The notes beneath the pieces were generated by a model, which made no database searches, was not told the origin of the DNA, and was given only the letters and a program-made list of their open reading frames with translations. 52,032 nucleotides of DNA, from positions 1 through 52,032 of IMG/VR virus record IMGVR_UViG_3300032320_001353, one strand, 5' to 3'. This document shows, one piece after another, positions 1-52,032 of this stretch. Both the position numbers and the translations under genes were made by a program. This DNA comes from a virus. Taxonomy: Duplodnaviria; Caudoviricetes. Numbering within the stretch: the stretch's first letter is position 1; every line of letters begins with the position of its first letter.

Positions 1-2230
1 CACCAACACTTTGTCTCTTGCCGCCTACGATGTGGACGGCGCAGCCTATACCAATCTAATCACTCTCACGGCAAGCAATACGCCGACATTGGCTCTTACA
101 TCTACGGGTGTAGGCACTATCAACAATATGTCGATTGGTGCTACCACAGCCTCTACTGGGGCGTTTACTACTCTGAGTGCATCGTCTACTGTCACTTTGT
201 CGGGCGGCACAATCAATGGTGTGGCCTATCTCAATGGCTCAAATGTGCTGACTACGGGTAGTGCGCTGACTTTTAACGGAACTGATTTTGCGACAACTGG
301 CAAAGTTGCATCTGGAACTACTGGGGCGGCAGGTCGATTTGATCTTGCAAGAGCAAGTGATGGAGGGGTTGTAGTCGCTCTTGGCTTGTCTGGCAACGAT
401 TTTTCTGCAAACAATGGTGCAGGCGGTAGTTATATATTTAATATTAACTCGTCAGAAACCTTGCGCCTAAACAGCACAAGCCTATACACCGCAAGCACAA
501 TCAATGTGGGTATTGGGACAAGTTCGCCTGCTTATAAGCTGGATGTTACAGGGACAATTAACTCGGGGGCATCAACTGCTACGGGCTACAACCTTGTTTT
601 TCGAACTAGCGGTGTTACAACTGGTCGAGTACAGACGGCAATAACCAATACTTCTGGAGATTTTTATACGGGAATTGAGGGGTCAACTGCCGGACAAACA
701 TTAACAGGTAGTGCGGCTTACTCTGCTTTTGCAGGAACATTTACTGCAAATCCTTTGTACCTTGTAACAAATGGAATAATCAGAACCACCATTGACTCCA
801 GCGGTAACTTGGGTATTGGGACAAGTTCAATAGATGAAAGATTGTGTGTTGTAAATACTGGCACATTTGCGGCAGTGCGTGTTTCTAATGGGACAAACAG
901 TTCTTACTTTGGATACGCTAATGCTGATACAAATTACAACTCTGACGCAAAAGCAGGGGACGCAATTATTCGAGGGTTTAATGGTGTTTCTATTGCGGGG
1001 GGCGGTGGCGCTGGCGGTATGCGCCTCGACTCCAGCGGTAACTTGGGATTGGGTGTTACGCCTAGTGTTTGGAACACAATTAAACCTATTGAGATTGCAC
1101 GCGCTGGAAGTTTTGTTGGTGCTAACTCTAGCGGAAGTACATATCTTGGTGCAAACACAAGATTTGCGTCTAATTGGATATACGCAAATAATGGCCCATC
1201 TGGTCTTTATACGATAGAAGATAACACGCACTTTTGGCGCACAGCCCCGTCTGGCACGGCAGGCAACGCCATTTCCTTCACCCAAGCAATGACCCTTGAT
1301 GCAAGCGGTAACTTGGTTGTTGGGGATACATCTACTGCAAGACGCTTCAAAACTCAATTTGATTCAAACACTGTGTATTCAGCAGCAGATTTTGAAACAA
1401 CATCCCTTCAATGCTACATAAGAAACGCCAGTTCAACTATTGGAGCCTACACTGGAATTCAATTTGCAGTAGGAAACAACGGAGATGCGGCAATCTCGGC
1501 GATACGCACTGCTGATGGAGAATCAGCATTGGCTTTTGGAACTCGTGGTGGTGGTTCTAGATTAGAACGCGCCCGTATCGACTCCAGCGGTAACTTGCTG
1601 GTTAAATGGACGGCATACAACGGCGCATCAAATACTGCTGGTGCTGGTATAAACCCTGTTGGTCAAATCGCCGTAGAGCGTGATGGTGGCATTGCGGGTG
1701 TTTTTAACAGATTTAGCTCAGACGGACAACTTTTAGTATTCCGTAGACAAGGAACTACTGTTGGCTCCATTGATGTAACAACCACAGGTGTAACTCTAAC
1801 AGGTACAAACGGCATCACATTTACTGCGGCCCAAACAGCCTCCGCTGACGTAAACACGCTAGATGATTATGAGGAGGGGACTTGGACGCCTATTGATTCT
1901 TCTGGAGCAGGACTATCTTTTACTATTATTGGAACAAGTACTTATACAAAAATTGGTCGGCAGGTAATTTGTCGTGCTGGATTAACTTATCCAACAACTG
2001 CATCTGGAAGCAATGCAGTTATAGGGGGTTTGCCTTTTGGAACTGGAAGTAATGGGCCAGCATCTGGGCAAATGTTTGTATCCGCCACCAATGCTGCGGT
2101 AACAATTCAAGGGGGGTATGTTCCAAGTGCAAGCACTTTGGTAACCTTGGCTGGCCCCACTGGTGGTCTAGTATCAAATGCAAGTATGTCCGCTGCAATT
2201 GTTTACTTTACCGTTATTTATTCTACGTAA
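1..2230 (+). CDS. Tail fibre protein (5'-truncated by window edge)
   Basis: Open from the window start. Gly/Ser/Thr-rich, with repeated R-x-D-S-S-G-N-L-G-I-G modules and a C-terminal LDDYEEGTWTP...YTKIGRQV domain typical of phage fibres. Confidence 0.85.
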   Translation, partial: TNTLSLAAYDVDGAAYTNLITLTASNTPTLALTSTGVGTINNMSIGATTASTGAFTTLSASSTVTLSGGTINGVAYLNGSNVLTTGSALTFNGTDFATTGKVASGTTGAAGRFDLARASDGGVVVALGLSGNDFSANNGAGGSYIFNINSSETLRLNSTSLYTASTINVGIGTSSPAYKLDVTGTINSGASTATGYNLVFRTSGVTTGRVQTAITNTSGDFYTGIEGSTAGQTLTGSAAYSAFAGTFTANPLYLVTNGIIRTTIDSSGNLGIGTSSIDERLCVVNTGTFAAVRVSNGTNSSYFGYANADTNYNSDAKAGDAIIRGFNGVSIAGGGGAGGMRLDSSGNLGLGVTPSVWNTIKPIEIARAGSFVGANSSGSTYLGANTRFASNWIYANNGPSGLYTIEDNTHFWRTAPSGTAGNAISFTQAMTLDASGNLVVGDTSTARRFKTQFDSNTVYSAADFETTSLQCYIRNASSTIGAYTGIQFAVGNNGDAAISAIRTADGESALAFGTRGGGSRLERARIDSSGNLLVKWTAYNGASNTAGAGINPVGQIAVERDGGIAGVFNRFSSDGQLLVFRRQGTTVGSIDVTTTGVTLTGTNGITFTAAQTASADVNTLDDYEEGTWTPIDSSGAGLSFTIIGTSTYTKIGRQVICRAGLTYPTTASGSNAVIGGLPFGTGSNGPASGQMFVSATNAAVTIQGGYVPSASTLVTLAGPTGGLVSNASMSAAIVYFTVIYST
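794..1597 (+). repeat. Dispersed repeat GACTCCAGCGGTAACTTG (794, 1028, 1580) within the tail fibre gene
   Basis: Three exact 18-nt copies. TGGGTATTGGGACAAGTTC also occurs at 507 and 810. Confidence 0.9.
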
Positions 2231-2239
2231 GGAAAAACC

Positions 2240-2509
2240 ATGTCAATCACCAAAGAAACCACTGTCGATCAAATCACCGTCACCGAAAACGGCATCGTTC
2301 TCTACCGTGAAGCTACACGCATCATGGAGGATGGAAATGAACTGAGTAAAACCTACCATCGATCAAGCCTCACGCCGGGTCAAGACTTGACGGGCATCCC
2401 TGCCAATGTCGTTGCTCATTGCAATTTAGCTTGGACTGCTGAAGTCATTGCGGCTTATCAAGCACAAGTGGCGGCTCAAGCGGCACAATTTCAAGGAGCA
2501 CCAGCATGA
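2240..2509 (+). CDS. Tail-fibre-associated small protein
   Basis: AAGGA SD; directly follows the fibre gene; 89 aa. Confidence 0.7.
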   Translation: MSITKETTVDQITVTENGIVLYREATRIMEDGNELSKTYHRSSLTPGQDLTGIPANVVAHCNLAWTAEVIAAYQAQVAAQAAQFQGAPA

Positions 2510-2838
2510 GTACCATAGTCTGGAATGTGTCGGCAATGAACTGTTACCCGCAAGCTGAAGGGGAGACAGATGTTGTATTTGTAGTTCACTGGCAGTGCAA
2601 CGGCACACAAGAGCAAGATGGCAAGACCTACAACGGCTCTGTCTACAGCACTTGTGGCGTGACCTACACCGCTGGAGCGCCTTACACCCCGTATGCTGAC
2701 CTCACCCAAGAACAAGTGCTTGGCTGGGTTTGGGCATCAGGCGTGGACAAGGACGCTACAGAGGCGGCTGTCCAGCAACAGATCGACAACACCATCAACC
2801 CACCCGTGGTGACACCGCCACTGCCTTGGAGCGCCTAA
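2506..2838 (+). CDS. Tail-fibre-associated / assembly protein
   Basis: ATGA overlap. The VVHW...PYADLT...VLGWV...LPW pattern is common downstream of phage fibres. Confidence 0.7.
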   Translation: MSTIVWNVSAMNCYPQAEGETDVVFVVHWQCNGTQEQDGKTYNGSVYSTCGVTYTAGAPYTPYADLTQEQVLGWVWASGVDKDATEAAVQQQIDNTINPPVVTPPLPWSA

Positions 2839-3044
2839 TGTCTGACATAGACCCAATAGCTTATGGAGTTTTGACCGCTAAGGTTGAGGCTATGGAAAAG
2901 AAAATAGATAAGCTTGAACAATCTATTGAACAGCTTCTTGCTTTGGCTAATCAAAGCAAAGGCGGCCTATGGATAGGAATGGCTATCATATCGGCTATTA
3001 GTTCTGCTATGGGCTTTCTCAGCCATTACTTTGTCAGAGGCTAA
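2838..3044 (+). CDS. Small coiled-coil protein with C-terminal TM helix (lysis region)
   Basis: TAATG overlap gives start 2838 (MSDIDPIAYG); hydrophobic C-terminus. Confidence 0.7.
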   Translation: MSDIDPIAYGVLTAKVEAMEKKIDKLEQSIEQLLALANQSKGGLWIGMAIISAISSAMGFLSHYFVRG

Positions 3045-3047
3045 GCC

Positions 3048-3785
3048 ATTGATCCCCTTACAATATTGGCAATGGCGAATGGCTGTGTCGCAGCTATCCG
3101 CAAAGGTTGTGAGTTATATGGGCAAGTTAAGGGAACAGTTGCAGAGGCTAAGAAAACTGTTGCCGATGTTCAAAAAACTGTTAACGATGTTAAAAACATT
3201 GCCTCTGAGGTTGGTGGTTTCTTTGGATGGTTTAAGAAGAAGCCTAAGCCTAGTGAGGCCCAAGCTGTTGAGCAAGTTGCACAGCCTGCTGCAAAAAAGA
3301 AACAAGAACCTGTAGTATGGGATGAGAACGCAGTTGTTGCAGAGCTTGCTAAAAATTTAGGTGAGTTTTTTAAACTGGAAGAACAGCTTGCTGCTCACAT
3401 AAGAGAAGAAGAGGCTAAGTCTAAAAGTGTTTATGACCCAAGCCAAAACATTATGCAGGCTGCTCTCAACAGGGAATTGGCAAAGACACAGCTTGAAAAG
3501 CTAGGTAGTGAGATAAGACGCATTATGGTGTATGAGTCGCCTAAAGAACTAGGCAACTTATATACCAGAGTTAATCAGATGCGTGTAATTATTATAGAAG
3601 AACAGGAGCAGGCTAGACTAGCGCAGGAAAAGAAAGAGCGTGAAATAGAATGGCAACGCAGAAAAGTAATAAACGCAATACAGGACAAAGCCATCTACGG
3701 AGCAGCGATCTTGTTCTTCGTTCTCTACCTAATACTGTTCTTCAGTCTGCTAGTGATGGACAGGAAAACAAGATGGGGTTTTTAG
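3048..3785 (+). CDS. Coiled-coil membrane-anchored hypothetical protein (start uncertain: ATT 3048, TTG 3066 or ATG 3072)
   Basis: 239-aa ORF with a C-terminal TM segment; in-frame IDPLTILAMAN lies upstream of the called start. Confidence 0.7.
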   Translation: MDPLTILAMANGCVAAIRKGCELYGQVKGTVAEAKKTVADVQKTVNDVKNIASEVGGFFGWFKKKPKPSEAQAVEQVAQPAAKKKQEPVVWDENAVVAELAKNLGEFFKLEEQLAAHIREEEAKSKSVYDPSQNIMQAALNRELAKTQLEKLGSEIRRIMVYESPKELGNLYTRVNQMRVIIIEEQEQARLAQEKKEREIEWQRRKVINAIQDKAIYGAAILFFVLYLILFFSLLVMDRKTRWGF

Positions 3786-3946
3786 TTGCTCTTATCTCTA
3801 TGGTGCTGGTGTTTGTCTTGATGCTTCCTTTAATGGGCATCATGTATTTCGACATACTCACAGCTAAGAAAGAAACAAAAGACGAAGTTGAGAAAAGTAA
3901 AAAGCTTCGCAAACAACTTGAAGAAAGCATGAACAAAAATGAATGA
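3773..3946 (+). CDS. Small membrane protein (lysis region)
   Basis: MGFLVALISMVLVFVLMLPLMGIMY forms an N-terminal TM helix followed by a charged tail; overlaps both neighbours. Confidence 0.6.
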   Translation: MGFLVALISMVLVFVLMLPLMGIMYFDILTAKKETKDEVEKSKKLRKQLEESMNKNE

Positions 3947-4436
3947 TTTTTTAGCTGGCTTGTTAAAGAATGTAGCCCCCGGCTTAGCCACTGTTGTTGC
4001 TGGCCCATTAGGGGGCATGGCTGTTAAAGCTATGGCTGATAGGCTGGGTGTGTCCGACACTGTTGAAGCAGTGACACAGGCCATTCAAGCAGATCCAGAA
4101 GCTGCTATGAAGCTTGCTGAAATAGATCTCAAGCAGTTCCAACTGGAGAATGAAGACAGGGCTAGTGCCCGTCATATGCAAGAGGTGGCTTTGCAACAAG
4201 ATAGCTGGTTTGCTAAAAACTTTCTTTATCTGTTTACCTCTGTGTGGTCAGTGTTTGCCATGACCTTCTTCTCTCTGGCTTCTTTCTACACCATCCCAGA
4301 AGCCAACACTCGTATTGTTGACACCATCATTGGTGTGTTAATTGGTACAGTGCTCACAGGTTTCTTTAACTTCTTCTTTGGTAGTTCCAAAGGTAGCAAG
4401 GACAAGACAGATGCTTTGGTCAAGGGTGTTAAATAA
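3939..4436 (+). CDS. Putative holin
   Basis: VAPGLATVVAGPLGG N-terminus, DRASAR, two TM helices and FFFGSSKGS; immediately upstream of the endolysin. Confidence 0.65.
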   Translation: MNDFLAGLLKNVAPGLATVVAGPLGGMAVKAMADRLGVSDTVEAVTQAIQADPEAAMKLAEIDLKQFQLENEDRASARHMQEVALQQDSWFAKNFLYLFTSVWSVFAMTFFSLASFYTIPEANTRIVDTIIGVLIGTVLTGFFNFFFGSSKGSKDKTDALVKGVK

Positions 4437-4900
4437 TGCAACTAACAGAAAACTTCTCATTGTCTGAATTGGTAAAGAGTGAGACAGCCCTGCGTAAGGG
4501 CTTGGACAACACCCCCACACCAGAAGTGATTGCTTCTTTGCAGGTGCTGGCTGAAAAAGTGTTGCAGCCTATTCGTGAACACTTTGATAGAGTTGTTAAA
4601 ATTAACAGTGGCTATCGTGCTCCTGAGGTGAATGCCTCAGTGGGTGGTAGCAAGACCAGTGACCATTGCAAAGGCCAAGCTGCTGATATTGAAATAGTTG
4701 GTGTGGCTAATGGTGACTTGGCTAAATGGATTACTGAGAATATGAAGTTCACTCAAGTGATTTTAGAATTCTATACTCAGGGAGTTCCTGACAGCGGGTG
4801 GGTGCATGTGTCTTATGACCCAGCCAATTTAAAAGGACAGGCATTGACAGCAGTTAAGCGAGATGGTAAGACAGTGTATCTGCCGGGACTTGTTGTATAA
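4436..4900 (+). CDS. Endolysin, peptidase M15A family
   Basis: NFSLSEL, SGYR, SDHCKGQAADI (H-x6-D) and WVHVS Zn-peptidase motifs. Confidence 0.9.
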   Translation: MQLTENFSLSELVKSETALRKGLDNTPTPEVIASLQVLAEKVLQPIREHFDRVVKINSGYRAPEVNASVGGSKTSDHCKGQAADIEIVGVANGDLAKWITENMKFTQVILEFYTQGVPDSGWVHVSYDPANLKGQALTAVKRDGKTVYLPGLVV

Positions 4901-4910
4901 GAGATATAAT

Positions 4911-5210
4911 ATGACAATGCCCTCATCTGTTGCCATACTTGGGAGAAACTATGAGATAGCTCTCAAAGACTACATCGAGGGCGACTTGTTAGGGCAGTGT
5001 GATAGTGATGCTTTGAAGATAACAATAAAGAAAGATCAGCCTGAGATATTAGAGGCCGACACTTTGTTACATGAAATATTACATGCCATTGATGATGCGA
5101 TGCAAACAAAGATGAAAGAAAGACAAGTACATTGTACAGCAACAGGAATAATAGCCTTGTTAAAAGACAACCCAGACTTTGTAAAATATATGTTTAAGGC
5201 GGTTAAATAA
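4911..5210 (+). CDS. Small HExxH metallopeptidase-like protein
   Basis: TLLHEILHAI followed by a downstream E; ATG at 4911. Confidence 0.65.
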   Translation: MTMPSSVAILGRNYEIALKDYIEGDLLGQCDSDALKITIKKDQPEILEADTLLHEILHAIDDAMQTKMKERQVHCTATGIIALLKDNPDFVKYMFKAVK

Positions 5211-7342
5211 TGAAAGAAACCTTCACTGCTACACAGAGAGAGATTGTGGCTAGAAAGATGGGCTATGAGGGGCCAATGCAGGGGTTCGATGAATTTCTGA
5301 TGTCCACCCCATCTCAGGCACAACGCTATTCCGACATCACCACTAAGTTTAGTCAGAAGATGGCTAGGGGTGGTGTTGTCAGGCGTTATGCTGCTGGTGG
5401 ATATACTGGTTCAGCAGAGCCAAATAAAGACATTATGCAAATGATTGTTGGTCTTAAGCCAACAGATATGTCTTATGATATTAATGGTGATGGTGAAGTA
5501 AATTTAACTGACTCTATTGGTTATAGTAAAGCAATGGCAGGACAAACTAATCTTGGTTTTACTCCTAGTAAAGATTCTAACTTCTCTGCTTATACAACTT
5601 ATGCAGCAGACCAAAAGAAGATTGCTGATGCTGCTAAAGCTGGAACAACCACTGTTGACACTAACATAGTTAATCCTACACAAGCAGGAGATACATTGGC
5701 TGGTGGGCCTGAGATGCCTAAATACACTGCTGTAGTTGCAAAGGAAACAGCAGTTACATCAGGCATGGCAGGTGCGGCTGATAAGGCAGCAGGGACAGCA
5801 ACAACTGGAACTGCTAGTAAAGTAGCAGATGCAGATGTTACGGGAGTGACTGCTCCTAATAAAGTGGTTGCTACAACAATAGCACCTGATGCGGCACAAA
5901 CTAAAGTAGAGACACAGTTAAAAAATCTGACAGCAGAGCAAGGAACTGTTTCTGATAAGGCACAAGTAACTGCCGCACAACAAGAGCCAACCACAACTGC
6001 TGTGGCTGGGGTTAAAGCTGCTCAAGCAGGAGCTGCGAAGGTGGTTGCACCAGCACAAAGAACTTTGCAAGAAGGTGAACTTGTTTCTGGTAGCACTGTT
6101 GACATGGCTAGAGTGGAAGACACACTAGCTAAAGCTCAAGCAGCAGAAGGCACTGTAACTGAAGAGATGACCGCACAAGGTCAGCTTAATAAACTGCTCA
6201 CAGATTTTGATGCTAAGACCCCTCCTCCTTGGGCTGCTGCTTCTATCAGGGCTGTCACAGCACAGCTTGCTGCCAGAGGCTTAGGTGCTAGTAGCTTGGC
6301 TGGACAGGCTGTCATTCAAGCCACATTGGAAGCTGGTGTACCAATTGCACAAGCTGATGCTAAAGTGTTTGCAGAGATGGGTCTTAGAAATCTTTCTAAT
6401 AGACAGCAAACAGCAATTCTTGTTGCTCAACAAAGAGCAGATTTTCTTAAGCAAGATTTTGATGATGCATTCAAAGCTAAAGTATTGAATGCTGCTAAAA
6501 TATCTGACATTGCAAATAAAAACTTTGATGCTGAAACAACCATTGCATTAGAGAATGCACGGCTTGCTAACAGTATAAACATTGCCAATCTATCAGCAGA
6601 CAATGCTGTGGTGTTGGCTAAGATGACTCAGATGGCATCGTTAGAAACAACCAATCTTAATAATAGACAACTGGCTGCTGTTCAAAATGCAAAAGCATTC
6701 TTAGAGATGGATGTTAAAAATCTAGAATTGAAGCAGCAGACAAATATATTTAAGACACAAAAAATAACAGACTCCATTGTTAGTGATACAGCAGCAGCTA
6801 ATGCTGCTAAAGCAGTCAATGCCACCAATGCTTTGGAGGCAGATAAGATTAATGCTACATTAGCTTTGACAGCAGATCAATATAATGCTGCTGAGAGAAA
6901 CAAAATTAAAGTTGCTAATATGAATGCGGCTAATGAGCTTATAAAGTTTAATGCTCAAGAGCAAAATAACAGGGAAGAGTTTAATTCTAGATTGGTTAGT
7001 GAAATTAATATAGCCAATGCAAAGATATTGGCAGATGTTTCAACAGCTAATACAAGAGAAGTCAATGCTGCTAATGCTGTGAATGCAAAGAATGCAACAG
7101 AATTATCTGGTGTTGCTTATACACAGTTGTCCCAAACCTATCGTGATAAATTAGAGATGTCGTGGAAGACAGGAGAGGCTGAGTTGACTAGGCTCATGGA
7201 ACTAGCGAGGGCTACAATTACAGCTAATGCTTCTGGCAATGCTGCTACAATTCAAGCTAATGCAAATGCTAATACATCAATTGGTAATTTGCTTGTAAAA
7301 GGATTAGACTTATGGGCACAGTCTGGATTTAAAGGCCTATAA
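5210..7342 (+). CDS. Internal virion (ejection) protein, Ala/Asn/Gln-rich
   Basis: 710 aa, helical composition, first of the large late genes. Contains MARGG and YAAGG tags and a DINGDGEVNLTD loop. Confidence 0.65.
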   Translation: MKETFTATQREIVARKMGYEGPMQGFDEFLMSTPSQAQRYSDITTKFSQKMARGGVVRRYAAGGYTGSAEPNKDIMQMIVGLKPTDMSYDINGDGEVNLTDSIGYSKAMAGQTNLGFTPSKDSNFSAYTTYAADQKKIADAAKAGTTTVDTNIVNPTQAGDTLAGGPEMPKYTAVVAKETAVTSGMAGAADKAAGTATTGTASKVADADVTGVTAPNKVVATTIAPDAAQTKVETQLKNLTAEQGTVSDKAQVTAAQQEPTTTAVAGVKAAQAGAAKVVAPAQRTLQEGELVSGSTVDMARVEDTLAKAQAAEGTVTEEMTAQGQLNKLLTDFDAKTPPPWAAASIRAVTAQLAARGLGASSLAGQAVIQATLEAGVPIAQADAKVFAEMGLRNLSNRQQTAILVAQQRADFLKQDFDDAFKAKVLNAAKISDIANKNFDAETTIALENARLANSINIANLSADNAVVLAKMTQMASLETTNLNNRQLAAVQNAKAFLEMDVKNLELKQQTNIFKTQKITDSIVSDTAAANAAKAVNATNALEADKINATLALTADQYNAAERNKIKVANMNAANELIKFNAQEQNNREEFNSRLVSEINIANAKILADVSTANTREVNAANAVNAKNATELSGVAYTQLSQTYRDKLEMSWKTGEAELTRLMELARATITANASGNAATIQANANANTSIGNLLVKGLDLWAQSGFKGL

Positions 7343-7351
7343 AGGAATGCA

Positions 7352-7570
7352 ATGAAACATATTAAAGTTTATTTGAATAAGGTAGAATCTATTTTAAAGA
7401 ATAGAAGCACAAAAGAAACAAAGCCTACAAAGAAAGCGGAAGGCTTTCTACAACCAATGAATAAACAAGAAGACATTTCTCCTAAGAAGAAAGATGATTT
7501 AGAAATCATTGCAGATTTTGTTCAGGGTATTCGTGATTCTAAAAAAGAGGTATTAAATGGAAAAAAATAA
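7352..7570 (+). CDS. Hypothetical protein
   Basis: AAGGA SD; 72 aa; overlaps the next gene. Confidence 0.65.
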   Translation: MKHIKVYLNKVESILKNRSTKETKPTKKAEGFLQPMNKQEDISPKKKDDLEIIADFVQGIRDSKKEVLNGKK

Positions 7571-8066
7571 AACATCTCCATTTGATGTAATTACACCAAC
7601 ACCGCCGGGAATTTCTTGGACGGCCCCAGAAAAAAGCCGCCCTTGGTTGCAACCACCAAAACTCACTAAAGTATATGATGTTGCTTCTAATTATGTTTCG
7701 TTGCTGTCTTCAAAAGAAATTGGTAATGAACTTTTAGATTCTCTAGAAACTGGTGTTCCTATTGCTGTCATTGCTGAATCATTAATGCTTGGTGCTGTAC
7801 ATCAAGGAGCACATACTATTGATGCTGGTATATTGGTAATGCCTGTCATTATCGAAATGCTACAAACAATTGCTGATTTTAACGATATTAAAGTTGTTAC
7901 TTTTCCAGAAGACTACGATAAAGAAAGCAATGTACCAGACAGAATAGCAAAGAGTGTAGTTAATAAACTAAACGAAAAGAAACAAGAGAAAGTAAATGAG
8001 CCAGTGGACAAAGAAACAACAGGCTTCATTTCTAAAAAAATAAAAGAGGTGTCTAATGCAACTTAA
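7557..8066 (+). CDS. Hypothetical virion-associated protein
   Basis: GAGG SD; PGISWT...RPWLQPP; lies in the internal-protein cluster. Confidence 0.7.
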   Translation: MEKNKTSPFDVITPTPPGISWTAPEKSRPWLQPPKLTKVYDVASNYVSLLSSKEIGNELLDSLETGVPIAVIAESLMLGAVHQGAHTIDAGILVMPVIIEMLQTIADFNDIKVVTFPEDYDKESNVPDRIAKSVVNKLNEKKQEKVNEPVDKETTGFISKKIKEVSNAT

Positions 8067-9567
8067 TTTACTTCACATCTTAGGTGGAGCAGCAGACCAA
8101 GCAGTTAAGTCTATTGAGCAAGAAGAAAAAGATGCTAGGGTAATTGCTGCTAATCAAGTTAAGAATCTGTATGAAAACTACATGGCTCTTAAAAATGATA
8201 ATACAGAACTAGAAAACAAACTTAAGAATAATTTGTCTATTGTTAAATCTGCTTATGGTACAGATTTGTCTGAGGCTCAGTTAGTAGACTTGGCTAAAAA
8301 CCCAATGGCTGTTAAAGTTATTACAGATGGCATATCTGCTGGTACTTTTAAGAAAGAGTTTATTACTCCAGCAGTATTGAGTGACATCACTTCTAATAAT
8401 CCCACAAGCAGGGGCGCTGCTGATAGTATTAGCGACATGCTTAAGATACCTCCTATGGCTGCTGCTGCTGTTTCTATGTATCAATCCAAAGGATTGTTCA
8501 GTGCCGCTGGAGATAATGCTGCTAGAAAGACTGCTGAAAGAACAGCAGCCCAGTATGGTATTCCATTAGAACAATTGCAAGGGGCTGTTGGATATAAGCG
8601 CCCAACTTTGGAATCTAAAGCAACTGTTAATTTAGAAGCAATGCAGGGGCCAAAGACTTTTGATAAGATGAAAGATGAGGCAATGCGAGAACTGCTTGCT
8701 GCACAGCAAAGCAAAGACGAACCAAGGATTACGGCAGCGGTTGAAAAAGCCACTCAAGTGAGGTTGACAGAAGACTTGTTCTCAGCAGCAGGAAAGAGAA
8801 CAGAAGCAGATATTCGTTCTGACTTAGCTAATAAAATTATTATAGCTGATAAAAAAGGATTGGATAAAGAAGTTGCTCTCCTTAAAACTGAACTTGAATA
8901 TAGAAAAACTTTATTGGATAAAGAAGAAAAAGATCCTAATAAGATTACTGCTGCCAACTACATGACTGCTGCAAGGAATGCTTTGGCATCAGCCATTATG
9001 GATAAGGTTCCTAAAGAAGCCTTCAATGTGGTAGAAAATCCAGATGGTAGTCAGCGAGTAGAATTGAAGACCTTCACTCATCAGAAGAAGTATGAAGAAG
9101 GCGTTAATATTGGAAGAGCCGCAGTTGTTAAAGAAATGACAAATGCAGAAGGCATGCCAAAAACAGAGATGCATAAACTTGCTATGTTGAATATTGGTAT
9201 TAGCTTTGATGCTAGTGGTAAAGCAATTGCAACCCCATATACCATACCAACAGCAACTAACACACCCGCTCCTTCCGCTAGTGGGTCTAGTGCTGCGCCT
9301 AGAGCAGGCACTGCTACACCTGCTGCGGCTCCTGCTCCCACTGGTGCTAGGGCTGTAACTGGTAAAGTTGGAGAGCCTGCTGCTCCTGTTGCTGCTCCCG
9401 CTACCGCTGCTGCTAGACCACCTGTTGCTCCCACTAAGCAAGTCACAATGGCTGAAGTTAATGCTTATTTAGCAAATAAGAATAAAAATCTTCCCCCTGA
9501 CAAACAGCTCACTGCTGCACAAGTAATAGCAGACTTGAAGAAAAATAACTATTCGGTTGTAGATTAA
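8056..9567 (+). CDS. Internal virion protein
   Basis: 503 aa, GAGG SD, Ala/Pro-rich C-terminal linker. Confidence 0.65.
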   Translation: MQLNLLHILGGAADQAVKSIEQEEKDARVIAANQVKNLYENYMALKNDNTELENKLKNNLSIVKSAYGTDLSEAQLVDLAKNPMAVKVITDGISAGTFKKEFITPAVLSDITSNNPTSRGAADSISDMLKIPPMAAAAVSMYQSKGLFSAAGDNAARKTAERTAAQYGIPLEQLQGAVGYKRPTLESKATVNLEAMQGPKTFDKMKDEAMRELLAAQQSKDEPRITAAVEKATQVRLTEDLFSAAGKRTEADIRSDLANKIIIADKKGLDKEVALLKTELEYRKTLLDKEEKDPNKITAANYMTAARNALASAIMDKVPKEAFNVVENPDGSQRVELKTFTHQKKYEEGVNIGRAAVVKEMTNAEGMPKTEMHKLAMLNIGISFDASGKAIATPYTIPTATNTPAPSASGSSAAPRAGTATPAAAPAPTGARAVTGKVGEPAAPVAAPATAAARPPVAPTKQVTMAEVNAYLANKNKNLPPDKQLTAAQVIADLKKNNYSVVD

Positions 9568-9575
9568 GGAACATC

Positions 9576-12500
9576 ATGTCACTTGTTAATGATTTTGAAA
9601 GTTTCATTGCTGCTCAACAATCCCAAGCTAAACAACCCGCCTCTCCTTCTATGGGAGATAGGGCAGAAATTACTGCTAATGATTTCGAAACTTTCAGACA
9701 GACAGCTTCCATTTTAAAGCCTGTTGAAGGCGCTGGTGGTGCTGCTTTTGGCGTGTTCAGGAAGCAGGACAAGAAGTCTTTAGACGAAAGACAAGCAAGA
9801 ATATTAGAAGAGAAAGCAAAACAAGAGGAAGGAAAAACTCCTTTTGCTCAGCTTTACCAAGACCCCGACACATTCAAAAAGATTAATGACTATGCTATTG
9901 CTAGGTTTGGTAAGGCAGGCTTGCCTTTGCCAGAAGAATCCAAAGAAGAATATGTAAAGCGTTGGGCTAGTCATATGCGTATGCTGTCCACTGGTAACTT
10001 GATCAGCGGCACACAAGAACTTAGTTATCTAAATAGCGCATCAAGAGCAGACTTGCTCAAGGCAAAGGATGCCTACGACTTGTTTGAAAACACAGCCAAT
10101 GCTTTCTCTCCTCAAGGCCAAAAAGGATTTAGACCTGTCTTAGATGTACTGGGCAGTGTGTTGTCTGACCCCACCACCGCCATCTCTTTAGGCGCTGGCA
10201 CATTGGCTAAGTCTGCTTTCTTGCAGAAGGCTTCACAGCAAGGCTTTAAGGCTGCTCTAGCTAGCAGACTTGGGGCCACTGCTGTCACTGCTGTGCCTGC
10301 TGTTGAGGGCACAGGTGCTGCTGTGTCTAATGTGCTGGAACAGAAAAGAAAAATTACTACTGATGCTGCCCAGTTGGCAGAGATAAAAGATATATTGCCC
10401 ACCCTCAGCCAAGAAGATCAGGCCAAGATTAAGCCTGATGTTGATGCTTTGGAGGCTAAGGTTAATGAGGGAGTGAGTGGTAAAGAGGTGGCCTTGGCTG
10501 GTGCTATTGGCGCTGTTGGTGGCACCTTGGAGACAGGTGCTTTGTTGCTTGCAGGAAGAGCCGCTAAGGGAGCTAAGCCAACCGCTTTGCAAGATGTCTT
10601 AGCAGGCCGTAAAAAGCCCGTAGAGACTGTTTCTCCCAAGGTTGAGGTGAAAGCCACAGACCCCACAGAAAAGGCGCTAGAAGACGCTTATGACATCTTT
10701 GAAGGCAGACGGCTGCTCAACGCTCAAGGAGAACCTACATCTGTTGCTGAGATGCAAATCAGAAATGATGTGAATAAGAAAGCCACAGAGATTGCTGGTG
10801 AGATATGGAGCCGTGTTCCTGACTTGGCACCAGCCGCTGACCAGAAGGTGAGCGATGCTGTTAAGAATGTTTTCTTGAACATCGACAAGATTGACAATGT
10901 TGTATTGGAAGATGCCTTGGCTAAGGCTGGTGTGACAGCAGAAGAGTTTGCCAGAATGAACAGGACAACAGCAGGTGATGCTGGTCGTACCTTGCAGGCT
11001 TATTCAGTGTTGGCTCGTATTCAAAACAAACTAAAGAGCATTGACCCAGCAGCAGCCAAAGAAGTTGACTTGATGTATGGAGATAGGAATGCTCTCACAT
11101 CAGCCTTCACTGGCCTAAAAGACTTGGGCATGCGTGTGGACAGAGAGCTTAAAGCTTTGATGGTGTCACAGCTTGCCACAACCATTCGTAACGGCTTCTC
11201 TGGCGCTGCTGTAGTGACCTTAGGCACAGCCTCAGAGGCCATTGAATCTGCTTTGTACAGGGCTGGTAAGACAGCCTATGAGCTGGGCAGTGGTAAGCCT
11301 TTGACAGGCAGTTTCACTGGCGGTGTTAAGGGTGTGTATGAGGATGCTGTCAGAACAGCCTTCTATCTGGGACAGAAAGACTTGTCCTCAGATGTTACAG
11401 AAGCTTTGCTTGCTGGTTCACCTGCACTGAGAAGCCGCATCCTGCGTACAGCAGGTGAGGCAGGAGTAAATGAATTGTCTAAGGTGGCTCAGATTGCTAA
11501 CACATTCAATGTGGCCCAAGACGCTTTCTTTCGCAAAGCCATCTTCACTTCCTCTGTTGAGAAACAACTCAGCCGTGTCGGCATAGACATGTATGATGTA
11601 CTGGCACAGGGAAAGAATGTGCCGTTTGATGTATTGAAAAATGCTACAGATGAAGCACTTGCTGCTACATTCAGCAAGATGCCCACCAAAGGGCCAATGT
11701 TCCATGCTGTTAAGTTTGTGGAAGAGCTTGGCCCAATTGGCTCCACTGTCATTCCCTTCCCTCGCTTTATGGCTAATGCCATGACATGGACATACAAGCA
11801 CAGCCCTATGGGCATGTTGTCTGGATCTGCTGATGTTACCAAGGGTGCCACCATGTTGGCTAAGGGTGATGAGACAGGACAGAGATATTTGACACAAGGC
11901 TTGGAGAATGTTTCCAAGGGTGCTGTAGGCACTGCTGCCATCTATGCTGCCTATAAATATCGTGAAGAAAACCAAGACACCTCTTGGTATGATATTAAGA
12001 ACCCAGATGGTAGCTTAGTGGATGCTAGGGCTTTGTTCCCTATGGCTCCCTTCCTAGCCCTTGGTGACTACCTTGTTAAATTTAACAAAGGTAGAACAGA
12101 TGAGTTTAAAACAAAAGAATTCTTAGAAGCAATGACAGGATTTAAAGCCCCTGCTGGAACCTACTCTTGGTTGGGAGATAAGTTTTCTGAATCACTGTCT
12201 AACATGCAGACAGGCGAAGGTAGTGCTGATAAGAAAATATCTACATTCTTTGGTGAGTGGGCTGGTGAATATTTCGGTAGAGCACTTGTTCCAGCGCAAC
12301 AACTTAGTGACATCATTGGTGCCATCGATAGAGATGAGACATTACCCAGAGATGCCTATCAAATTCCTGCTGGTGAAGAAGGCTTCTTATCTTCTGCTCA
12401 ACAGCAGTTGATGAAGCGCACTCCTGTTGTTAAGCAACAGCTTCCTGAATTTCAGCCAGCTACCAGAGAGCAAGCAGCTTTCAATGACTCTGGCCCGTTG

Positions 12501-15293
12501 AAGATGTTCACTGGTATCACCATCAAACAAACTCCAACAATATTGGAAGAAGAAATCACACGGCTTAAGGTGCCTAATAATAAAATCTTTACCTCCACTG
12601 GGGATAAGATTGTGGATGCCAATGCTCGTAAGATTATGGCTCCTTTGCTCATACAAACATTTGATGTTGTTAGAGACACTGACTTCTATAGACAAGCTGG
12701 TCAAGACACACAGAAAATTGTTATGCAAAATCTACTTGGCTGGGTGCAGAAGAATGCTAAAGACATTGCTGTTAAAACATCAGAGGCTGAGGCTTTTGCA
12801 CAAGGCAAACAAGCTCGTTTATTTGAGGTGAAGTATAGTGCTCTGGCACCAGAGGTTAAGAGAGCCACTGCTGAGTTTTATAAACAGAACATGAAGCAAG
12901 ACTTAGCTGAGACAAAAGACTATGTGTCAGCCCTTGCCATTGCTGCTGCCTTGAAGAAACAACCGGGGTTTGCCACTGGTGGTCTTCTTGCTTCTAAAGT
13001 TGCTGGTGAGGTGGTGGGCACAACCCTCAAGAAGTCTGCTAGTGAATTGCTTCAAGAAGCCAAGGCATTAGCGGCTAAGAATGTGCCCACTACAGAGGCT
13101 GTGACTCCTGCTGTTCAGCAAACTAAAACCATGCTAGCAGCACCAGCCAAGAAGGCTGCTCCTCAGCTAGTAACAGAAGCTGCTCCTACACCAGTGGCTC
13201 CTGCTGTTGCTGAGCCTGCTCCAAGCTTCTTAGAAGCCACCAAAGATTATTCCTTTGACCAGATGAACCAAGCTGAGTCTTTGTTAAAGACACAGATGGG
13301 GTCGCAATATCAGTTGGATAAATATAAAGCTGACTTCCCACAAGAATATCAAAATAGTTTGTTGGCTAAGATGAAGGAGCTTTCTACAGAAACAAAGCCT
13401 GCTCCTGATTTACCAACTACAACAGTAGCAGAAGAACTTCCTCCCACACCAACAAAAATAAAACAAGGTAGTGTGTTTGACACTGTGTATGAATTACATA
13501 ACCAATATATATTGGGAGACAAAGAGAGAAATAAGCTCTTTAATAAAGTTAGTAAAGAAGCAGATTTAAACACCATTGCTGGTAGAAAAAAGGGAGAGCT
13601 AAGAGAAGATTTTATTAATAGAAGAAAAGAAACTATAGCTGCTATAAAAGATATAAGGGTTGAAGCGTTCAATGCATTAAAGCAGCTTCCTGAAATGGGA
13701 TCTATTAGTGACGATGCTATAGCTGTTGCTCAAGGCGACTATAGAATGATGAAGAAGAGGGAGGTGGATTTAACCAACCCTGCTGACATCAATGAGTTTG
13801 CTTCGTTTGCTGCTAACTATCAGAAGAGACTTGATGCTTTGAGGGAGAAGTATAAAGATCGCCCACCTGAGCGACTATATCACGGCACCACTACAGAAAG
13901 AACACCAGCTAAAATTGCTAGAGGATTCTTTGACCCTCAGACAAAACAAAATAAGGAACATGCGGAACTTAATGTGGGTGCCACTTCTTTCACCAGAGAT
14001 CTGCGGTTAAATTATTACAGTCCAGAATTTGGTGGTAAGAATGTTAAGAACATATCATACACTGATATACCATATGCTGATTACTTATTTAGAAGAGTGG
14101 ACATGCCGTTGTCTGCTTATGAAAAAGAATTAGGAAAAGATTTTAATTATATGGCCCAAGCAATTACAGGTTCTCCTGACATAGCTAGGCCACTTGGACT
14201 GCCTCGCTCTTTAATTTTTAGGGAAACAGAAGATGCTTTTCTTGAGTCTGAAAAATTAAAAATGAAAACAGACACTAAGTTTAAAGACGCAAACGAAGAT
14301 CTTCAATCTTTTTTAAAAGGGACTAAGCCTGAAGAGACAAGCATACAGAGAAAATATGCAGTTATTGAGAGTGAAAAAAGAAAGCAAAGCTTATATATAA
14401 ATAATATAAGTCAAAAATTATTTGAGATAGATAAGAAACAAACTAAAACACCAAGTGATGTTTATTCTGTCTATCAAGAAATAAAAAGATTATTTAAAAA
14501 TGAGTTTAGACACACAGGAACAGAGAACACAATAAAGCAAGGTGGGCTTGGTAGTTTTAAAAGCAGTCAGACAACAGATAGAAGATTGGAAGAGCTTGTT
14601 AAAGACAAAGATATTACTTATAGTATTGACACAGTAAAAAAATATCTTAAAGAAGTAGGCTCTGATGAGAAGGCTGAAGTGTTAGACGAACTATCAAAAA
14701 ATTTAAAGGTGTTGAAGAAAGTAAAAGATGTGGATGCTCCTATAAAAGAGCAAGAACAATTACTTAAAGAAAGAACCGAAGCTGTCAATGCTGTCAGAAG
14801 ACTTGTTGGTGGTGAAGAGCGTGTGCCTAAGAAGCTTGAAGGAGCCGAAGGCCCAGCTTCACAATATCCAAAGAATGTTAAACGATTGGGCTTGGCTAAG
14901 GGTGGGCTAGGTTTGAAAAGACAAAGCAGCGAAGAAGGCTTAGCACCTTATGGCTTTAGAAACAGTGGAGAAGGTGTCAAAGGTAAGGGATACTTTGGTG
15001 AGCTTACCACAAAGGAAGGGGAAGTGGCTACAGAACTTTCATCTGAATTTGAATATAAAGGAAAGACAGTAGAGCATCCTCTGCTTGTGCCAACATTAAC
15101 TAAAGATGAGGTTGATCATCTATTGGCTGGTAAAGAACCAACAGCAAAGATCTATGACAAGGCTGAGGGCTGGGCTAAGCAACGCTTAGAGCAAGGGAAG
15201 AGTCCCTTTGCTGCACCAGATGAATTGAGAATGCCTGCACCAGATAAAGAAACTAAATATAAAAGAGGTGGGTTGGCTAGAAGGAAGATGTGA
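9576..15293 (+). CDS. Large internal virion (ejection) protein with C-terminal accessory domains
   Basis: 1905 aa, last gene of the arm. FATGG (aa 1132), LYHGT (aa 1434), LAKGG (aa 1773) and YKRGG (aa 1895). Confidence 0.75.
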   Translation: MSLVNDFESFIAAQQSQAKQPASPSMGDRAEITANDFETFRQTASILKPVEGAGGAAFGVFRKQDKKSLDERQARILEEKAKQEEGKTPFAQLYQDPDTFKKINDYAIARFGKAGLPLPEESKEEYVKRWASHMRMLSTGNLISGTQELSYLNSASRADLLKAKDAYDLFENTANAFSPQGQKGFRPVLDVLGSVLSDPTTAISLGAGTLAKSAFLQKASQQGFKAALASRLGATAVTAVPAVEGTGAAVSNVLEQKRKITTDAAQLAEIKDILPTLSQEDQAKIKPDVDALEAKVNEGVSGKEVALAGAIGAVGGTLETGALLLAGRAAKGAKPTALQDVLAGRKKPVETVSPKVEVKATDPTEKALEDAYDIFEGRRLLNAQGEPTSVAEMQIRNDVNKKATEIAGEIWSRVPDLAPAADQKVSDAVKNVFLNIDKIDNVVLEDALAKAGVTAEEFARMNRTTAGDAGRTLQAYSVLARIQNKLKSIDPAAAKEVDLMYGDRNALTSAFTGLKDLGMRVDRELKALMVSQLATTIRNGFSGAAVVTLGTASEAIESALYRAGKTAYELGSGKPLTGSFTGGVKGVYEDAVRTAFYLGQKDLSSDVTEALLAGSPALRSRILRTAGEAGVNELSKVAQIANTFNVAQDAFFRKAIFTSSVEKQLSRVGIDMYDVLAQGKNVPFDVLKNATDEALAATFSKMPTKGPMFHAVKFVEELGPIGSTVIPFPRFMANAMTWTYKHSPMGMLSGSADVTKGATMLAKGDETGQRYLTQGLENVSKGAVGTAAIYAAYKYREENQDTSWYDIKNPDGSLVDARALFPMAPFLALGDYLVKFNKGRTDEFKTKEFLEAMTGFKAPAGTYSWLGDKFSESLSNMQTGEGSADKKISTFFGEWAGEYFGRALVPAQQLSDIIGAIDRDETLPRDAYQIPAGEEGFLSSAQQQLMKRTPVVKQQLPEFQPATREQAAFNDSGPLKMFTGITIKQTPTILEEEITRLKVPNNKIFTSTGDKIVDANARKIMAPLLIQTFDVVRDTDFYRQAGQDTQKIVMQNLLGWVQKNAKDIAVKTSEAEAFAQGKQARLFEVKYSALAPEVKRATAEFYKQNMKQDLAETKDYVSALAIAAALKKQPGFATGGLLASKVAGEVVGTTLKKSASELLQEAKALAAKNVPTTEAVTPAVQQTKTMLAAPAKKAAPQLVTEAAPTPVAPAVAEPAPSFLEATKDYSFDQMNQAESLLKTQMGSQYQLDKYKADFPQEYQNSLLAKMKELSTETKPAPDLPTTTVAEELPPTPTKIKQGSVFDTVYELHNQYILGDKERNKLFNKVSKEADLNTIAGRKKGELREDFINRRKETIAAIKDIRVEAFNALKQLPEMGSISDDAIAVAQGDYRMMKKREVDLTNPADINEFASFAANYQKRLDALREKYKDRPPERLYHGTTTERTPAKIARGFFDPQTKQNKEHAELNVGATSFTRDLRLNYYSPEFGGKNVKNISYTDIPYADYLFRRVDMPLSAYEKELGKDFNYMAQAITGSPDIARPLGLPRSLIFRETEDAFLESEKLKMKTDTKFKDANEDLQSFLKGTKPEETSIQRKYAVIESEKRKQSLYINNISQKLFEIDKKQTKTPSDVYSVYQEIKRLFKNEFRHTGTENTIKQGGLGSFKSSQTTDRRLEELVKDKDITYSIDTVKKYLKEVGSDEKAEVLDELSKNLKVLKKVKDVDAPIKEQEQLLKERTEAVNAVRRLVGGEERVPKKLEGAEGPASQYPKNVKRLGLAKGGLGLKRQSSEEGLAPYGFRNSGEGVKGKGYFGELTTKEGEVATELSSEFEYKGKTVEHPLLVPTLTKDEVDHLLAGKEPTAKIYDKAEGWAKQRLEQGKSPFAAPDELRMPAPDKETKYKRGGLARRKM

Positions 15294-15296
15294 ATG

Positions 15297-15370
15297 TGGT
15301 GCTCCGTGACAGAATCGAACTGCCGATAGATGATTACAAATCAACTGTTATGCCACTTAACTAACAGAGC
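15297..15370 (-). tRNA. tRNA-Thr(TGT)
   Basis: Acceptor GCTCTGT/ACGGAGC + A-CCA; anticodon loop TT-TGT-AA (one mismatch in the stem); T-arm GGCAG-TTCGATT-CTGTC. Confidence 0.92.
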
Positions 15371-15379
15371 TTGATGAGT

Positions 15380-15522
15380 TGTTGGCGAACCAGTTGTCAT
15401 CTGGTTTGGGGCGTTTACGGGTTACGCTCCTGTGCCCGACAGGTGTTTGACTAAGACCTCGACACCAACACGGCTGGGGACTAATCGTGGATGAACCCAC
15501 ATTGTTGTCAATCCCCATGCGT
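15380..15522 (-). ncRNA. Candidate structured RNA between the two tRNAs
   Basis: Stems TGGGGATT/AGTCCCCA, GTGG/CCAC, TGTTGGTG/CGCCAACA and AACCAG/CTGGTT. Confidence 0.55.
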
Positions 15523-15524
15523 CT

Positions 15525-15599
15525 TGGAGGGGCATACAGGAATCGAACCTGTATTGAGGGTTTAGAAGACCCTTGCATTCTCCATTATACTAATGCCCC
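15525..15599 (-). tRNA. tRNA-Arg(TCT)
   Basis: Acceptor GGGGCAT/ATGCCCC + T-CCA; anticodon arm AGGGT-CTTCTAA-ACCCT; T-arm ACAGG-TTCGATT-CCTGT. Confidence 0.95.
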
Positions 15600-15772
15600 T
15601 TTTTAACCAAGTCAAGGTTGTCAAAGTAGGCTCTATCAAACCCCCTCTGCCATTCCTTGCCCATCATAGAGGATGGATTATACTGGTTAGACAGCCATCC
15701 ATTGATGAATGCCTTGTATCCCTGCTCAAATTGGATACGCAAAGGAGCATGGCGTTCTTGTTTGATGTTCAT
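15590..15772 (-). CDS. Small protein, Rmf-like motif pattern
   Basis: FEQGYKAF...NQY...EWQRGF spacing resembles ribosome modulation factor; the ATG at 15772 overlaps the upstream stop. Confidence 0.55.
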   Translation of the reverse strand: MNIKQERHAPLRIQFEQGYKAFINGWLSNQYNPSSMMGKEWQRGFDRAYFDNLDLVKKGH

Positions 15773-16245
15773 GGATATTCCTTCAACTGAGATATTTTGA
15801 TATTCCAACAATCAGACTTTACCACATAGCCATTGGATGGGTCAATGGTGCCCTTCTGCATAAACACAGCATCTTGCAAATACTGTTGCTTGTCATACAC
15901 ACCTAAATACCACCCCACTGAGAAGTCATTCTTCACCCTAACAAAGCAATAGTAGTCACAGTCTTGCTTTGTATTGAGGTCTGCAATGGAGCAGTCATAT
16001 GTTTCCAAAGGCACATAGCCTGTCTGCTTTGTCTTCACATCTATCAAGCTTCCTGATGGGTGTATCAGGTCGTAGTCGTATGTGTTGAACAGAGTACCAC
16101 CCAACACCTGCTGAGCAATGGCTTCACCAATGAAGCCAGCAATGTTGCCAGCCCCTCTAGTTATACTATTATATAACTGCCCCATTTCAACAGCTTTGTC
16201 TCTTGCTTCAACAAGCATCTCTGGTGTTATGACAAGTTCTTTCAC
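15769..16245 (-). CDS. Hypothetical protein, PD-(D/E)xK nuclease-like
   Basis: GE...YDYDL...IDVKTK pattern. Confidence 0.6.
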   Translation of the reverse strand: MKELVITPEMLVEARDKAVEMGQLYNSITRGAGNIAGFIGEAIAQQVLGGTLFNTYDYDLIHPSGSLIDVKTKQTGYVPLETYDCSIADLNTKQDCDYYCFVRVKNDFSVGWYLGVYDKQQYLQDAVFMQKGTIDPSNGYVVKSDCWNIKISQLKEYP

Positions 16246-16424
16246 AGGCTATCTCCAATCTCTATAAAATCCACAGACATATTCCACATGTGTGGATATA
16301 CAGATTGTTTCTTCAACCATTCAAAGAATTTATCTTGAGCCTCTCCAATGGATGAGGCGCTAATATGCACCTGTCCTTTGAAGAGGTTGCGTTCACTTGA
16401 GTAAGTGGCGACAAAGTTTCTCAT
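16242..16424 (-). CDS. Hypothetical protein
   Basis: MRNFVATYS start 1 nt after the RNR stop; overlaps the next start. Confidence 0.6.
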   Translation of the reverse strand: MRNFVATYSSERNLFKGQVHISASSIGEAQDKFFEWLKKQSVYPHMWNMSVDFIEIGDSL

Positions 16425-16425
16425 G

Positions 16426-18360
16426 TTAGCGAACTGGGCAAGCACCAGTGGCACAGTCATCATCAAGCCCAATGTTAGCTTCATCAATGGATGTGATGAG
16501 TTTGGTGCTAGCCACTAGAGCATTGTATTGCTCCTCTGTAATTTCTTCCAGCGGTGCCTGACGAAAGCCATGCTCTGAGTGCAGCAAGAAGGACAGGCTC
16601 TTGTGGTTGTTCTTGTAATGCTTCTTCAAATATTTTCTAATCTCAGGCAACTCTTCCTTGCGATAGTAGACAGTGCAGGACACACTGTTATCGCTCCAAG
16701 TTTCCTGCAACCACTTCACTGTTTCCAGTTGTTGAAGGGCTGTCATATCCTTAGCCAGCACAGCATGATCAGGATGTCGGAAGGGGAACGACACAACCAT
16801 AGTGGAGTGGTCTTCACTACCATCAAAGTTGCGCTGATATTCCACAGGATATCCACTGTCTCTGCACACATTAACCAATGAATGGTTGGATGCAATGCGG
16901 ATGCGTCTAATCATAAACCTAGCATAGGCTGGGTGGCATCCCGGTGTCACTCCCGGCAGCAACGACAGGGTGCCAGAGGGCTTCACAGTGGTGAGCTTCA
17001 CTGATGTGTTGAAGCCATGCTCTTTGCTGTATTGCTTGTCAAAGGAGCGAAGCTTTGTGTATGTCTCATCAAGCCAAGACTTCTGCTCTTCTGTTGCTTG
17101 CAACACACCAGTGATGCCAATGCCCATACGCATGTTTGAATGGACAATGGCTTCTGTCTGCTCTAGGTGGCAGGGCAAAGCAAGGCTGTGCTTATTAATG
17201 CGATAGAGCAGGGTGGCAATGTCAATAAATTCTTCTTGACTTGCGATGTTAGGCAGATAGATTTCTGCCAAGCAGCAGGTTTCTTTATCAGCCAAGCTCT
17301 GCTCAGCACAGGGGTTGTAGCCCTGCACCAATGGATCAGGATATTCTGTCTCACCCAAGCGTCCCACCTTGCGAGACAGCCTCAAATTGATGAGGCCATA
17401 AGGCTCTCCCTTGCCTTCATAGCCATCCCAGAAGAATTCATGCAAGTCATTGATGTCATCACAGACAACACTGTTGTTTGACATGGCTCTCCATGAAGGG
17501 ATGTTGCCCATGTCCCAGCGTTTAGCCAACAGATATTCAACATCATCAGCGTCACCAATGGCAATCTGGGCAGAGCGTCTTACATTACCAGCCACCACAA
17601 TGGAACCAATGATGTTCATAATGTCGAGGCAGTCAATAGGGCGAAGCTGCTTGCCTGCTCTCTTCTCCAGCACAGTGGAGATGCTGGTGATGCCATTGCA
17701 CAGATCTTCTGGGCCGCTGGCAGTGCCACCAAAGCCCTTGATGGGGGCACCCTTACCCCGCACAAGCTGAGCACCATAGGTGAAGGTGGCAGCTTTCTCG
17801 CTGTCGCTCAGAAGAGCCGCTTTAAGAGTTTTACCAAGGAGTTTGACCCATCCCTCACGGCTATCAGGGACAATGAAGTCAGCGTCACTAGCATCAGTGC
17901 GGGTAGGGCAACGAAAATGTACATTAACAGGAGGAAGTTTCTCAACATTTTTTCTCTGGATGTTATAGCCTACACCACTACCAAGCATCAACAAATCCAT
18001 AGCCCAAGTGAAAGGCTCAATGGGTTTATCAATCACAGTGAAGGCACAATTCTGTAGACTAGCTAGACCAAGCCTGTCAACAGTGGGGGTGCCAAGCTGC
18101 CACAGAAACCTGCCAGCAACAATGCCCTTTAAACCCAGCAGATAGCCCCGTAGGCGATCTTGTTCTGCTGAGGTGAAGCCACACCCTAGCTGGTTGTTAG
18201 TGGCTTCTACAACCCGATTAACAGTGTCTTCAAATTCTTCTGTTGGGCTGTTGATGTCAGTCTCATTTAAGCGCCTAGCATAAGTCCTCTTCATCGTGAT
18301 ATACCCAATGGTTGACCAAGGGGTAATTACCGATTTTTTCTTTTTGTTGGTATTGTCCAT
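16426..18360 (-). CDS. nrdJ: Class II (adenosylcobalamin-dependent) ribonucleotide reductase, monomeric RTPR type
   Basis: GRFLW, LQNCAF, VAGNVRRSA, NPCAEQ, TVKPSGT and C-terminal CATGAC; no beta-subunit gene present. Confidence 0.92.
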   Translation of the reverse strand: MDNTNKKKKSVITPWSTIGYITMKRTYARRLNETDINSPTEEFEDTVNRVVEATNNQLGCGFTSAEQDRLRGYLLGLKGIVAGRFLWQLGTPTVDRLGLASLQNCAFTVIDKPIEPFTWAMDLLMLGSGVGYNIQRKNVEKLPPVNVHFRCPTRTDASDADFIVPDSREGWVKLLGKTLKAALLSDSEKAATFTYGAQLVRGKGAPIKGFGGTASGPEDLCNGITSISTVLEKRAGKQLRPIDCLDIMNIIGSIVVAGNVRRSAQIAIGDADDVEYLLAKRWDMGNIPSWRAMSNNSVVCDDINDLHEFFWDGYEGKGEPYGLINLRLSRKVGRLGETEYPDPLVQGYNPCAEQSLADKETCCLAEIYLPNIASQEEFIDIATLLYRINKHSLALPCHLEQTEAIVHSNMRMGIGITGVLQATEEQKSWLDETYTKLRSFDKQYSKEHGFNTSVKLTTVKPSGTLSLLPGVTPGCHPAYARFMIRRIRIASNHSLVNVCRDSGYPVEYQRNFDGSEDHSTMVVSFPFRHPDHAVLAKDMTALQQLETVKWLQETWSDNSVSCTVYYRKEELPEIRKYLKKHYKNNHKSLSFLLHSEHGFRQAPLEEITEEQYNALVASTKLITSIDEANIGLDDDCATGACPVR

Positions 18361-18836
18361 TTACTTAGTAGTCCTTTTTTGTTAATAGAAGTTAAACCCT
18401 CAATCAATTCCACTTTAGCAATATATGGAATATCACTAAGAATGTTATTGCACTTTTCACAGCAGGGAACAACATTGTTTAATGTATATCCCAATCCACT
18501 ATCCTTTCTGTCTAATCCATTACTTTCCTCTACACAACAATAATGACAAGGTTGCATCATTAAAAATAAAGCATCTTCTTTACATATCAGTTCTAAACTT
18601 TTATGTTTTGATTTATCAGTATGTCTATATGCCTTATATTTAATATCTATTTTGTGAGAATAGTAATATTCTCTATGATAATCCTTATCTGGCTTTCGTC
18701 CAGATAATATTTCTTTATCATATTTACATGAATAACAGTGAGGCCTAAAATAAAGAGAGCCATCTGCTCTTTTTTTAGCGGGAAAGCTAGCTAGTTTTTT
18801 ATTTTGATTACAACTAGAACATTGTTTGGTTTCCAT
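18327..18836 (-). CDS. HNH homing endonuclease (free-standing)
   Basis: CxxC pairs, CHYC...GLDRKDS..GYTLNNVVPCCEKCN; markedly AT-rich; has its own promoter. Confidence 0.85.
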   Translation of the reverse strand: METKQCSSCNQNKKLASFPAKKRADGSLYFRPHCYSCKYDKEILSGRKPDKDYHREYYYSHKIDIKYKAYRHTDKSKHKSLELICKEDALFLMMQPCHYCCVEESNGLDRKDSGLGYTLNNVVPCCEKCNNILSDIPYIAKVELIEGLTSINKKGLLSKWTIPTKRKNR

Positions 18837-18855
18837 AGAATTCCTTTATATATTA

Positions 18856-18884
18856 GTTATATACATGTTCGTTTGAATTGTCAA
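18856..18884 (-). promoter_or_regulatory. Sigma70-type promoter for the HNH/nrdJ genes
   Basis: TTGACA-N17-TATAAC, then an AAGGA SD. Confidence 0.7.
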
Positions 18885-18948
18885 TAACCAATAATATATT
18901 GGGGAAAAGAGCAGAAAGCTCCAGAGGGGGATCAGTTATACCAAAAAC

Positions 18949-19200
18949 TTAAAAGCTATAAGGCTCTGGTTTATTTATATTTTCTAAGTAAGCGGTCACT
19001 GTTCTAGATGGATGGATGTCCTGTGTTTCATCTACATAAAGCACACCATCTTTAAGCGGATAACCATACACAGTTTCTAGAAAGTTTAAGAAGCTTTCTA
19101 CCACCTTGTGCCAAGTTTGTCCCTCTGATACAGCTATCTGCATACCAACAGAGTTGTCTGTTTGGTAATCGTTTTTAAAATAAAAACTATAATTGTCCAT
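18949..19200 (-). CDS. Hypothetical protein
   Basis: MDNYSFYF start 1 nt after the thyX stop. Confidence 0.6.
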   Translation of the reverse strand: MDNYSFYFKNDYQTDNSVGMQIAVSEGQTWHKVVESFLNFLETVYGYPLKDGVLYVDETQDIHPSRTVTAYLENINKPEPYSF

Positions 19201-19201
19201 G

Positions 19202-19822
19202 TTAGTCTTCAAAGAGTGATGGGAAGAGAGAGGATAACACAACTTTGCATTGCTGTGCAATCTCTCTGTGTTCTTTTTGTGTGGAAACATCACATCGAAT
19301 GTCAACATAATGCAACCAGCTACGCAGGGTGCCATTCATATACATGCGAGACATGGCTAGTCCCTCAGGCAACACCTTCCTAGCCACCTCCTTAGCCACG
19401 CCCTGCTGTAGGGCTAGCTTATAGGCTTCTGTAGACTGTTTCCACACAGCAGTTTGTTGCTCATCCCACCAGCGTTGAAGCTCTCTGTCTTGGGTAGGTA
19501 TGCTGTTCTGCCTGTTCTTGTTGTCTTGCAGCCTAGCCTCACCCTTGTCCCAATTAACCACCTCAGCATAGCGTTGGCTAAACTCTTGGAAGCTAAAGCT
19601 TCTGTGCCTTAAGATTTGCCTAGCAATGTCTCTGGTGGTTTCAATTTCCATGCAGACATTGACCATCTCAAAAGGACTCCAATGGCTGTTCTTGATGAGA
19701 TATTTTAAAAGCTTAGGGGCAGTGGCTGGGTTGTCTTGGTTCTCTGGATTAGACACCCTAGCCATGTAAGCCACTAAATTTTCTGCGTCTGGTGTTACCC
19801 AGATAAGTTTAGAAGTCCCCAT
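19202..19822 (-). CDS. thyX: Flavin-dependent thymidylate synthase
   Basis: HWSPFE and the RHRSFSFQEFSQRY ThyX motif. Confidence 0.95.
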   Translation of the reverse strand: MGTSKLIWVTPDAENLVAYMARVSNPENQDNPATAPKLLKYLIKNSHWSPFEMVNVCMEIETTRDIARQILRHRSFSFQEFSQRYAEVVNWDKGEARLQDNKNRQNSIPTQDRELQRWWDEQQTAVWKQSTEAYKLALQQGVAKEVARKVLPEGLAMSRMYMNGTLRSWLHYVDIRCDVSTQKEHREIAQQCKVVLSSLFPSLFED

Positions 19823-20213
19823 TGCTTTCCTCTACGCTGTCAATATATTGTTCTGCTTCGCTAGGAATCATGTAATAACCCAACAAAACTTTACAGGCTT
19901 CTTTCACTTTGTGGTGAAAAATAATATCGTCTTTGTGCTCAGAGAAAGATTTAAACTGCATCTCAAAGGTGTCTTTAAGACTGTCAATAACTATGTCATT
20001 AATCTGATCATCGTTCATGGGCACTAGCTTGTTGTCTTTCTTATCTTTGTCTAAGTATGCAGGTGTATACAACTTGCCTTCCTCAATTGATTTAGACAAC
20101 ATAGTAACAAAGCCATAGTTGATCAGCACCTGCACCGCATCCTTGTCCATGTCCAAGGTGCAGTCAGCACTACCATCTTCGTTCTCTTTAACAACTTTGA
20201 ACTCAATATTCAT
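19809..20213 (-). CDS. Hypothetical protein
   Basis: 134 aa; ENEDGSA motif; coupled to its neighbours. Confidence 0.65.
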   Translation of the reverse strand: MNIEFKVVKENEDGSADCTLDMDKDAVQVLINYGFVTMLSKSIEEGKLYTPAYLDKDKKDNKLVPMNDDQINDIVIDSLKDTFEMQFKSFSEHKDDIIFHHKVKEACKVLLGYYMIPSEAEQYIDSVEESNGDF

Positions 20214-20620
20214 TTCTTTTTCCTTAAAAGTTTTTCTTCTGCTGTCTTTTCTTTGTGGCAGCTACGGCATAACACCTGCAACTTATCCACCTCACAGAAG
20301 ATACGATCAATGTAGATGTCCCAATTAATAAATCCTTTGGCAGGATCTACCACTGGATTGATGTGGTCAACTTGCACATCAGCAGCTACATACTCTTCAC
20401 TACACATGGCACACTTATAATGCTGTGCCAGCATGCCTGTCTTCTTATTCTTCTTCCTACCAATTAACGCAGCCTTCAACGCAGCATACTTAGGAGGCCA
20501 CCTGCGAGAGGCTGCTCTAAGGGCTGATGTTACAAAGCTACGAAACCTAGCATCTGTCCATTGTCCATCATTTCTTGTCTTGTTCAATGGGGGTGTCCAA
20601 GATGTTGGACATGTCGGCAC
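20210..20620 (-). CDS. HNH-fold endonuclease of the replication module (start uncertain)
   Basis: YKCAMC...VQVDHINP...LQVLCRSCH. Confidence 0.8.
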   Translation of the reverse strand: MPTCPTSWTPPLNKTRNDGQWTDARFRSFVTSALRAASRRWPPKYAALKAALIGRKKNKKTGMLAQHYKCAMCSEEYVAADVQVDHINPVVDPAKGFINWDIYIDRIFCEVDKLQVLCRSCHKEKTAEEKLLRKKK

Positions 20621-20783
20621 TGCTCTGTTCCTGTGAGAACATATCCTGAATAATGTCTAGAGCTTCTTCAAGATCTAGAGCAACAAACTCAGCAGAGATT
20701 TCTAAACCTTTATGGGTTTCCTCATACTGCACAATGAAACCATTAGAGGCTTGTCTGATATTGACAACAAGAGACTCGTTCAT
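20568..20783 (-). CDS. Hypothetical protein
   Basis: 71 aa; IRQASNGFIV. Confidence 0.55.
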   Translation of the reverse strand: MNESLVVNIRQASNGFIVQYEETHKGLEISAEFVALDLEEALDIIQDMFSQEQSSADMSNILDTPIEQDKK

Positions 20784-20950
20784 TCTAGTCCCTCAATATC
20801 AATGTGATTGATGATTAGCTCGTTAACATCAGACAAAGCATCTTTGATTGGCACTTCAACATATTCTCTGATGGTTTCCTCATCAATATATGTTGACAAC
20901 AAATCAAGAGGGTCGATGTATATTGTCATAGACACTTCCACCTTAATCAT
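20780..20950 (-). CDS. Hypothetical acidic protein (56 aa, below ORF-track cutoff)
   Basis: MIKVEVSMTIYID...IEGLE*; ATGA overlaps at both ends. Confidence 0.6.
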   Translation of the reverse strand: MIKVEVSMTIYIDPLDLLSTYIDEETIREYVEVPIKDALSDVNELIINHIDIEGLE

Positions 20951-21210
20951 TCCATCTTCTCCAAGCGTGTGTTTACAAGCTCAGCATACCCAACAATGTC
21001 ATGCCAGCTATCTCTGTAGAAGGGATCACCATTAACAATGCGAGAAAGCTTATTGCATATCATGTCCAAGCTTTCAGCCATGTCTGGGTCTAGCAAATGA
21101 TAGTTTGGCCCACTCCTAATAACTTCTTTCAAGTCTTGAGAGATGGTTGCTACACTCATGTAGGTGCCATACTTCCTTCCACGCTCATCTAGTGTTTCAG
21201 CAATGTTCAT
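20947..21210 (-). CDS. DUF6378-like protein
   Basis: TLDERGRKYG...KLSRIVNGD...DSWHDIVGYA. Confidence 0.7.
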   Translation of the reverse strand: MNIAETLDERGRKYGTYMSVATISQDLKEVIRSGPNYHLLDPDMAESLDMICNKLSRIVNGDPFYRDSWHDIVGYAELVNTRLEKME

Positions 21211-21211
21211 G

Positions 21212-21553
21212 TTAGTGCTTTCCTCCAACTGTGGCTGTGTCTGCTGTCAAAGTGAATTCATCACTAAAGCTATTATGATTTAGATCGAAGTCCACTTCAC
21301 CAACATCCCCATAGAATTTGTTGCAATGCTCCATGATTAGGTGGGCTATGTCAGCATTCTTTTCCATGAATGGAAAGACAGAAGCAAGCAACACACCCAT
21401 AGCAATGAGCTTGTCAATGTCATCCTTGCCCATAGTGACAGGGCCAAAGCCACTCACCAACACTTCGAAGTCGCCATCCCATTCAACACCACTCTGATGG
21501 TTAGGTCGCAGGATGACAGCAATGTCATTAGGTTTTATCTGTGTGTCTTTCAT
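21212..21553 (-). CDS. Hypothetical protein
   Basis: GGAGG SD before MKDTQIK. Confidence 0.65.
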   Translation of the reverse strand: MKDTQIKPNDIAVILRPNHQSGVEWDGDFEVLVSGFGPVTMGKDDIDKLIAMGVLLASVFPFMEKNADIAHLIMEHCNKFYGDVGEVDFDLNHNSFSDEFTLTADTATVGGKH

Positions 21554-22254
21554 ACTACCTCCAATGGTGGTGTCCATGTTTGTCCTTCATAGCGTCTAAG
21601 CCAGAGCAGTCTAGCATTCTCTAGCACACGCTCTTCATCACCCTCATAAGCATCAACACATATCTTATACATGTCTTGCTCAGTAACAGCTTCCTTCATC
21701 ATCTTGTCTGCTGTTATGTTCCCAATGCCACGCAAACCAATGATGTTGTCTGCACTGTCACCAGTGAGTATCTGCTTATAAAAATTGTATAAGCCTTGCT
21801 CTGCTGTGATGTAATAGTTTCTTTTGTTAACAAAGTTGTAGTGCCATCCCTCAATCTGGTCGAGGTCTTTATCTACAGACGCAATGATGCATGTGTCTTT
21901 AAGCTCTGTTGCCTTGATGGCTATGGCATCGTCAGCTTCTTGTCCATCAACAACAACAGCACCCCACTCCTTCACCATATGCCTTCGTAGGGCAGCTAAG
22001 TGTTGGGGTTTGGGTGCTGTGCGATTGCCTTTATACACGGCTGTCTTTGCTACGGCAAGCCTGAAATTATCTTTACCTGTTAGATAGAGTTTCCAAGCAT
22101 CAACAAAGCAACCAGAAAAAGTGTTGTCCACCCCGCACATAAGGATGTCAGCGATATAACTATTAAGAGAGTGCTTAGCAGTTGTTTCGCTTTCTTCCTT
22201 ACATGCGAAAGCAAGTCGATAACCAATAATGTCGGCATCAACTAAGGCTATCAT
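21550..22254 (-). CDS. 5'-3' exonuclease (T7 gp6-like)
   Basis: LVDAD, YKGNR, EADD, DKDL and GDSADN motifs. Confidence 0.9.
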   Translation of the reverse strand: MIALVDADIIGYRLAFACKEESETTAKHSLNSYIADILMCGVDNTFSGCFVDAWKLYLTGKDNFRLAVAKTAVYKGNRTAPKPQHLAALRRHMVKEWGAVVVDGQEADDAIAIKATELKDTCIIASVDKDLDQIEGWHYNFVNKRNYYITAEQGLYNFYKQILTGDSADNIIGLRGIGNITADKMMKEAVTEQDMYKICVDAYEGDEERVLENARLLWLRRYEGQTWTPPLEVV

Positions 22255-22451
22255 TAGTCATTAGGCTGATCAAGGGGCAATGAAAGCTGTGCTTCCTTAG
22301 CTTTGGCTTCTTGCTCAGCAGCCTGCACTTGAGGAGCAGCTTGTTGCTGAATGACAGTGATGTGCTGTGCAGAATATTCAAAGGGAAGTTTTCCCAATCC
22401 TGTCAGAGCAGCATTCACAGTGTCGATATGGAGATCAAGTTTGATTTGCAT
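22254..22451 (-). CDS. Hypothetical protein
   Basis: 65 aa; TAATG/TAATG coupling. Confidence 0.6.
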   Translation of the reverse strand: MQIKLDLHIDTVNAALTGLGKLPFEYSAQHITVIQQQAAPQVQAAEQEAKAKEAQLSLPLDQPND

Positions 22452-22870
22452 TACAGTACATCCTCATCGTTAGAAGACAAGTCACCACCACCTGCGTATT
22501 CCACAAGGTCAGTGATCACAAGTTTAATCAAGGTGGGAGACAAGCCCTTCTTGTTTTTGAATGTCCATTCATAGACACCCACCAAAGCTTTGGCCTTGCT
22601 GCCATTACCCACATCTTCCTGAATCTCATCACCATCCACATCAAATGCTTTGATGGGGCGGTTCTTAGATTTGCAGGTGATATAGCGCCCCATATCAGCC
22701 TTCTTCTCTTTGTCTTCTGACACGCTGATGCCCATCTCTTCCAAGGCAGCAACAGCAGCATCTGACAAGTTACAAAGATTGACTTGGTAAGCATTGCTCA
22801 ACTCATTCATCTTGTTCAATTGTGCCCAATAAATATCACACTTAATTTTCACTTTTGGTTTTTCACTCAT
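22451..22870 (-). CDS. Single-stranded DNA-binding protein (T7 gp2.5-like)
   Basis: VGNGSKA, LVEY and an acidic C-terminal tail; lies between polymerase and exonuclease. Confidence 0.75.
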   Translation of the reverse strand: MSEKPKVKIKCDIYWAQLNKMNELSNAYQVNLCNLSDAAVAALEEMGISVSEDKEKKADMGRYITCKSKNRPIKAFDVDGDEIQEDVGNGSKAKALVGVYEWTFKNKKGLSPTLIKLVITDLVEYAGGGDLSSNDEDVL

Positions 22871-22904
22871 TATCAATTTCCTTTATCAAAACCCACTAGT
22901 ATCG

Positions 22905-24614
22905 TCAGTGGCATTCACGCCAGTTGTTGCCAATCTTTCCCTCAGCATCTACTGGACACCTAAATTGTAGCACCTCACCAGCTTTTGTGGCAGCAGCTTC
23001 AATTATTTCTACAGCTTGTTGTGCATGTGCAACATCCACTTCCCATTGTGTTTCATCGTGGACAAAGGCAACCAGCTTAGCATCTATACCTGCCTCAGCA
23101 ATGCCCTTTGTAGCCTCTACAAGCCACTGTTTTGCAATGATGGCACCTGCGGATTGGAGCAGGGTGTTGAGGGCTGCATGCTCCGATCTAATCCATACAC
23201 GCCTACCATCTAAACCGGGAAGGTTTCCCTTGGTCATAAACTTCCCAATCTTCTTCTTCAAAGAAGCAAGGCCGGGAGTGTTATTGACAAAGCTGTCTAT
23301 CAGCTTTCTACCTCTGGTGCTGTTGCCACCAACAATGGAGCCAGCCTTTGCTGCACCTGCACCATACAACACACCATAGGTGAGGGTCTTTGTTACATTC
23401 CTTGCCTTCTTGTGGTCAACATTGTTGTCATCCTTCACTGTGCCTTTAGCCACCAAGCCAAATGATTGAGCATTGAACCAGTGAATGTCACCCTTCAATA
23501 GCTCCTCAATCCATTCCTTGTCTTGGAGATAGTGGCCTAAGCAACGAAGCTCAATGCCAGAGAGGTCAACACCCACCTGCACCTTACCCTTAGCCACAGT
23601 CCACATCTCTCTGCACTCAGCACCAAAGGGACTACCAACAGCAGGCACCTGTGCCATATTGGGGCCACTGTGTGTGGCTCTGCCTGTCACAGCACCATTG
23701 GTGATTACTCTGCCATGCACTCTGCCATCATCTTGCACAAGCTCAAGCCAGCTACCAATCTGTGCCACTCTCTTTTGCAACATCAGATATTCAGCAACAA
23801 GCTTTGCTTCTGGTAGGTCAATGCTCTCTAGCACCATCTCATCCACAATGAAATGTCCCTTGTCTGTCTTCTTAGAGAAGACAACACCCAAGCCCTGTAG
23901 CCGTTCACATATCTGCTGTCTGCTGCCGGGATTAAAGATGGTGGTCTTGTCCTTGAGCTTCTTGCCTGTCTTCTCAGAGATGCGCTCTTCAACAATGGGA
24001 GGGAACACAGCCTGCATCTTTGTTTCAATGTCAGCCATGCGTCCGCTAAGCTCAGCTTGCAGCATCATTGCTTTGCGTTCATCCAGCATGAAGCCGTTGT
24101 CTTCCATCTGTTTGCAGATGAGAGCCACCTCGTGCTCAAGCTGAATGCTCTGGTCGCTAAAGCCTTCCTTAGCCATAGCTGTAACCAGATGGCTGTAGAG
24201 TTTGTTGGTTAGCTGAACATCTTGCTCACAATATGTAGCCATCTCTTCTGTTAAGCCACCATCGAAGTTGGTGAAACCAATCTTGTGACAGCCAAGCCTG
24301 ATGCCCCAAGCCTCAAGGCTATGTGGGCTAGGTGCCTTCTGTCCTTCAATGAAGACAACATCAATGTCTGGTTTGTATAGTCGAGACATGATTAATGTAT
24401 CGCAGAGGAGGCTGGTATTGATGTCAACACCCCACACCTTCTTCAACACAGGGGCATCAAATTTTATGATGTTGTGCCCACAAACAATGTCACCATCCAG
24501 CACCTGCTTCAAGCTGTCTGGTGATGTGTGACGCTTAACTACACCATCCTTCATCGTCACACAAATCCAGATGGTGTTGTGTGCTGTGTTGGTTTCTATG
24601 TCTAAAAATATCAT
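22905..24614 (-). CDS. polA: DNA polymerase family A (T7-like) with 3'-5' exonuclease
   Basis: LDIET, GHNIIKFD, YCEQD; motif A DLSGIELR; motif B KTLTYGVLYG (Tyr at the E. coli 762-equivalent site); motif C VHDE. Confidence 0.95.
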   Translation of the reverse strand: MIFLDIETNTAHNTIWICVTMKDGVVKRHTSPDSLKQVLDGDIVCGHNIIKFDAPVLKKVWGVDINTSLLCDTLIMSRLYKPDIDVVFIEGQKAPSPHSLEAWGIRLGCHKIGFTNFDGGLTEEMATYCEQDVQLTNKLYSHLVTAMAKEGFSDQSIQLEHEVALICKQMEDNGFMLDERKAMMLQAELSGRMADIETKMQAVFPPIVEERISEKTGKKLKDKTTIFNPGSRQQICERLQGLGVVFSKKTDKGHFIVDEMVLESIDLPEAKLVAEYLMLQKRVAQIGSWLELVQDDGRVHGRVITNGAVTGRATHSGPNMAQVPAVGSPFGAECREMWTVAKGKVQVGVDLSGIELRCLGHYLQDKEWIEELLKGDIHWFNAQSFGLVAKGTVKDDNNVDHKKARNVTKTLTYGVLYGAGAAKAGSIVGGNSTRGRKLIDSFVNNTPGLASLKKKIGKFMTKGNLPGLDGRRVWIRSEHAALNTLLQSAGAIIAKQWLVEATKGIAEAGIDAKLVAFVHDETQWEVDVAHAQQAVEIIEAAATKAGEVLQFRCPVDAEGKIGNNWRECH

Positions 24615-24763
24615 GGCTCATTGTGGTTGTTCAATACTTGAAGCAATAGATTGATACTCTGTATCACCATCATCTGTTCTTGTAATGGAAGTTTGTTGAA
24701 GTCAGGGAGAGATGAGGGCCACTTACCCCTCACTGCTTCCCAATATTTCTCTACATCACTCAT
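24611..24763 (-). CDS. Hypothetical protein (50 aa)
   Basis: MSDVEKYWEAVRGKW...NEP*; ATGA overlap with the polymerase start. Confidence 0.55.
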   Translation of the reverse strand: MSDVEKYWEAVRGKWPSSLPDFNKLPLQEQMMVIQSINLLLQVLNNHNEP

Positions 24764-24968
24764 CTTTTATGGCTCTCTCATAAACAGTATTGAGTGTTTC
24801 AAACCCATTGTCATCTTTCTTAATGACAACAGAGGTGCGAACTGCACCAGTGCCAAGCTTTGGGTGGTTAAATGCATACACACTAGCCACCTCCACCACT
24901 TCTCCCTCTGCTGTTTCTATGGAATAGAAATAGGGATCACCCGCAAAACAAACCACTGGCTTTATCAT
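24756..24968 (-). CDS. Hypothetical protein
   Basis: HPKLG...VRTS...FETLNTVY, a common phage small-protein pattern. Confidence 0.65.
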   Translation of the reverse strand: MIKPVVCFAGDPYFYSIETAEGEVVEVASVYAFNHPKLGTGAVRTSVVIKKDDNGFETLNTVYERAIKDE

Positions 24969-26575
24969 AGCAACTCTCCTTCTTCAACATGATGTTCCAA
25001 CATCCTACCAGTGTGTTTGTTATAAAGCAAGTTGCAAGCTGGGCCTGTTGTTCCAGAGTAACGATTCTTTAACACTCTCACCTTGGTGGTGTTTCTAATT
25101 TCCAAGTCTTCTGCCTGACCATTACGCTCTAAGCCAATCACCATGTCACTTAGCTGTGCAATGGAAGCAGAGCCACGAAGCTGAGCCAATGAAGTGACAG
25201 CCCCTTCCTCATGTCCCTTGTCAGCAGGCCGCTTGAGGTGGCTAACAATAATGAGGGCTATGTTTGTTTCCTGTACTAACATACGAAGCTTGGTCATAAT
25301 TTCATCCAAAGCTTTACGCTCATCCCCATTCTCTTGTGCAGAAATAACAATGGAGATGTGGTCAAGGAAAACATACTTACAGCCTAAGCCCTTAGCCATG
25401 TAGCGTACACGATTGACAATGTTGTCAATGGATGTGCTGCCAAAGTGATCAAACAGAAACAGTCTGCTGGTTCCTAAGGTGGCATCAAAGGCTCTCTTCC
25501 TTTCCTCTTCTCCCACCTGATTGTCTGGTAGGTGCAGAGGTGCATTGGCAGCTAGAGACATGATGGACAAGGCTGTCTTCTTAACGCTTTCTTCAAGGAA
25601 CATCAAGCCAATGTTCTCTTGTGTTTCCTGCACTATGTGCCACACCACTTCTCTCAACACTTGGCTCTTACCCAAGCCACTGCCAGCGGTGATGCAGACA
25701 AGCTCACCATAGCGCATGCCATAGGTTAGTTCATTAAGCCCTGCCCAAGGGTAGAAACAATCGGCTGGTGCCATTGGTTTAGATATTTCATCCCAGAGGG
25801 TAGAGCCTGACACAATGCCATCAGGCACAAACTGCTCAGCCCTCCACCACCTGTCAACAAAGGCAGCTTCCTTGCTGTCGCTCAACCAATCACAAGCATC
25901 CTTGTAGTCGGTGGTGCCTTTAAATATTTTACATTTGCTGCCAAACAATTCAGCCACTTCCTTAGAAGCTTTCATGCCATGCTCATCACCATCAAAGCAA
26001 ACAACAATGTTTTCAAAGCTGTTGATATATTCGTATTGTTCTTTGCAATCTTTCAGAGCAGAGCCAGCACCATTGCGAATGGAGACAACAGGATATTTAG
26101 AGCCTGTCATTTGGAAAGCAGCCAGTGCATCAAACTCACCCTCAACAATGGTGAGGTATTTGCCACCACTGGAAAACATGTGTTGTCCAAACAAGGTGCC
26201 TGTCTTCCAAGCACCCTCAGTGGAGAATGTTTTCTCCTTCACACCTCTCACCTTGGCAGCTACAAGCATGCCATCTTTGTTGTGGTAGGGGAAGTAGTAG
26301 CTGTTGTCTGTCTTCACCACTCCATACTTTTCCATCGAAGCTTTGGTGATGCGTCTGTCAGAGACAGAAACAGCATAGCCTTCGCTGTAGTTTTTCAGGA
26401 AAGAAGAAGAGGGGGTTTCATTGGTGGTGTCAATCACTGTGTGGTGTTCCTTAACAAGGGTGGAGGGAGTGTATGTATGGCATACAAAACACTTGGTGGA
26501 CATGTCATCGTTGATGGCTAAGGCATCACTGCTACCACAAGAAGGACATGGTTGGTGGGTTTTAATGAAAGGCAT
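24965..26575 (-). CDS. DNA primase-helicase (T7 gp4-like)
   Basis: CPSC/CFVC Zn ribbon, TOPRIM EGEFDA and DGD, Walker A GSGLGKS, LDHI, LRGS and KNR. Confidence 0.95.
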   Translation of the reverse strand: MPFIKTHQPCPSCGSSDALAINDDMSTKCFVCHTYTPSTLVKEHHTVIDTTNETPSSSFLKNYSEGYAVSVSDRRITKASMEKYGVVKTDNSYYFPYHNKDGMLVAAKVRGVKEKTFSTEGAWKTGTLFGQHMFSSGGKYLTIVEGEFDALAAFQMTGSKYPVVSIRNGAGSALKDCKEQYEYINSFENIVVCFDGDEHGMKASKEVAELFGSKCKIFKGTTDYKDACDWLSDSKEAAFVDRWWRAEQFVPDGIVSGSTLWDEISKPMAPADCFYPWAGLNELTYGMRYGELVCITAGSGLGKSQVLREVVWHIVQETQENIGLMFLEESVKKTALSIMSLAANAPLHLPDNQVGEEERKRAFDATLGTSRLFLFDHFGSTSIDNIVNRVRYMAKGLGCKYVFLDHISIVISAQENGDERKALDEIMTKLRMLVQETNIALIIVSHLKRPADKGHEEGAVTSLAQLRGSASIAQLSDMVIGLERNGQAEDLEIRNTTKVRVLKNRYSGTTGPACNLLYNKHTGRMLEHHVEEGELL

Positions 26576-26649
26576 TGTGCTTACTGTTTAATGAGTATAT
26601 CAAAAACAAAGTAAGCAATCCCTAAATTAACAAAGAACATTGTGATCAT

Positions 26650-27075
26650 TTCATTCCTTAACCTATAGGTTATTCATTTAAAGAGTAAATGAAACCTATA
26701 AGTATATATAAAGTATTAACAGGAGGGAGTTCATGGTAAAGCTTTTCCTAACCACTGTCAAGACAGTAGTGCAGCATTACCACAAACCCCTGTTCATGGG
26801 CAACAACATAGGAACACTGTTGTTACATCATCCAGACTATTAGACTGTTGTTCCAGCCCCCGTCACTCGCTCTAGAATTATGCTCCACGATGGCACCTCT
26901 GTGACCAACCCCAAGTAGATGCCTTGCTCAGTCTTTTGCCCTTGGTGCTACTCCCGACAAAAAACTAAAGCCCTTACTGCTGCTCACTGATACCGCCATA
27001 TCAGATAGTAGAGCATGAGTAAAGGCTTTCATCAGACTGTTGCATGGCGGTGCTTCAATCTGCTGGTAGTTTTAC
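26650..27075 (-). ncRNA. Candidate long structured non-coding RNA / regulatory leader upstream of primase
   Basis: No ORF of 60 aa or more. Long hairpins at 26967-27029 and 26718-26794, and others. Confidence 0.5.
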
Positions 27076-27079
27076 ATAC

Positions 27080-27307
27080 CTATAGGGGTGTTGTCAAGTG
27101 TGGTGTGCTTTTTATCAAGTCTTCGTATGCTTGAAACAACATAGTCATTCTTGAATTGTGCAAAGCAGACACACCAATCAACAAATTTGATAGCTCATCC
27201 TCATCGATTGGTTCTTTTCTGTCCAGCACTGTCCAAAGAATTAGATCAATATCTTCTTTAGTTATCCATGCTGCCATGATGAGATCTTCAAGCTGGTTTA
27301 GTTTCAT
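27080..27307 (-). CDS. Hypothetical protein
   Basis: GAGG SD; LEDLIMAAW...DELSNLLIG. Confidence 0.65.
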   Translation of the reverse strand: MKLNQLEDLIMAAWITKEDIDLILWTVLDRKEPIDEDELSNLLIGVSALHNSRMTMLFQAYEDLIKSTPHLTTPL

Positions 27308-27540
27308 CTTTTTCCTCTATGTGTTTGTTGGCTTGTGCCAACGATTGAAAGTATACATCACACACTGTGCATCTCCACACAGTGCCTTCCTTCACCCTTG
27401 TCCTATCATCTAAGACACCGGGAGGTCTGGTTGTCCATGTTCGGACAAGCTCTATCACCTAAAGACAACCCTGAATGTGCCACAGGTGACACATTTAAAC
27501 AAGCCTTGTCGTTCCTCTTTGTAAGTGTGGGCACACTTGT

Positions 27541-27789
27541 TCATGTCTTTTCCTCCTGATAAAGTTCTCTGACAAATCTGCTGGCAACAAGATAGAAGTT
27601 GTGTGCTCTGGTGGTATCTTTCACTTCCTTGTGCTTAAACTCAAGATGCTCAGCAGCGCACCTAACACCCGCTTCAAAGCCCCTTAGGAACCACTGGTGC
27701 CTCTGCTCAGCCTGTTGCAAGCCTTCTTCTGTGACAGGTATCTGGAACGATTCAGCCCTACGCCATGCGTTGTATGCTCTGGTGTTCAC
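27541..27789 (-). CDS. Hypothetical protein
   Basis: 82 aa; coupled overlap. Confidence 0.55.
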   Translation of the reverse strand: MNTRAYNAWRRAESFQIPVTEEGLQQAEQRHQWFLRGFEAGVRCAAEHLEFKHKEVKDTTRAHNFYLVASRFVRELYQEEKT

Positions 27790-28076
27790 TCGTTGTTCTC
27801 CAGTTGTTTCAAATCATTTTTCAATCGTTTGAGAAAAGAATCTGGCCCATCATCACCACTGACAAGCCAATCGATACGCTGTGCATACACTTGTGCTTGT
27901 CGTAATATTTTTAAGCCTTGCTTAAGCTCATCAATTATTTCTGGTGTGAAGTGATAGCCTTTTATATCTCCATATTCATCTTCCTCAGTGGAGTCGTTGT
28001 CAATAATGATTTGCTCCACTTCATCGGCTATGTGTCCAATGTCATTTTGTTTGTAGTTGAAGTGTCCACCGCTCAT
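27786..28076 (-). CDS. Hypothetical phage protein
   Basis: MSGGHFNY...RIDWLVSGDDG. Confidence 0.7.
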   Translation of the reverse strand: MSGGHFNYKQNDIGHIADEVEQIIIDNDSTEEDEYGDIKGYHFTPEIIDELKQGLKILRQAQVYAQRIDWLVSGDDGPDSFLKRLKNDLKQLENNE

Positions 28077-28453
28077 GTGTCTTCCTTTATGCCGTGGGCG
28101 GCTTCGATGGCTCTATATTCATCCATGCTAATGTCAATCAGCTTTTTGCAAAGTTGATCTGTGGTTGCAAGTGGTCGAATTGCTTTCCAAATTTGCTCCT
28201 CAGTTAACGGCTTGCGCTTTGCCAGCAAGTGCATCACCTTACCATTCAATGTTTCAATTGTGTCTTGGCAGTGGAAGCATTGAAGGCTTTGGATTGGCTC
28301 TGGCTGTGCTAATCGTTCTTTGAGTGCGGCGATGGCTGGAAACAAACACTTTTTTGCGCCATCATGTGCCTGCCCTCCCTTGCTGAAATCACCGCTGCCT
28401 GTTGTCCAAATTAGCGCATCAAGCGCCAGCTTAAATAATTCTTTGTCAATCAT
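28073..28453 (-). CDS. Mosaic hypothetical protein
   Basis: ALKERLAQP, KPLTEEQI and AIEAAHGI modules. Confidence 0.65.
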   Translation of the reverse strand: MIDKELFKLALDALIWTTGSGDFSKGGQAHDGAKKCLFPAIAALKERLAQPEPIQSLQCFHCQDTIETLNGKVMHLLAKRKPLTEEQIWKAIRPLATTDQLCKKLIDISMDEYRAIEAAHGIKEDT

Positions 28454-28596
28454 TTCAACACCTCTCTCTCCAACACTTCCATTGCCTCATTAATCAAGTC
28501 ATACAGGTAGTCAGGCATCCTGTGCTTGTCTGCAAAGCTCCAGCTTTCAATTGCTGATAGCAACTTGATGAGGGCTAATGCTTCTTCTTTAGTCAT
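28450..28596 (-). CDS. Hypothetical protein (48 aa)
   Basis: MTKEEALALIKLLSAIESW; ATGA overlaps at both ends. Confidence 0.6.
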   Translation of the reverse strand: MTKEEALALIKLLSAIESWSFADKHRMPDYLYDLINEAMEVLEREVLK

Positions 28597-28817
28597 GCTT
28601 GTCCCCTTGCTCTGATTGCATCGCCCCATGTGCCACCGCCTTCTTTAAGAATGTGGTCTACCATCTTTGCATTCGCCTCACGCTCTTTTTCTTCTACCAG
28701 TTTTGCAAAGGCTTCAAGCGATCCGTCTTTAAACCGAACCAAATACTGGTTGTGTTCTAAAGAATACGCTTCTTCAATTCCAGCCTGTTTAGCCATCTCA
28801 ATGATTTCTTGTGTCAT
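28593..28817 (-). CDS. Mosaic hypothetical protein
   Basis: IIEMAKQAG...LEAFAKLV...ERE...AIRARG. Confidence 0.65.
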   Translation of the reverse strand: MTQEIIEMAKQAGIEEAYSLEHNQYLVRFKDGSLEAFAKLVEEKEREANAKMVDHILKEGGGTWGDAIRARGQA

Positions 28818-28912
28818 AGCGGCGCATCCTCTGTGTCTGTTGGATATTTAGGCGCAGGGTTTTTTGGTTCCCTGTATGGCGGTAGTGGGTGTTGGGGGAA
28901 GGGCCAAGTCAT
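28814..28912 (-). CDS. Pro-rich micro-protein (MTWPFP..., 32 aa)
   Basis: ATGA overlaps at both ends. Confidence 0.5.
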   Translation of the reverse strand: MTWPFPQHPLPPYREPKNPAPKYPTDTEDAPL

Positions 28913-29019
28913 GCTTCTTTCTCCAGTGGTACATCACGCCATTCGCCACTCATGGCTAAATCAGCATGTGTAAATCCCTTTGATGACATTAGGGCGTGGA
29001 ATACTTCTCGTGATTTCAT
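28909..29019 (-). CDS. Chimeric micro-ORF (36 aa)
   Basis: MKSREVFHALMSSKG...GEWRDVPLEKEA*; the C-terminus is identical to that of 29422..29634. Confidence 0.5.
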   Translation of the reverse strand: MKSREVFHALMSSKGFTHADLAMSGEWRDVPLEKEA

Positions 29020-29207
29020 GTGTTGCGCTCCTTTAGTAAACGATTAACAAATTCAGCGGCCTGAATTGGGCTTATGCAAAACTGATTAACCAAAACATAA
29101 TCCTCTTCGGTCAGCTCCACCCATTCACGCTGTTTTGGCTGAGGCTGTGTTGTTCTTGCTGTACCAACATGGCAATCTTCTCCCCTTAAATAGCGGCCTA
29201 CATTCAT
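29016..29207 (-). CDS. Mosaic hypothetical protein
   Basis: REWVELT...LKERNT module. Confidence 0.55.
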   Translation of the reverse strand: MNVGRYLRGEDCHVGTARTTQPQPKQREWVELTEEDYVLVNQFCISPIQAAEFVNRLLKERNT

Positions 29208-29425
29208 GTGTTTTTCTCCTTGAGTTTGGCTTCAATGGCTTTAACCAAATCTTTTAAGTTGCCGCCTTCTTCCCAGTCAATGTCATCATCATCCGTCAGC
29301 CCTACCCATGTGCGCTGTGCTGGCTGTGCCAATCGTTCTTTGAGTCTCGCAACCTCAACTTCCAAACCCCTTATGACAATCTTGAACGCCGTAGCTTCGC
29401 AGTGTTTTTCACAAGTGTCAGTCAT
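29204..29425 (-). CDS. Mosaic hypothetical protein
   Basis: LKERLAQP, RTWVGLT and AIEAKLKEKNT modules. Confidence 0.6.
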   Translation of the reverse strand: MTDTCEKHCEATAFKIVIRGLEVEVARLKERLAQPAQRTWVGLTDDDDIDWEEGGNLKDLVKAIEAKLKEKNT

Positions 29426-29634
29426 GCTTCTTTCTCCAGTGGTACATCACGCCATTCGCCACGATTGGGCGATGGCAAAGTGTTTCCCTCTTTGTCGGTT
29501 ATGTGTACTGCCAGCACTATGTTTTTGTCCTCCCACCATTGCTGGAGGATGCGAATAGTTTTGCCTATGCCTTCGCCGTGTTCAGGTGCAGGTACTACCC
29601 GCTCAACAAAGCGCAGTTTTGGTGTTGGTGTCAT
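29422..29634 (-). CDS. Hypothetical protein
   Basis: KLRFVER...RILQQWW...GEWRDVP. Confidence 0.65.
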   Translation of the reverse strand: MTPTPKLRFVERVVPAPEHGEGIGKTIRILQQWWEDKNIVLAVHITDKEGNTLPSPNRGEWRDVPLEKEA

Positions 29635-29855
29635 CGCTTCATGCTCCTCACAAATGTTGCAAAACTCTGCACTGTGTCACGCCCAAACGGCTTAGCAAAC
29701 TTTGTTTCAAGTGCCACCGCCACCTCTTCAATGGTGTCATTGCGCTCTTTGTTCTCTACATAGCGCAAGATCTGATGCTTGCGTGACCCTTGCATTCCCC
29801 AGTCACCCTGCCTTTTGGCAAGCTCTTCGAAGGCTTCATCCTCTTCAGTTTTCAT
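29631..29855 (-). CDS. Hypothetical protein
   Basis: EDEAFEEL...RNDTIEEVA...SFATFVRSMK. Confidence 0.6.
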   Translation of the reverse strand: MKTEEDEAFEELAKRQGDWGMQGSRKHQILRYVENKERNDTIEEVAVALETKFAKPFGRDTVQSFATFVRSMKR

Positions 29856-29946
29856 ATCAATCACCAATGATGTATCACATTCACAATTAAAACAATGTCA
29901 GCTATTGCTGCCAACATCACCAACAAACAACTCATCCTCTCTTGTG

Positions 29947-30099
29947 TCATGCCGTAGCCTTAGCTGCCAGATATAAGCCAACATTCCCCAAGCTGTAGCC
30001 AATGAAGGCAATGCCTAGCCCAATGTTTCCTTTGACTAACAAGTCAACAGCCACCCCTAGATAGACCACACCAATAAAAGCAATAAGCCAAGCACTCAT
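29947..30099 (-). CDS. Small two-TM membrane protein (50 aa)
   Basis: MSAWLIAFIGVVYLGVAV...GYSLGNVGLY. Confidence 0.6.
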   Translation of the reverse strand: MSAWLIAFIGVVYLGVAVDLLVKGNIGLGIAFIGYSLGNVGLYLAAKATA

Positions 30100-30263
30100 T
30101 TTATTTTCACCTTCACTGGTTCATATTGTTTCAACACTTTATACAGCGCAGCAATTAGTTCTTCGTCTTTTACATACTTAGACGCTCCCTCTTCATACTT
30201 GAGCAGCCATGTCAGTTCATCCACCACAATGGCTTCAATAACTTCTCTTGATCGTTCTTGCAT
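30096..30263 (-). CDS. Hypothetical protein (55 aa)
   Basis: MQERSREVIEAIVVDEL; ATGA overlap with the next gene. Confidence 0.55.
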   Translation of the reverse strand: MQERSREVIEAIVVDELTWLLKYEEGASKYVKDEELIAALYKVLKQYEPVKVKIK

Positions 30264-30265
30264 AG

Positions 30266-30790
30266 TTAGTCCCACAATCCTCTGTAATATTTACCAAACA
30301 AACGAAGGCCATTGTCGGTTCGCTCTGTCTTTTCTTTCCATGAGTCTAAGCAGAATATCTCCTCATTAAGAATCTGTTTGAATGACCAAATCATTTCATC
30401 CATCACCCAGTTCCAGCGCAGGAAAGTATTAGCATCCACATCCCACTCATTCTCTTTTGGTGGTGCCGCTGTAGATCGTAGATGTGGGGGAACATCCTCA
30501 TCATCCACAAGGGGAGCACCATTATTGGTTTTCTTCAATTGCTCCAGCATTGGAACAATTATCTTTGCAAGTGTGTGATCCATTCCCCATGTGTCATAGG
30601 GATGGATGATGATGACATCCTTTGGTGTTCGCCATTTGTGTAGCTTCTCAAAGAAATGCTCAAGCCATGTGCCGTCCAGCTTAATGCTTATCTTGTCTCG
30701 CTTCTCCTCTGACACACCAACAAACCTGAGCAGGTCTACACAGTGATACAAGCCATACCAATTTGGTGCCTTCTTTAGAACAACTTTCAT
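30266..30790 (-). CDS. Conserved hypothetical phage protein
   Basis: GGAGG SD; DTWGMDHTLA...RWNWVMDEMIWSF...GLRLFGKYY..LWD. Confidence 0.75.
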   Translation of the reverse strand: MKVVLKKAPNWYGLYHCVDLLRFVGVSEEKRDKISIKLDGTWLEHFFEKLHKWRTPKDVIIIHPYDTWGMDHTLAKIIVPMLEQLKKTNNGAPLVDDEDVPPHLRSTAAPPKENEWDVDANTFLRWNWVMDEMIWSFKQILNEEIFCLDSWKEKTERTDNGLRLFGKYYRGLWD

Positions 30791-30883
30791 TCAATCCTCC
30801 ATTAAAAATAAGATGGTGATGATTACACCACTAATCACACAGCCAAGCAAGCCCAAGCCCAGCACAAGCAACACTGTCTCCAT
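30791..30883 (-). CDS. Single-TM micro-protein (30 aa)
   Basis: METVLLVLGLGLLGCVISGVIITILFLMED*; the start overlaps the recombinase stop. Confidence 0.45.
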   Translation of the reverse strand: METVLLVLGLGLLGCVISGVIITILFLMED

Positions 30884-31980
30884 CATACGAATCCCCTCAT
30901 TCTAGCTGCCACTGTAGCACCCTTCAATGTGTGTTTCAAGTAGGGAGCAACACTCTGTGGTGTGGCATGCCCTGTCATAGCCATGATGTTAGGCAATGGC
31001 ACCTCTGCCTCTATCATCTCAGTGACAGCAGTGCGTCTTAAGTCCATGAGCCTTAGCTCACTAGCTATCCCTGCCTCTTTCCTCACCTGATCAGCCACCC
31101 TAGCTAGGTTGGTCTGACTGTATGGCAATAACCCTCCCATCCTATCAGCCATGTTAGAGGGAGCAATATATTGCTGCCACCCATACTCCTCATGCTGTTG
31201 CCTAAGCATCTCTTGCAATCCTTGTGAGCTTGGCACAGATATCCTAGCCCTACGCTTGCTCTGCTCCATGCTTAATACACCAGTGTCTAGGTTGTAGTCA
31301 GACCATTTCAACAGCCTCATGTCTCCCATCCTCTGTCCCCATTCATGTGCCATCTGCACAATGAGGCCAAGGTTGCGCCATTTAAATGAGCCATAAGCCA
31401 CATCAAGGAAGGCTTTGATATCTTCCCTTGTCCACACCACTTTGCGGGGCTTGTCGCTCCTTTTAAGCACCTTGCTGAAGGGGTTGTGCTGTGTGAACCC
31501 ATGCCGTATGGCATAGTTAAACATCAAACGATAGACAGACAGGCAGTGGTTAGCTAAGCTAACACTTTTTGCTGCATGTTCTTCATACACCTTCTGGCAC
31601 ATAGGGGTGTTGATGTTAGCTATCTTTGCCCATTGCATAGGCACACCACCAACACGACTGAACAACCACACAGTGATGTAGTAATCGTAACTATCTCTGG
31701 TGGTGGGCACCAGCTTCTTATAGCTGATGCTTTCCTTGTAGCTCTTGATCAAGTCCATAACACTGGCGTTTTCTGTCAAGCTCTTGAGAGCTTTGCGCTC
31801 TGCTCTCCATTCATCAAGCACAAGGTTTAGTTCTTTGGCTCTGGTGTATGCCTTACGCCAATCCCTGCCCAATGCTTCACGCTTAACCACACCAGCATCC
31901 ACTGCATCCTGTGGTGGGTTGTACCTATAGGTGGTGTAAGTCTTGAAGTCAAGACGCATCACATACTTAGGCAAGCTCAT
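30883..31980 (-). CDS. int: Tyrosine recombinase / integrase
   Basis: GQRMGD (R), QSKR (K), MDLRR (HxxR box with His replaced by Met), TGH and PY (catalytic Tyr). Confidence 0.85.
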   Translation of the reverse strand: MSLPKYVMRLDFKTYTTYRYNPPQDAVDAGVVKREALGRDWRKAYTRAKELNLVLDEWRAERKALKSLTENASVMDLIKSYKESISYKKLVPTTRDSYDYYITVWLFSRVGGVPMQWAKIANINTPMCQKVYEEHAAKSVSLANHCLSVYRLMFNYAIRHGFTQHNPFSKVLKRSDKPRKVVWTREDIKAFLDVAYGSFKWRNLGLIVQMAHEWGQRMGDMRLLKWSDYNLDTGVLSMEQSKRRARISVPSSQGLQEMLRQQHEEYGWQQYIAPSNMADRMGGLLPYSQTNLARVADQVRKEAGIASELRLMDLRRTAVTEMIEAEVPLPNIMAMTGHATPQSVAPYLKHTLKGATVAARMRGFV

Positions 31981-32819
31981 TCATCCCCTCCCAGTTTGTA
32001 GAGCTTTTCTGCCATGTCAACAAGCTCATCTCGCTTCATCAGTTTGTCCAACCACTTGCGAGGGATGCTCTTGTATCCATACTTACGCCCTGCTAACATG
32101 CCTGTCACTGCACCTACAGTGTCGGCATCGTAGCCTTTATTCACAGCCATCACCAGTGCATCCTTGAATGTGTAGGTGTCTTCAACACACTGCCATGCTG
32201 TGTTGTAAGCATGCATGATTGACCCTTTAGCTTGCGGCCCTTGTCGAAGACTGTATTTTCTAGCCCAATCAAACTCATCAAGCTGCTTGCCAGCCATAAT
32301 CTCCGCAACAAATGCGGCGGTGTATTGAACAATCTCCGCATTGCCGTGTGTCATCAGAGACACAGCCACACTCTCAGCCACAGCTATGTTGGGGCTTGCA
32401 TGGTTGGCTAATATGACAGGGGCTAGTCGCATGATGGAGCCATTGCCGCTAGACCTAGCGGAAGTGGAGCCTTGATAGGGTTGCTCTATGCTCATGGTGG
32501 ATATAGCTGTGCTGACAGTGCGGCCTATGTCAAAGACATAATTGCGAGTGCCGAAGTATCCACTCTTTTTCCATGTCATAAAGTTGAGAGCGATTTCATC
32601 AGGGGCAAAATACTTTCGTGTGATGTAGGCATCAGAGATACATACAGCCATAGCCCCATCATCTGTCCACTCTCCCGGCTTGGTGTCATGCACACCACCG
32701 CCTGTCATCTCACTCAACACCTCAGGTATTTCATCTGTGGGAATAAATTCCAGTGGTGCGCCCAATGCATCACCAATGAACAACCCCATGTACATTCCAA
32801 TTGCTTTATCTTTGTTCAT
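31977..32819 (-). CDS. ADP-ribosylglycohydrolase (ARH/DraG family)
   Basis: IGDALG, WTDDG, GNGSIMR and YDADTVGAVTG. Confidence 0.92.
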   Translation of the reverse strand: MNKDKAIGMYMGLFIGDALGAPLEFIPTDEIPEVLSEMTGGGVHDTKPGEWTDDGAMAVCISDAYITRKYFAPDEIALNFMTWKKSGYFGTRNYVFDIGRTVSTAISTMSIEQPYQGSTSARSSGNGSIMRLAPVILANHASPNIAVAESVAVSLMTHGNAEIVQYTAAFVAEIMAGKQLDEFDWARKYSLRQGPQAKGSIMHAYNTAWQCVEDTYTFKDALVMAVNKGYDADTVGAVTGMLAGRKYGYKSIPRKWLDKLMKRDELVDMAEKLYKLGGDE

Positions 32820-32874
32820 ATATATATCTTATGTTGAGCACAGCAGCACCAGAGGTGCCGCCATGCATTGTGAT

Positions 32875-33723
32875 TTAGGCTGTTGCTTCTTCGACAATCT
32901 TGTCGGCAATGTTCCACAACTCACCATTGATGCGGATAGATTCTTTTACGCTGTTCACAGGTCGAGCCTTACGAAGCATGCCTTCTGGCACAGCGTCAGT
33001 GATGGAACGAATCATCGTCTTGCCCCGAATGACCGCCTCTTGAATGCGGTTGAACACAGTCCAAGCATCTTGGTAGTTGTCCTCATCCCGCCCCACAATG
33101 AGGGCATCCTGCACTGTCTGGGCCACGGCATAGGTGCCACGCTCTTGTCCAGTGTAGTCTTCCCAGCGGGTTGCCACAGCAGCCACAGCCATGTCCCGGC
33201 TCTGGTTGTAGGTGAGGGTGGTGCTACGCAGTTTCTCAATGCGCTCCATCAGGTTGGGAAGGCTGTTGATGGTGCTCTTGAGCATCTCCTCAAAGCCATT
33301 CAAGGCACGGCTGTGGTAGATACGGGATTGGAATCCCTCACCAGCCACAATGCCGTTGCTACAGATGAAGCGGAAGGCACCAGCAAACAACTTCACTGAA
33401 CCACTGCCATCGTGGCTGTTGTATAAGATGATTTCGGGGCGAATCATATCATCCTCATTCCACTGAGGCTTAGCGAAAGCCAACATGTGACCAGCATGCT
33501 CACCACCCATAGCCTTGCGGCTCTTACGCTGTGCCGCTTGCATTGGTTGATACCCATAGTCTTGCAACACAGGGATGATTTCGCTGGTGCTCAAAGACAC
33601 ATAGCGATTGGTGAGGTGGTCAGCCTTGGTGGTGCTGTAGACAGCAGGTGCCAACGAAGCAATGCGCTCAGCAGACAGAGCGGAATTGTTGGAGTTGCGG
33701 GAGAAGATGAGATGGTTAGCCAT
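32875..33723 (-). CDS. DUF932-family protein
   Basis: NSHDGSGS, FRFICSNG and WTVFNRIQE; start MANHLIF after an AAAGGA SD. Confidence 0.85.
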   Translation of the reverse strand: MANHLIFSRNSNNSALSAERIASLAPAVYSTTKADHLTNRYVSLSTSEIIPVLQDYGYQPMQAAQRKSRKAMGGEHAGHMLAFAKPQWNEDDMIRPEIILYNSHDGSGSVKLFAGAFRFICSNGIVAGEGFQSRIYHSRALNGFEEMLKSTINSLPNLMERIEKLRSTTLTYNQSRDMAVAAVATRWEDYTGQERGTYAVAQTVQDALIVGRDEDNYQDAWTVFNRIQEAVIRGKTMIRSITDAVPEGMLRKARPVNSVKESIRINGELWNIADKIVEEATA

Positions 33724-33765
33724 GATTGTTCCTTTAGGTGAACGATTGATGAAAACTGACAACAA

Positions 33766-33795
33766 ATTATACAAACAAAAAAAAGGAGCTGTCAA
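33766..33795 (-). promoter_or_regulatory. Consensus sigma70 promoter
   Basis: TTGACA-N18-TATAAT. Confidence 0.8.
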
Positions 33796-33800
33796 CTCCT
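33777..33800 (-). terminator. Intrinsic terminator overlapping the promoter -35 box
   Basis: AGGAGTT-GAC-AGCTCCT hairpin followed by a T-run, 9 nt after a stop codon. Confidence 0.6.
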
Positions 33801-33809
33801 ATTATGTAG

Positions 33810-34010
33810 CTACGCTACAACATTCCTGACAAAATTTGTCGGAATTGGTTTAGCTGGTTTGTTCCTTGCCCAAAGCAGGGACACCTTACCAACATGCAAC
33901 ACATTGAAACACTCACCTCTGATGAGTTCAATGGGCCTGCTCTTTTTGACACGCTTACGAATGAGGTAGGCTCTGCCAAACAAACTGAAACGCTTCTCAA
34001 AATATTTCAT
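33810..34010 (-). CDS. Basic hypothetical protein
   Basis: MKYFEKRF start after AAGGAAACCAA. Confidence 0.6.
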   Translation of the reverse strand: MKYFEKRFSLFGRAYLIRKRVKKSRPIELIRGECFNVLHVGKVSLLWARNKPAKPIPTNFVRNVVA

Positions 34011-34456
34011 TTGGTTTCCTTGTAGAAAATATGGTTGTTTATTATAACAACTTTCCTCATGGCCTTGGCCCATTTAGGCTTCACATGGGTGGCATGATAG
34101 TGGGTGGCACCTTGTGTCACATCTATTAGCTTACCAGACAGAGCCTTGCCAGCAACAACGAAGATGTTGTGCAGGTTGTCATTGCTTGCTATGGGCTTGG
34201 GCCTCTGTGTCCATGAGAATTGTTTATGTTTATAAACAACATCACAAACATCCTGCCCTGTTGCCGTTGCCCTGTTCATTACAACAGATGCCACAGCAGA
34301 CAAGCCTAGCACACCCTCACCCCTCGCCTCATGGTAGAGATTATCCACCATGCATTTAAACTCAGCAGTGGAATAGGCGGTGGGTGGTGGCGGGGTGTCT
34401 ATGGAAGAAGCTATCAGCATAGCCATCCCGATAGCTATTTTCAATTGTGTTGTCAT
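34007..34456 (-). CDS. SleB-like cell wall hydrolase (Hydrolase_2)
   Basis: NLYHEARGE, VVMNR, QFSW, GATHYHA and HIFY; N-terminal signal-like segment. Confidence 0.9.
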   Translation of the reverse strand: MTTQLKIAIGMAMLIASSIDTPPPPTAYSTAEFKCMVDNLYHEARGEGVLGLSAVASVVMNRATATGQDVCDVVYKHKQFSWTQRPKPIASNDNLHNIFVVAGKALSGKLIDVTQGATHYHATHVKPKWAKAMRKVVIINNHIFYKETK

Positions 34457-34457
34457 G

Positions 34458-34889
34458 TTAGTCAAACTTATAAACACACATCAATCTTTTCCCTGCCTTG
34501 TTAGCAAATAAATCAATGACAGCACCATCACACACAGCCAGAGCATGCCCCCTGACAACGACAATGTACTTGCCTTTTATATATTCATTGATGAAAGTTC
34601 TTAATGTGATGCTTTTGTTATAATGATTTACATTAAATCTGCAAGCCATTTTTGCTGTATTACTGCCGTAATAGGTAGCTTCCTTGGCACCAGTTGCCAT
34701 GTAAACAGAGTGCAGAGTGGCCCAAGGGGTGCCTCTGTTGCGCTTCCTACCTGCATCTTCCATCAACTTGTGGGCTTCTGGGTAAGAGAATGCAGACACA
34801 TTAGCCAGTGCCCTCACGGCACAATCTGCACTGTCTTTGATACCGAATTGTTCAGCAGTTGCACCAAGTTTAGCGAAGGGTATTCTCAT
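34458..34889 (-). CDS. Hypothetical protein with DCAVRA...GHALAV..DG (possible papain-like Cys/His pair)
   Basis: Start set by the SD cassette at 34894. Confidence 0.65.
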   Translation of the reverse strand: MRIPFAKLGATAEQFGIKDSADCAVRALANVSAFSYPEAHKLMEDAGRKRNRGTPWATLHSVYMATGAKEATYYGSNTAKMACRFNVNHYNKSITLRTFINEYIKGKYIVVVRGHALAVCDGAVIDLFANKAGKRLMCVYKFD

Positions 34890-34900
34890 TTTGTTTCCTT

Positions 34901-35215
34901 TCAGGAATATGTTTTTAAAATGATGGCAAGATGCCACCGCTTGAGTGACTCATGTAGATGTTCAAGAGCTTGCTCTTTACTACCAAAACATCGAAAGTTT
35001 CCATCCTCATCTATCCACTCATCGCCTTGATCTAGGTATAGAACATACTCCCCATCACCTATGTGCCTAGCCACCCAATCCTCTCGACTTGTATATCCCC
35101 AATCAAAATAAATTTCCCGCACAATTTTCTTAGCCTCGCTGTCACTCAGCCCAACCAGCCTACCAATTTCATTGGGGTGCCACTCTTCAAGTAGCTGTTC
35201 GATTTGCTGTTTCAT
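34901..35215 (-). CDS. Hypothetical early protein
   Basis: SD cassette upstream; the stop lies in the next cassette. Confidence 0.65.
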   Translation of the reverse strand: MKQQIEQLLEEWHPNEIGRLVGLSDSEAKKIVREIYFDWGYTSREDWVARHIGDGEYVLYLDQGDEWIDEDGNFRCFGSKEQALEHLHESLKRWHLAIILKTYS

Positions 35216-35435
35216 TTTGTTTCCTTGGGGAAAGATAAAGTTTATCTAACATGGCATCTCGCTCACAATTAAGCTTGATGATGTAGACAGTGTTGGCCCA
35301 GCCCTCCCTCATATTCATTTGAATATCAAGGGTGGCATCGATGTCAGCAATGGCTTGCTTGCATTGAGCCGGGGTGTAATGCTTTGCTTTGTTGGCAAAA
35401 CATTTCATCATGTCAGTGTAGGAGCATGTGTTCAT
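35187..35435 (-). CDS. Hypothetical early protein
   Basis: 82 aa; coupled to the upstream stop. Confidence 0.55.
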   Translation of the reverse strand: MNTCSYTDMMKCFANKAKHYTPAQCKQAIADIDATLDIQMNMREGWANTVYIIKLNCERDAMLDKLYLSPRKQNETANRTAT

Positions 35436-35695
35436 ACTGCATAACTTTCATAAGATCTAATCTTGCTTTGTTTGTTTGTAGATTTCTCTACAAATTTAAC
35501 CCTCACATCCAGAGCATAGAGAGTTTGTACCAACAAGGACAGGTCACAATCTTCTTCAAGATAAACATTGTCCTTGTATTGGTAGCTGTAGGCAGACACC
35601 TTGTCAACCAACCCAAGGTTGGACAACACCTGTCTCTTCACCTTGCCCCAACCATGACCGGGGTCATTGTAGACAATGATGGTGAATGTTTTCAT
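35432..35695 (-). CDS. Conserved hypothetical early protein
   Basis: DPGHGW...SAYSY...YLEEDCD. Confidence 0.7.
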   Translation of the reverse strand: MKTFTIIVYNDPGHGWGKVKRQVLSNLGLVDKVSAYSYQYKDNVYLEEDCDLSLLVQTLYALDVRVKFVEKSTNKQSKIRSYESYAV

Positions 35696-35889
35696 TTGAT
35701 TTCCTCAAGATAGTTTTTGTACGCATCCTCAAGCCGTGATCGAAGGGTGTAGTAGTTGGCATCAGTGAGAGCCGCAAAGAACACATCCATGAGGGTTTCA
35801 CGGCCCCATCCACATTGCTTTGCAATGTCTGCGCCAAGCTCTTCTACATCTGTCTTATCATCTTCGATGTTTATTATGTTTTGATTCAT
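35692..35889 (-). CDS. Hypothetical early protein
   Basis: AALTDANY; ATGA overlaps. Confidence 0.6.
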   Translation of the reverse strand: MNQNIINIEDDKTDVEELGADIAKQCGWGRETLMDVFFAALTDANYYTLRSRLEDAYKNYLEEIK

Positions 35890-36089
35890 GCTGTTATCCC
35901 CTCATATTCATACACATAATCCATCATCAAACGCAATGCTTCCCTGATGTCTTCAACACCCTTGAACACAGTGCGTCCCTTTAGGAAGCTCTCTTCCTTG
36001 TACAGGTAGTAGGTGTCATCCTCATCCTTACACAGTTGGTAAGAATAATCCAAGTCATCATCTTCGATGTTAACAATTACCATGCTCAT
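35886..36089 (-). CDS. Hypothetical early protein
   Basis: 67 aa, acidic. Confidence 0.55.
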   Translation of the reverse strand: MSMVIVNIEDDDLDYSYQLCKDEDDTYYLYKEESFLKGRTVFKGVEDIREALRLMMDYVYEYEGITA

Positions 36090-36101
36090 GTCATTACCCC
36101 T

Positions 36102-36488
36102 TTACCACCAGCAGTCATAAAACACAGCCTTGCCTTCGGCAATGGCCTCTCTTGCCTTCGCTATGAAGACAGGCACACTCTCCAGATCTTCGGGATAGAT
36201 GGTTTGCTGTCCAAAGAAGAACCCATTCACAGGCACCAGCTTGTTGTTGCCAGTGTCCATCTCTAGCCTGTCTAGATCTTCTAGAGTTAAGCGGACAGAA
36301 GTGCAGTTGAATTCCCCTCTGACACCTAGCTTCAAGCGATAGAGGTCTTCCATCCAACCATGCAGAGCATTGAATTTACGCCAGTAAAAAAGCTCTGTCC
36401 TTTCCCGATCAGCATCAGGCTGATAATCAACTTCGTTGTCTCCTGCCCACTCTTGTGGCACAGTGAATGCATACATATCTAGTCCCAT
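36102..36488 (-). CDS. Conserved hypothetical early protein
   Basis: MGLDMY...YWRKFNALHGW...GFFFG...YDCWW. Confidence 0.75.
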   Translation of the reverse strand: MGLDMYAFTVPQEWAGDNEVDYQPDADRERTELFYWRKFNALHGWMEDLYRLKLGVRGEFNCTSVRLTLEDLDRLEMDTGNNKLVPVNGFFFGQQTIYPEDLESVPVFIAKAREAIAEGKAVFYDCWW

Positions 36489-36511
36489 GATGTTTCCTTT
36501 TAGAATAAAAT

Positions 36512-36904
36512 TTACATTGACCAAGCATAAATGCTAGCCTTACGGCTGGCAGGGTCAACAAACAAACCAGCACACCAAGCTTTGTCCACCTCACTCTCAT
36601 CCTCTTTGTATACAAAAGATGTATATTTGTAGGGGTTGTAGGTGACAAGCTCACCTCGCTCTTTCACAGATGACAAGGTGCCATGCTTGTCGCCGCTGTC
36701 ATACCAAGTGCCACATACACCAGCATGTACATTCTTGCGCTTCTCTCGCAAGACACGCTCTCTACCAGCTTGTGACACCTTGAAGGTGGTGTGGAAGAGC
36801 AACACATTGTCACGATGGGCAATGACACGCCCCTTCATGGCACCTTCAAGAGCTTTAATGCTAAAGCATTTTTTATGGAGATTGAAATAGACAAACACTT
36901 TCAT
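36512..36904 (-). CDS. Conserved hypothetical early protein
   Basis: VYFNLHK...GRERVLREKRKNVHA...YNPYK. Confidence 0.75.
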   Translation of the reverse strand: MKVFVYFNLHKKCFSIKALEGAMKGRVIAHRDNVLLFHTTFKVSQAGRERVLREKRKNVHAGVCGTWYDSGDKHGTLSSVKERGELVTYNPYKYTSFVYKEDESEVDKAWCAGLFVDPASRKASIYAWSM

Positions 36905-36915
36905 TTTGTTTCCTT

Positions 36916-37074
36916 TCAGGAAAGATGTTTAACAATTTTCTTTGCTCTCTTTGTCCAATCGGACAAGAGCAATTTCTTTAACTGTGCTACTGACTTGCCT
37001 GTCATTAGCGATAACTCTTTAAGAGTTAAGTTTAAGTGAGTGTCGTAGTAATGAATGATGTCATCATCGGTCAT
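36916..37074 (-). CDS. Small HTH-like protein (52 aa)
   Basis: MTDDDIIHYYD...TLKELSLMTGKSVAQLKKLL; bounded by two SD cassettes. Confidence 0.65.
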   Translation of the reverse strand: MTDDDIIHYYDTHLNLTLKELSLMTGKSVAQLKKLLLSDWTKRAKKIVKHLS

Positions 37075-37085
37075 TTTGTTTCCTT

Positions 37086-37292
37086 TCAGGAAGAGCGTTG
37101 AAGTTTTGCAAAGACAGCCTCTCGCACTAGTGTGTCGGTGGCCTCAAGGAATGTGTCATTCTCGCTGATGGCTGAGAGCATTAGAAGCACTGACCTGTCA
37201 TGTAGCTGGTATTTGTCAACAAGCATGACAAGATCATGGATTAAGGCATCGCCCTGATCAGTGAGCATTTGGTAATCATGTGTATCAATCAT
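37086..37292 (-). CDS. Hypothetical early protein
   Basis: Bounded by SD cassettes; EATDTLVRE. Confidence 0.65.
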   Translation of the reverse strand: MIDTHDYQMLTDQGDALIHDLVMLVDKYQLHDRSVLLMLSAISENDTFLEATDTLVREAVFAKLQRSS

Positions 37293-37486
37293 TTTGTTTC
37301 CTTTAGGAAAGAGAGCAGGTCTTGCTGGTGGAGGGTAACAGTGAAACCAAGCTTGGACACACTCACCAACACCGAAGGTGCCAGTGTTTTTGTCCCAGCA
37401 ATGGAAGCAAAAAGCTTTGCTTTGTCGCAGATTGGGTAGAACTTTTCCACCCCATACACATTCTTAATTTCAATCACAATTTCCAT
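37289..37486 (-). CDS. Hypothetical early protein
   Basis: KNVYG...YPIC...FASIAGTKTL. Confidence 0.7.
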   Translation of the reverse strand: MEIVIEIKNVYGVEKFYPICDKAKLFASIAGTKTLAPSVLVSVSKLGFTVTLHQQDLLSFLKETK

Positions 37487-37496
37487 GTTGTTTCCT

Positions 37497-37685
37497 TTAG
37501 GAAGCTGGTTTATATTTAATCCACAAAGCCATGCTTTGTTTGCCCAAGCCCTGTTTGTTCAGGGCCATCATGGCTTGCATGATGCCATCATCTGATGCTT
37601 TGCCATCATAGTAAGCCTTGCCTTCGGCATATTGGAAGTGCCAATCATGCCGTTGAAGCATTGCTTCAAATATATCTAGCGTCAT
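37497..37685 (-). CDS. Hypothetical early protein
   Basis: LQRHDWHFQY; AGGAG SD. Confidence 0.6.
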   Translation of the reverse strand: MTLDIFEAMLQRHDWHFQYAEGKAYYDGKASDDGIMQAMMALNKQGLGKQSMALWIKYKPAS

Positions 37686-37857
37686 TTGTTTTCTCCTGCT
37701 CAGGTTCATTCAGTGCCTCAGTGAGGACATGGCCCATCACCACACCACCAGCCACAAGGCTGAACATCCACAGATAGCCACCTTCAAGCTGGCCCCATCC
37801 AATCATGATGAAGCACACTGCCATCAGGGTCATTACTATGTAATACAAAGCTCTCAT
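37666..37857 (-). CDS. Small two-TM membrane protein
   Basis: Two hydrophobic segments; SD cassette. Confidence 0.6.
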   Translation of the reverse strand: MRALYYIVMTLMAVCFIMIGWGQLEGGYLWMFSLVAGGVVMGHVLTEALNEPEQEKTNDARYI

Positions 37858-37876
37858 TTTCGTTTCCTTTCAGGAA

Positions 37877-38068
37877 TTAGTAGGTGAAGCCAGTGAATAC
37901 CTTCGTCATACCTTTCAGGTAAAGACAGCGGCTGATGTCTTCGACATCCTGTAGCTCAAATTTCTTGTTGGCGTAGCACCAGCCGTTAAATTTGTATACT
38001 TTTTTGCTATCTTCCTTGCGTTTCACATAGTCACCTTTGGTGACACAGAATAAGAAAAGAGGTTTCAT
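37877..38068 (-). CDS. Hypothetical early protein
   Basis: KGDYVKR...DISR...VFTGFTY. Confidence 0.65.
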   Translation of the reverse strand: MKPLFLFCVTKGDYVKRKEDSKKVYKFNGWCYANKKFELQDVEDISRCLYLKGMTKVFTGFTY

Positions 38069-38247
38069 TTTGTTTCCTTTTTGGAAGTGGTTGCAGACTC
38101 ATCCCAATCATTCCAATCTGGAATGTGAGGGTAATCAACCAGAGCATAAGCATCATCATGGGTATCACCACGATCATACCCATCCCATCGGGATGAGCAT
38201 GGTGCCGTGTCATTCATGTGCTCTTGGAGCTTGTCGTAATAATACAT
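38065..38247 (-). CDS. Hypothetical early protein
   Basis: Start set by the SD cassette. Confidence 0.55.
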   Translation of the reverse strand: MYYYDKLQEHMNDTAPCSSRWDGYDRGDTHDDAYALVDYPHIPDWNDWDESATTSKKETK

Positions 38248-38257
38248 TGTGTTTCCT

Positions 38258-38458
38258 TTAGGAAAAGCGATAAGAAATGGTAGACTGAAAGGCCCAATCA
38301 TCCGCTGTGCCTTTTGTTAGTGAAACTAACGAACCGAAGTCATCCATCGCATAAATTTCATTGTCTGTGTCCACCAAATACACACCGAAAAGTGGTAAGT
38401 GGTCAATCTTTGGTTCTAATTTCATCCCAGCGTCAAGCATTAAACTCTCGATTGACAT
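38258..38458 (-). CDS. Hypothetical early protein
   Basis: Start set by the SD cassette; AMDDFGSLV. Confidence 0.6.
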   Translation of the reverse strand: MSIESLMLDAGMKLEPKIDHLPLFGVYLVDTDNEIYAMDDFGSLVSLTKGTADDWAFQSTISYRFS

Positions 38459-38489
38459 TGTGTTTCCTTTCAGGAAGAGAAGCGACATA

Positions 38490-38809
38490 GCTTCTGAAAA
38501 TGTTTAACATATTAAACATTCACAGAAACCCACTGTCTAACACTCACCCAAGTGCCACAGTGGTTTGTCTCTCATACACATTTTCAATGCCATGTGTTAT
38601 GGCATGCATCACCTTACCCTCTGATGCTTGGGCTAGTCCATAGCAGTGATGTATACCTTGTCAGGATATACATCCTCACCGACACTAGCACTAAATTGTT
38701 AAAGAACATTCGACTGAAGCTTTGCTTCACAGCATGGCTTAAGCCTATAAAGAGACACGATGGCACTCTGCAAAGAAGGAAGCTATGCTTCCCTCTTCAC
38801 GGAAGGTCA
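38490..38809 (-). ncRNA. Candidate structured RNA / antitermination leader containing boxA
   Basis: At least six hairpins; TGTTCTTTAACAATTT at 38693-38708. Confidence 0.55.
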
Positions 38810-39559
38810 TCAAGCAATAGCTTGAATCGGTATCACCTTTCGATCAAACACAAAGCCTGTTTGATCAAGCTTCGCTTTACCCTTGGCATAAAGAGCAACC
38901 ACAATGCCTTTGGCATCAAGGTGGCGAACATCGCTCTTATCACCGCTTACCACTGTCAAACCCCTATGGGTTTCAGGGATTTCTTGTTCCTTTCGGAACA
39001 CCGAAGCAATCCGCATCCCTTTGGCAATCGCTATTTGAACGAATGGTTGAAAACCAGCCACACCGCTATCACTGAAAGTGAGATCGTAATTTAAGGGTAA
39101 ACCCTTACGATTGGCATCCTTGGTGTAGTCATAAAAGCTTACATCAGGGAAAACATCGAAGATGTTGTCATAAGCCACACCATCAACTGTCAAACCTATG
39201 GTTTCCCAGCGAATGTCACTGGTGCCATTCAGTCTAACCAAAGGCTGTAAGCCTTGCTTGTGAGCTTTGGCAATCAATCGCTTGATATCAACAACAAGTT
39301 GTTGCATGAAGCTGTCTCGCTCTTCAAAGAACCAGATCGTTTTGTTAACCCTTGCCGTTTGGACAGAGCTAAAAGCTCCACGACCAGCACTGTAAAGGCA
39401 AGCCTTGTCACATTGAGCAACTTTAGCCATTGAACAAGTGTTCCACTTGGTGGTGGTGGCTGGAGCAAGGTATAAGATACCAGTGAGAAACCCAAGGGTT
39501 TCGCCTTTCACAGTTTTGGCATCACTACTGATGCTAAGCAAAGCTTTAGACTTGAACAT
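38810..39559 (-). CDS. Gp88-like protein (Cys-triad, radical-SAM-like motif)
   Basis: C-x7-C-x3-C, RLNGTSD, FYDYTK and YDLTFS; start MFKSK set by the SD cassette. Confidence 0.7.
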   Translation of the reverse strand: MFKSKALLSISSDAKTVKGETLGFLTGILYLAPATTTKWNTCSMAKVAQCDKACLYSAGRGAFSSVQTARVNKTIWFFEERDSFMQQLVVDIKRLIAKAHKQGLQPLVRLNGTSDIRWETIGLTVDGVAYDNIFDVFPDVSFYDYTKDANRKGLPLNYDLTFSDSGVAGFQPFVQIAIAKGMRIASVFRKEQEIPETHRGLTVVSGDKSDVRHLDAKGIVVALYAKGKAKLDQTGFVFDRKVIPIQAIA

Positions 39560-39606
39560 GATGTGTTTCCTTTCAGGAAGCTGGCAAAATCGCCGTTTCG
39601 GTTTCA

Positions 39607-39636
39607 ATTGTAAAGACACCGCAACGAAGCTGTCGA
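39607..39636 (-). promoter_or_regulatory. Probable major early sigma70 promoter
   Basis: TCGACA-N18-TACAAT upstream of the first early gene. Confidence 0.55.
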
Positions 39637-39683
39637 TTAGGACAAACCCTTAGTGGCGGCACTTTTCATTTCAGTTTTCCTTT

Positions 39684-39769
39684 CATGTCTTTTATTTAAC
39701 TTAGAGAAAAAGAATTTCCTTTTCTCATACTGATGAAAAGGATTCTTTTTCTGTTAAATAAAAGACATG
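39684..39769. repeat. 86-bp imperfect inverted repeat
   Basis: CATGTCTTTTATTTAAC/GTTAAATAAAAGACATG (17 bp perfect) plus an inner 11-bp arm. Confidence 0.9.
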
Positions 39770-39792
39770 GGGTTGGGCGCATATACGCAGAT

Positions 39793-39862
39793 CTTTTTTA
39801 TTTTTAGCTTTTTAAGATGCCAGCAAAGCTGTCATATAAAAAGCGTTAAAAAAATAAAAAAG
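39793..39862. repeat. 70-bp imperfect inverted repeat
   Basis: CTTTTTTATTTTTAGCTTTTTA...CAGC-AAA-GCTG...TAAAAAGCGTTAAAAAAATAAAAAAG. Confidence 0.8.
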
Positions 39863-39879
39863 CAAAAGAGCCGCTGGAT

Positions 39880-39980
39880 AAGGGAAACCCCTAATGGTGC
39901 AAACCCTGTAACACTTTTGCCGTCTAGGGAAAACCCTGTAATGCTTTTGAGGGAAGGGAAAACCCTGTAACACTTTTGGA
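39880..39980. repeat. About 30-bp tandem repeats AAACCCTGTAA(CA/TG)CTTTTG with AGGG-N4-CCCT palindromes
   Basis: Copies at 39901, 39931 and 39960. Confidence 0.85.
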
Positions 39981-40816
39981 TAAGGGGTAGGGGATATCGG
40001 GGATAAGTATATACCACCACTTTAGTATTAGGGTTCTGCCTCAAAATTAACCCTAATTTTACCTTACTTTAGTAAACCCCAGATATTCGATCACATTACA
40101 CTATAGTGTAAGCTGTTGATTTTGCTGAAGATATTTCACTATAGGTGAAATCAGTGCGCCTGCATTACATCACCTAGCGCAGGGCTAGGCATTATGCAGG
40201 GCTGTGGGCGCTGCGCTGGCGAGGCTGTGGGGGCGGCGTGGGCCACCGGGGGGTATGGCGCTAGTTGTATATGCATACGCCCACAGAAGTGATATTTTAA
40301 CTTAGTAGTAATAAAGTAGTACATCTACACCACTCTACACCATGATATATAATTCCTATCATCTTCCCATATCGATAGCTTTATGCTATAATGATTTAAA
40401 CAGGCTACAACACCTGTCTCCAGTTTATAGCACCTACCCCCTTAACAACAAGAGAAGATGCTTGTAAACAGGCTCTAAAGCCGTTTAAATGGCATTTGGA
40501 ATGGAAGAGCACCTCGACTAGTTATATGAAAGAAGAAGAAGAAAACAAAGCTTGACAACACCCAACAAAGCATGTAATACTATGGGGGGTAAGGGGGGTG
40601 ATATAGATGATATAGTTGTTAAAGCTTAAGTTGTTATAAGTATATAATAGCTTTATAACACTACTTATGTTAATTACCTATAATATGTTATAAACCTATA
40701 AAGACACTATTTACTACTTAATATCATATTATGAAAAAGACTATTAATATGTTTATTCTTTAACATCTATAAAATAGGTATGCTTCTATACATTGTTATC
40801 AATAATTAAAACCAAG

Positions 40817-41086
40817 ATGAAAAAGCCTTCTGTAAGTTTGTTATCAACCAAAGCCCATTTAGAATCTATTGGACTGTTATCATTAAAGCCCTATTCAGTG
40901 GTGGTAGATGTCTATGCAGCCATGCACAGAGGTAACATTGATAACATCCACATTCCCCATAGTGATGTCTATTTTGTAAGAACAGCTTTGGAGAAACATA
41001 CAGGCTATTGGTTTCCTCTTGATGCTGTTGAAAAAGCAATGGTGGCTGAGGGCTGGAGAGATAGAAAAGGAAATAGATATGGATAA
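40817..41086 (+). CDS. Hypothetical protein
   Basis: HIPHSDVYFVR...AMVAEGW; first gene of the + arm. Confidence 0.65.
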   Translation: MKKPSVSLLSTKAHLESIGLLSLKPYSVVVDVYAAMHRGNIDNIHIPHSDVYFVRTALEKHTGYWFPLDAVEKAMVAEGWRDRKGNRYG

Positions 41087-41258
41087 GAAGTCTACGGTTA
41101 ATGCTGCTGGTAATTATACAAAACCAACAATGAGAAAAGCATTGGTGGCTAAGGTGAAGGCTGGCACAAAGGGTGGTAATCCGGGTGAGTGGTCGGCTAG
41201 AAAAAGTCAAATTGTTGCTAAGGAATATAAAGCAAAAGGTGGTGGCTACCGTGATTAA
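41079..41258 (+). CDS. Small basic hypothetical protein
   Basis: NYTKPTMRK...GEWSARKSQ...YKAKGGGY; AAGGA SD. Confidence 0.7.
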   Translation: MDKKSTVNAAGNYTKPTMRKALVAKVKAGTKGGNPGEWSARKSQIVAKEYKAKGGGYRD

Positions 41259-41484
41259 ACCCTCTCAAAAGTCGTTAAAGGAATGGACTGAGCAGAAATG
41301 GACAACCAGCGATGGGAGTCCTTCAAAGGGAAAGAAGAGATATCTTCCTGAGGCTGCTTGGAAGAGTTTGTCTGCTCAGGAGAAAGCTGCCACAAATAAA
41401 GCTAAGGCTGCTGGTAACAAGCAAGGCAAGCAGTTTGTTGCTCAGCCAAAGGCCATAGCAAGAAAGGTAGCGAAATATAGATGA
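41251..41484 (+). CDS. Small basic hypothetical protein
   Basis: GTG start; SLKEWTEQKW...RYLP...KQFVAQP. Confidence 0.7.
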   Translation: MIKPSQKSLKEWTEQKWTTSDGSPSKGKKRYLPEAAWKSLSAQEKAATNKAKAAGNKQGKQFVAQPKAIARKVAKYR

Positions 41485-41789
41485 CTATTGAATACAGGGG
41501 TAAAACCTTTGAAGGCTATAATAAGCCTAAGAAATCAGACAAGCCAGAAAAGAAGATGATGGTGCTGGCAAAAGAAGGAAGTGTGGTAAAACTCATTCAC
41601 TTCGGGGATGCTTCTATGGGACACAATTATTCTCCAGAAGCAAGGGCTAGTTTTAAAGCAAGGCATGCTGAGAACATTGCTAAAGGGAAAATGAGTGCTG
41701 CTTATTGGGCTAATAAGGAGCTTTGGGCTGGAGGTGGTGGTAGTGTTAAACAACCCCCTAAAGGTCAGAAACAGAAGTTTGGAAAATAA
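41481..41789 (+). CDS. Small basic hypothetical protein
   Basis: GYNKPK...LIHFGD...SFKARH...SAAYWA. Confidence 0.75.
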   Translation: MTIEYRGKTFEGYNKPKKSDKPEKKMMVLAKEGSVVKLIHFGDASMGHNYSPEARASFKARHAENIAKGKMSAAYWANKELWAGGGGSVKQPPKGQKQKFGK

Positions 41790-42256
41790 TGGCTACAAGT
41801 AAAGGCAGCAAAAGAGGCATTGATGAGCAGCAGCTAGAAGGCGGTGGTGGAGGTAGTGGTATTTCTGGCACCAAGTGGAGCAGCATGCCTTCTCTTAAAA
41901 GCAATGCCAGCACTATGGATGACTTAAAGAAAATAGTCTCTGAACCAAATACAAAGCTTAAGGGTGCTGCAAAGGCAGCTAAAGAAGAAGCCATTGACAG
42001 AGCCATCACCAGAACTGCTGTTAGGGCTGGGGCTGCTGGCGCTGCTGGAGCCGCTGTGGCTTCTAGCATAGGTGGTGCTACAGCCACTGAAGGTAGGCAA
42101 AGCAACGGCAGCGATAACGAATTTATGGGATCTGCTAAGAGAGACTCGGGAAATCCCACAGAATACTCAGGAACTGGTATGGCTAAGGGTGGTATGGTTA
42201 ACAAGAAGAAGATGGCATACAATGCTGTGTATATGGGTAAAGACAAAAGGAAATAA
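41789..42256 (+). CDS. Hypothetical protein with MAKGG tag
   Basis: TAATG coupling; 155 aa. Confidence 0.65.
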   Translation: MATSKGSKRGIDEQQLEGGGGGSGISGTKWSSMPSLKSNASTMDDLKKIVSEPNTKLKGAAKAAKEEAIDRAITRTAVRAGAAGAAGAAVASSIGGATATEGRQSNGSDNEFMGSAKRDSGNPTEYSGTGMAKGGMVNKKKMAYNAVYMGKDKRK

Positions 42257-42258
42257 TT

Positions 42259-42558
42259 ATGGCAACAGACGCAGAGAAAGTTAAGAAATATAGAGACATG
42301 GCTGAGGATAAAACCATCCCTCAAGATGTTAGAAACACCTACCTAGACAAGGCCAATGCCATTGAGCTTAAATCCTTTGAAGACTACAAAGCTGGTGGCA
42401 CACAGACCAATAAGCCTTCCAATGCTCCTGCTTCTGCAACAAAGAAGAAAGAGATGGCTAAGGGTGGTTATGCCACCAAGAAGCCTATGATGATGAATAA
42501 GGGTGGCTATGCCAACTGTGGAGCTTCTATGGCTCCTCAACAAAAAGCTAAGAAATGA
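42259..42558 (+). CDS. Hypothetical protein with MAKGG/MNKGG tags
   Basis: AAGGA SD; 99 aa. Confidence 0.65.
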   Translation: MATDAEKVKKYRDMAEDKTIPQDVRNTYLDKANAIELKSFEDYKAGGTQTNKPSNAPASATKKKEMAKGGYATKKPMMMNKGGYANCGASMAPQQKAKK

Positions 42559-43049
42559 AACTTCCAGTAAAATATTCAACAGATCAAAAGCTAAGGGCTT
42601 TGTCTTTGAAATCTAAGGATAGATCATTACCTTTTAGTGAGAGGTCGCAAGCTGAAGACCAATATGAAGCTTTAGCATCTAAAGAGTATGCTAAAGGTGG
42701 TGTTATTAAGAAGGAAACTATTATGGCAACGAAGAAAATGTCTGAGTATGGTGGTAAAGAAATGTATGCTTCTAAGGCTGCAATGATGAAGCATGAGAAG
42801 AAAGAACCCATGAAGATGGAAAAGAAAGAAGCCATGATGGCTAAGGGTGGTATGACCAAGAAGCCTGTGCTTGCCATTATGATTGGAATGGGTAAGCCTA
42901 AGAAAGACATGGCTAAAGGTGGTATGGCTAAGAAGGGCTATGCCGCTGGTGGTATGGCTATGGTTGAAAAAGATGGGAAGAAAGTACCAGCTTTTGCCGC
43001 TGATGGTGTTGGCAAAATGGCTAAAGGTGGCATGACTAAGAAGAAATAA
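42555..43049 (+). CDS. Met/Lys-rich protein with five AxGG tags (possible internal start at 42723)
   Basis: YAKGG, MAKGG x3 and YAAGG; an AAGGA SD precedes the internal MATKK. Confidence 0.7.
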   Translation: MKLPVKYSTDQKLRALSLKSKDRSLPFSERSQAEDQYEALASKEYAKGGVIKKETIMATKKMSEYGGKEMYASKAAMMKHEKKEPMKMEKKEAMMAKGGMTKKPVLAIMIGMGKPKKDMAKGGMAKKGYAAGGMAMVEKDGKKVPAFAADGVGKMAKGGMTKKK

Positions 43050-43050
43050 T

Positions 43051-43215
43051 ATGGCTACACAATTAACAAAGAAACAAACTGCTAAGGTTGGTAAGGTTAT
43101 GCGTGAGTTTAAGGCTAAGGGGCTGCACAGCGGTAAAGGTGGCCCCGTGGTTAAAAACCCAAAGCAAGCTGTAGCCATTGCTTTGTCTGAAGCTTCTAGA
43201 ATGAAGAAGAAGTAA
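43051..43215 (+). CDS. DUF6496-like small basic protein (54 aa)
   Basis: KVMREFK..GLHSGKGG.VVKNPKQAVAIALSEA. Confidence 0.75.
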   Translation: MATQLTKKQTAKVGKVMREFKAKGLHSGKGGPVVKNPKQAVAIALSEASRMKKK

Positions 43216-43565
43216 TGGCAGATTTTAAGTCTAAAACATATAACATAGCATGCATTGTGAGAGATCAAGTGTATACGCTATATACATGTCCCCAAAATTG
43301 TAGAGCACATATGAATTTGTTGTACATAGCTAATGCTTCAACAACAACCCCTGCCATTACTATTGAATGGGAAAGAGCCAATGGTTCTCATATGCACATC
43401 ATTGGGGATAAAAACATGACTGCTGGAGAAACCATTCAATGGTCAGGCAACTACATTGTATTTGAAGCTGGAGATACTATGACAGCTACAGCAAGTGCTC
43501 ATGCTAGCCCACACATTGATGTCTTGTGTACTGTAGAAGAATTCTTCTTAGCTAACAGAGCATAA
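43215..43565 (+). CDS. Hypothetical (probably structural) protein
   Basis: LYTCP...IAN...FEAGD beta-rich pattern. Confidence 0.65.
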   Translation: MADFKSKTYNIACIVRDQVYTLYTCPQNCRAHMNLLYIANASTTTPAITIEWERANGSHMHIIGDKNMTAGETIQWSGNYIVFEAGDTMTATASAHASPHIDVLCTVEEFFLANRA

Positions 43566-43583
43566 TAATTAGAAAGAAATAAA

Positions 43584-43955
43584 ATGGCTAAAGAACTGAC
43601 AGACAAACACAAGAAGTTTCTTGATGTTTTATTTGATGAGGCTGGTGGCAATGCCACAGCAGCTAAGCGTCTTGCTGGCTTTTCTGATGGCTATAGCACC
43701 AGAGAAATCACCAACTTCTTGAAAGAAGAAATTGTAGAAGCCACCCAGCTTTATATTGCCATGAATGCTCCTAAGGCGGCTAGAGCCATTGTTGATGGTA
43801 TAATGTCCCCCACTGAGCTTGGTATTAAAGAGAAGCTGAATGCTGCTAAAGATTTGTTGGACAGGGCTGGCTTTGTTAAGACAGACAAGGTGCAGGTTGA
43901 AACTAATAACGGCATTATGATTTTGCCAGCAAAGGATAGAGCGGAAGAGGATTGA
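43584..43955 (+). CDS. Putative terminase small subunit
   Basis: LTDKHKKFL...AKRLAGFS HTH, AAKDLLDRAG and ILPAK; upstream of terL. Confidence 0.6.
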   Translation: MAKELTDKHKKFLDVLFDEAGGNATAAKRLAGFSDGYSTREITNFLKEEIVEATQLYIAMNAPKAARAIVDGIMSPTELGIKEKLNAAKDLLDRAGFVKTDKVQVETNNGIMILPAKDRAEED

Positions 43956-43956
43956 T

Positions 43957-44442
43957 ATGGACAGAGGTGTTGGTAAGTGGATATTGCCTCAGCCAGATAA
44001 CAGAGTGGAATATATACCAATCCCGATGATGGGAACATTGGCTCCATTTGGTTATAAAATAGATGAAGAAAGAGAAGGATGGCTTATTCCCATTCAATCA
44101 GAACTAGATGCTTTAGAAAAAGCTAAGAAGCATTTAAAACAATATGGATTGAGGGCTGTTGCTGCTTGGTTGTCAACAGCTACAGGTAGGCCAATATCCC
44201 ACGCAGGACTTAATAACAGATTAAAATATGAGCAGTCGTACAAGAGAAGAGCTAAAGCTTACCGCAAGCTTGCCCAAGGGTACGAAGAAGCCCTTAGGAA
44301 GGCCGAAGCGTACGAAAGAAGAGCCAACACCACAGCAGAAAGCTACTTCGACTCAGAAGAATACAGAAGGGTTAGAAACACCTTCTCTGATGATAGTGAC
44401 AGAGCCGATAGCTGCTCAGCAAAATGTAATATTCAAGCCTAA
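43957..44442 (+). CDS. Hypothetical DNA-binding protein
   Basis: PFGY...LRAVAAWLS..TGR.ISH.GL; GAGG SD; overlaps the terL 5' end. Confidence 0.65.
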   Translation: MDRGVGKWILPQPDNRVEYIPIPMMGTLAPFGYKIDEEREGWLIPIQSELDALEKAKKHLKQYGLRAVAAWLSTATGRPISHAGLNNRLKYEQSYKRRAKAYRKLAQGYEEALRKAEAYERRANTTAESYFDSEEYRRVRNTFSDDSDRADSCSAKCNIQA

Positions 44443-45814
44443 TGTAGGGCCGCAGACAGCGTTCTTAGCGGCCTCTGAAAGAGAAGTGTTATATGGTGGG
44501 GCTGCTGGTGGTGGTAAAAGTTATGCCATGCTGGCAGACCCCATTAGATATTTAAATCACCCTCAGTTTTCTGGATTGTTGCTACGCCACACAACAGAAG
44601 AACTTAGAGAACTCATTTGGAAAAGCCAAGAGATATATCCCAAGATTTATCCCGGCATCAAGTGGAGTGAGAGAAAGATGCAATGGCAAACACCTTCTGG
44701 TGCTAGGCTGTGGATGTCATATCTGGATAGAGATGAAGATGTGTTGAGATATCAGGGGTTGGCCTTTAGCTGGATTGGTTTTGATGAGCTAACCCAGTGG
44801 CACACCCCTTTTGCTTGGAACTATATGCGTTCTCGCTTGCGTACACCCGCAGCAGATCTGCCTATTTTTATGAGAGCAACAACAAACCCCGGTGGGCCGG
44901 GACATGCTTGGGTTAAGAAGATGTTTATTGACCCTTCTCCATCTAGAAAAGCCTTCTGGGCTACAGATATTGAGACAGGGGAGACACTAGCCTACCCCAA
45001 AGGGCATAGCAAAGAGGGACAGCCTCTTTTTAAACGCCGCTTTATACCAGCAATGCTGACAGATAACCCCTATCTAGCTGATAGCGGCGACTACGAAACC
45101 ATGTTGTTGTCTCTTCCTGAGCATCAACGCAAGCAATTGCTTGAGGGTAACTGGGATATTGCGGAAGGAGCAGCCTTCCCTGAGTTTAATAGGGCTGTTC
45201 ATGTGGTGAATAGCTTTGAAATACCCAAAAACTGGGTAAAATTTAGGGCGTGTGACTATGGATATGGTAGTTTTAGTGCTGTTGTATGGTTTGCTGTCAC
45301 CCCTAGTGAGCAACTTGTCCTCTATCGTGAACTATATGTTAGCAAAGTGCTGGCAAAAGACCTTGCACACATGATATTGCAGGCAGAAGCCAACGATGGT
45401 GGCATCAGATATGGTGTGTTGGACAGTAGTTGCTGGCATAAGAGAGGGGATACAGGCCCATCGCTAGCAGAACAGATGATTATGGAGGGCTGTAGATGGA
45501 GGCCAGCAGATAGAAGTGCTGGAAGTAGGGTAGCAGGGAAGAACGAATTTCATAGAAGACTACAAATTGACCCATTTACAGAACAACCAAGAATGATTAT
45601 AACAAGCAACTGTGTTAATACGATTGCTCAAATCCCTGTGCTTCCTTTAGATAAAAAGAACCCAGAAGATATTGATACAAGGACAGAAGATCATCTTTTT
45701 GATGCTATACGATACGGAATTATGAGTAGACCTAGAAGCGGGCTGTTTGATTATAATCCTCTTCACTCTGGAAAAGGCGGCATGAGAATAGCTGATCCTA
45801 TTATGGGGTACTAA
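44228..45814 (+). CDS. terL: Terminase large subunit (alternative start 44390)
   Basis: Walker A GGAAGGGKS, Walker B IGFDEL, ATTNPGG, nuclease DYGY and DHLFDAIRY. Confidence 0.93.
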   Translation: MSSRTREELKLTASLPKGTKKPLGRPKRTKEEPTPQQKATSTQKNTEGLETPSLMIVTEPIAAQQNVIFKPNVGPQTAFLAASEREVLYGGAAGGGKSYAMLADPIRYLNHPQFSGLLLRHTTEELRELIWKSQEIYPKIYPGIKWSERKMQWQTPSGARLWMSYLDRDEDVLRYQGLAFSWIGFDELTQWHTPFAWNYMRSRLRTPAADLPIFMRATTNPGGPGHAWVKKMFIDPSPSRKAFWATDIETGETLAYPKGHSKEGQPLFKRRFIPAMLTDNPYLADSGDYETMLLSLPEHQRKQLLEGNWDIAEGAAFPEFNRAVHVVNSFEIPKNWVKFRACDYGYGSFSAVVWFAVTPSEQLVLYRELYVSKVLAKDLAHMILQAEANDGGIRYGVLDSSCWHKRGDTGPSLAEQMIMEGCRWRPADRSAGSRVAGKNEFHRRLQIDPFTEQPRMIITSNCVNTIAQIPVLPLDKKNPEDIDTRTEDHLFDAIRYGIMSRPRSGLFDYNPLHSGKGGMRIADPIMGY

Positions 45815-46315
45815 ATGGAAATAATTACTAGAAAAGAAGCAAAAGAACTTGGTTCTTTATTTTATTTTACAGGTCTAGCATGTCCTTATGGACATATAGT
45901 AAGAAGATACACAAAAACTTCTAACTGTGTAACTTGTCATGCTATTTATTATGCTAGTGATGAGCAAAAAAATAAACAAAAAGAATATAGAGAAAAACAC
46001 AAAAAAGAAAAAGCTGTTTATGATAAAAATTTTTCAAAGGAAAACGCGGCATATCGTAATTCGTTAAAGTCTGCGAATAGAGCTAAAAGAAAACAAAGAA
46101 TAGTTCCGTGGGATAAAGAGCTTACTGATTTTGTTACAATTGAAGCTTACGACTTAGCTAAATTAAGAAACAAAGTTACAGGTATTAGTTGGCATGTGGA
46201 TCATGTCATACCTTTGTGTGGTAAGAATATTTGTGGTCTTCATGTATGGAATAATCTAAGAGTTATTCCCGCCTCAGAAAATCTGAGGAAAGGTAATAGA
46301 ATAGATAAGGAATAA
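45815..46315 (+). CDS. HNH homing endonuclease (free-standing)
   Basis: YFTG..C..GH...C..C, WHVDHVIPL, GLHVWNNL and EN..K.N; AT-rich. Confidence 0.88.
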   Translation: MEIITRKEAKELGSLFYFTGLACPYGHIVRRYTKTSNCVTCHAIYYASDEQKNKQKEYREKHKKEKAVYDKNFSKENAAYRNSLKSANRAKRKQRIVPWDKELTDFVTIEAYDLAKLRNKVTGISWHVDHVIPLCGKNICGLHVWNNLRVIPASENLRKGNRIDKE

Positions 46316-46316
46316 T

Positions 46317-48419
46317 ATGGCAGAGATGAAACCTATGCTTGGTGACAAAACCCTAGCTTTAGACGATGTAAAGAATAAAGAAGACGAAGGCGTATCAATT
46401 GATGGCCTTGTCAGCTATATCAACGAAAGATATACAAGATCTGAAGAGAGCAGGCGTAAGGATGAGACACGCTGGCTGAGAGCCTATAGAAACTACAGAG
46501 GCATCTATGGGCCAGATGTTCAATTCACTGAGACTGAGAAGTCGAGAGTGTTTATTAAAGTTACCAAAACTAAAACACTGGCAGCTTATGGACAAATAAC
46601 AGATGTGTTATTTTCCAATAACAAGTTTCCTCTGTCTGTTGACCCCACAGTGTTGCCTGATGGCGTGGTAGATAGCGTCAGTTCTGACCCCAAAGGAACA
46701 CCCTCCACTAAGACAGGCCCAACAGAGATTCCTTATGGTGAAGCAGGTGGTGCCAGCATTCCTAAAGACTTCGACTTAGACAAGCTTGAAGAATTGCTAG
46801 GGTCTATGAAAGACGATCTTAAAGATCTGCCTAATTTGAAAGAAGGGCCGGGAGCAACTCCCACTTCCATGACCTTTAGTCCTGCTATGGTGGCAGCTAA
46901 GAAGATGGAGAAGAAGATACATGACCAACTAGATGAAACAGGTGCTTCTAAGCATCTGCGTTCTACAGCCTTTGAGATGGCTCTGTTTGGCACTGGTGTT
47001 ATGAAGGGGCCGTTTGCCACCAATAAGGAATATGCCAATTGGGGTGAAGATGGTACATATAGTCCTCTGATTAAGACAGTGCCAGAAGCTGCCCATGTTT
47101 CTCTCTGGAACTTCTATTGGGATCCTGATGCCAACAACACTGATGAGTGTCAGTATGTTATTGAGCGTCATAAGATGAGCAAGACAAAGCTTCGTGCTTT
47201 GAAACAACGCCCATATTTCAGAGGCAATGTTATTGACCAACTCATTGATGAAGGTGAGACATACACCAAGAAATATTGGGAAGACGATCTAAGAGACTAT
47301 GCTCCCAACTTTGGTGTTGAGCGTTTTGAGGTGTTGGAATATTGGGGCAATGTAGATATTGAATTGCTTCAAGAGAATGATATTGTTATTCCTGATGACA
47401 TGCTCAGTGCTGGAGAACTCCAAGCAAACATTTGGTATTGCAATGGAAAAATATTGAGGCTTGTTCTCAATCCATTCAAGCCTGCAAAGATTCCCTATTA
47501 TGCTGTGCCTTACGAATTAAACCCCTACTCTCTAGCAGGTGTAGGTGTCGCCGAAAATATGGACGATACCCAAACCTTAATGAATGGTTTTATGCGTATG
47601 GCTGTGGATAATGGGGTCTTATCTGGAAACCTTGTCTTTGAAATTGATGAAACAAACTTAGTGCCGGGACAAGACTTATCTGTCTATCCCGGTAAAGTGT
47701 TTAGAAGACAAGGTGGTGCTCCCGGTCAAGCTTTGTTTGGAACAAAGTTTCCAAATGTGGCAGCAGAGAATATGCAACTGTTTGATAAAGCAAGACAGCT
47801 TGCTGATGAATCAACTGGTATGCCTTCGTTCTCTCATGGACAGACAGGAATATCTGGTGTAGGTAGAACAGCTAGTGGCATCAGCATGTTGATGAATGCT
47901 GCTAGTGGAAGTATCAAGACAGTTATTAAAAATCTGGATGACTACCTCCTTGGCCCCATTGGTCAAGCCTTCTTCAACTTCAATATGCAGTTTGACTTTG
48001 ATAAAGAAATCAAAGGAGACTTGGAAGTTACAGCTAAAGGCACAGAAAGCTTGATGGCTAATGAGGTGAGAAGCCAACGCTTGATGCAATTCTTGCAGAT
48101 TGCCAGCAGCCCAGCCTTGATGCCCTTTGCTAAGTTTCCTTACATCATCAGAGAAATTGCAAAGAGCATGGACTTAGACCCAGAGAAGGTGACTAACAAC
48201 ATGGATGAAGCCATGCGTCAAGCAGTGTTGTTGCAACAGACACAGCCTGCCCCTGCCCCTGCCGCTGGTGGACAGCCTCCACAAGGCGTTGCTGGGCCTC
48301 CCGGTGTAGCTGATATGACAGGTGGTGGCGGTGGTAACATTGGTGTTGGCGCACCGCCTTCACCAGAGATGCAAGGATTTAGTGGAAATGAGCAACAAGC
48401 CGTACCTCCCCAAGCTTAA
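46317..48419 (+). CDS. Portal protein
   Basis: 700 aa after terL; FGTGVMKG, FYWDP, GVGVAE and RTASGISML; Pro/Gly tail. Confidence 0.85.
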   Translation: MAEMKPMLGDKTLALDDVKNKEDEGVSIDGLVSYINERYTRSEESRRKDETRWLRAYRNYRGIYGPDVQFTETEKSRVFIKVTKTKTLAAYGQITDVLFSNNKFPLSVDPTVLPDGVVDSVSSDPKGTPSTKTGPTEIPYGEAGGASIPKDFDLDKLEELLGSMKDDLKDLPNLKEGPGATPTSMTFSPAMVAAKKMEKKIHDQLDETGASKHLRSTAFEMALFGTGVMKGPFATNKEYANWGEDGTYSPLIKTVPEAAHVSLWNFYWDPDANNTDECQYVIERHKMSKTKLRALKQRPYFRGNVIDQLIDEGETYTKKYWEDDLRDYAPNFGVERFEVLEYWGNVDIELLQENDIVIPDDMLSAGELQANIWYCNGKILRLVLNPFKPAKIPYYAVPYELNPYSLAGVGVAENMDDTQTLMNGFMRMAVDNGVLSGNLVFEIDETNLVPGQDLSVYPGKVFRRQGGAPGQALFGTKFPNVAAENMQLFDKARQLADESTGMPSFSHGQTGISGVGRTASGISMLMNAASGSIKTVIKNLDDYLLGPIGQAFFNFNMQFDFDKEIKGDLEVTAKGTESLMANEVRSQRLMQFLQIASSPALMPFAKFPYIIREIAKSMDLDPEKVTNNMDEAMRQAVLLQQTQPAPAPAAGGQPPQGVAGPPGVADMTGGGGGNIGVGAPPSPEMQGFSGNEQQAVPPQA

Positions 48420-48603
48420 ACCCTTAGTAAATAACAATTTACAGTGGGATGCTTTTGTGGAAATGTTAGACAATGAGATTGATAGTCAGCATAAGAAGCT
48501 TGAACAGTCTAAAGATGTTCAAGATATTTATCAATCTCAAGGAGCCATTAGTGCTCTGCGTAGACTTAAATATTTAAAGGATGAGATAAATGCTCAGCAA
48601 TGA
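48388..48603 (+). CDS. Small conserved protein downstream of portal
   Basis: LKPLVN...QSQG.I.ALR.LK.LKDE. Confidence 0.65.
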   Translation: MSNKPYLPKLKPLVNNNLQWDAFVEMLDNEIDSQHKKLEQSKDVQDIYQSQGAISALRRLKYLKDEINAQQ

Positions 48604-50050
48604 AACACAAAAACTTCTGGCAGAAGGCGGCATGCCAGATGAAGGAAATACAGTTGATCCTGTTAGCGGCAATCAAGTTCCTCCCGGTGCTATGCAAGAA
48701 GAAGTGAGGGATGATATTCCTGCACAACTAAGTGAGGGTGAGTTTATTTTTCCTGCTGATGTAGTTAGATATATTGGCCTAGAAACACTAATGAAGATTA
48801 GAGATAAGGCCAAATCTGGATTAAAGAGAATGGAAGACATTGGTCAAATGGGAAACGCTAATCAAGTAGAAAACCCAGAAGCCCTTCATTCATCAGGAGA
48901 AGACATAAATGATGAAGATTTTTCATCCTCTATAGATGAGATTATGAATGAAGGCAACCCTGAAGAAAGAAACTATGCCACTGGTGGTAATGTAACACCA
49001 GTATCTGGTTTTGAAATGGTGAAGTATAAAGACGCAAATGGTAACTTTATGTATGTTCCTTTTGTTAAAGGACAACCTCTTTTAAAAATACCCGCTGGAT
49101 ATACCAGAGTGTCGGGGCCAGAAGATACTACTACGAAAACAACTACAACTGGTGGTGGGGGTAGCGGAACTACTCAAACTACTTCTGGAGGAGATGGTGG
49201 CGGTGGTGAAGGCGGCAGCAGTTCATCCTCCTCAGGTGGTGTTAATGCGGACGGCTCAGTGAGTGTTGGAGGAATGACAGGTTTTAGTGTTGGTACAAAT
49301 GGGGTGGCTTCTGCTAATATGAGTTCTACTACTGGTAGTATTGCTGGAAGCATATTGGGGGCCGTCACAGGAATAGGCTTTCTGGGAGCCATCGGAAGAG
49401 GTCTTGGAATGATAGGCGAATCTAATGCGGCTGCTTTTAATGCCTCTGTTGCAGACAGTTCTGATCAAGCTGGACAAGGAGCTACAGCAACCGCAGGCCC
49501 ATCTGGTACTGGTGGTGTAGCCGCTTCCGCTGCTGGGGCAGTTGCTGGTGCTGCACAGTCAGCAGGTATGTCAGCAGAAGCCGCTGCTATTGGGGCACAA
49601 GCCGCTGCTGATGCAGCAGTGCAGGGGGCTGATGCTATTGGTGCCTTTGCCGCTGGCTTTGCAGCAGCAGAGGCCGCTAATGACGCACAAGGAACGGCTG
49701 GAGAAGGCTTTGGAGGAACTGGTGCTGTTGGTAGTGGAGATCTAGGAAGCATTGGTGGAGAGGGTTTTGGTGGAGAAGGCGGCGTTGGTGTTGGTGGTGA
49801 TGCTGGTCTTGGTGGGCTTGGTAGTTCTGGTGGTGAAAGTGGCGGTGCTGATGCTGGCGGTAGTGGTAGTTCTGATGGTGGTGGCGGTGCTGCTGGCGGC
49901 GGTGATGGTGGAGGTGGTGCTGCTGGCGGCGGTGATGGTGGAGGTGGTGGTGGTGGAGATGGCGGTGGTGGGGGTGGCGGTGACGGCGGCGGTGGTAGCG
50001 GTGATGCTAAAGGCGGCTTTGTTTCCAAGAAGTATAGAAAGAAAAAATAA
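48590..50050 (+). CDS. Virion protein with DDIPAQLSEGEF domain, AxGG tags and Gly-rich tail
   Basis: AAGGA SD; LAEGG, YATGG and DAKGG; central hydrophobic Gly/Ala segment. Confidence 0.7.
   Translation: MLSNETQKLLAEGGMPDEGNTVDPVSGNQVPPGAMQEEVRDDIPAQLSEGEFIFPADVVRYIGLETLMKIRDKAKSGLKRMEDIGQMGNANQVENPEALHSSGEDINDEDFSSSIDEIMNEGNPEERNYATGGNVTPVSGFEMVKYKDANGNFMYVPFVKGQPLLKIPAGYTRVSGPEDTTTKTTTTGGGGSGTTQTTSGGDGGGGEGGSSSSSSGGVNADGSVSVGGMTGFSVGTNGVASANMSSTTGSIAGSILGAVTGIGFLGAIGRGLGMIGESNAAAFNASVADSSDQAGQGATATAGPSGTGGVAASAAGAVAGAAQSAGMSAEAAAIGAQAAADAAVQGADAIGAFAAGFAAAEAANDAQGTAGEGFGGTGAVGSGDLGSIGGEGFGGEGGVGVGGDAGLGGLGSSGGESGGADAGGSGSSDGGGGAAGGGDGGGGAAGGGDGGGGGGGDGGGGGGGDGGGGSGDAKGGFVSKKYRKKK
49886..49945 (+). 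repeat. 30-bp tandem duplication in the Gly-rich tail
   Basis: GGTGCTGCTGGCGGCGGTGATGGTGGAGGT x2. Confidence 0.9.
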
Positions 50051-50240
50051 AAGATACCCATTATGGGTATGTTCATTCCCAAATTAGGTATGCAAAACAA
50101 AGCGTAAAAGTAAGATATAATAAAGATATCTCCTCCTGTGGTGGGCAGGGCAGATACTAAATAATATACCCACCATCATTGGCTACTTAATTCCCCAGCA
50201 TTGGCTGGCTTACAATTAGCCCCAACTTAAAAAGGTTTAT

Positions 50241-51095
50241 ATGTCCGAAGTTGTTCTAGATAAAAAAGAAGAAGTTAAAGTTTATTCTGGTTTTAGCAAA
50301 CGAAATGCTAATCAAGAGAAGATTGAACAAGAAGAAGCTGAGCTTAAGGCTCTTCAAGAAGAGAATAAAGATGAGGAGAAAGCTCCAGAAGCTGAGCCAG
50401 AAAGCGCAGAAGAGCGTAGCTTTAAAAAGCGTTATGGGGATTTGCGGAGACATTCTCAGCAACAACAAACCCAGCTTCAAAGCCAAGTTGATGAGCTAAA
50501 GAAACAGCTTGAACAAAGCACCAGCAATCAAATTAAGCTGCCTAAATCAGAGGAAGAGCTTTCTGAGTGGGCAAGACAATATCCTGATGTGGCAAAAATT
50601 GTAGAAACAATTGCCATCAAGAAGGCCAAAGAACAAACAGAAGCCCTTGACCAACGCCTTAAATCGTTGGATGAGCGTGAAGCTTTGACAGCTAAAGATG
50701 AAGCTGAGGCTGAATTACTGCGTCTGCATCCCGATTTTGACCAGATTAGGGATGATGATGAGTTCCATAACTGGGTGGATGAGCAGCCTAAATGGGTGCA
50801 ACAAGCCCTGTATGAGAACGACACAGACGCTAGAGCAGCAGCTAGAGCCATTGATCTGTACAAAGCAGACAAGAAGATTGCTACAAAGAGGAGCACAAGC
50901 AACAGAGATGCAGCACAAAGTATTAATACTAAAGGTGGCAGGTCTGCTCCTTCTGGTGAAGACAAAGATGGCATGATTTATGAATCACAGGTGGCTAAGA
51001 TGTCTACACTAGAATATGAAAAGTATCAGGAAGAGATTGGTAAAGCAATTAAATCTGGTAAGTTTGTATACGATTTGAGTGGTAACGCTCGTTAA
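50241..51095 (+). CDS. Capsid scaffolding protein
   Basis: Acidic coiled coil, FKKRYGDLRRH and HPDF; located immediately before the MCP gene. Confidence 0.75.
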   Translation: MSEVVLDKKEEVKVYSGFSKRNANQEKIEQEEAELKALQEENKDEEKAPEAEPESAEERSFKKRYGDLRRHSQQQQTQLQSQVDELKKQLEQSTSNQIKLPKSEEELSEWARQYPDVAKIVETIAIKKAKEQTEALDQRLKSLDEREALTAKDEAEAELLRLHPDFDQIRDDDEFHNWVDEQPKWVQQALYENDTDARAAARAIDLYKADKKIATKRSTSNRDAAQSINTKGGRSAPSGEDKDGMIYESQVAKMSTLEYEKYQEEIGKAIKSGKFVYDLSGNAR

Positions 51096-51138
51096 AGGTT
51101 GATGTATAAGTCAATTACCATTAGTTTACAACTAAGTG

Positions 51139-51166
51139 TTGACAAATAAATCAATCATGTTATAAC
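51139..51166 (+). promoter_or_regulatory. Sigma70-type promoter for the capsid gene
   Basis: TTGACA-N16-TATAAC with an extended -10 TG. Confidence 0.65.
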
Positions 51167-51169
51167 TTT

Positions 51170-51417
51170 GAACATAGGCCACTCTGGTGGTCTTGTTCTA
51201 AACCGATTAAAGCCGTCATCTGCAATGACCACCTTTAATCAAAACTAGAAAACTCGTAACGCAAAGCAAGTAAACTGTCAGAATTACCTGTAAGTTTATT
51301 AGCCTGTATTGATGATGAGGGCACTCACTACCAATACACACCTAATAATGTCAGCCTCTGTAGTTGTGTGAGCGTATTTAATTATATGCCCTATCAATAT
51401 CTCTAGGAGGATAAATC
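51170..51417 (+). promoter_or_regulatory. Structured 5' leader of the capsid gene
   Basis: Hairpins 51170-51198, 51205-51240 and 51273-51365; AGGAGG SD. Confidence 0.6.
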
Positions 51418-52032
51418 ATGGCATTTCCGAAAGCAGTAGGATATAACAACCTACCCAATGGGAACTTTAGTCCCGTAATCTATTCCAAGCAAGTTCAGCT
51501 TGCTTTCCGTAAGTCTTCAACAGTTGAAGCTATTACTAACAGCGACTATTTTGGCGAGATTGCCAACATGGGCGACTCTGTTAAAATCATCAAAGAGCCT
51601 GAGGTTTCTGTTCAGTCTTATGCCCGTGGTACACAAATCACTGCACAAGACCTGAATGACGAAGACTTCACCCTTGTTGTTGATCAGGCTAACTATTACG
51701 CCTTCAAGATTGATGACATTGAGGCTGCTCACTCCCATGTGAACTTCATGCAGATGGCCTCTGATCGTGCAGCTTATCGCTTGCGTGACCAGTATGACCA
51801 AGATGTGTTGGGTTACTTGTCTGGTTTCCAGCAGTCCGCTAAGCATGCAAATGCTGGCACGGCTCGTACCACTTTCCCCGGCACCAAGGCTTTGTCTGAG
51901 GCAGGTTCTAACGAACTGTTGTCTACGATGCAGTTGAGCCGTCCCAACTTTGGTAACTTGACCTCTGGTGGTTCTGCTGGTGATTCGATTCCTTTGGCTC
52001 CTCGCTACCCCGGTCAAACTGGCGCATCAACA
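51418..52032 (+). CDS. Major capsid protein (3'-truncated; not in ORF track)
   Basis: AGGAGG SD; MAFPKAVGYNNLPNGNFSPVIYSK...NSDYFGEI..MGDSVKIIKEP...AFKIDDIE; open to the window end. Confidence 0.9.
   Translation, partial: MAFPKAVGYNNLPNGNFSPVIYSKQVQLAFRKSSTVEAITNSDYFGEIANMGDSVKIIKEPEVSVQSYARGTQITAQDLNDEDFTLVVDQANYYAFKIDDIEAAHSHVNFMQMASDRAAYRLRDQYDQDVLGYLSGFQQSAKHANAGTARTTFPGTKALSEAGSNELLSTMQLSRPNFGNLTSGGSAGDSIPLAPRYPGQTGAST

What the first reader, a model, noticed from the sequence alone, without database searches (positions are those of the whole stretch)
5360..50020. Genome-wide [FYML]-A-x-G-G peptide tag system in late proteins (candidate cargo-loading or processing signal)
Seen: about 17 copies in six otherwise unrelated + strand proteins. 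These are MARGG 5360 and YAAGG 5387; FATGG 12969, LAKGG 14892 and YKRGG 15258; MAKGG 42179; YKAGG 42385, MAKGG 42454 and MNKGG 42493; YAKGG 42687, MAKGG 42837/42909/43017 and YAAGG 42939; LAEGG 48617, YATGG 48974 and DAKGG 50003. The tag is usually followed by a hydrophobic residue and basic residues, and it sits at termini or domain boundaries. I did not notice it in the early or replication proteins. Recalled, needs alignment: FATGG/YATGG with a GEFV segment occurs in the processed C-terminal part of lambda-type tape measure proteins. Inference: a shared cleavage, docking or export signal that lets the phage load interchangeable cargo into the virion or release it after ejection.
Basis: partly seen in the sequence, partly recalled or inferred. 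Interest (0 to 1): 0.85.

Follow-up and report, generated by a model that had tools for sequence, protein, structure and literature searches.

The report
Shared Gly-Gly tag in phage proteins
A short peptide motif (hydrophobic-Ala-x-Gly-Gly-hydrophobic, usually followed by lysines) recurs in the late, probably virion-internal proteins of an abundant group of aquatic phages and in the lambda tape measure protein; it is real and conserved, but what it binds, or what cuts it, is still unknown.

Summary
The window is a near-complete HMO-2011-type podovirus genome. All 17 pentapeptides lie at the stated coordinates in the real reading frames. Thirteen fit [FYML]-A-x-G-G, against 1.4 expected from shuffles; early proteins hold one.

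The enrichment repeats in five related genomes and is absent from the outgroup phage CHOED. The Gly-Gly pairs are invariant at fixed positions in three protein families.

The tag (hydrophobic-A-x-G-G-hydrophobic, then V/A and Lys/Arg) occurs in two settings:
- tandem copies in small, basic, mostly disordered proteins encoded upstream of terminase;
- single copies at module junctions and termini of three large proteins.

Relatives of the post-portal protein carry swapped domains (ART-PolyVal, tail lysozyme with LysM). Lambda gpH has the same tag–GEFVF–helix–tag arrangement, close to its unmapped cleavage region.

No protease of the S49, S77, S78, C5, C48 or JAB families scored above cut-off in the phage genomes searched.

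Best reading (about 0.4): a docking or anchoring peptide for internal, ejected proteins. Rivals are a cleavage site, non-specific KGG/RGG-like DNA binding, and homotypic condensation. The function was not shown.

The parts
5210..7342 (+). 710-aa protein. It has a conserved N-terminal ~50-aa module ending in two tags, a variable middle and a conserved C-terminal part. Probably an internal/ejection protein.
   Evidence: No Pfam, PHROG or PDB match.
5360..5374 (+). Tag MARGG (aa 51-55), at the end of the conserved N-terminal module.
   Evidence: M51, A52, G54, G55 and V57 are invariant in 6 of 6 aligned relatives. HMO-2011 gp25 has MAKGGM at aa 52.
5387..5401 (+). Tag YAAGG (aa 60-64).
   Evidence: G63 and G64 are invariant in 6 of 6.
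9576..15293 (+). 1905-aa giant protein: a conserved trunk (aa ~3-1136) and a variable C-terminal part. Polyvalent-protein-like (a lead only).
   Evidence: ESM Atlas neighbours LPD38/LPD3/MuF_C/ART-PolyVal score 0.78-0.83, below the 0.9 bar.
12969..12983 (+). Tag FATGG (aa 1132-1136), at the end of the conserved trunk.
   Evidence: tblastn similarity to G003 spans aa 3-1136. Equivalent tags: YAGGGL at 1256 in G001, YALGGI at 1203 in G003, YQVGGF at 1167 in G004.
14892..14906 (+). Tag LAKGG (aa 1773-1777).
15258..15272 (+). Loose tag YKRGG (aa 1895-1899), 6 residues from the C-terminus, followed by LARRKM.
   Evidence: C-terminal tags in homologues: G001 at 1903 of 1912, G003 at 1826 of 1835, G004 at 1716 of 1725.
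41789..42256 (+). 155-aa basic Gly/Ala/Ser-rich protein with one tag. MAKGG is at 42179-42193 (aa 131).
   Evidence: No tblastn homologue in 6 genomes, so it is the least certain gene of the set.
42259..42558 (+). 99-aa basic protein: conserved N-terminal helix region plus a tail with YKAGG (42385), MAKGG (42454) and MNKGG (42493).
   Evidence: Family alignment of 29 sequences shows repeated (M/L)AKGG units and a C-terminal KGG[YM]ANCGAS..P.QKAKK module.
42555..43049 (+). 164-aa Lys/Met-rich protein with five strict tags: YAKGG 42687, MAKGG 42837, MAKGG 42909, YAAGG 42939, MAKGG 43017.
   Evidence: AF2 gives a helical hairpin at aa 9-47 (pLDDT ~90) that ends at the first tag; aa 48-133 and 153-164 have pLDDT below 50. 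It belongs to a module-shuffled superfamily.
48590..50050 (+). 486-aa post-portal protein: conserved tagged N-domain (aa 1-175), a Gly/Ala/Ser-rich variable part, and a basic C-terminal tail with a tag.
   Evidence: The family has 3400 representatives at E<=0.001.
48617..48631 (+). Tag LAEGG (aa 10-14).
   Evidence: G13 and G14 are invariant in 38 of 38.
48737..48751 (+). GEFIF segment (aa 50-54) of the conserved core LSEGEFIFPADVVRYIG. It matches lambda gpH GEFVF.
   Evidence: S48, G50, E51, A56, D57, V58 invariant. hhalign against the gpH C-terminus is collinear, E 0.0013, probability 18.7%.
48974..48988 (+). Tag YATGG (aa 129-133), between the acidic linker and the beta-meander domain.
   Evidence: G132 and G133 are invariant in 38 of 38. 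The beta-meander at aa 141-174 has pLDDT ~90.
50003..50017 (+). Loose tag DAKGG (aa 472-476), followed by FVSKKYRKKK at the C-terminus.
   Evidence: 172 of 264 family members have a hydrophobic-x-x-G-G-hydrophobic tag in their last 35 residues.
4863..5210 (+). Context only.
   Evidence: Only weak, sub-threshold Pfam hits to metallopeptidase families (E ~0.08). tblastn finds it in G001, G003 and G004 but not in G002 or HMO-2011.
46317..48419 (+). Portal protein (context).
   Evidence: phrog_332 at 2e-78. 71% identity to the HMO-2011 portal.
50241..51095 (+). 284-aa acidic, scaffold-like protein between the tagged protein and the capsid gene (context). It carries no tag.
   Evidence: phrog_13678. 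pI 5.0. Gene order.

Best explanation
The tag is a genuine, lineage-wide short linear motif of HMO-2011-type podoviruses. Its form is [M/L/Y/F]-A-x-G-G-[M/V/L/Y/F], usually followed by V/A and then two or three Lys/Arg.

I read it as a docking or anchoring peptide of virion-internal (ejected) proteins. In this reading the hydrophobic-GlyGly-hydrophobic core binds, as an extended strand or turn, to a structural partner inside the particle. That partner is still unidentified; candidates are the portal/core, the scaffold, the capsid interior, or the GEFV-type strand module that accompanies the tag. The cationic run that usually follows would contact packaged DNA.

Many copies in the small Lys/Met-rich proteins would give avidity. 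One to three copies at the ends of conserved modules would recruit the large proteins and whatever variable domain is fused to them.

Shown: the motif is real, enriched, restricted to late proteins, positionally invariant and placed at module boundaries; the tagged family has variable domain content; a collinear module exists in lambda gpH.

Inferred: that these proteins are in the virion, that the tag binds something, and what that partner is.
For: Enrichment and replication in relatives.

Invariant GG pairs at fixed positions in three families: A1 with 38 of 38, A4 with 6 of 6, and C-terminal tags in 4 of 4 giant-protein homologues.

A C-terminal basic tail of the form hydrophobic-AKGG[LF]V.K+...KRGLASRK occurs in 172 of 264 family members. 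This is the usual place for a targeting peptide.

In 42 pooled instances, the residue after GG is bulky and hydrophobic by pattern definition (M16, V11, L9, Y4, F1, I1), and the next residue is V in 14 and A in 6. Conservation on both sides of GG suggests the whole unit is recognised, rather than a scissile bond.

Tags lie in low-confidence or disordered segments right at the ends of confident folded elements.

Relatives fuse ART-PolyVal (aa 71-247; tag at 272) or Phage_lysozyme2 plus LysM (LysM 275-316; tag at 322) upstream of the conserved module.

Precedent in T7: the small basic proteins gp6.7 and gp7.3 dock short loops onto portal, core and nozzle. In gp7.3, K84 and K85, which directly follow A-R-A-G-G, touch the DNA end (PMC11784390, Results part 1 read; sequences).

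No S49, S77, S78, C5 or C48 match above cut-off in the window plus 4 relatives. No Prok-JAB match in the window or 5 relatives.
Against: No partner has been identified.

Virion location of any tagged protein is inferred only from gene order, size and analogy. I found no proteome of an HMO-2011-type phage: in PMC9038755 the words 'proteom' and 'mass spectrometry' occur 0 times.

The N-terminal tags of the 486-aa family (hydrophobic-AEGG-hydrophobic, followed by acidic residues) and the lambda tags lack the basic flank, so the DNA-contact part cannot be general.

Lambda tails assemble without portal, scaffold or capsid. If the function is shared with lambda, the partner cannot be one of those.

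Some lineages split the 486-aa family just before the second tag and lack that tag.

Tandem 10-11-residue arrays are also what a non-specific polycation, or a source of small cleaved peptides, would look like.
Confidence: 0.4

Rival explanations
1. The tag is a proteolytic maturation site. It would be cut after or within GG by a phage or host peptidase. This would release N-terminal targeting modules, variable effector domains and short basic peptides, as with the T4 capsid-targeting sequences, adenovirus (M/I/L)XGG|X sites, or metallopeptidase processing of polyvalent proteins.
For: Tags sit exactly at module junctions:
- the end of the 50-aa N-module of the 710-aa protein;
- the end of the 1136-aa trunk;
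- between ART-PolyVal or LysM and the conserved core in relatives.

Lambda gpH is cleaved in its glycine-rich C-terminal region at an unknown site by an unknown enzyme (PMC12617516, passages). A cut after FATGG737 would give a 12.2 kDa fragment, against the reported ~14 kDa.

Lambda gpK shows NlpC/P60 plus a sub-threshold Prok-JAB match (23.3 bits against a cut-off of 25).

Polyvalent proteins are proposed to be processed by zincin-like peptidases (PMC5512222, passages).

A small HExxH protein is encoded directly upstream of the 710-aa gene.
Against: No S49, S77, S78, C5 or C48 match above cut-off in the window plus 4 relatives. The only hits are two sub-threshold ones, S49 at 15.4 bits in G001 and C48 at 12.5 bits in G004. 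No Prok-JAB in the window or 5 relatives. No MPTase-PolyVal in the window.

The HExxH protein is not found in G002 or HMO-2011, which keep the tags.

A bulky hydrophobic residue at P1' is conserved.

Some tags lie 3-10 residues from the C-terminus, where cleavage would remove only a few residues.

The one mapped tape-measure cleavage, in T5 pb2, is after R1127 and not after GG (PMC10038345, passages).

The spacing differs from the adenovirus consensus: the hydrophobic residue is three positions before GG, not one.
Confidence: 0.2
2. There is no specific receptor. The tag would be the core of a KGG/RGG-box-like low-complexity polycation that binds and neutralises packaged DNA, or anionic envelope polymers after ejection. 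Its occurrences in the large proteins would be the same generic sticky element.
For: The small proteins have pI 9.7-11, are 16-26% K+R, and are mostly predicted to be disordered.

Related viral contigs hold tandem arrays such as (KKGMAKGGMxKK)n, MRGGGMAKKK and MARGGM.

Some members of this superfamily carry a LysM domain: L157 and L130, E 1e-13.

In T7 gp7.3, the Lys pair after AGG contacts DNA.
Against: The core motif is also conserved in acidic or neutral contexts. Examples are LAEGGMPDE/FAEGGMNDEGG (invariant GG in 38 of 38) and lambda FATGGFTG/YATGGYVG.

The strict conservation of the two flanking hydrophobic residues and of Ala is more than charge neutralisation needs.

The Pfam scan of the small proteins at E<=0.1 listed no KGG stress-repeat family (PF10685).
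Confidence: 0.2
3. The tag is a homotypic self-association element (a kinked, Gly-rich, aromatic/Met-flanked segment). High-valency small proteins, together with DNA, would form a condensate or gel inside the procapsid. Low-valency large proteins would partition into it as clients.
For: The valency pattern fits: 3-5 or more tags in small disordered proteins against 1-3 in large ones.

Tags co-occur with a short strand-like element in both large and small proteins: GEF[VI].PADVV in the large ones and VPAFAADG in the small ones.

The same tag pair flanks GEFVF in the multimeric lambda tape measure protein.
Against: This is inference only. AF2 did not pair the tags with the GEFIF segment within the monomer. 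No experimental or structural precedent in phages was found in my searches.
Confidence: 0.12
4. The pattern is a chance or compositional artefact of Gly/Lys/Ala-rich late proteins.
For: The pattern was defined after looking. Several copies lie in low-complexity, internally repetitive proteins.
Against: 0 of 2000 composition-preserving shuffles reach the observed count, whether whole-protein or in 30-residue blocks.

The enrichment replicates in 5 other genomes and is absent from an outgroup.

There are 179 hits in + strand ORFs against 3 in - strand ORFs over 80 loci.

GG columns are invariant in alignments.
Confidence: 0.02

Closest known systems
C-terminal module of the lambda tape measure protein gpH (aa ~731-787), present in many siphophage tape measure proteins
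   Same: The order of elements is the same: hydrophobic-A-T-G-G-hydrophobic, a short Gly-rich stretch, GEFVF, a helix (..RIG..L..L), then a second Y-A-T-G-G-Y. hhalign of the 38-sequence N-domain profile against the gpH C-terminus aligns these elements collinearly (E 0.0013). tblastn with gpH 715-800 matches 1004 phage records; the 40 rows shown are mostly annotated as tape measure proteins.
   Different: hhalign probability is only 18.7%, with a single-sequence template. The window protein has no TMP_2 or Tape_meas_lam_C domain and belongs to a short-tailed phage. The module's function in lambda is itself unknown; gpH residues ~690-817 are unresolved in cryo-EM (PMC12617516, passages).
Polyvalent proteins and MuF-type packaged effector carriers (Iyer et al. 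2017, PMC5512222)
   Same: The gene lies next to the portal gene. A conserved module is combined with swapped effector domains: ART-PolyVal in P0154 and P0188, tail lysozyme plus LysM in P0109. ESM Atlas neighbours of the giant protein carry LPD38, LPD3, MuF_C and ART-PolyVal (scores up to 0.83, a lead only).
   Different: No MuF, ART-PolyVal or MPTase-PolyVal domain is detectable in the window itself. The tag does not appear in the passages I read.
T7 small core/tail-channel proteins gp6.7 and gp7.3
   Same: They are small, basic, largely unstructured virion proteins encoded upstream of the portal gene. They dock short loops onto portal, core and nozzle, and touch DNA. gp7.3 has A-R-A-G-G-K84-K85, and gp6.7 ends in S-A-F-G-G-K-K.
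   Different: T7 shows no enrichment of the tag, with only isolated look-alikes, and no sequence homology was detected. N4 and CHOED also lack the tag.
T4 capsid-targeting sequences and encapsulin cargo-loading peptides (recalled knowledge, not from a call)
   Same: Both are short shared peptides at protein termini that load unrelated cargo into an HK97-fold shell. In T4 the signal is also a protease site.
   Different: The consensus sequences differ. No T4-type (S77) protease is present. Here the tag also occurs internally and in tandem. Binding to the shell was not established.
Adenovirus protease sites (M/I/L)XGG|X in basic core-protein precursors (recalled knowledge)
   Same: A hydrophobic residue and Gly-Gly recur in several DNA-associated virion precursors, including small basic ones.
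   Different: The spacing differs (hydrophobic-A-x-G-G rather than hydrophobic-x-G-G). No Peptidase_C5 or C48 match above cut-off was found in 5 genomes. The virus lineage is unrelated.
RGG/KGG-box low-complexity nucleic-acid-binding regions (recalled knowledge)
   Same: Closely spaced [K/R]-G-G units, interspersed with aromatic or Met residues, in disordered basic proteins.
   Different: Here Ala and both flanking hydrophobic residues are conserved, and the core also occurs in non-basic contexts.

Membership tests
Lambda-type tape measure C-terminal module | Collinear tag - GEFVF - helix - tag arrangement | tested here: met
   Window aa 10-15, 50-54, 56-83 and 129-134, against gpH 733-738, 754-758, 759-775 and 778-783. 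hhalign E 0.0013, probability 18.7%.
Lambda-type tape measure C-terminal module | The host protein is a tape measure protein (TMP_2 or Tape_meas_lam_C domains, long coiled coil, long-tailed phage) | tested here: not met
   No Pfam family for the 486-aa protein at E<=0.1. The phage has an N4/T7-type portal and podovirus relatives.
Polyvalent / packaged effector proteins | Several unrelated effector domains fused to a conserved carrier module | tested here: met
   Met for relatives: PF18760 in P0154 and P0188, PF18013 plus PF01476 in P0109. Not met for the window's own proteins.
Polyvalent / packaged effector proteins | The protein is packaged in the capsid and delivered with the DNA | not testable with these tools
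   Needs virion proteomics. Only gene order supports it (portal, tagged protein, scaffold, capsid).
Prohead-protease processing system (T4 CTS type, HK97 type, lambda C type) | Phage-encoded maturation protease of family S77, S78 or S49 | tested here: not met
   0 of 5 genomes above cut-off for PF03420, PF04586 and PF01343. There was one sub-threshold S49 hit (15.4 bits) in G001.
Prohead-protease processing system | Cleavage at the shared signal | not testable with these tools
   Needs mass spectrometry of virion proteins.
Adenain/Ulp/JAB-type Gly-Gly-specific processing | A clan CE or JAB/MPN peptidase in the genome | tested here: not met
   PF00770 and PF02902: 0 of 5 genomes above cut-off (window plus G001-G004); the C48 hit of 12.5 bits lies in a 705-aa open frame in G004. 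PF14464: no match in the window or in G001-G005.
Adenain/Ulp/JAB-type Gly-Gly-specific processing | Consensus (M/I/L)-X-G-G with the hydrophobic residue one position before GG | tested here: not met
   In 17 of 17 window copies the residue two before GG is A, K or N. The hydrophobic residue lies one position further upstream, or is D in one copy.
Encapsulin-type cargo-loading peptide | C-terminal location on otherwise unrelated cargo | tested here: inconclusive
   The tag is C-terminal in 4 of 6 window proteins (1905-aa, 155-aa, 164-aa and 486-aa) and in 172 of 264 family members. It is also N-terminal, internal and tandem.
Encapsulin-type cargo-loading peptide | Binds a pocket on the luminal face of the HK97-fold shell protein | not testable with these tools
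   Needs a binding assay or cryo-EM of procapsids.
Pfam KGG stress-protein repeat (PF10685) | Match to the family model | tested here: not met
   No such hit for the three small proteins at E<=0.1.
RGG/KGG-box-like disordered nucleic-acid binders | Tandem [K/R]GG units in a disordered basic region | tested here: met
   pLDDT below 50 for aa 48-133 and 153-164 of the 164-aa protein.
RGG/KGG-box-like disordered nucleic-acid binders | Binds nucleic acid | not testable with these tools
   Needs gel-shift or anisotropy assays with peptides.

The most novel reading that the evidence does not exclude
The tag would be a common Gly-Gly code shared by long-tailed and short-tailed phages for proteins that leave the particle ahead of the DNA.

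In lambda it would mark the long-sought gpH to gpH* cleavage point: after FATGG737, giving a 12.2 kDa fragment, possibly cut by the JAB-like part of gpK.

In HMO-2011-type phages the same code would both load interchangeable effector domains into the capsid, through multivalent tag-tag or tag-strand association with the small KGG proteins and DNA, and release them after ejection.
Probability: 0.1. Interest if true: 0.85.

Novelty: new variant of a known kind. Interest (0 to 1): 0.6.

Why it matters
HMO-2011-type phages are described as a dominant, widely distributed marine viral group (PMC9038755, abstract as listed). Their large late proteins have no annotation.

A conserved tag gives a handle on three things:
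- It predicts which proteins are virion-internal.
- It delimits their modules.
- It helps find swapped effector domains. The tagged post-portal family alone has 3400 representatives at 50% identity.

If the tag is a loading signal, it could be used to package foreign proteins into phage particles.

The same module in lambda gpH lies beside a cleavage whose site and enzyme are still reported as unknown (PMC12617516). The tag therefore yields a specific hypothesis for an old open question, testable by mass spectrometry.

Tried and rejected
- Complex prediction. I sent capsid protein (A3), scaffold-like protein (A2) and the N-domain (A1), with the tagged N-terminal 80 aa of the 710-aa protein (A4) as partner. 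The verdict was 'no answer' (score 0.01, mark 0.32) and the controls were not run. This is neither support nor evidence against binding. The portal was not tested because of the size limit.
- Megablast of 41000-52032 against the phage collection: no match.
- The search for related loci with the single 710-aa sequence: 3 pattern matches, none a relative. I reached relatives through whole contigs instead.
- PHROGs and Pfam for the six tagged proteins: no family, apart from sub-threshold noise. Pfam on all 38 N-domain sequences: nothing consistent.
- PDB sequence searches: the N-domain profile gave only E~0.7-0.9 noise. The 1905-aa and 710-aa proteins gave none.
- ESM Atlas: the N-domain matched only unnamed viral clusters, with a 0.81 'crAss cargo protein 1' neighbour flagged as often chance.
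- My suspicion that aa ~1430-1500 of the giant protein is ADP-ribosyltransferase-like was not supported. BLASTP against the ART-PolyVal carrier P0154 gave best E 0.11, and PF18760 is absent from the window.
- Full-text search for the pentapeptides (FATGG, YATGG, MAKGG, YAKGG, YAAGG, FAEGG): 481 papers held at least one term. None of the 25 listed titles concerned this motif; most concerned PCR primers or 'YAAGGS' Gleason grading. I therefore found no description of the tag in print. Searches likewise gave no HMO-2011-type virion proteome.
- The search for homologous proteins with gpH 715-800 listed only identical or near-identical (99-100%) E. coli/Shigella tape measure proteins among the 120 shown, so I could not build a diverse profile.
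- A DNA-level explanation was rejected. Synonymous codons vary among copies (AAG/AAA, GGT/GGC/GGG/GGA, GCT/GCC/GCA), although GGT is preferred (24 of 34 Gly codons, against 308 of 720 in late genes).
- Supplementary files of papers were not consulted. They may hold proteomic tables that bear on virion content.

Full report
WHAT THE WINDOW IS

The 52,032-base window is a whole IMG/VR virus record, estimated 93% complete. Its portal protein (46317-48419) is 71% identical to that of Puniceispirillum phage HMO-2011. It is 55-71% identical to the portals of Roseobacter CRP phages and 82% identical to that of an uncultured phage record whose source is given as Manatee Spring. The window is therefore an HMO-2011-type podovirus.

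Late genes are on the + strand, at 40793-52032 and continuing at 1-15293. Early and replication genes are on the - strand, at 15357-40044.

The late gene order is as follows:
- seven small basic proteins;
- small terminase (43584-43955) and large terminase (44228-45814);
- an endonuclease VII/HNH-like gene;
- portal;
- the 486-aa protein;
- a 284-aa acidic scaffold-like protein;
- the major capsid gene, which is cut by the record's ends;
- tail genes;
- a membrane protein, a Peptidase_M15_3 endolysin and a 115-aa HExxH protein;
- proteins of 710, 72, 169, 503 and 1905 aa.

All 17 pentapeptides are at the stated coordinates and in the frames of long + strand ORFs. Thirteen fit [FYML]-A-x-G-G and four are looser. 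Fifteen of 17 are followed by a hydrophobic residue, and 13 of 17 by at least one K/R within six residues.

I tested enrichment against composition-preserving shuffles of each protein:
- Late proteins hold 13 strict hits against 1.39 expected (0 of 2000 shuffles reach 13). Shuffling within 30-residue blocks gives 1.35, so local Gly/Lys richness does not explain the count.
- The six-residue form gives 12 against 0.35.
- Early proteins hold one weak strict hit (YAGGG) against 0.49 expected, and no six-residue hit.

Synonymous codons differ among copies, so selection acts on the peptide and not on a DNA word.

REPLICATION AND CONSERVATION

The pattern was defined after looking, so I tested it on other genomes. 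Late-strand six-mers against expectation were:
- 7 vs 0.75 (G001);
- 8 vs 0.84 (G002);
- 5 vs 0.77 (G003);
- 6 vs 0.67 (G004);
- 4 vs 0.64 (HMO-2011; 2 of 500 shuffles reach it).

Early strands hold 0-1. The more distant Vibrio phage CHOED shares portal, terminase, capsid and scaffold with this group, yet it shows no enrichment (1 vs 0.67) and lacks the 486-aa family. Two of the hits in G001 and G002 (VATGGV, IAAGGV) lie in a homologous 660-aa tail-like protein and are probably not the tag.

In 80 loci around related portal genes I counted 179 hits in + strand ORFs and 3 in - strand ORFs. Sixty-one of the 80 loci had at least one.

The positions are fixed:
- In a 38-sequence alignment of the N-domain of the 486-aa family, G13, G14, G132 and G133 are invariant.
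- In six N-termini of the 710-aa family, M51, A52, G54, G55, V57, G63 and G64 are invariant. HMO-2011 gp25 has MAKGGM at residue 52.
- The giant protein and its three long homologues all carry a tag 3-10 residues from the C-terminus.

Pooling 42 instances gives this consensus: M/L/Y/F, A, K (also E/T/A), G, G, M/V/L/Y, V/A, x, K/R, K/R. T7 and N4 show no such system.

TWO SETTINGS OF THE TAG

(a) Small proteins. The 99-aa and 164-aa proteins belong to a large superfamily of small Lys/Met/Gly/Ala-rich proteins built from shuffled mini-modules. These modules are (K)KG[M/Y]A[K/R]GGM.KK repeats, a (D/N)GKKVPAFAADGKGK element flanked by tags, a KPVVAIMIGxxKPK element, and alternative C-terminal modules.

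Of the 80 loci tabulated, 62 gave an ORF that matched my stricter pattern. Of those 62, 45 had tblastn matches to other late proteins of the window and 17 had none. Some members carry a LysM domain.

AF2 models the 164-aa protein as a confident helical hairpin (aa 9-47) that ends at the first tag. The rest has pLDDT below 50.

(b) Large proteins. Here the tag marks module ends.
- In the 710-aa family, a conserved ~50-aa N-module ends in MAKGG. A second tag follows within 4-8 residues, and the sequence then diverges until the conserved C-terminal third.
- In the giant protein, similarity to G003 runs from residue 3 to 1136, and the tag FATGGL is at 1132-1137.
- The 486-aa protein has, in order: a tag, a strongly conserved core (..VSGN.VP.G....EVRDDI.A.LSEGEF[VI].PADVVRY.GL..LM..R..AK.GL..M...GQMGN), an acidic linker, a tag, a beta-meander (pLDDT ~90), a variable Gly/Ala/Ser-rich part and a basic tail with a tag.

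This last family is very large: 3400 representatives at E<=0.001 in a 50%-identity library. Of 264 members examined, 172 end in a tail of the form hydrophobic-AKGG[L/F]V.K+, then about 15 residues, then KRGLASRK.

Relatives place other domains upstream of the conserved core:
- ART-PolyVal at aa 71-247, with the tag at 272 (P0154, P0188);
- Phage_lysozyme2 plus LysM at 275-316, with a tag at 322 and the core tag at 700 (P0109).

Some lineages split the gene just before the second tag.

THE LINK TO LAMBDA

Lambda gpH reads ..FHFATGGFTGTGGKYEPAGIVHRGEFVFTKEATSRIGVGNLYRLMRGYATGGYVG.. at 731-787. No Pfam model covers this stretch.

hhalign of the N-domain profile against the gpH C-terminus aligns tag, GEFVF and helix collinearly. 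The E-value is 0.0013 but the probability is only 18.7%, so I treat homology as likely but not proven. The gpH segment matches 1004 phage records by tblastn. These are mostly Klebsiella and Escherichia phages, with some Arthrobacter phages. Only 40 rows were shown, and most are annotated as tape measure proteins.

According to passages of PMC12617516:
- gpH loses a ~14 kDa C-terminal piece from its glycine-rich region;
- the exact site and the enzyme are unknown;
- residues ~690-817 are unresolved.

A cut after FATGG737 would give a 12.2 kDa fragment, and a cut after residue 722 would give 13.7 kDa. Lambda gpK carries NlpC/P60 and a sub-threshold Prok-JAB match. The one mapped tape-measure cleavage, in T5 pb2, is after R1127 and not at a Gly-Gly (PMC10038345, passages).

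MECHANISM

I favour a docking or anchoring peptide (about 0.4), for these reasons:
- Both sides of GG are conserved, including a bulky hydrophobic residue and a beta-branched or small residue after it.
- Many tags sit at the extreme C-terminus.
- Tags lie in flexible segments at the edges of folded modules.
- The valency pattern fits many-copy small proteins holding few-copy large ones.
- T7 supplies a structural precedent for small basic proteins that dock loops on portal, core and nozzle. In gp7.3 the Lys pair directly after A-G-G contacts the DNA end (PMC11784390, Results part 1; sequences).
- No S49, S77, S78, C5 or C48 match above cut-off exists in the window plus four relatives, and no Prok-JAB match in the window or five relatives.
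- The HExxH protein is missing from two tag-bearing genomes.

Several points count against this reading. No partner is known and virion location is only inferred. The lambda context excludes head proteins as a universal partner. Tandem arrays would equally suit a generic polycation or a source of small peptides.

The rivals are cleavage (0.2), non-specific KGG/RGG-like binding (0.2) and homotypic condensation (0.12). They are set out with their tests in the Rival explanations section.

KNOWN RELATIVES AND NOVELTY

The closest known things are:
- the uncharacterised C-terminal module of lambda-type tape measure proteins (sequence-level resemblance);
- polyvalent, packaged effector proteins (architecture; PMC5512222, passages);
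- T7 gp6.7 and gp7.3 (a functional analogy);
- T4 capsid-targeting sequences, encapsulin loading peptides and adenovirus protease sites (analogies recalled from memory).

The tag fails the defining tests of the protease-based systems and has no Pfam or PHROG family.

I found no description of it in print. One search covered the pentapeptides. Searches looked for HMO-2011-type virion proteomes. In one search the words 'proteom', 'mass spectrometry' and 'internal' occur 0 times in PMC9038755.

I class it as a new variant of a known kind of signal: a short shared peptide on virion-internal proteins. Interest is moderate to high because the phage group is abundant, the family is very large, and the lambda link yields a sharp, cheap experiment.

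Noticed in passing
window 51418-52032 and 1-261: The major capsid gene is cut by the ends of the record: 205 aa at the 3' end and an 86-aa open frame at the 5' end, against 353-356 aa in relatives. The record is therefore a permuted, nearly complete genome that lacks about 60 codons of this gene.
   Followed up: partly
window 45815-46315: An endonuclease VII/HNH-like gene (phrog_1035, 8e-21) sits between large terminase and portal. tblastn finds it in only 1 of 6 compared genomes (G004). It is probably a mobile homing endonuclease.
   Followed up: partly
window 3939-5210: This looks like a lysis cassette: a membrane (holin-like) protein, a Peptidase_M15_3 endolysin (4.8e-22), then a 115-aa HExxH protein of unknown role (phrog_1233). 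The HExxH protein is present in G001, G003 and G004 but not in G002 or HMO-2011.
   Followed up: partly
window 41173-43215: A run of seven small proteins of pI 9.7-11 lies upstream of terminase. It includes a DUF6496 protein (43051-43215, 1.1e-08) and a 102-aa protein that matches an internal segment of phrog_220, 'minor head protein and DNA pilot' (1.1e-16).
   Followed up: partly
window 41758-42324 and 42672-43268, - strand: Long antisense ORFs (188 and 198 aa) overlap the small tagged genes. A length-greedy gene caller picks them instead of the real + strand genes, as my own did. Automatic annotation may therefore miss the tagged proteins.
   Followed up: yes
window 5390-5397, 42388-42395, 42942-42949: Where the tag reads A-G-G with Ala coded GCT, the DNA spells GCTGGTGG, the E. 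coli Chi octamer. This occurs in three copies. It is probably a by-product of codon choice, and the host is not E. coli.
   Followed up: no
L105 (lambda) 3739-3903 and 5277-5876: The gpH tags lie next to the unmapped gpH to gpH* cleavage region. gpK has NlpC/P60 plus a sub-threshold JAB-like match. Together these suggest a testable cleavage site after FATGG737.
   Followed up: partly
L157:11918-12814, L130:6973-8151 (also L131, L171, L217): Larger members of the KGG-repeat superfamily carry a LysM peptidoglycan-binding domain. Pfam confirmed this for L157 and L130; the others I judged by eye. This hints that these proteins act in the periplasm.
   Followed up: partly
L092:8441-12019; L024:5880-8025; L028:9087-12077: In some lineages the post-portal family is split into two ORFs right after the acidic linker. 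The beta-meander domain then lies at the C-terminus of the second ORF, and the second tag is missing.
   Followed up: partly
window 9576-15293, aa ~1778-1894: A ~115-aa segment lies between the LAKGG and YKRGG tags (..GYFGELTTKEGEVATELSSEFEYKGKTVEHPLLVPTLTKDEV..). It looks like a small folded module of unknown family and was not analysed further.
   Followed up: no

Follow-up and report, generated by a model that had tools for sequence, protein, structure and literature searches.

What is the role of a phage protein that is encoded between the portal and scaffold-like genes, consists of Gly/Ala/Ser low complexity from residue 181 to residue 470, and begins with a stretch resembling part of a tape measure protein (TMP)? 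Such a protein is encoded in the window analysed here, namely the whole 52,032-nt stretch of IMG/VR record IMGVR_UViG_3300032320_001353, which belongs to an HMO-2011-type podovirus (93%-complete record). A preliminary description, made from the sequence alone, had offered two inferences: that its N-terminal domain binds or (auto)cleaves short AxGG tags, or that it forms part of an ejected membrane-spanning conduit. Homology and architecture favour the second of these, while tag binding or cleavage found no support. We see about an even chance that the protein is packaged and ejected, a podoviral counterpart of the C-terminal end of the siphovirus TMP; and since its conserved front end matches a TMP module, an injected docking or channel protein appears more likely than a protease.

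The locus and the layout of the protein

The target gene is the orthologue of HMO-2011 gp49 (YP_008320311.1), with which it shares its position and its N-terminal 'hook' module, as it does with the orthologues in CRP roseophages and MW202701. All of these are annotated as hypothetical, as is the gene in every annotated relative, and they differ from the target in length (762 and 994 aa vs 486 aa). The MW202701 orthologue has a 385-aa N-terminal extension ahead of the hook which is absent from the target, a short form of the gp49 family without cargo domains. Across 80 IMG/VR loci the gene order TerL-portal-homologue-scaffold-MCP is kept wherever flanks exist, and the target sits between the portal and scaffold-like genes just as HMO-2011 gp49-family members do; the 'scaffold' label itself reflects position alone. 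The small conserved ORF on the other side of the target begins within the portal 3' end and extends 14 nt into the target; HMO-2011 gp50 occupies the same position.

The ORF is genuine, and all the features listed in the preliminary description were located within it: the motif stretch (DDIPAQLSEGEFIFPADVVR, aa 41-60, nt 48710-48769), YATGG (aa 129-133), a hydrophobic Gly/Ala segment, a Gly-rich tail and a terminal AKGG tag, the C-terminus being AKGGFVSKKYRKKK (Table 1). The hook has 33 invariant positions in an alignment of 48 sequences and runs from LAEGGM (aa 10-15) through an extended DPVSGNxVPPG stretch, a hairpin core (DDIPAQLSEGEFIF, aa 41-54) and PADVVRYIG into an amphipathic helix that ends at GQMGN (aa 85-89). 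Its core at aa ~39-83 can be written as DDIPAQLSEGEFIF-PADVVRYIG-helix, with AEGG before it. The hydrophobic segment further along reaches a Kyte-Doolittle maximum of 1.79 over 19 aa and resembles the hydrophobic Gly/Ala stretch that directly precedes the module in lambda gpH and the phiE125 TMP. At the DNA level, the poly-Gly region contains tandem repeats with a period of 15/30.

Table 1. Features of the target ORF, its neighbours and other tag-bearing ORFs (window coordinates)
Feature	Residues	Position	Strand	Remarks
710-aa structural-module protein		5210..7342	+	two tags, aa 52 and 61
1905-aa structural-module protein		9576..15293	+	tags at aa 1133 and 1774
Three small basic proteins		41789..43049	+	155/99/164 aa; 7 of 13 A.GG-hydrophobic tags
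Portal gene		46317..48419	+	PF23899 SU10_portal E 8.7e-25; phrog_332 2e-78
Small conserved ORF		48388..48603	+	about 71 aa from internal ATG
Whole target ORF	1-486	48590..50050	+	ATG start, 486 aa; orthologue of HMO-2011 gp49
N-terminal 'hook' module	1-100	48590..48889	+	48-sequence alignment
Module core aligning with TMP modules	39-83	48704..48838	+	
Second AxGG (YATGGN) and conserved block 2	128-178	48971..49123	+	small beta-hairpin domain predicted
Gly/Ser/Thr-rich low-complexity linker	181-246	49130..49327	+	
Hydrophobic Gly-zipper-like segment	247-275	49328..49414	+	borderline transmembrane
Ala-rich region	276-370	49415..49699	+	42% Ala
Acidic poly-Gly region	371-470	49700..49999	+	61% Gly, net charge -12
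Basic C-terminal tag GDAKGGFVSKKYRKKK	471-486	50000..50047	+	conserved in family
Scaffold-like gene		50241..51095	+	phrog_13678, function unknown
Major capsid protein (MCP) gene		from 51418		phrog_267 5e-29

Structure prediction gave no confident overall fold. The AlphaFold model of aa 1-180 has a mean pLDDT of 64, with helices at 56-84 and block 2 alone confident (aa 141-170, pLDDT 87-89), while a natural 180-aa homologue composed of hook plus tag reaches a mean of 53.7 and its tag is unstructured. Such low monomer values (64, 54) agree with a chain that needs a partner in order to fold, or one that is moved in an unfolded state. When aa 1-180 and the 164-aa tag protein (42555-43049) were modelled as a complex, the score was 0.00; the run had no controls and carries no weight either way.

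Scans of the whole protein against Pfam, NCBIfam and PHROG gave no match, and the nearest ESM Atlas clusters are unnamed viral proteins. Several candidates were discarded: the best Foldseek matches in the PDB are small unrelated beta proteins (E 0.4), a PDB sequence search returned a chance match to dextransucrase (E 0.33), and crAss cargo protein 1, the nearest named ESM Atlas cluster (0.84), lies below the lead threshold and has no Pfam support.

A module shared with tape measure proteins

Residues ~39-83 are homologous to a module of many siphovirus TMPs. This likeness, proposed in the preliminary description, emerged from PHROG, tblastn, BLASTP, profile-profile and reverse searches. Four of the six weak PHROG matches of aa 1-100 were TMP families (E 0.0012-0.055). 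A tblastn search with aa 28-100 against 50,697 phage records (E<=10) retrieved 94 records; among the 60 listed, 14 were HMO-2011-type, and of the other 46, 37 fell under 'tape measure' features and three were the same TMP gene labelled gp14/gp15. A single BLASTP comparison with the phiE125 TMP C-terminus gave E 4e-7, and hhalign against six TMP modules gave a probability of 97.7% over 44 columns, a figure inflated because the targets had been chosen from hits. In the reverse direction, the module of HTVC104P gp81, from a pelagiphage, matches 1014 phage records at E<=0.01; of 59 spread rows listed, 50 carry a TMP label and one belongs to CRP-212, an HMO-type phage. A search for diverse TMP modules gave 5996 candidates, of which 3208 passed E<=0.001; the 120 listed were near-identical Burkholderia prophage TMPs.

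Lambda gpH lies beyond the direct reach of the hook profile; its module (733-783) was tied to the others by visual comparison and via the set of aligned TMPs. In six TMPs (phiE125, Quantum, JustBecause, DSL-LC04, lambda and JBD30, where it lies in gp46 at 1022-1066) the module is found 31-116 residues from the C-end, and in four podoviral proteins, all putative ejection proteins, 32-51 residues from it. One of these four, HTVC104P gp81, is also encoded between portal and scaffold-like genes, while the remaining three precede very large structural proteins. The Lilbeanie TMP has the module internally, about 700 aa from its C-end, and the Douge TMP has two internal copies. No Pfam family covers the module: PF09718 (Tape_meas_lam_C) covers lambda gpH upstream of it, and the Pedulla/Piuri TMP motifs 1-3, as presented in PMC1796659, are different, larger host-like domains. 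Our literature search found no paper pairing GEFV-type strings with TMPs.

What the module might do can be gauged from JBD30, whose residues 1022-1066, counted along the alignment, are exactly this module. Its authors predict there a 'hook' of two helices and a hairpin, serving to anchor the TMP to the baseplate (PMC11445458). They draw the analogy from T5 pb2*, whose 43 C-terminal residues (PMC11445458, PMC10038345) are seen in a hub crevice beside a hydrophobic membrane stretch (PMC10038345). The maps of JBD30, Douge and lambda do not resolve the module, and its function in TMPs is only this published prediction, itself a caveat for our reading of the target.

The target and the siphovirus hook share the order hydrophobic-AxGG-hydrophobic, loop, D-x-IPAxLSxGEFV, AxAV..G and helix, often a second AxGG, and a Gly-rich hydrophobic stretch nearby. 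They differ in that the loop from AxGG to the hairpin measures 26 aa in the target and 10-12 aa in TMPs, that the module is N-terminal in the target and C-proximal in the TMPs of JBD30, lambda and phiE125 (gp15), and that the hydrophobic stretch follows the module in the former and precedes it in the latter. Moreover, the target gene lies outside the tail cluster, between the portal and scaffold-like genes of a podovirus, and its 486-aa product (of which aa 1-180 were folded) has no long helical ruler matched to a tail. The target protein is thus not a tape measure.

The gene's slot had also been read as that of a missing head maturation protease. It is true that no head protease is recognisable; the argument from position is weak, however, since SPP1/Mu-type heads hold packaged gp7/MuF in the same slot (PMC5512222). 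One could still imagine that AxGG is a cleavage site and that, in place of the absent head protease, the module acts on itself or exposes this site to a protease. Lambda gpH is indeed cut in its Gly-rich C-terminal region to give gpH* and a ~14-kDa piece, with neither site nor catalyst known according to the same account (PMC12617516), and T5 pb2 likewise undergoes cleavage next to its anchor (PMC10038345). A cut after G737, close to the module start at 733, would yield 80.1 + 12.2 kDa, near the reported sizes, although this agreement is within gel error and proves nothing. Against processing, no peptidase match was found on the target in Pfam, PHROG or NCBIfam even at E<=10, the record contains no S78, Prok-JAB or S49 protease (PF04586 and PF01343 being among the models), and the module family has neither a conserved His nor a conserved nucleophile/base pair; the lambda module shows VH at the LS position of the others, and TMPs do not retain K75. 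It is established that P22-type heads need no protease. We regard processing as highly improbable.

A modular family with cargo fusions

The family is very large. At E<=0.001, aa 1-180 are matched by 4839 of 5599 candidates of 267-851 aa and by 1557 of 1799 candidates of 852-2430 aa, and the target matches the family hook at the E 1e-60 class. Hook identity to HMO-2011 and MW202701 is 55-67% (65-76% for the core alone), the same comparison giving 69-79% for the portal and 73-76% for TerL; on these figures the hook is conserved as strongly as core genes. The middle of the protein is hypervariable and Gly/Ala-rich, complete homologues in syntenic phages ranging from 180 to 857 aa, while the C-terminal [AS]xGG-hydrophobic basic tag is present in 44 of the 53 complete homologues adjoining the scaffold gene, with near-variants in four more. 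Natural forms of 180-186 aa are without the hydrophobic segment and block 2, so that membrane insertion cannot be the core function of the family; the minimal 180-aa forms consist of the hook, a single internal AxGG and the tag. Each genome has one hook. At 5 of 59 loci a split immediately behind the hook divides the gene in two, the second ORF keeping block 2 with or without the tag. The family is thus modular: a conserved hook, a hypervariable middle and a conserved basic AKGG-hydrophobic-x-x-KK tag.

Longer relatives add N-terminal cargo domains typical of 'polyvalent' proteins, for which packaging and injection have been proposed (Iyer, Burroughs, Anand, de Souza, Aravind 2017; PMC5512222). 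Precomputed Pfam domains occur in 30 of 120 long homologues listed (LPD23 in 14, Phage_L5_gp82 in 15, Hint in two, Phage_lysozyme2 in one, two proteins having both LPD23 and gp82) and ART-PolyVal on one of 120 near-length homologues listed. A separate Pfam scan placed ART-PolyVal (P0067, 59.1 bits), Phage_lysozyme2 (P0235, 59.7), L5_gp82 (P0138, 30.7) and LPD23 (P0159, 28.5) above the Pfam cut-offs. The target itself has no enzymatic or LPD domain and falls outside the two-domain definition of polyvalent proteins, and no Pfam LPD model matches the hook-tail-tag unit. In the long relatives the cargo precedes the hook, an arrangement that fits poorly with a hook staying anchored in a channel.

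These fusions bear on two further readings. The first is an assembly-only factor absent from the mature virion, such as a portal/scaffold chaperone or a head-size factor with the Gly-rich tail as an entropic spacer. Its position within the head-assembly cluster, beside the small conserved ORF, and its intrinsic disorder would suit such a role, but fused enzymes such as ART-PolyVal and tail lysozyme make sense only if delivered to the host, and the homology to a module of ejected tail proteins argues in the same direction; we consider an assembly-only factor quite improbable. The second is a head-incorporation adaptor analogous to SPP1 gp7/Mu F, in which the hook would bind the portal (or scaffold or coat) while the procapsid assembles and so load the protein with any fused cargo into the head, the tail being a spacer and no conduit or anchoring at the cell envelope being involved. 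The gene is directly 3' of the portal gene in every locus with flanks, slot and polyvalent-type fusions mirror MuF proteins (PMC5512222), the hook evolves at the portal's pace, and the minimal forms are reduced to hook, one internal AxGG and tag. Yet the same module occurs in TMPs, which are tail-lumen proteins and not portal-bound, and neither MuF (Phage_Mu_F, E<=10) nor any other Pfam family matches the target. An adaptor is, in our judgement, rather unlikely.

AxGG tags and a possible route into the cell

The AxGG tags noted in the preliminary description proved to be both enriched and conserved in relatives. Plus-strand structural-module ORFs contain 13 instances of A.GG[FYMLIVW] against 2.4 expected (0 of 2000 residue shuffles reach 13), spread over seven proteins, while the minus-strand module contains 0 against 0.9 expected. 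The basic C-terminal AKGG-hydrophobic-x-x-KK tag also occurs in other structural-module proteins and is probably a common address or docking label, that is, a packaging signal or a DNA/channel contact. Encapsulin cargo-loading peptides are short C-terminal Gly-Gly/hydrophobic/basic peptides of proteins bound for the interior of an HK97-fold shell; the likeness is in pattern only, the present tags being also internal and multi-copy.

Could the single hook then read these tags in trans and gather structural proteins, for example at the portal? One hook per genome faces 13 tags, and the gene splits imply that hook and tail are able to act as separate chains. All 31 related loci with sufficient flank have tag-bearing small basic ORFs upstream of TerL; co-occurrence inside one phage group is not, however, independent evidence. 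In TMPs, on the other hand, AxGG-hydrophobic stands in cis as the first module element, 10-12 residues before the hairpin, with GG there in 8 of 10 aligned modules, and thus looks like part of the fold or interface and not a separate substrate. AlphaFold, moreover, leaves the tag disordered in the natural 180-aa protein. A reader of tags in trans is very unlikely, and the proposal that the domain binds or cleaves them drew no support from peptidase signatures, catalytic residues or the modelled tag.

A bolder idea, which we hold to be unlikely, is that the hydrophobic-AxGG-hydrophobic(+basic) elements form a shared address or docking code for proteins passing along the DNA channel, the hook either receiving such a strand or being processed at it. 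If so, the same code would work in TMPs, the cleavage of lambda gpH to gpH* would fall at the first module ATGG (residues 734-737), and C-terminal tags would load internal proteins into the HK97-fold head in an encapsulin-like manner.

As a packaged and ejected protein, the target would be stored in the head beside the portal and, mostly in an unfolded state, pass out by way of the tail channel before the DNA or together with it. The hook might then dock in the exit-channel lumen, with the Gly-zipper hydrophobic segment and the flexible Gly/Ala-rich chain extending into the cell envelope. The hook-tail-tag unit of longer relatives would be the delivery part of enzyme-carrying polyvalent proteins (ADP-ribosyltransferase, tail lysozyme). 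A similar working mode has been proposed for the ejection proteins T7 gp14-16 and P22 gp7/16/20, although no PHROG or Pfam family of either type matches the target. It has likewise been proposed for the T5 pb2* anchor, which would exit via the tail, dock and enter the envelope (PMC10038345); the parallel is one of proposed function. Our literature search, which included PMC9038755, yielded neither virion proteomics nor a structure for any phage of the HMO-2011 type.

HMO-2011-type phages rank with the most abundant phage groups of the sea (PMC9038755), and our analysis names a candidate ejection protein for them. By linking a podovirus head-cluster protein to the exit end of siphovirus TMPs, it suggests a shared, portable docking and delivery module across tail types, one that has no Pfam model although about 1000 of the 50,697 phage records contain it. 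The question of lambda gpH processing gains a concrete place to look and, beyond it, the hook-tail-tag unit stands out as the part by which a class of injected enzyme fusions is probably delivered.

The target gene and its neighbourhood

The window belongs to an HMO-2011-type podovirus, and the record that it spans is estimated to be 93% complete. The open reading frame (ORF) under study, an orthologue of gp49 of phage HMO-2011, was found as the preliminary description had it, with an ATG start and 486 codons. We refer to its conserved N-terminal module (aa 1-100) as the hook, to its second conserved block (aa 128-178) as block 2, and to the AxGG-hydrophobic element, whose C-terminal copy is basic here, as the tag. 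The hook is present once in the window. Even with E relaxed to <=10, neither Pfam nor NCBIfam had a model matching the protein, whole or as its first 100-180 residues. The DNA that codes for poly-Gly contains tandem repeats with periods of 15 and 30; across the whole poly-Gly/Asp stretch (window 49819-49994) the periods are 12, 15, 30 and 45, and slippage there could explain the variation in tail length among relatives.

Features of the target protein, its neighbours and the tag-bearing proteins (tags counted as A.GG[FYMLIVW])
Feature	Position	Strand	Remarks
TerL gene	44228-45814		first in local order before target
166-aa ORF	45815-46315	+	between TerL and portal
Portal gene	46317-48419	+	PF23899, E 8.7e-25; phrog_332, 2e-78
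Small conserved ORF	48388-48603	+	about 71 aa from internal ATG
Target ORF	48590-50050	+	486 aa; 2 tags
Acidic N-terminal part	aa 1-100	+	contains LAEGGM and DDIPAQLSEGEFIFPADVVR
LAEGGM	aa 10-15
DDIPAQLSEGEFIFPADVVR	aa 41-60; nt 48710-48769	+
Acidic linker	between aa 1-100 part and YATGGN
YATGGN	aa 128-133		followed by conserved block up to aa 178
Gly/Ser/Thr-rich stretch	aa 181-246
Hydrophobic Gly-zipper-like segment	aa 247-275		Kyte-Doolittle maximum 1.79
Ala-rich region	aa 276-370
Acidic poly-Gly region	aa 371-470		61% Gly
Basic C-terminal end			GDAKGGFVSKKYRKKK
284-aa gene	directly after target		phrog_13678 match; 'scaffold' label from position only
Major capsid (MCP) gene	after scaffold-like gene		phrog_267
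Three small basic proteins	41789-43049	+	7 tags
710-aa structural-module protein	5210-7342	+	2 tags
1905-aa structural-module protein	9576-15293	+	2 tags

The gene keeps its slot after the portal. HMO-2011 has the identical gene order, with the 762-aa hypothetical protein gp49 in this slot, and among 80 related IMG/VR loci the order TerL-portal-homologue-scaffold-MCP is kept wherever flanks are present. Searched by tblastn, the whole protein matched 14 phage records, including HMO-2011, eleven CRP roseophages and a freshwater contig.

Several neighbouring ORFs deserve mention in their own right. The one at 48388-48603 runs from within the end of the portal gene into the target, of which it covers the first 14 nt. 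It has counterparts at the same place in HMO-2011 (gp50) and in the related locus L066 (9802-10014), and its translation may be coupled to that of the target, or it may encode the target's chaperone. The 166-aa ORF has an HNH-like ending, recognised by eye (VDHVIPL...NL..IP..EN), and no Pfam match at E<=0.01; a similar ORF in L066 (9263-9805) sits between the portal gene and the small ORF, and such differing positions are as expected of a mobile homing endonuclease. Two further ORFs are free-standing small pieces that elsewhere are domains of large polyvalent-type proteins: a 102-aa ORF (41481-41789, +), which matches phrog_7595 and also phrog_220, annotated 'minor head protein and DNA pilot' (segment 521-605 of 1338; E 1.1e-16), and a 54-aa ORF (43051-43215, +), which matches DUF6496 (E 1.1e-8).

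Conserved hook and tag around a hypervariable middle

In the target protein, hook and basic tag are conserved, and the middle that they flank is hypervariable and largely disordered. Its residues 1-180 were matched at E<=0.001 by 4839 of 5599 candidates of 267-851 aa and by 1557 of 1799 candidates of 852-2430 aa, with conservation concentrated in the hook (faeGG..EGGTvDPVSGNdVPpGs.QEEVRDDIpAqLSEGEFVfPADVVRYIGLe.LM..RdkAK.GLk.MEeiGQMGN) and block 2 (a.GG.v...IPF.nG.P..iPeGy), while the middle is unalignable between subgroups. Hook identity to HMO-2011 and MW202701 is 55-67% (core 65-76%), compared with 69-79% for portal and 73-76% for TerL in the same genomes; judged by sequence, the hook would thus change at a rate like that of portal and TerL. 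Among the 53 complete homologues adjoining a scaffold gene (180-857 aa), 44 have [AS]xGG-hydrophobic within their last 30 residues, with about 50% Lys/Arg after the motif, four have near-variants (YRGGF, FAGGL, SKQGL, KTGF) and five have no C-terminal tag. In 240 database homologues the last 30 residues contain A.GG-hydrophobic in 130 cases and GG-hydrophobic in 201, many ending in KRGGLASRK.

Minimal and split forms illustrate how these parts combine. In the shortest natural forms (180-186 aa) the hook is joined by an acidic linker to a single internal AxGG, from which a short Pro/Gln linker leads to MAKGGLMAKKKM; these forms are devoid of both block 2 and the hydrophobic segment. In six of 59 loci the ORF stops directly after the hook, and in five of them another ORF, 502-594 aa long, begins within a few bases and has block 2 at its end, with a tag in L066 and L067 and none in L072, L073 and L077. 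Hook, block 2 and tag can therefore be separated from each other as units. The first ORF of such split genes is either hook-only (122-125 aa) or cargo plus hook (455-460 aa), and the second holds the hydrophobic Gly/Ala-rich part (e.g., L066 9992-11881).

The tags exceed chance: A.GG[FYMLIVW] occurs 13 times in + strand structural-module ORFs, against 2.4 expected from residue shuffling (13 reached in 0/2000 shuffles), or 11 times against 1.6 when the target is not counted; the - strand module has none (0.9 expected). Two more matches were left out, as their ORFs were taken as spurious. Tags of the [KL][ML]AKGGM type were found in small ORFs upstream of TerL in all 31 related loci whose sequence extends 3 kb or more in that direction. 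In the window, the small proteins of 41789-43049 (155, 99 and 164 aa) are Lys/Met-rich with hydrophobic-AKGG-hydrophobic-xxKK tags, five of the seven lying in the 164-aa protein; Pfam and PHROG gave no family for these three or for the 710-aa and 1905-aa tagged proteins. One hook facing many tags, and likewise the split genes, would be compatible with the earlier suggestion that the target's domain binds AxGG tags, which we nonetheless consider improbable. A function as a processing module appears highly improbable, given that peptidase signatures were absent and that the module family conserves no catalytic residue.

Homology to a tape measure module

The hook is homologous to a module of tape measure proteins (TMPs), and the likeness first noticed by eye was borne out by PHROG, tblastn, BLASTP, profile, hhalign and reverse searches. 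With aa 1-100, four of six weak PHROG matches were tape measure families (E 0.0012-0.055). With aa 28-100, tblastn (E<=10) returned 94 phage records, of which 60 were listed; of the 46 listed rows that do not belong to the HMO group, 37 fell under 'tape measure' features and three in a TMP gene named gp14/gp15, the others being one unannotated record and hypothetical proteins of pelagiphages HTVC104P/103P/027P, phage 023Pt_psg01 and Rhizobium phage RHph_TM3_14A. The module reads FHLATGGAVWGPGTSTSDSIPAQLSNGEFVVRAAVV...RFAAGGLV in phiE125 gp15 and FHFATGGF...PAGIVHRGEFVFTKEATSRIG...GYATGGYV in lambda gpH (733-783), and a single BLASTP comparison of aa 1-180 with the phiE125 C-terminus gave E 4e-7. 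An HMO-type hook profile run on 454 six-frame ORFs of annotated loci (nominal database size 100,000) matched module-bearing proteins only, namely two orthologues, RHph_TM3_14A (3.4e-6), HTVC104P gp81 (2.4e-5), phiE125 TMP (3.2e-3) and Quantum TMP (0.81), in that order; lambda was not matched. By hhalign, the profile aligned with six TMP modules at 97.7% probability (44 columns, hook aa 40-83) and with four podoviral modules at 98.2%, values that overstate independence because the targets were picked from earlier matches. A better control is the reverse search with the module of HTVC104P gp81, which gave 1014 phage records at E<=0.01, with 50 of 59 spread rows labelled tape measure and one being the HMO-type phage CRP-212. 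The HTVC104P module also matched the T4-like cyanomyovirus Synechococcus phage S-SM2 (NC_015279.1 7698-7805, E 4e-3; annotated 'putative bacteriophage-related transmembrane protein'), so the module's spread may go beyond sipho- and podoviruses.

The module lies 31-116 residues from the C-end in the TMPs of phiE125, Quantum, JustBecause, DSL-LC04, lambda and JBD30 and 32-51 residues from it in the four podoviral proteins. Internal positions occur in Lilbeanie (about 700 aa before the end) and in Douge, whose TMP has two copies (PDB 8zdo chain S (gp16), 964-1039 and 1412-1460). The HTVC104P gp81 gene sits between portal and scaffold-like genes, and the other three podoviral genes upstream of large structural proteins. 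In eight of ten aligned modules a GG (A/R/x before, hydrophobic after) precedes the hairpin by 10-27 residues, and AxGG-hydrophobic is therefore the module's first element.

Solved tails, as reported, show only the last 33 (JBD30), 42 (Douge) and 32 (lambda) TMP residues (PMC11445458, PMC13033339, PMC12617516), so the module is resolved in none of them. Counted along the alignment, JBD30 residues 1022-1066 are exactly the module; for these the authors predicted a hook built from two helices plus a short hairpin. Drawing an analogy with T5, they speculate that, once the C-terminal domain has been released, this hook keeps the TMP anchored within the baseplate (PMC11445458). The C-terminal 43 residues of T5 pb2* are described as lying in a hub crevice, and a 46-residue hydrophobic stretch beside them as entering the membrane (PMC10038345). 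Our AlphaFold model of aa 1-180 is in line with the JBD30 prediction and adds little to it: residues 56-62 and 64-84 come out as helices (pLDDT about 70-76), the hairpin region is poorly defined, and block 2 is predicted with confidence as a small beta domain.

Lambda gpH is reported to be cut in the module region into gpH* and a ~14-kDa fragment, by a catalyst and at a site which that report calls unknown (PMC12617516). The module (733-783 in L005, the lambda gene H locus) lies at or just past this region, and a hypothetical cut after G737 would give 80.1 and 12.2 kDa, a coincidence worth recording.

Two known entities were rejected as descriptions of the module: PF09718 covers lambda gpH just upstream of it, and mycobacteriophage TMP motifs 1-3, as presented in PMC1796659, are other domains. 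Our literature search, which included a text query pairing strings of the GEFV type with 'tape measure', yielded no paper describing the module.

Cargo fusions and a proposed role

Relatives fuse the hook-containing unit to enzymes of injected-effector type. Long homologues carry the hook internally, from a start that can lie as far in as residue 1091, and here too block 2 and a tail come after it (median of 289 aa beyond the last matched block in all 240 homologues). Of the 120 long homologues shown, 30 had precomputed Pfam domains (LPD23 in 14, Phage_L5_gp82 in 15, both together in two, Hom_end_hint in two, Phage_lysozyme2 in one), and ART-PolyVal was present in one of 120 near-length homologues shown. 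Our own scan of seven homologues, judged by Pfam's cut-offs, placed ART-PolyVal in P0067 (59.1 bits), Phage_lysozyme2 in P0235 (59.7 bits), L5_gp82 in P0138 (30.7 bits) and LPD23 in P0159 (28.5 bits) above them, with the remaining matches just under and none in P0123, the homologue from MW202701. This closest named relative (L002 7846-10830) is annotated with 994 aa and has its hook from residue 386; no Pfam family was found on its 385-aa N-terminal extension. ART-PolyVal and LPD23 are given as signature domains of polyvalent proteins, which are proposed to be head-packaged and injected (Iyer et al., PMC5512222).

The same source names as an effector carrier MuF/SPP1 gp7, a minor head protein whose gene follows that of the portal (PMC5512222). 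A MuF-like head-incorporation adaptor would account for both the gene position and the cargo fusions, but it leaves the TMP homology unexplained, and we regard it as unlikely. We infer instead, with about even confidence, that the target protein would be packaged close to the portal and ejected, and that it would correspond, in a podovirus, to the exit end of a TMP. The main weaknesses of this ejection reading are that the function of the TMP module itself is only predicted and that minimal forms occur without the hydrophobic segment; N-terminal cargo also sits awkwardly with a permanently anchored hook. Our literature search found virion proteomics for no HMO-2011-type phage.

HMO-2011-type phages are described as having ten core genes, 'several with no known function' (ISME J, PMC9038755). 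Overall, our analysis points to a predicted docking module of TMP type that was recruited to, or is common with, a podoviral head-cluster protein family which is very abundant in aquatic viromes.
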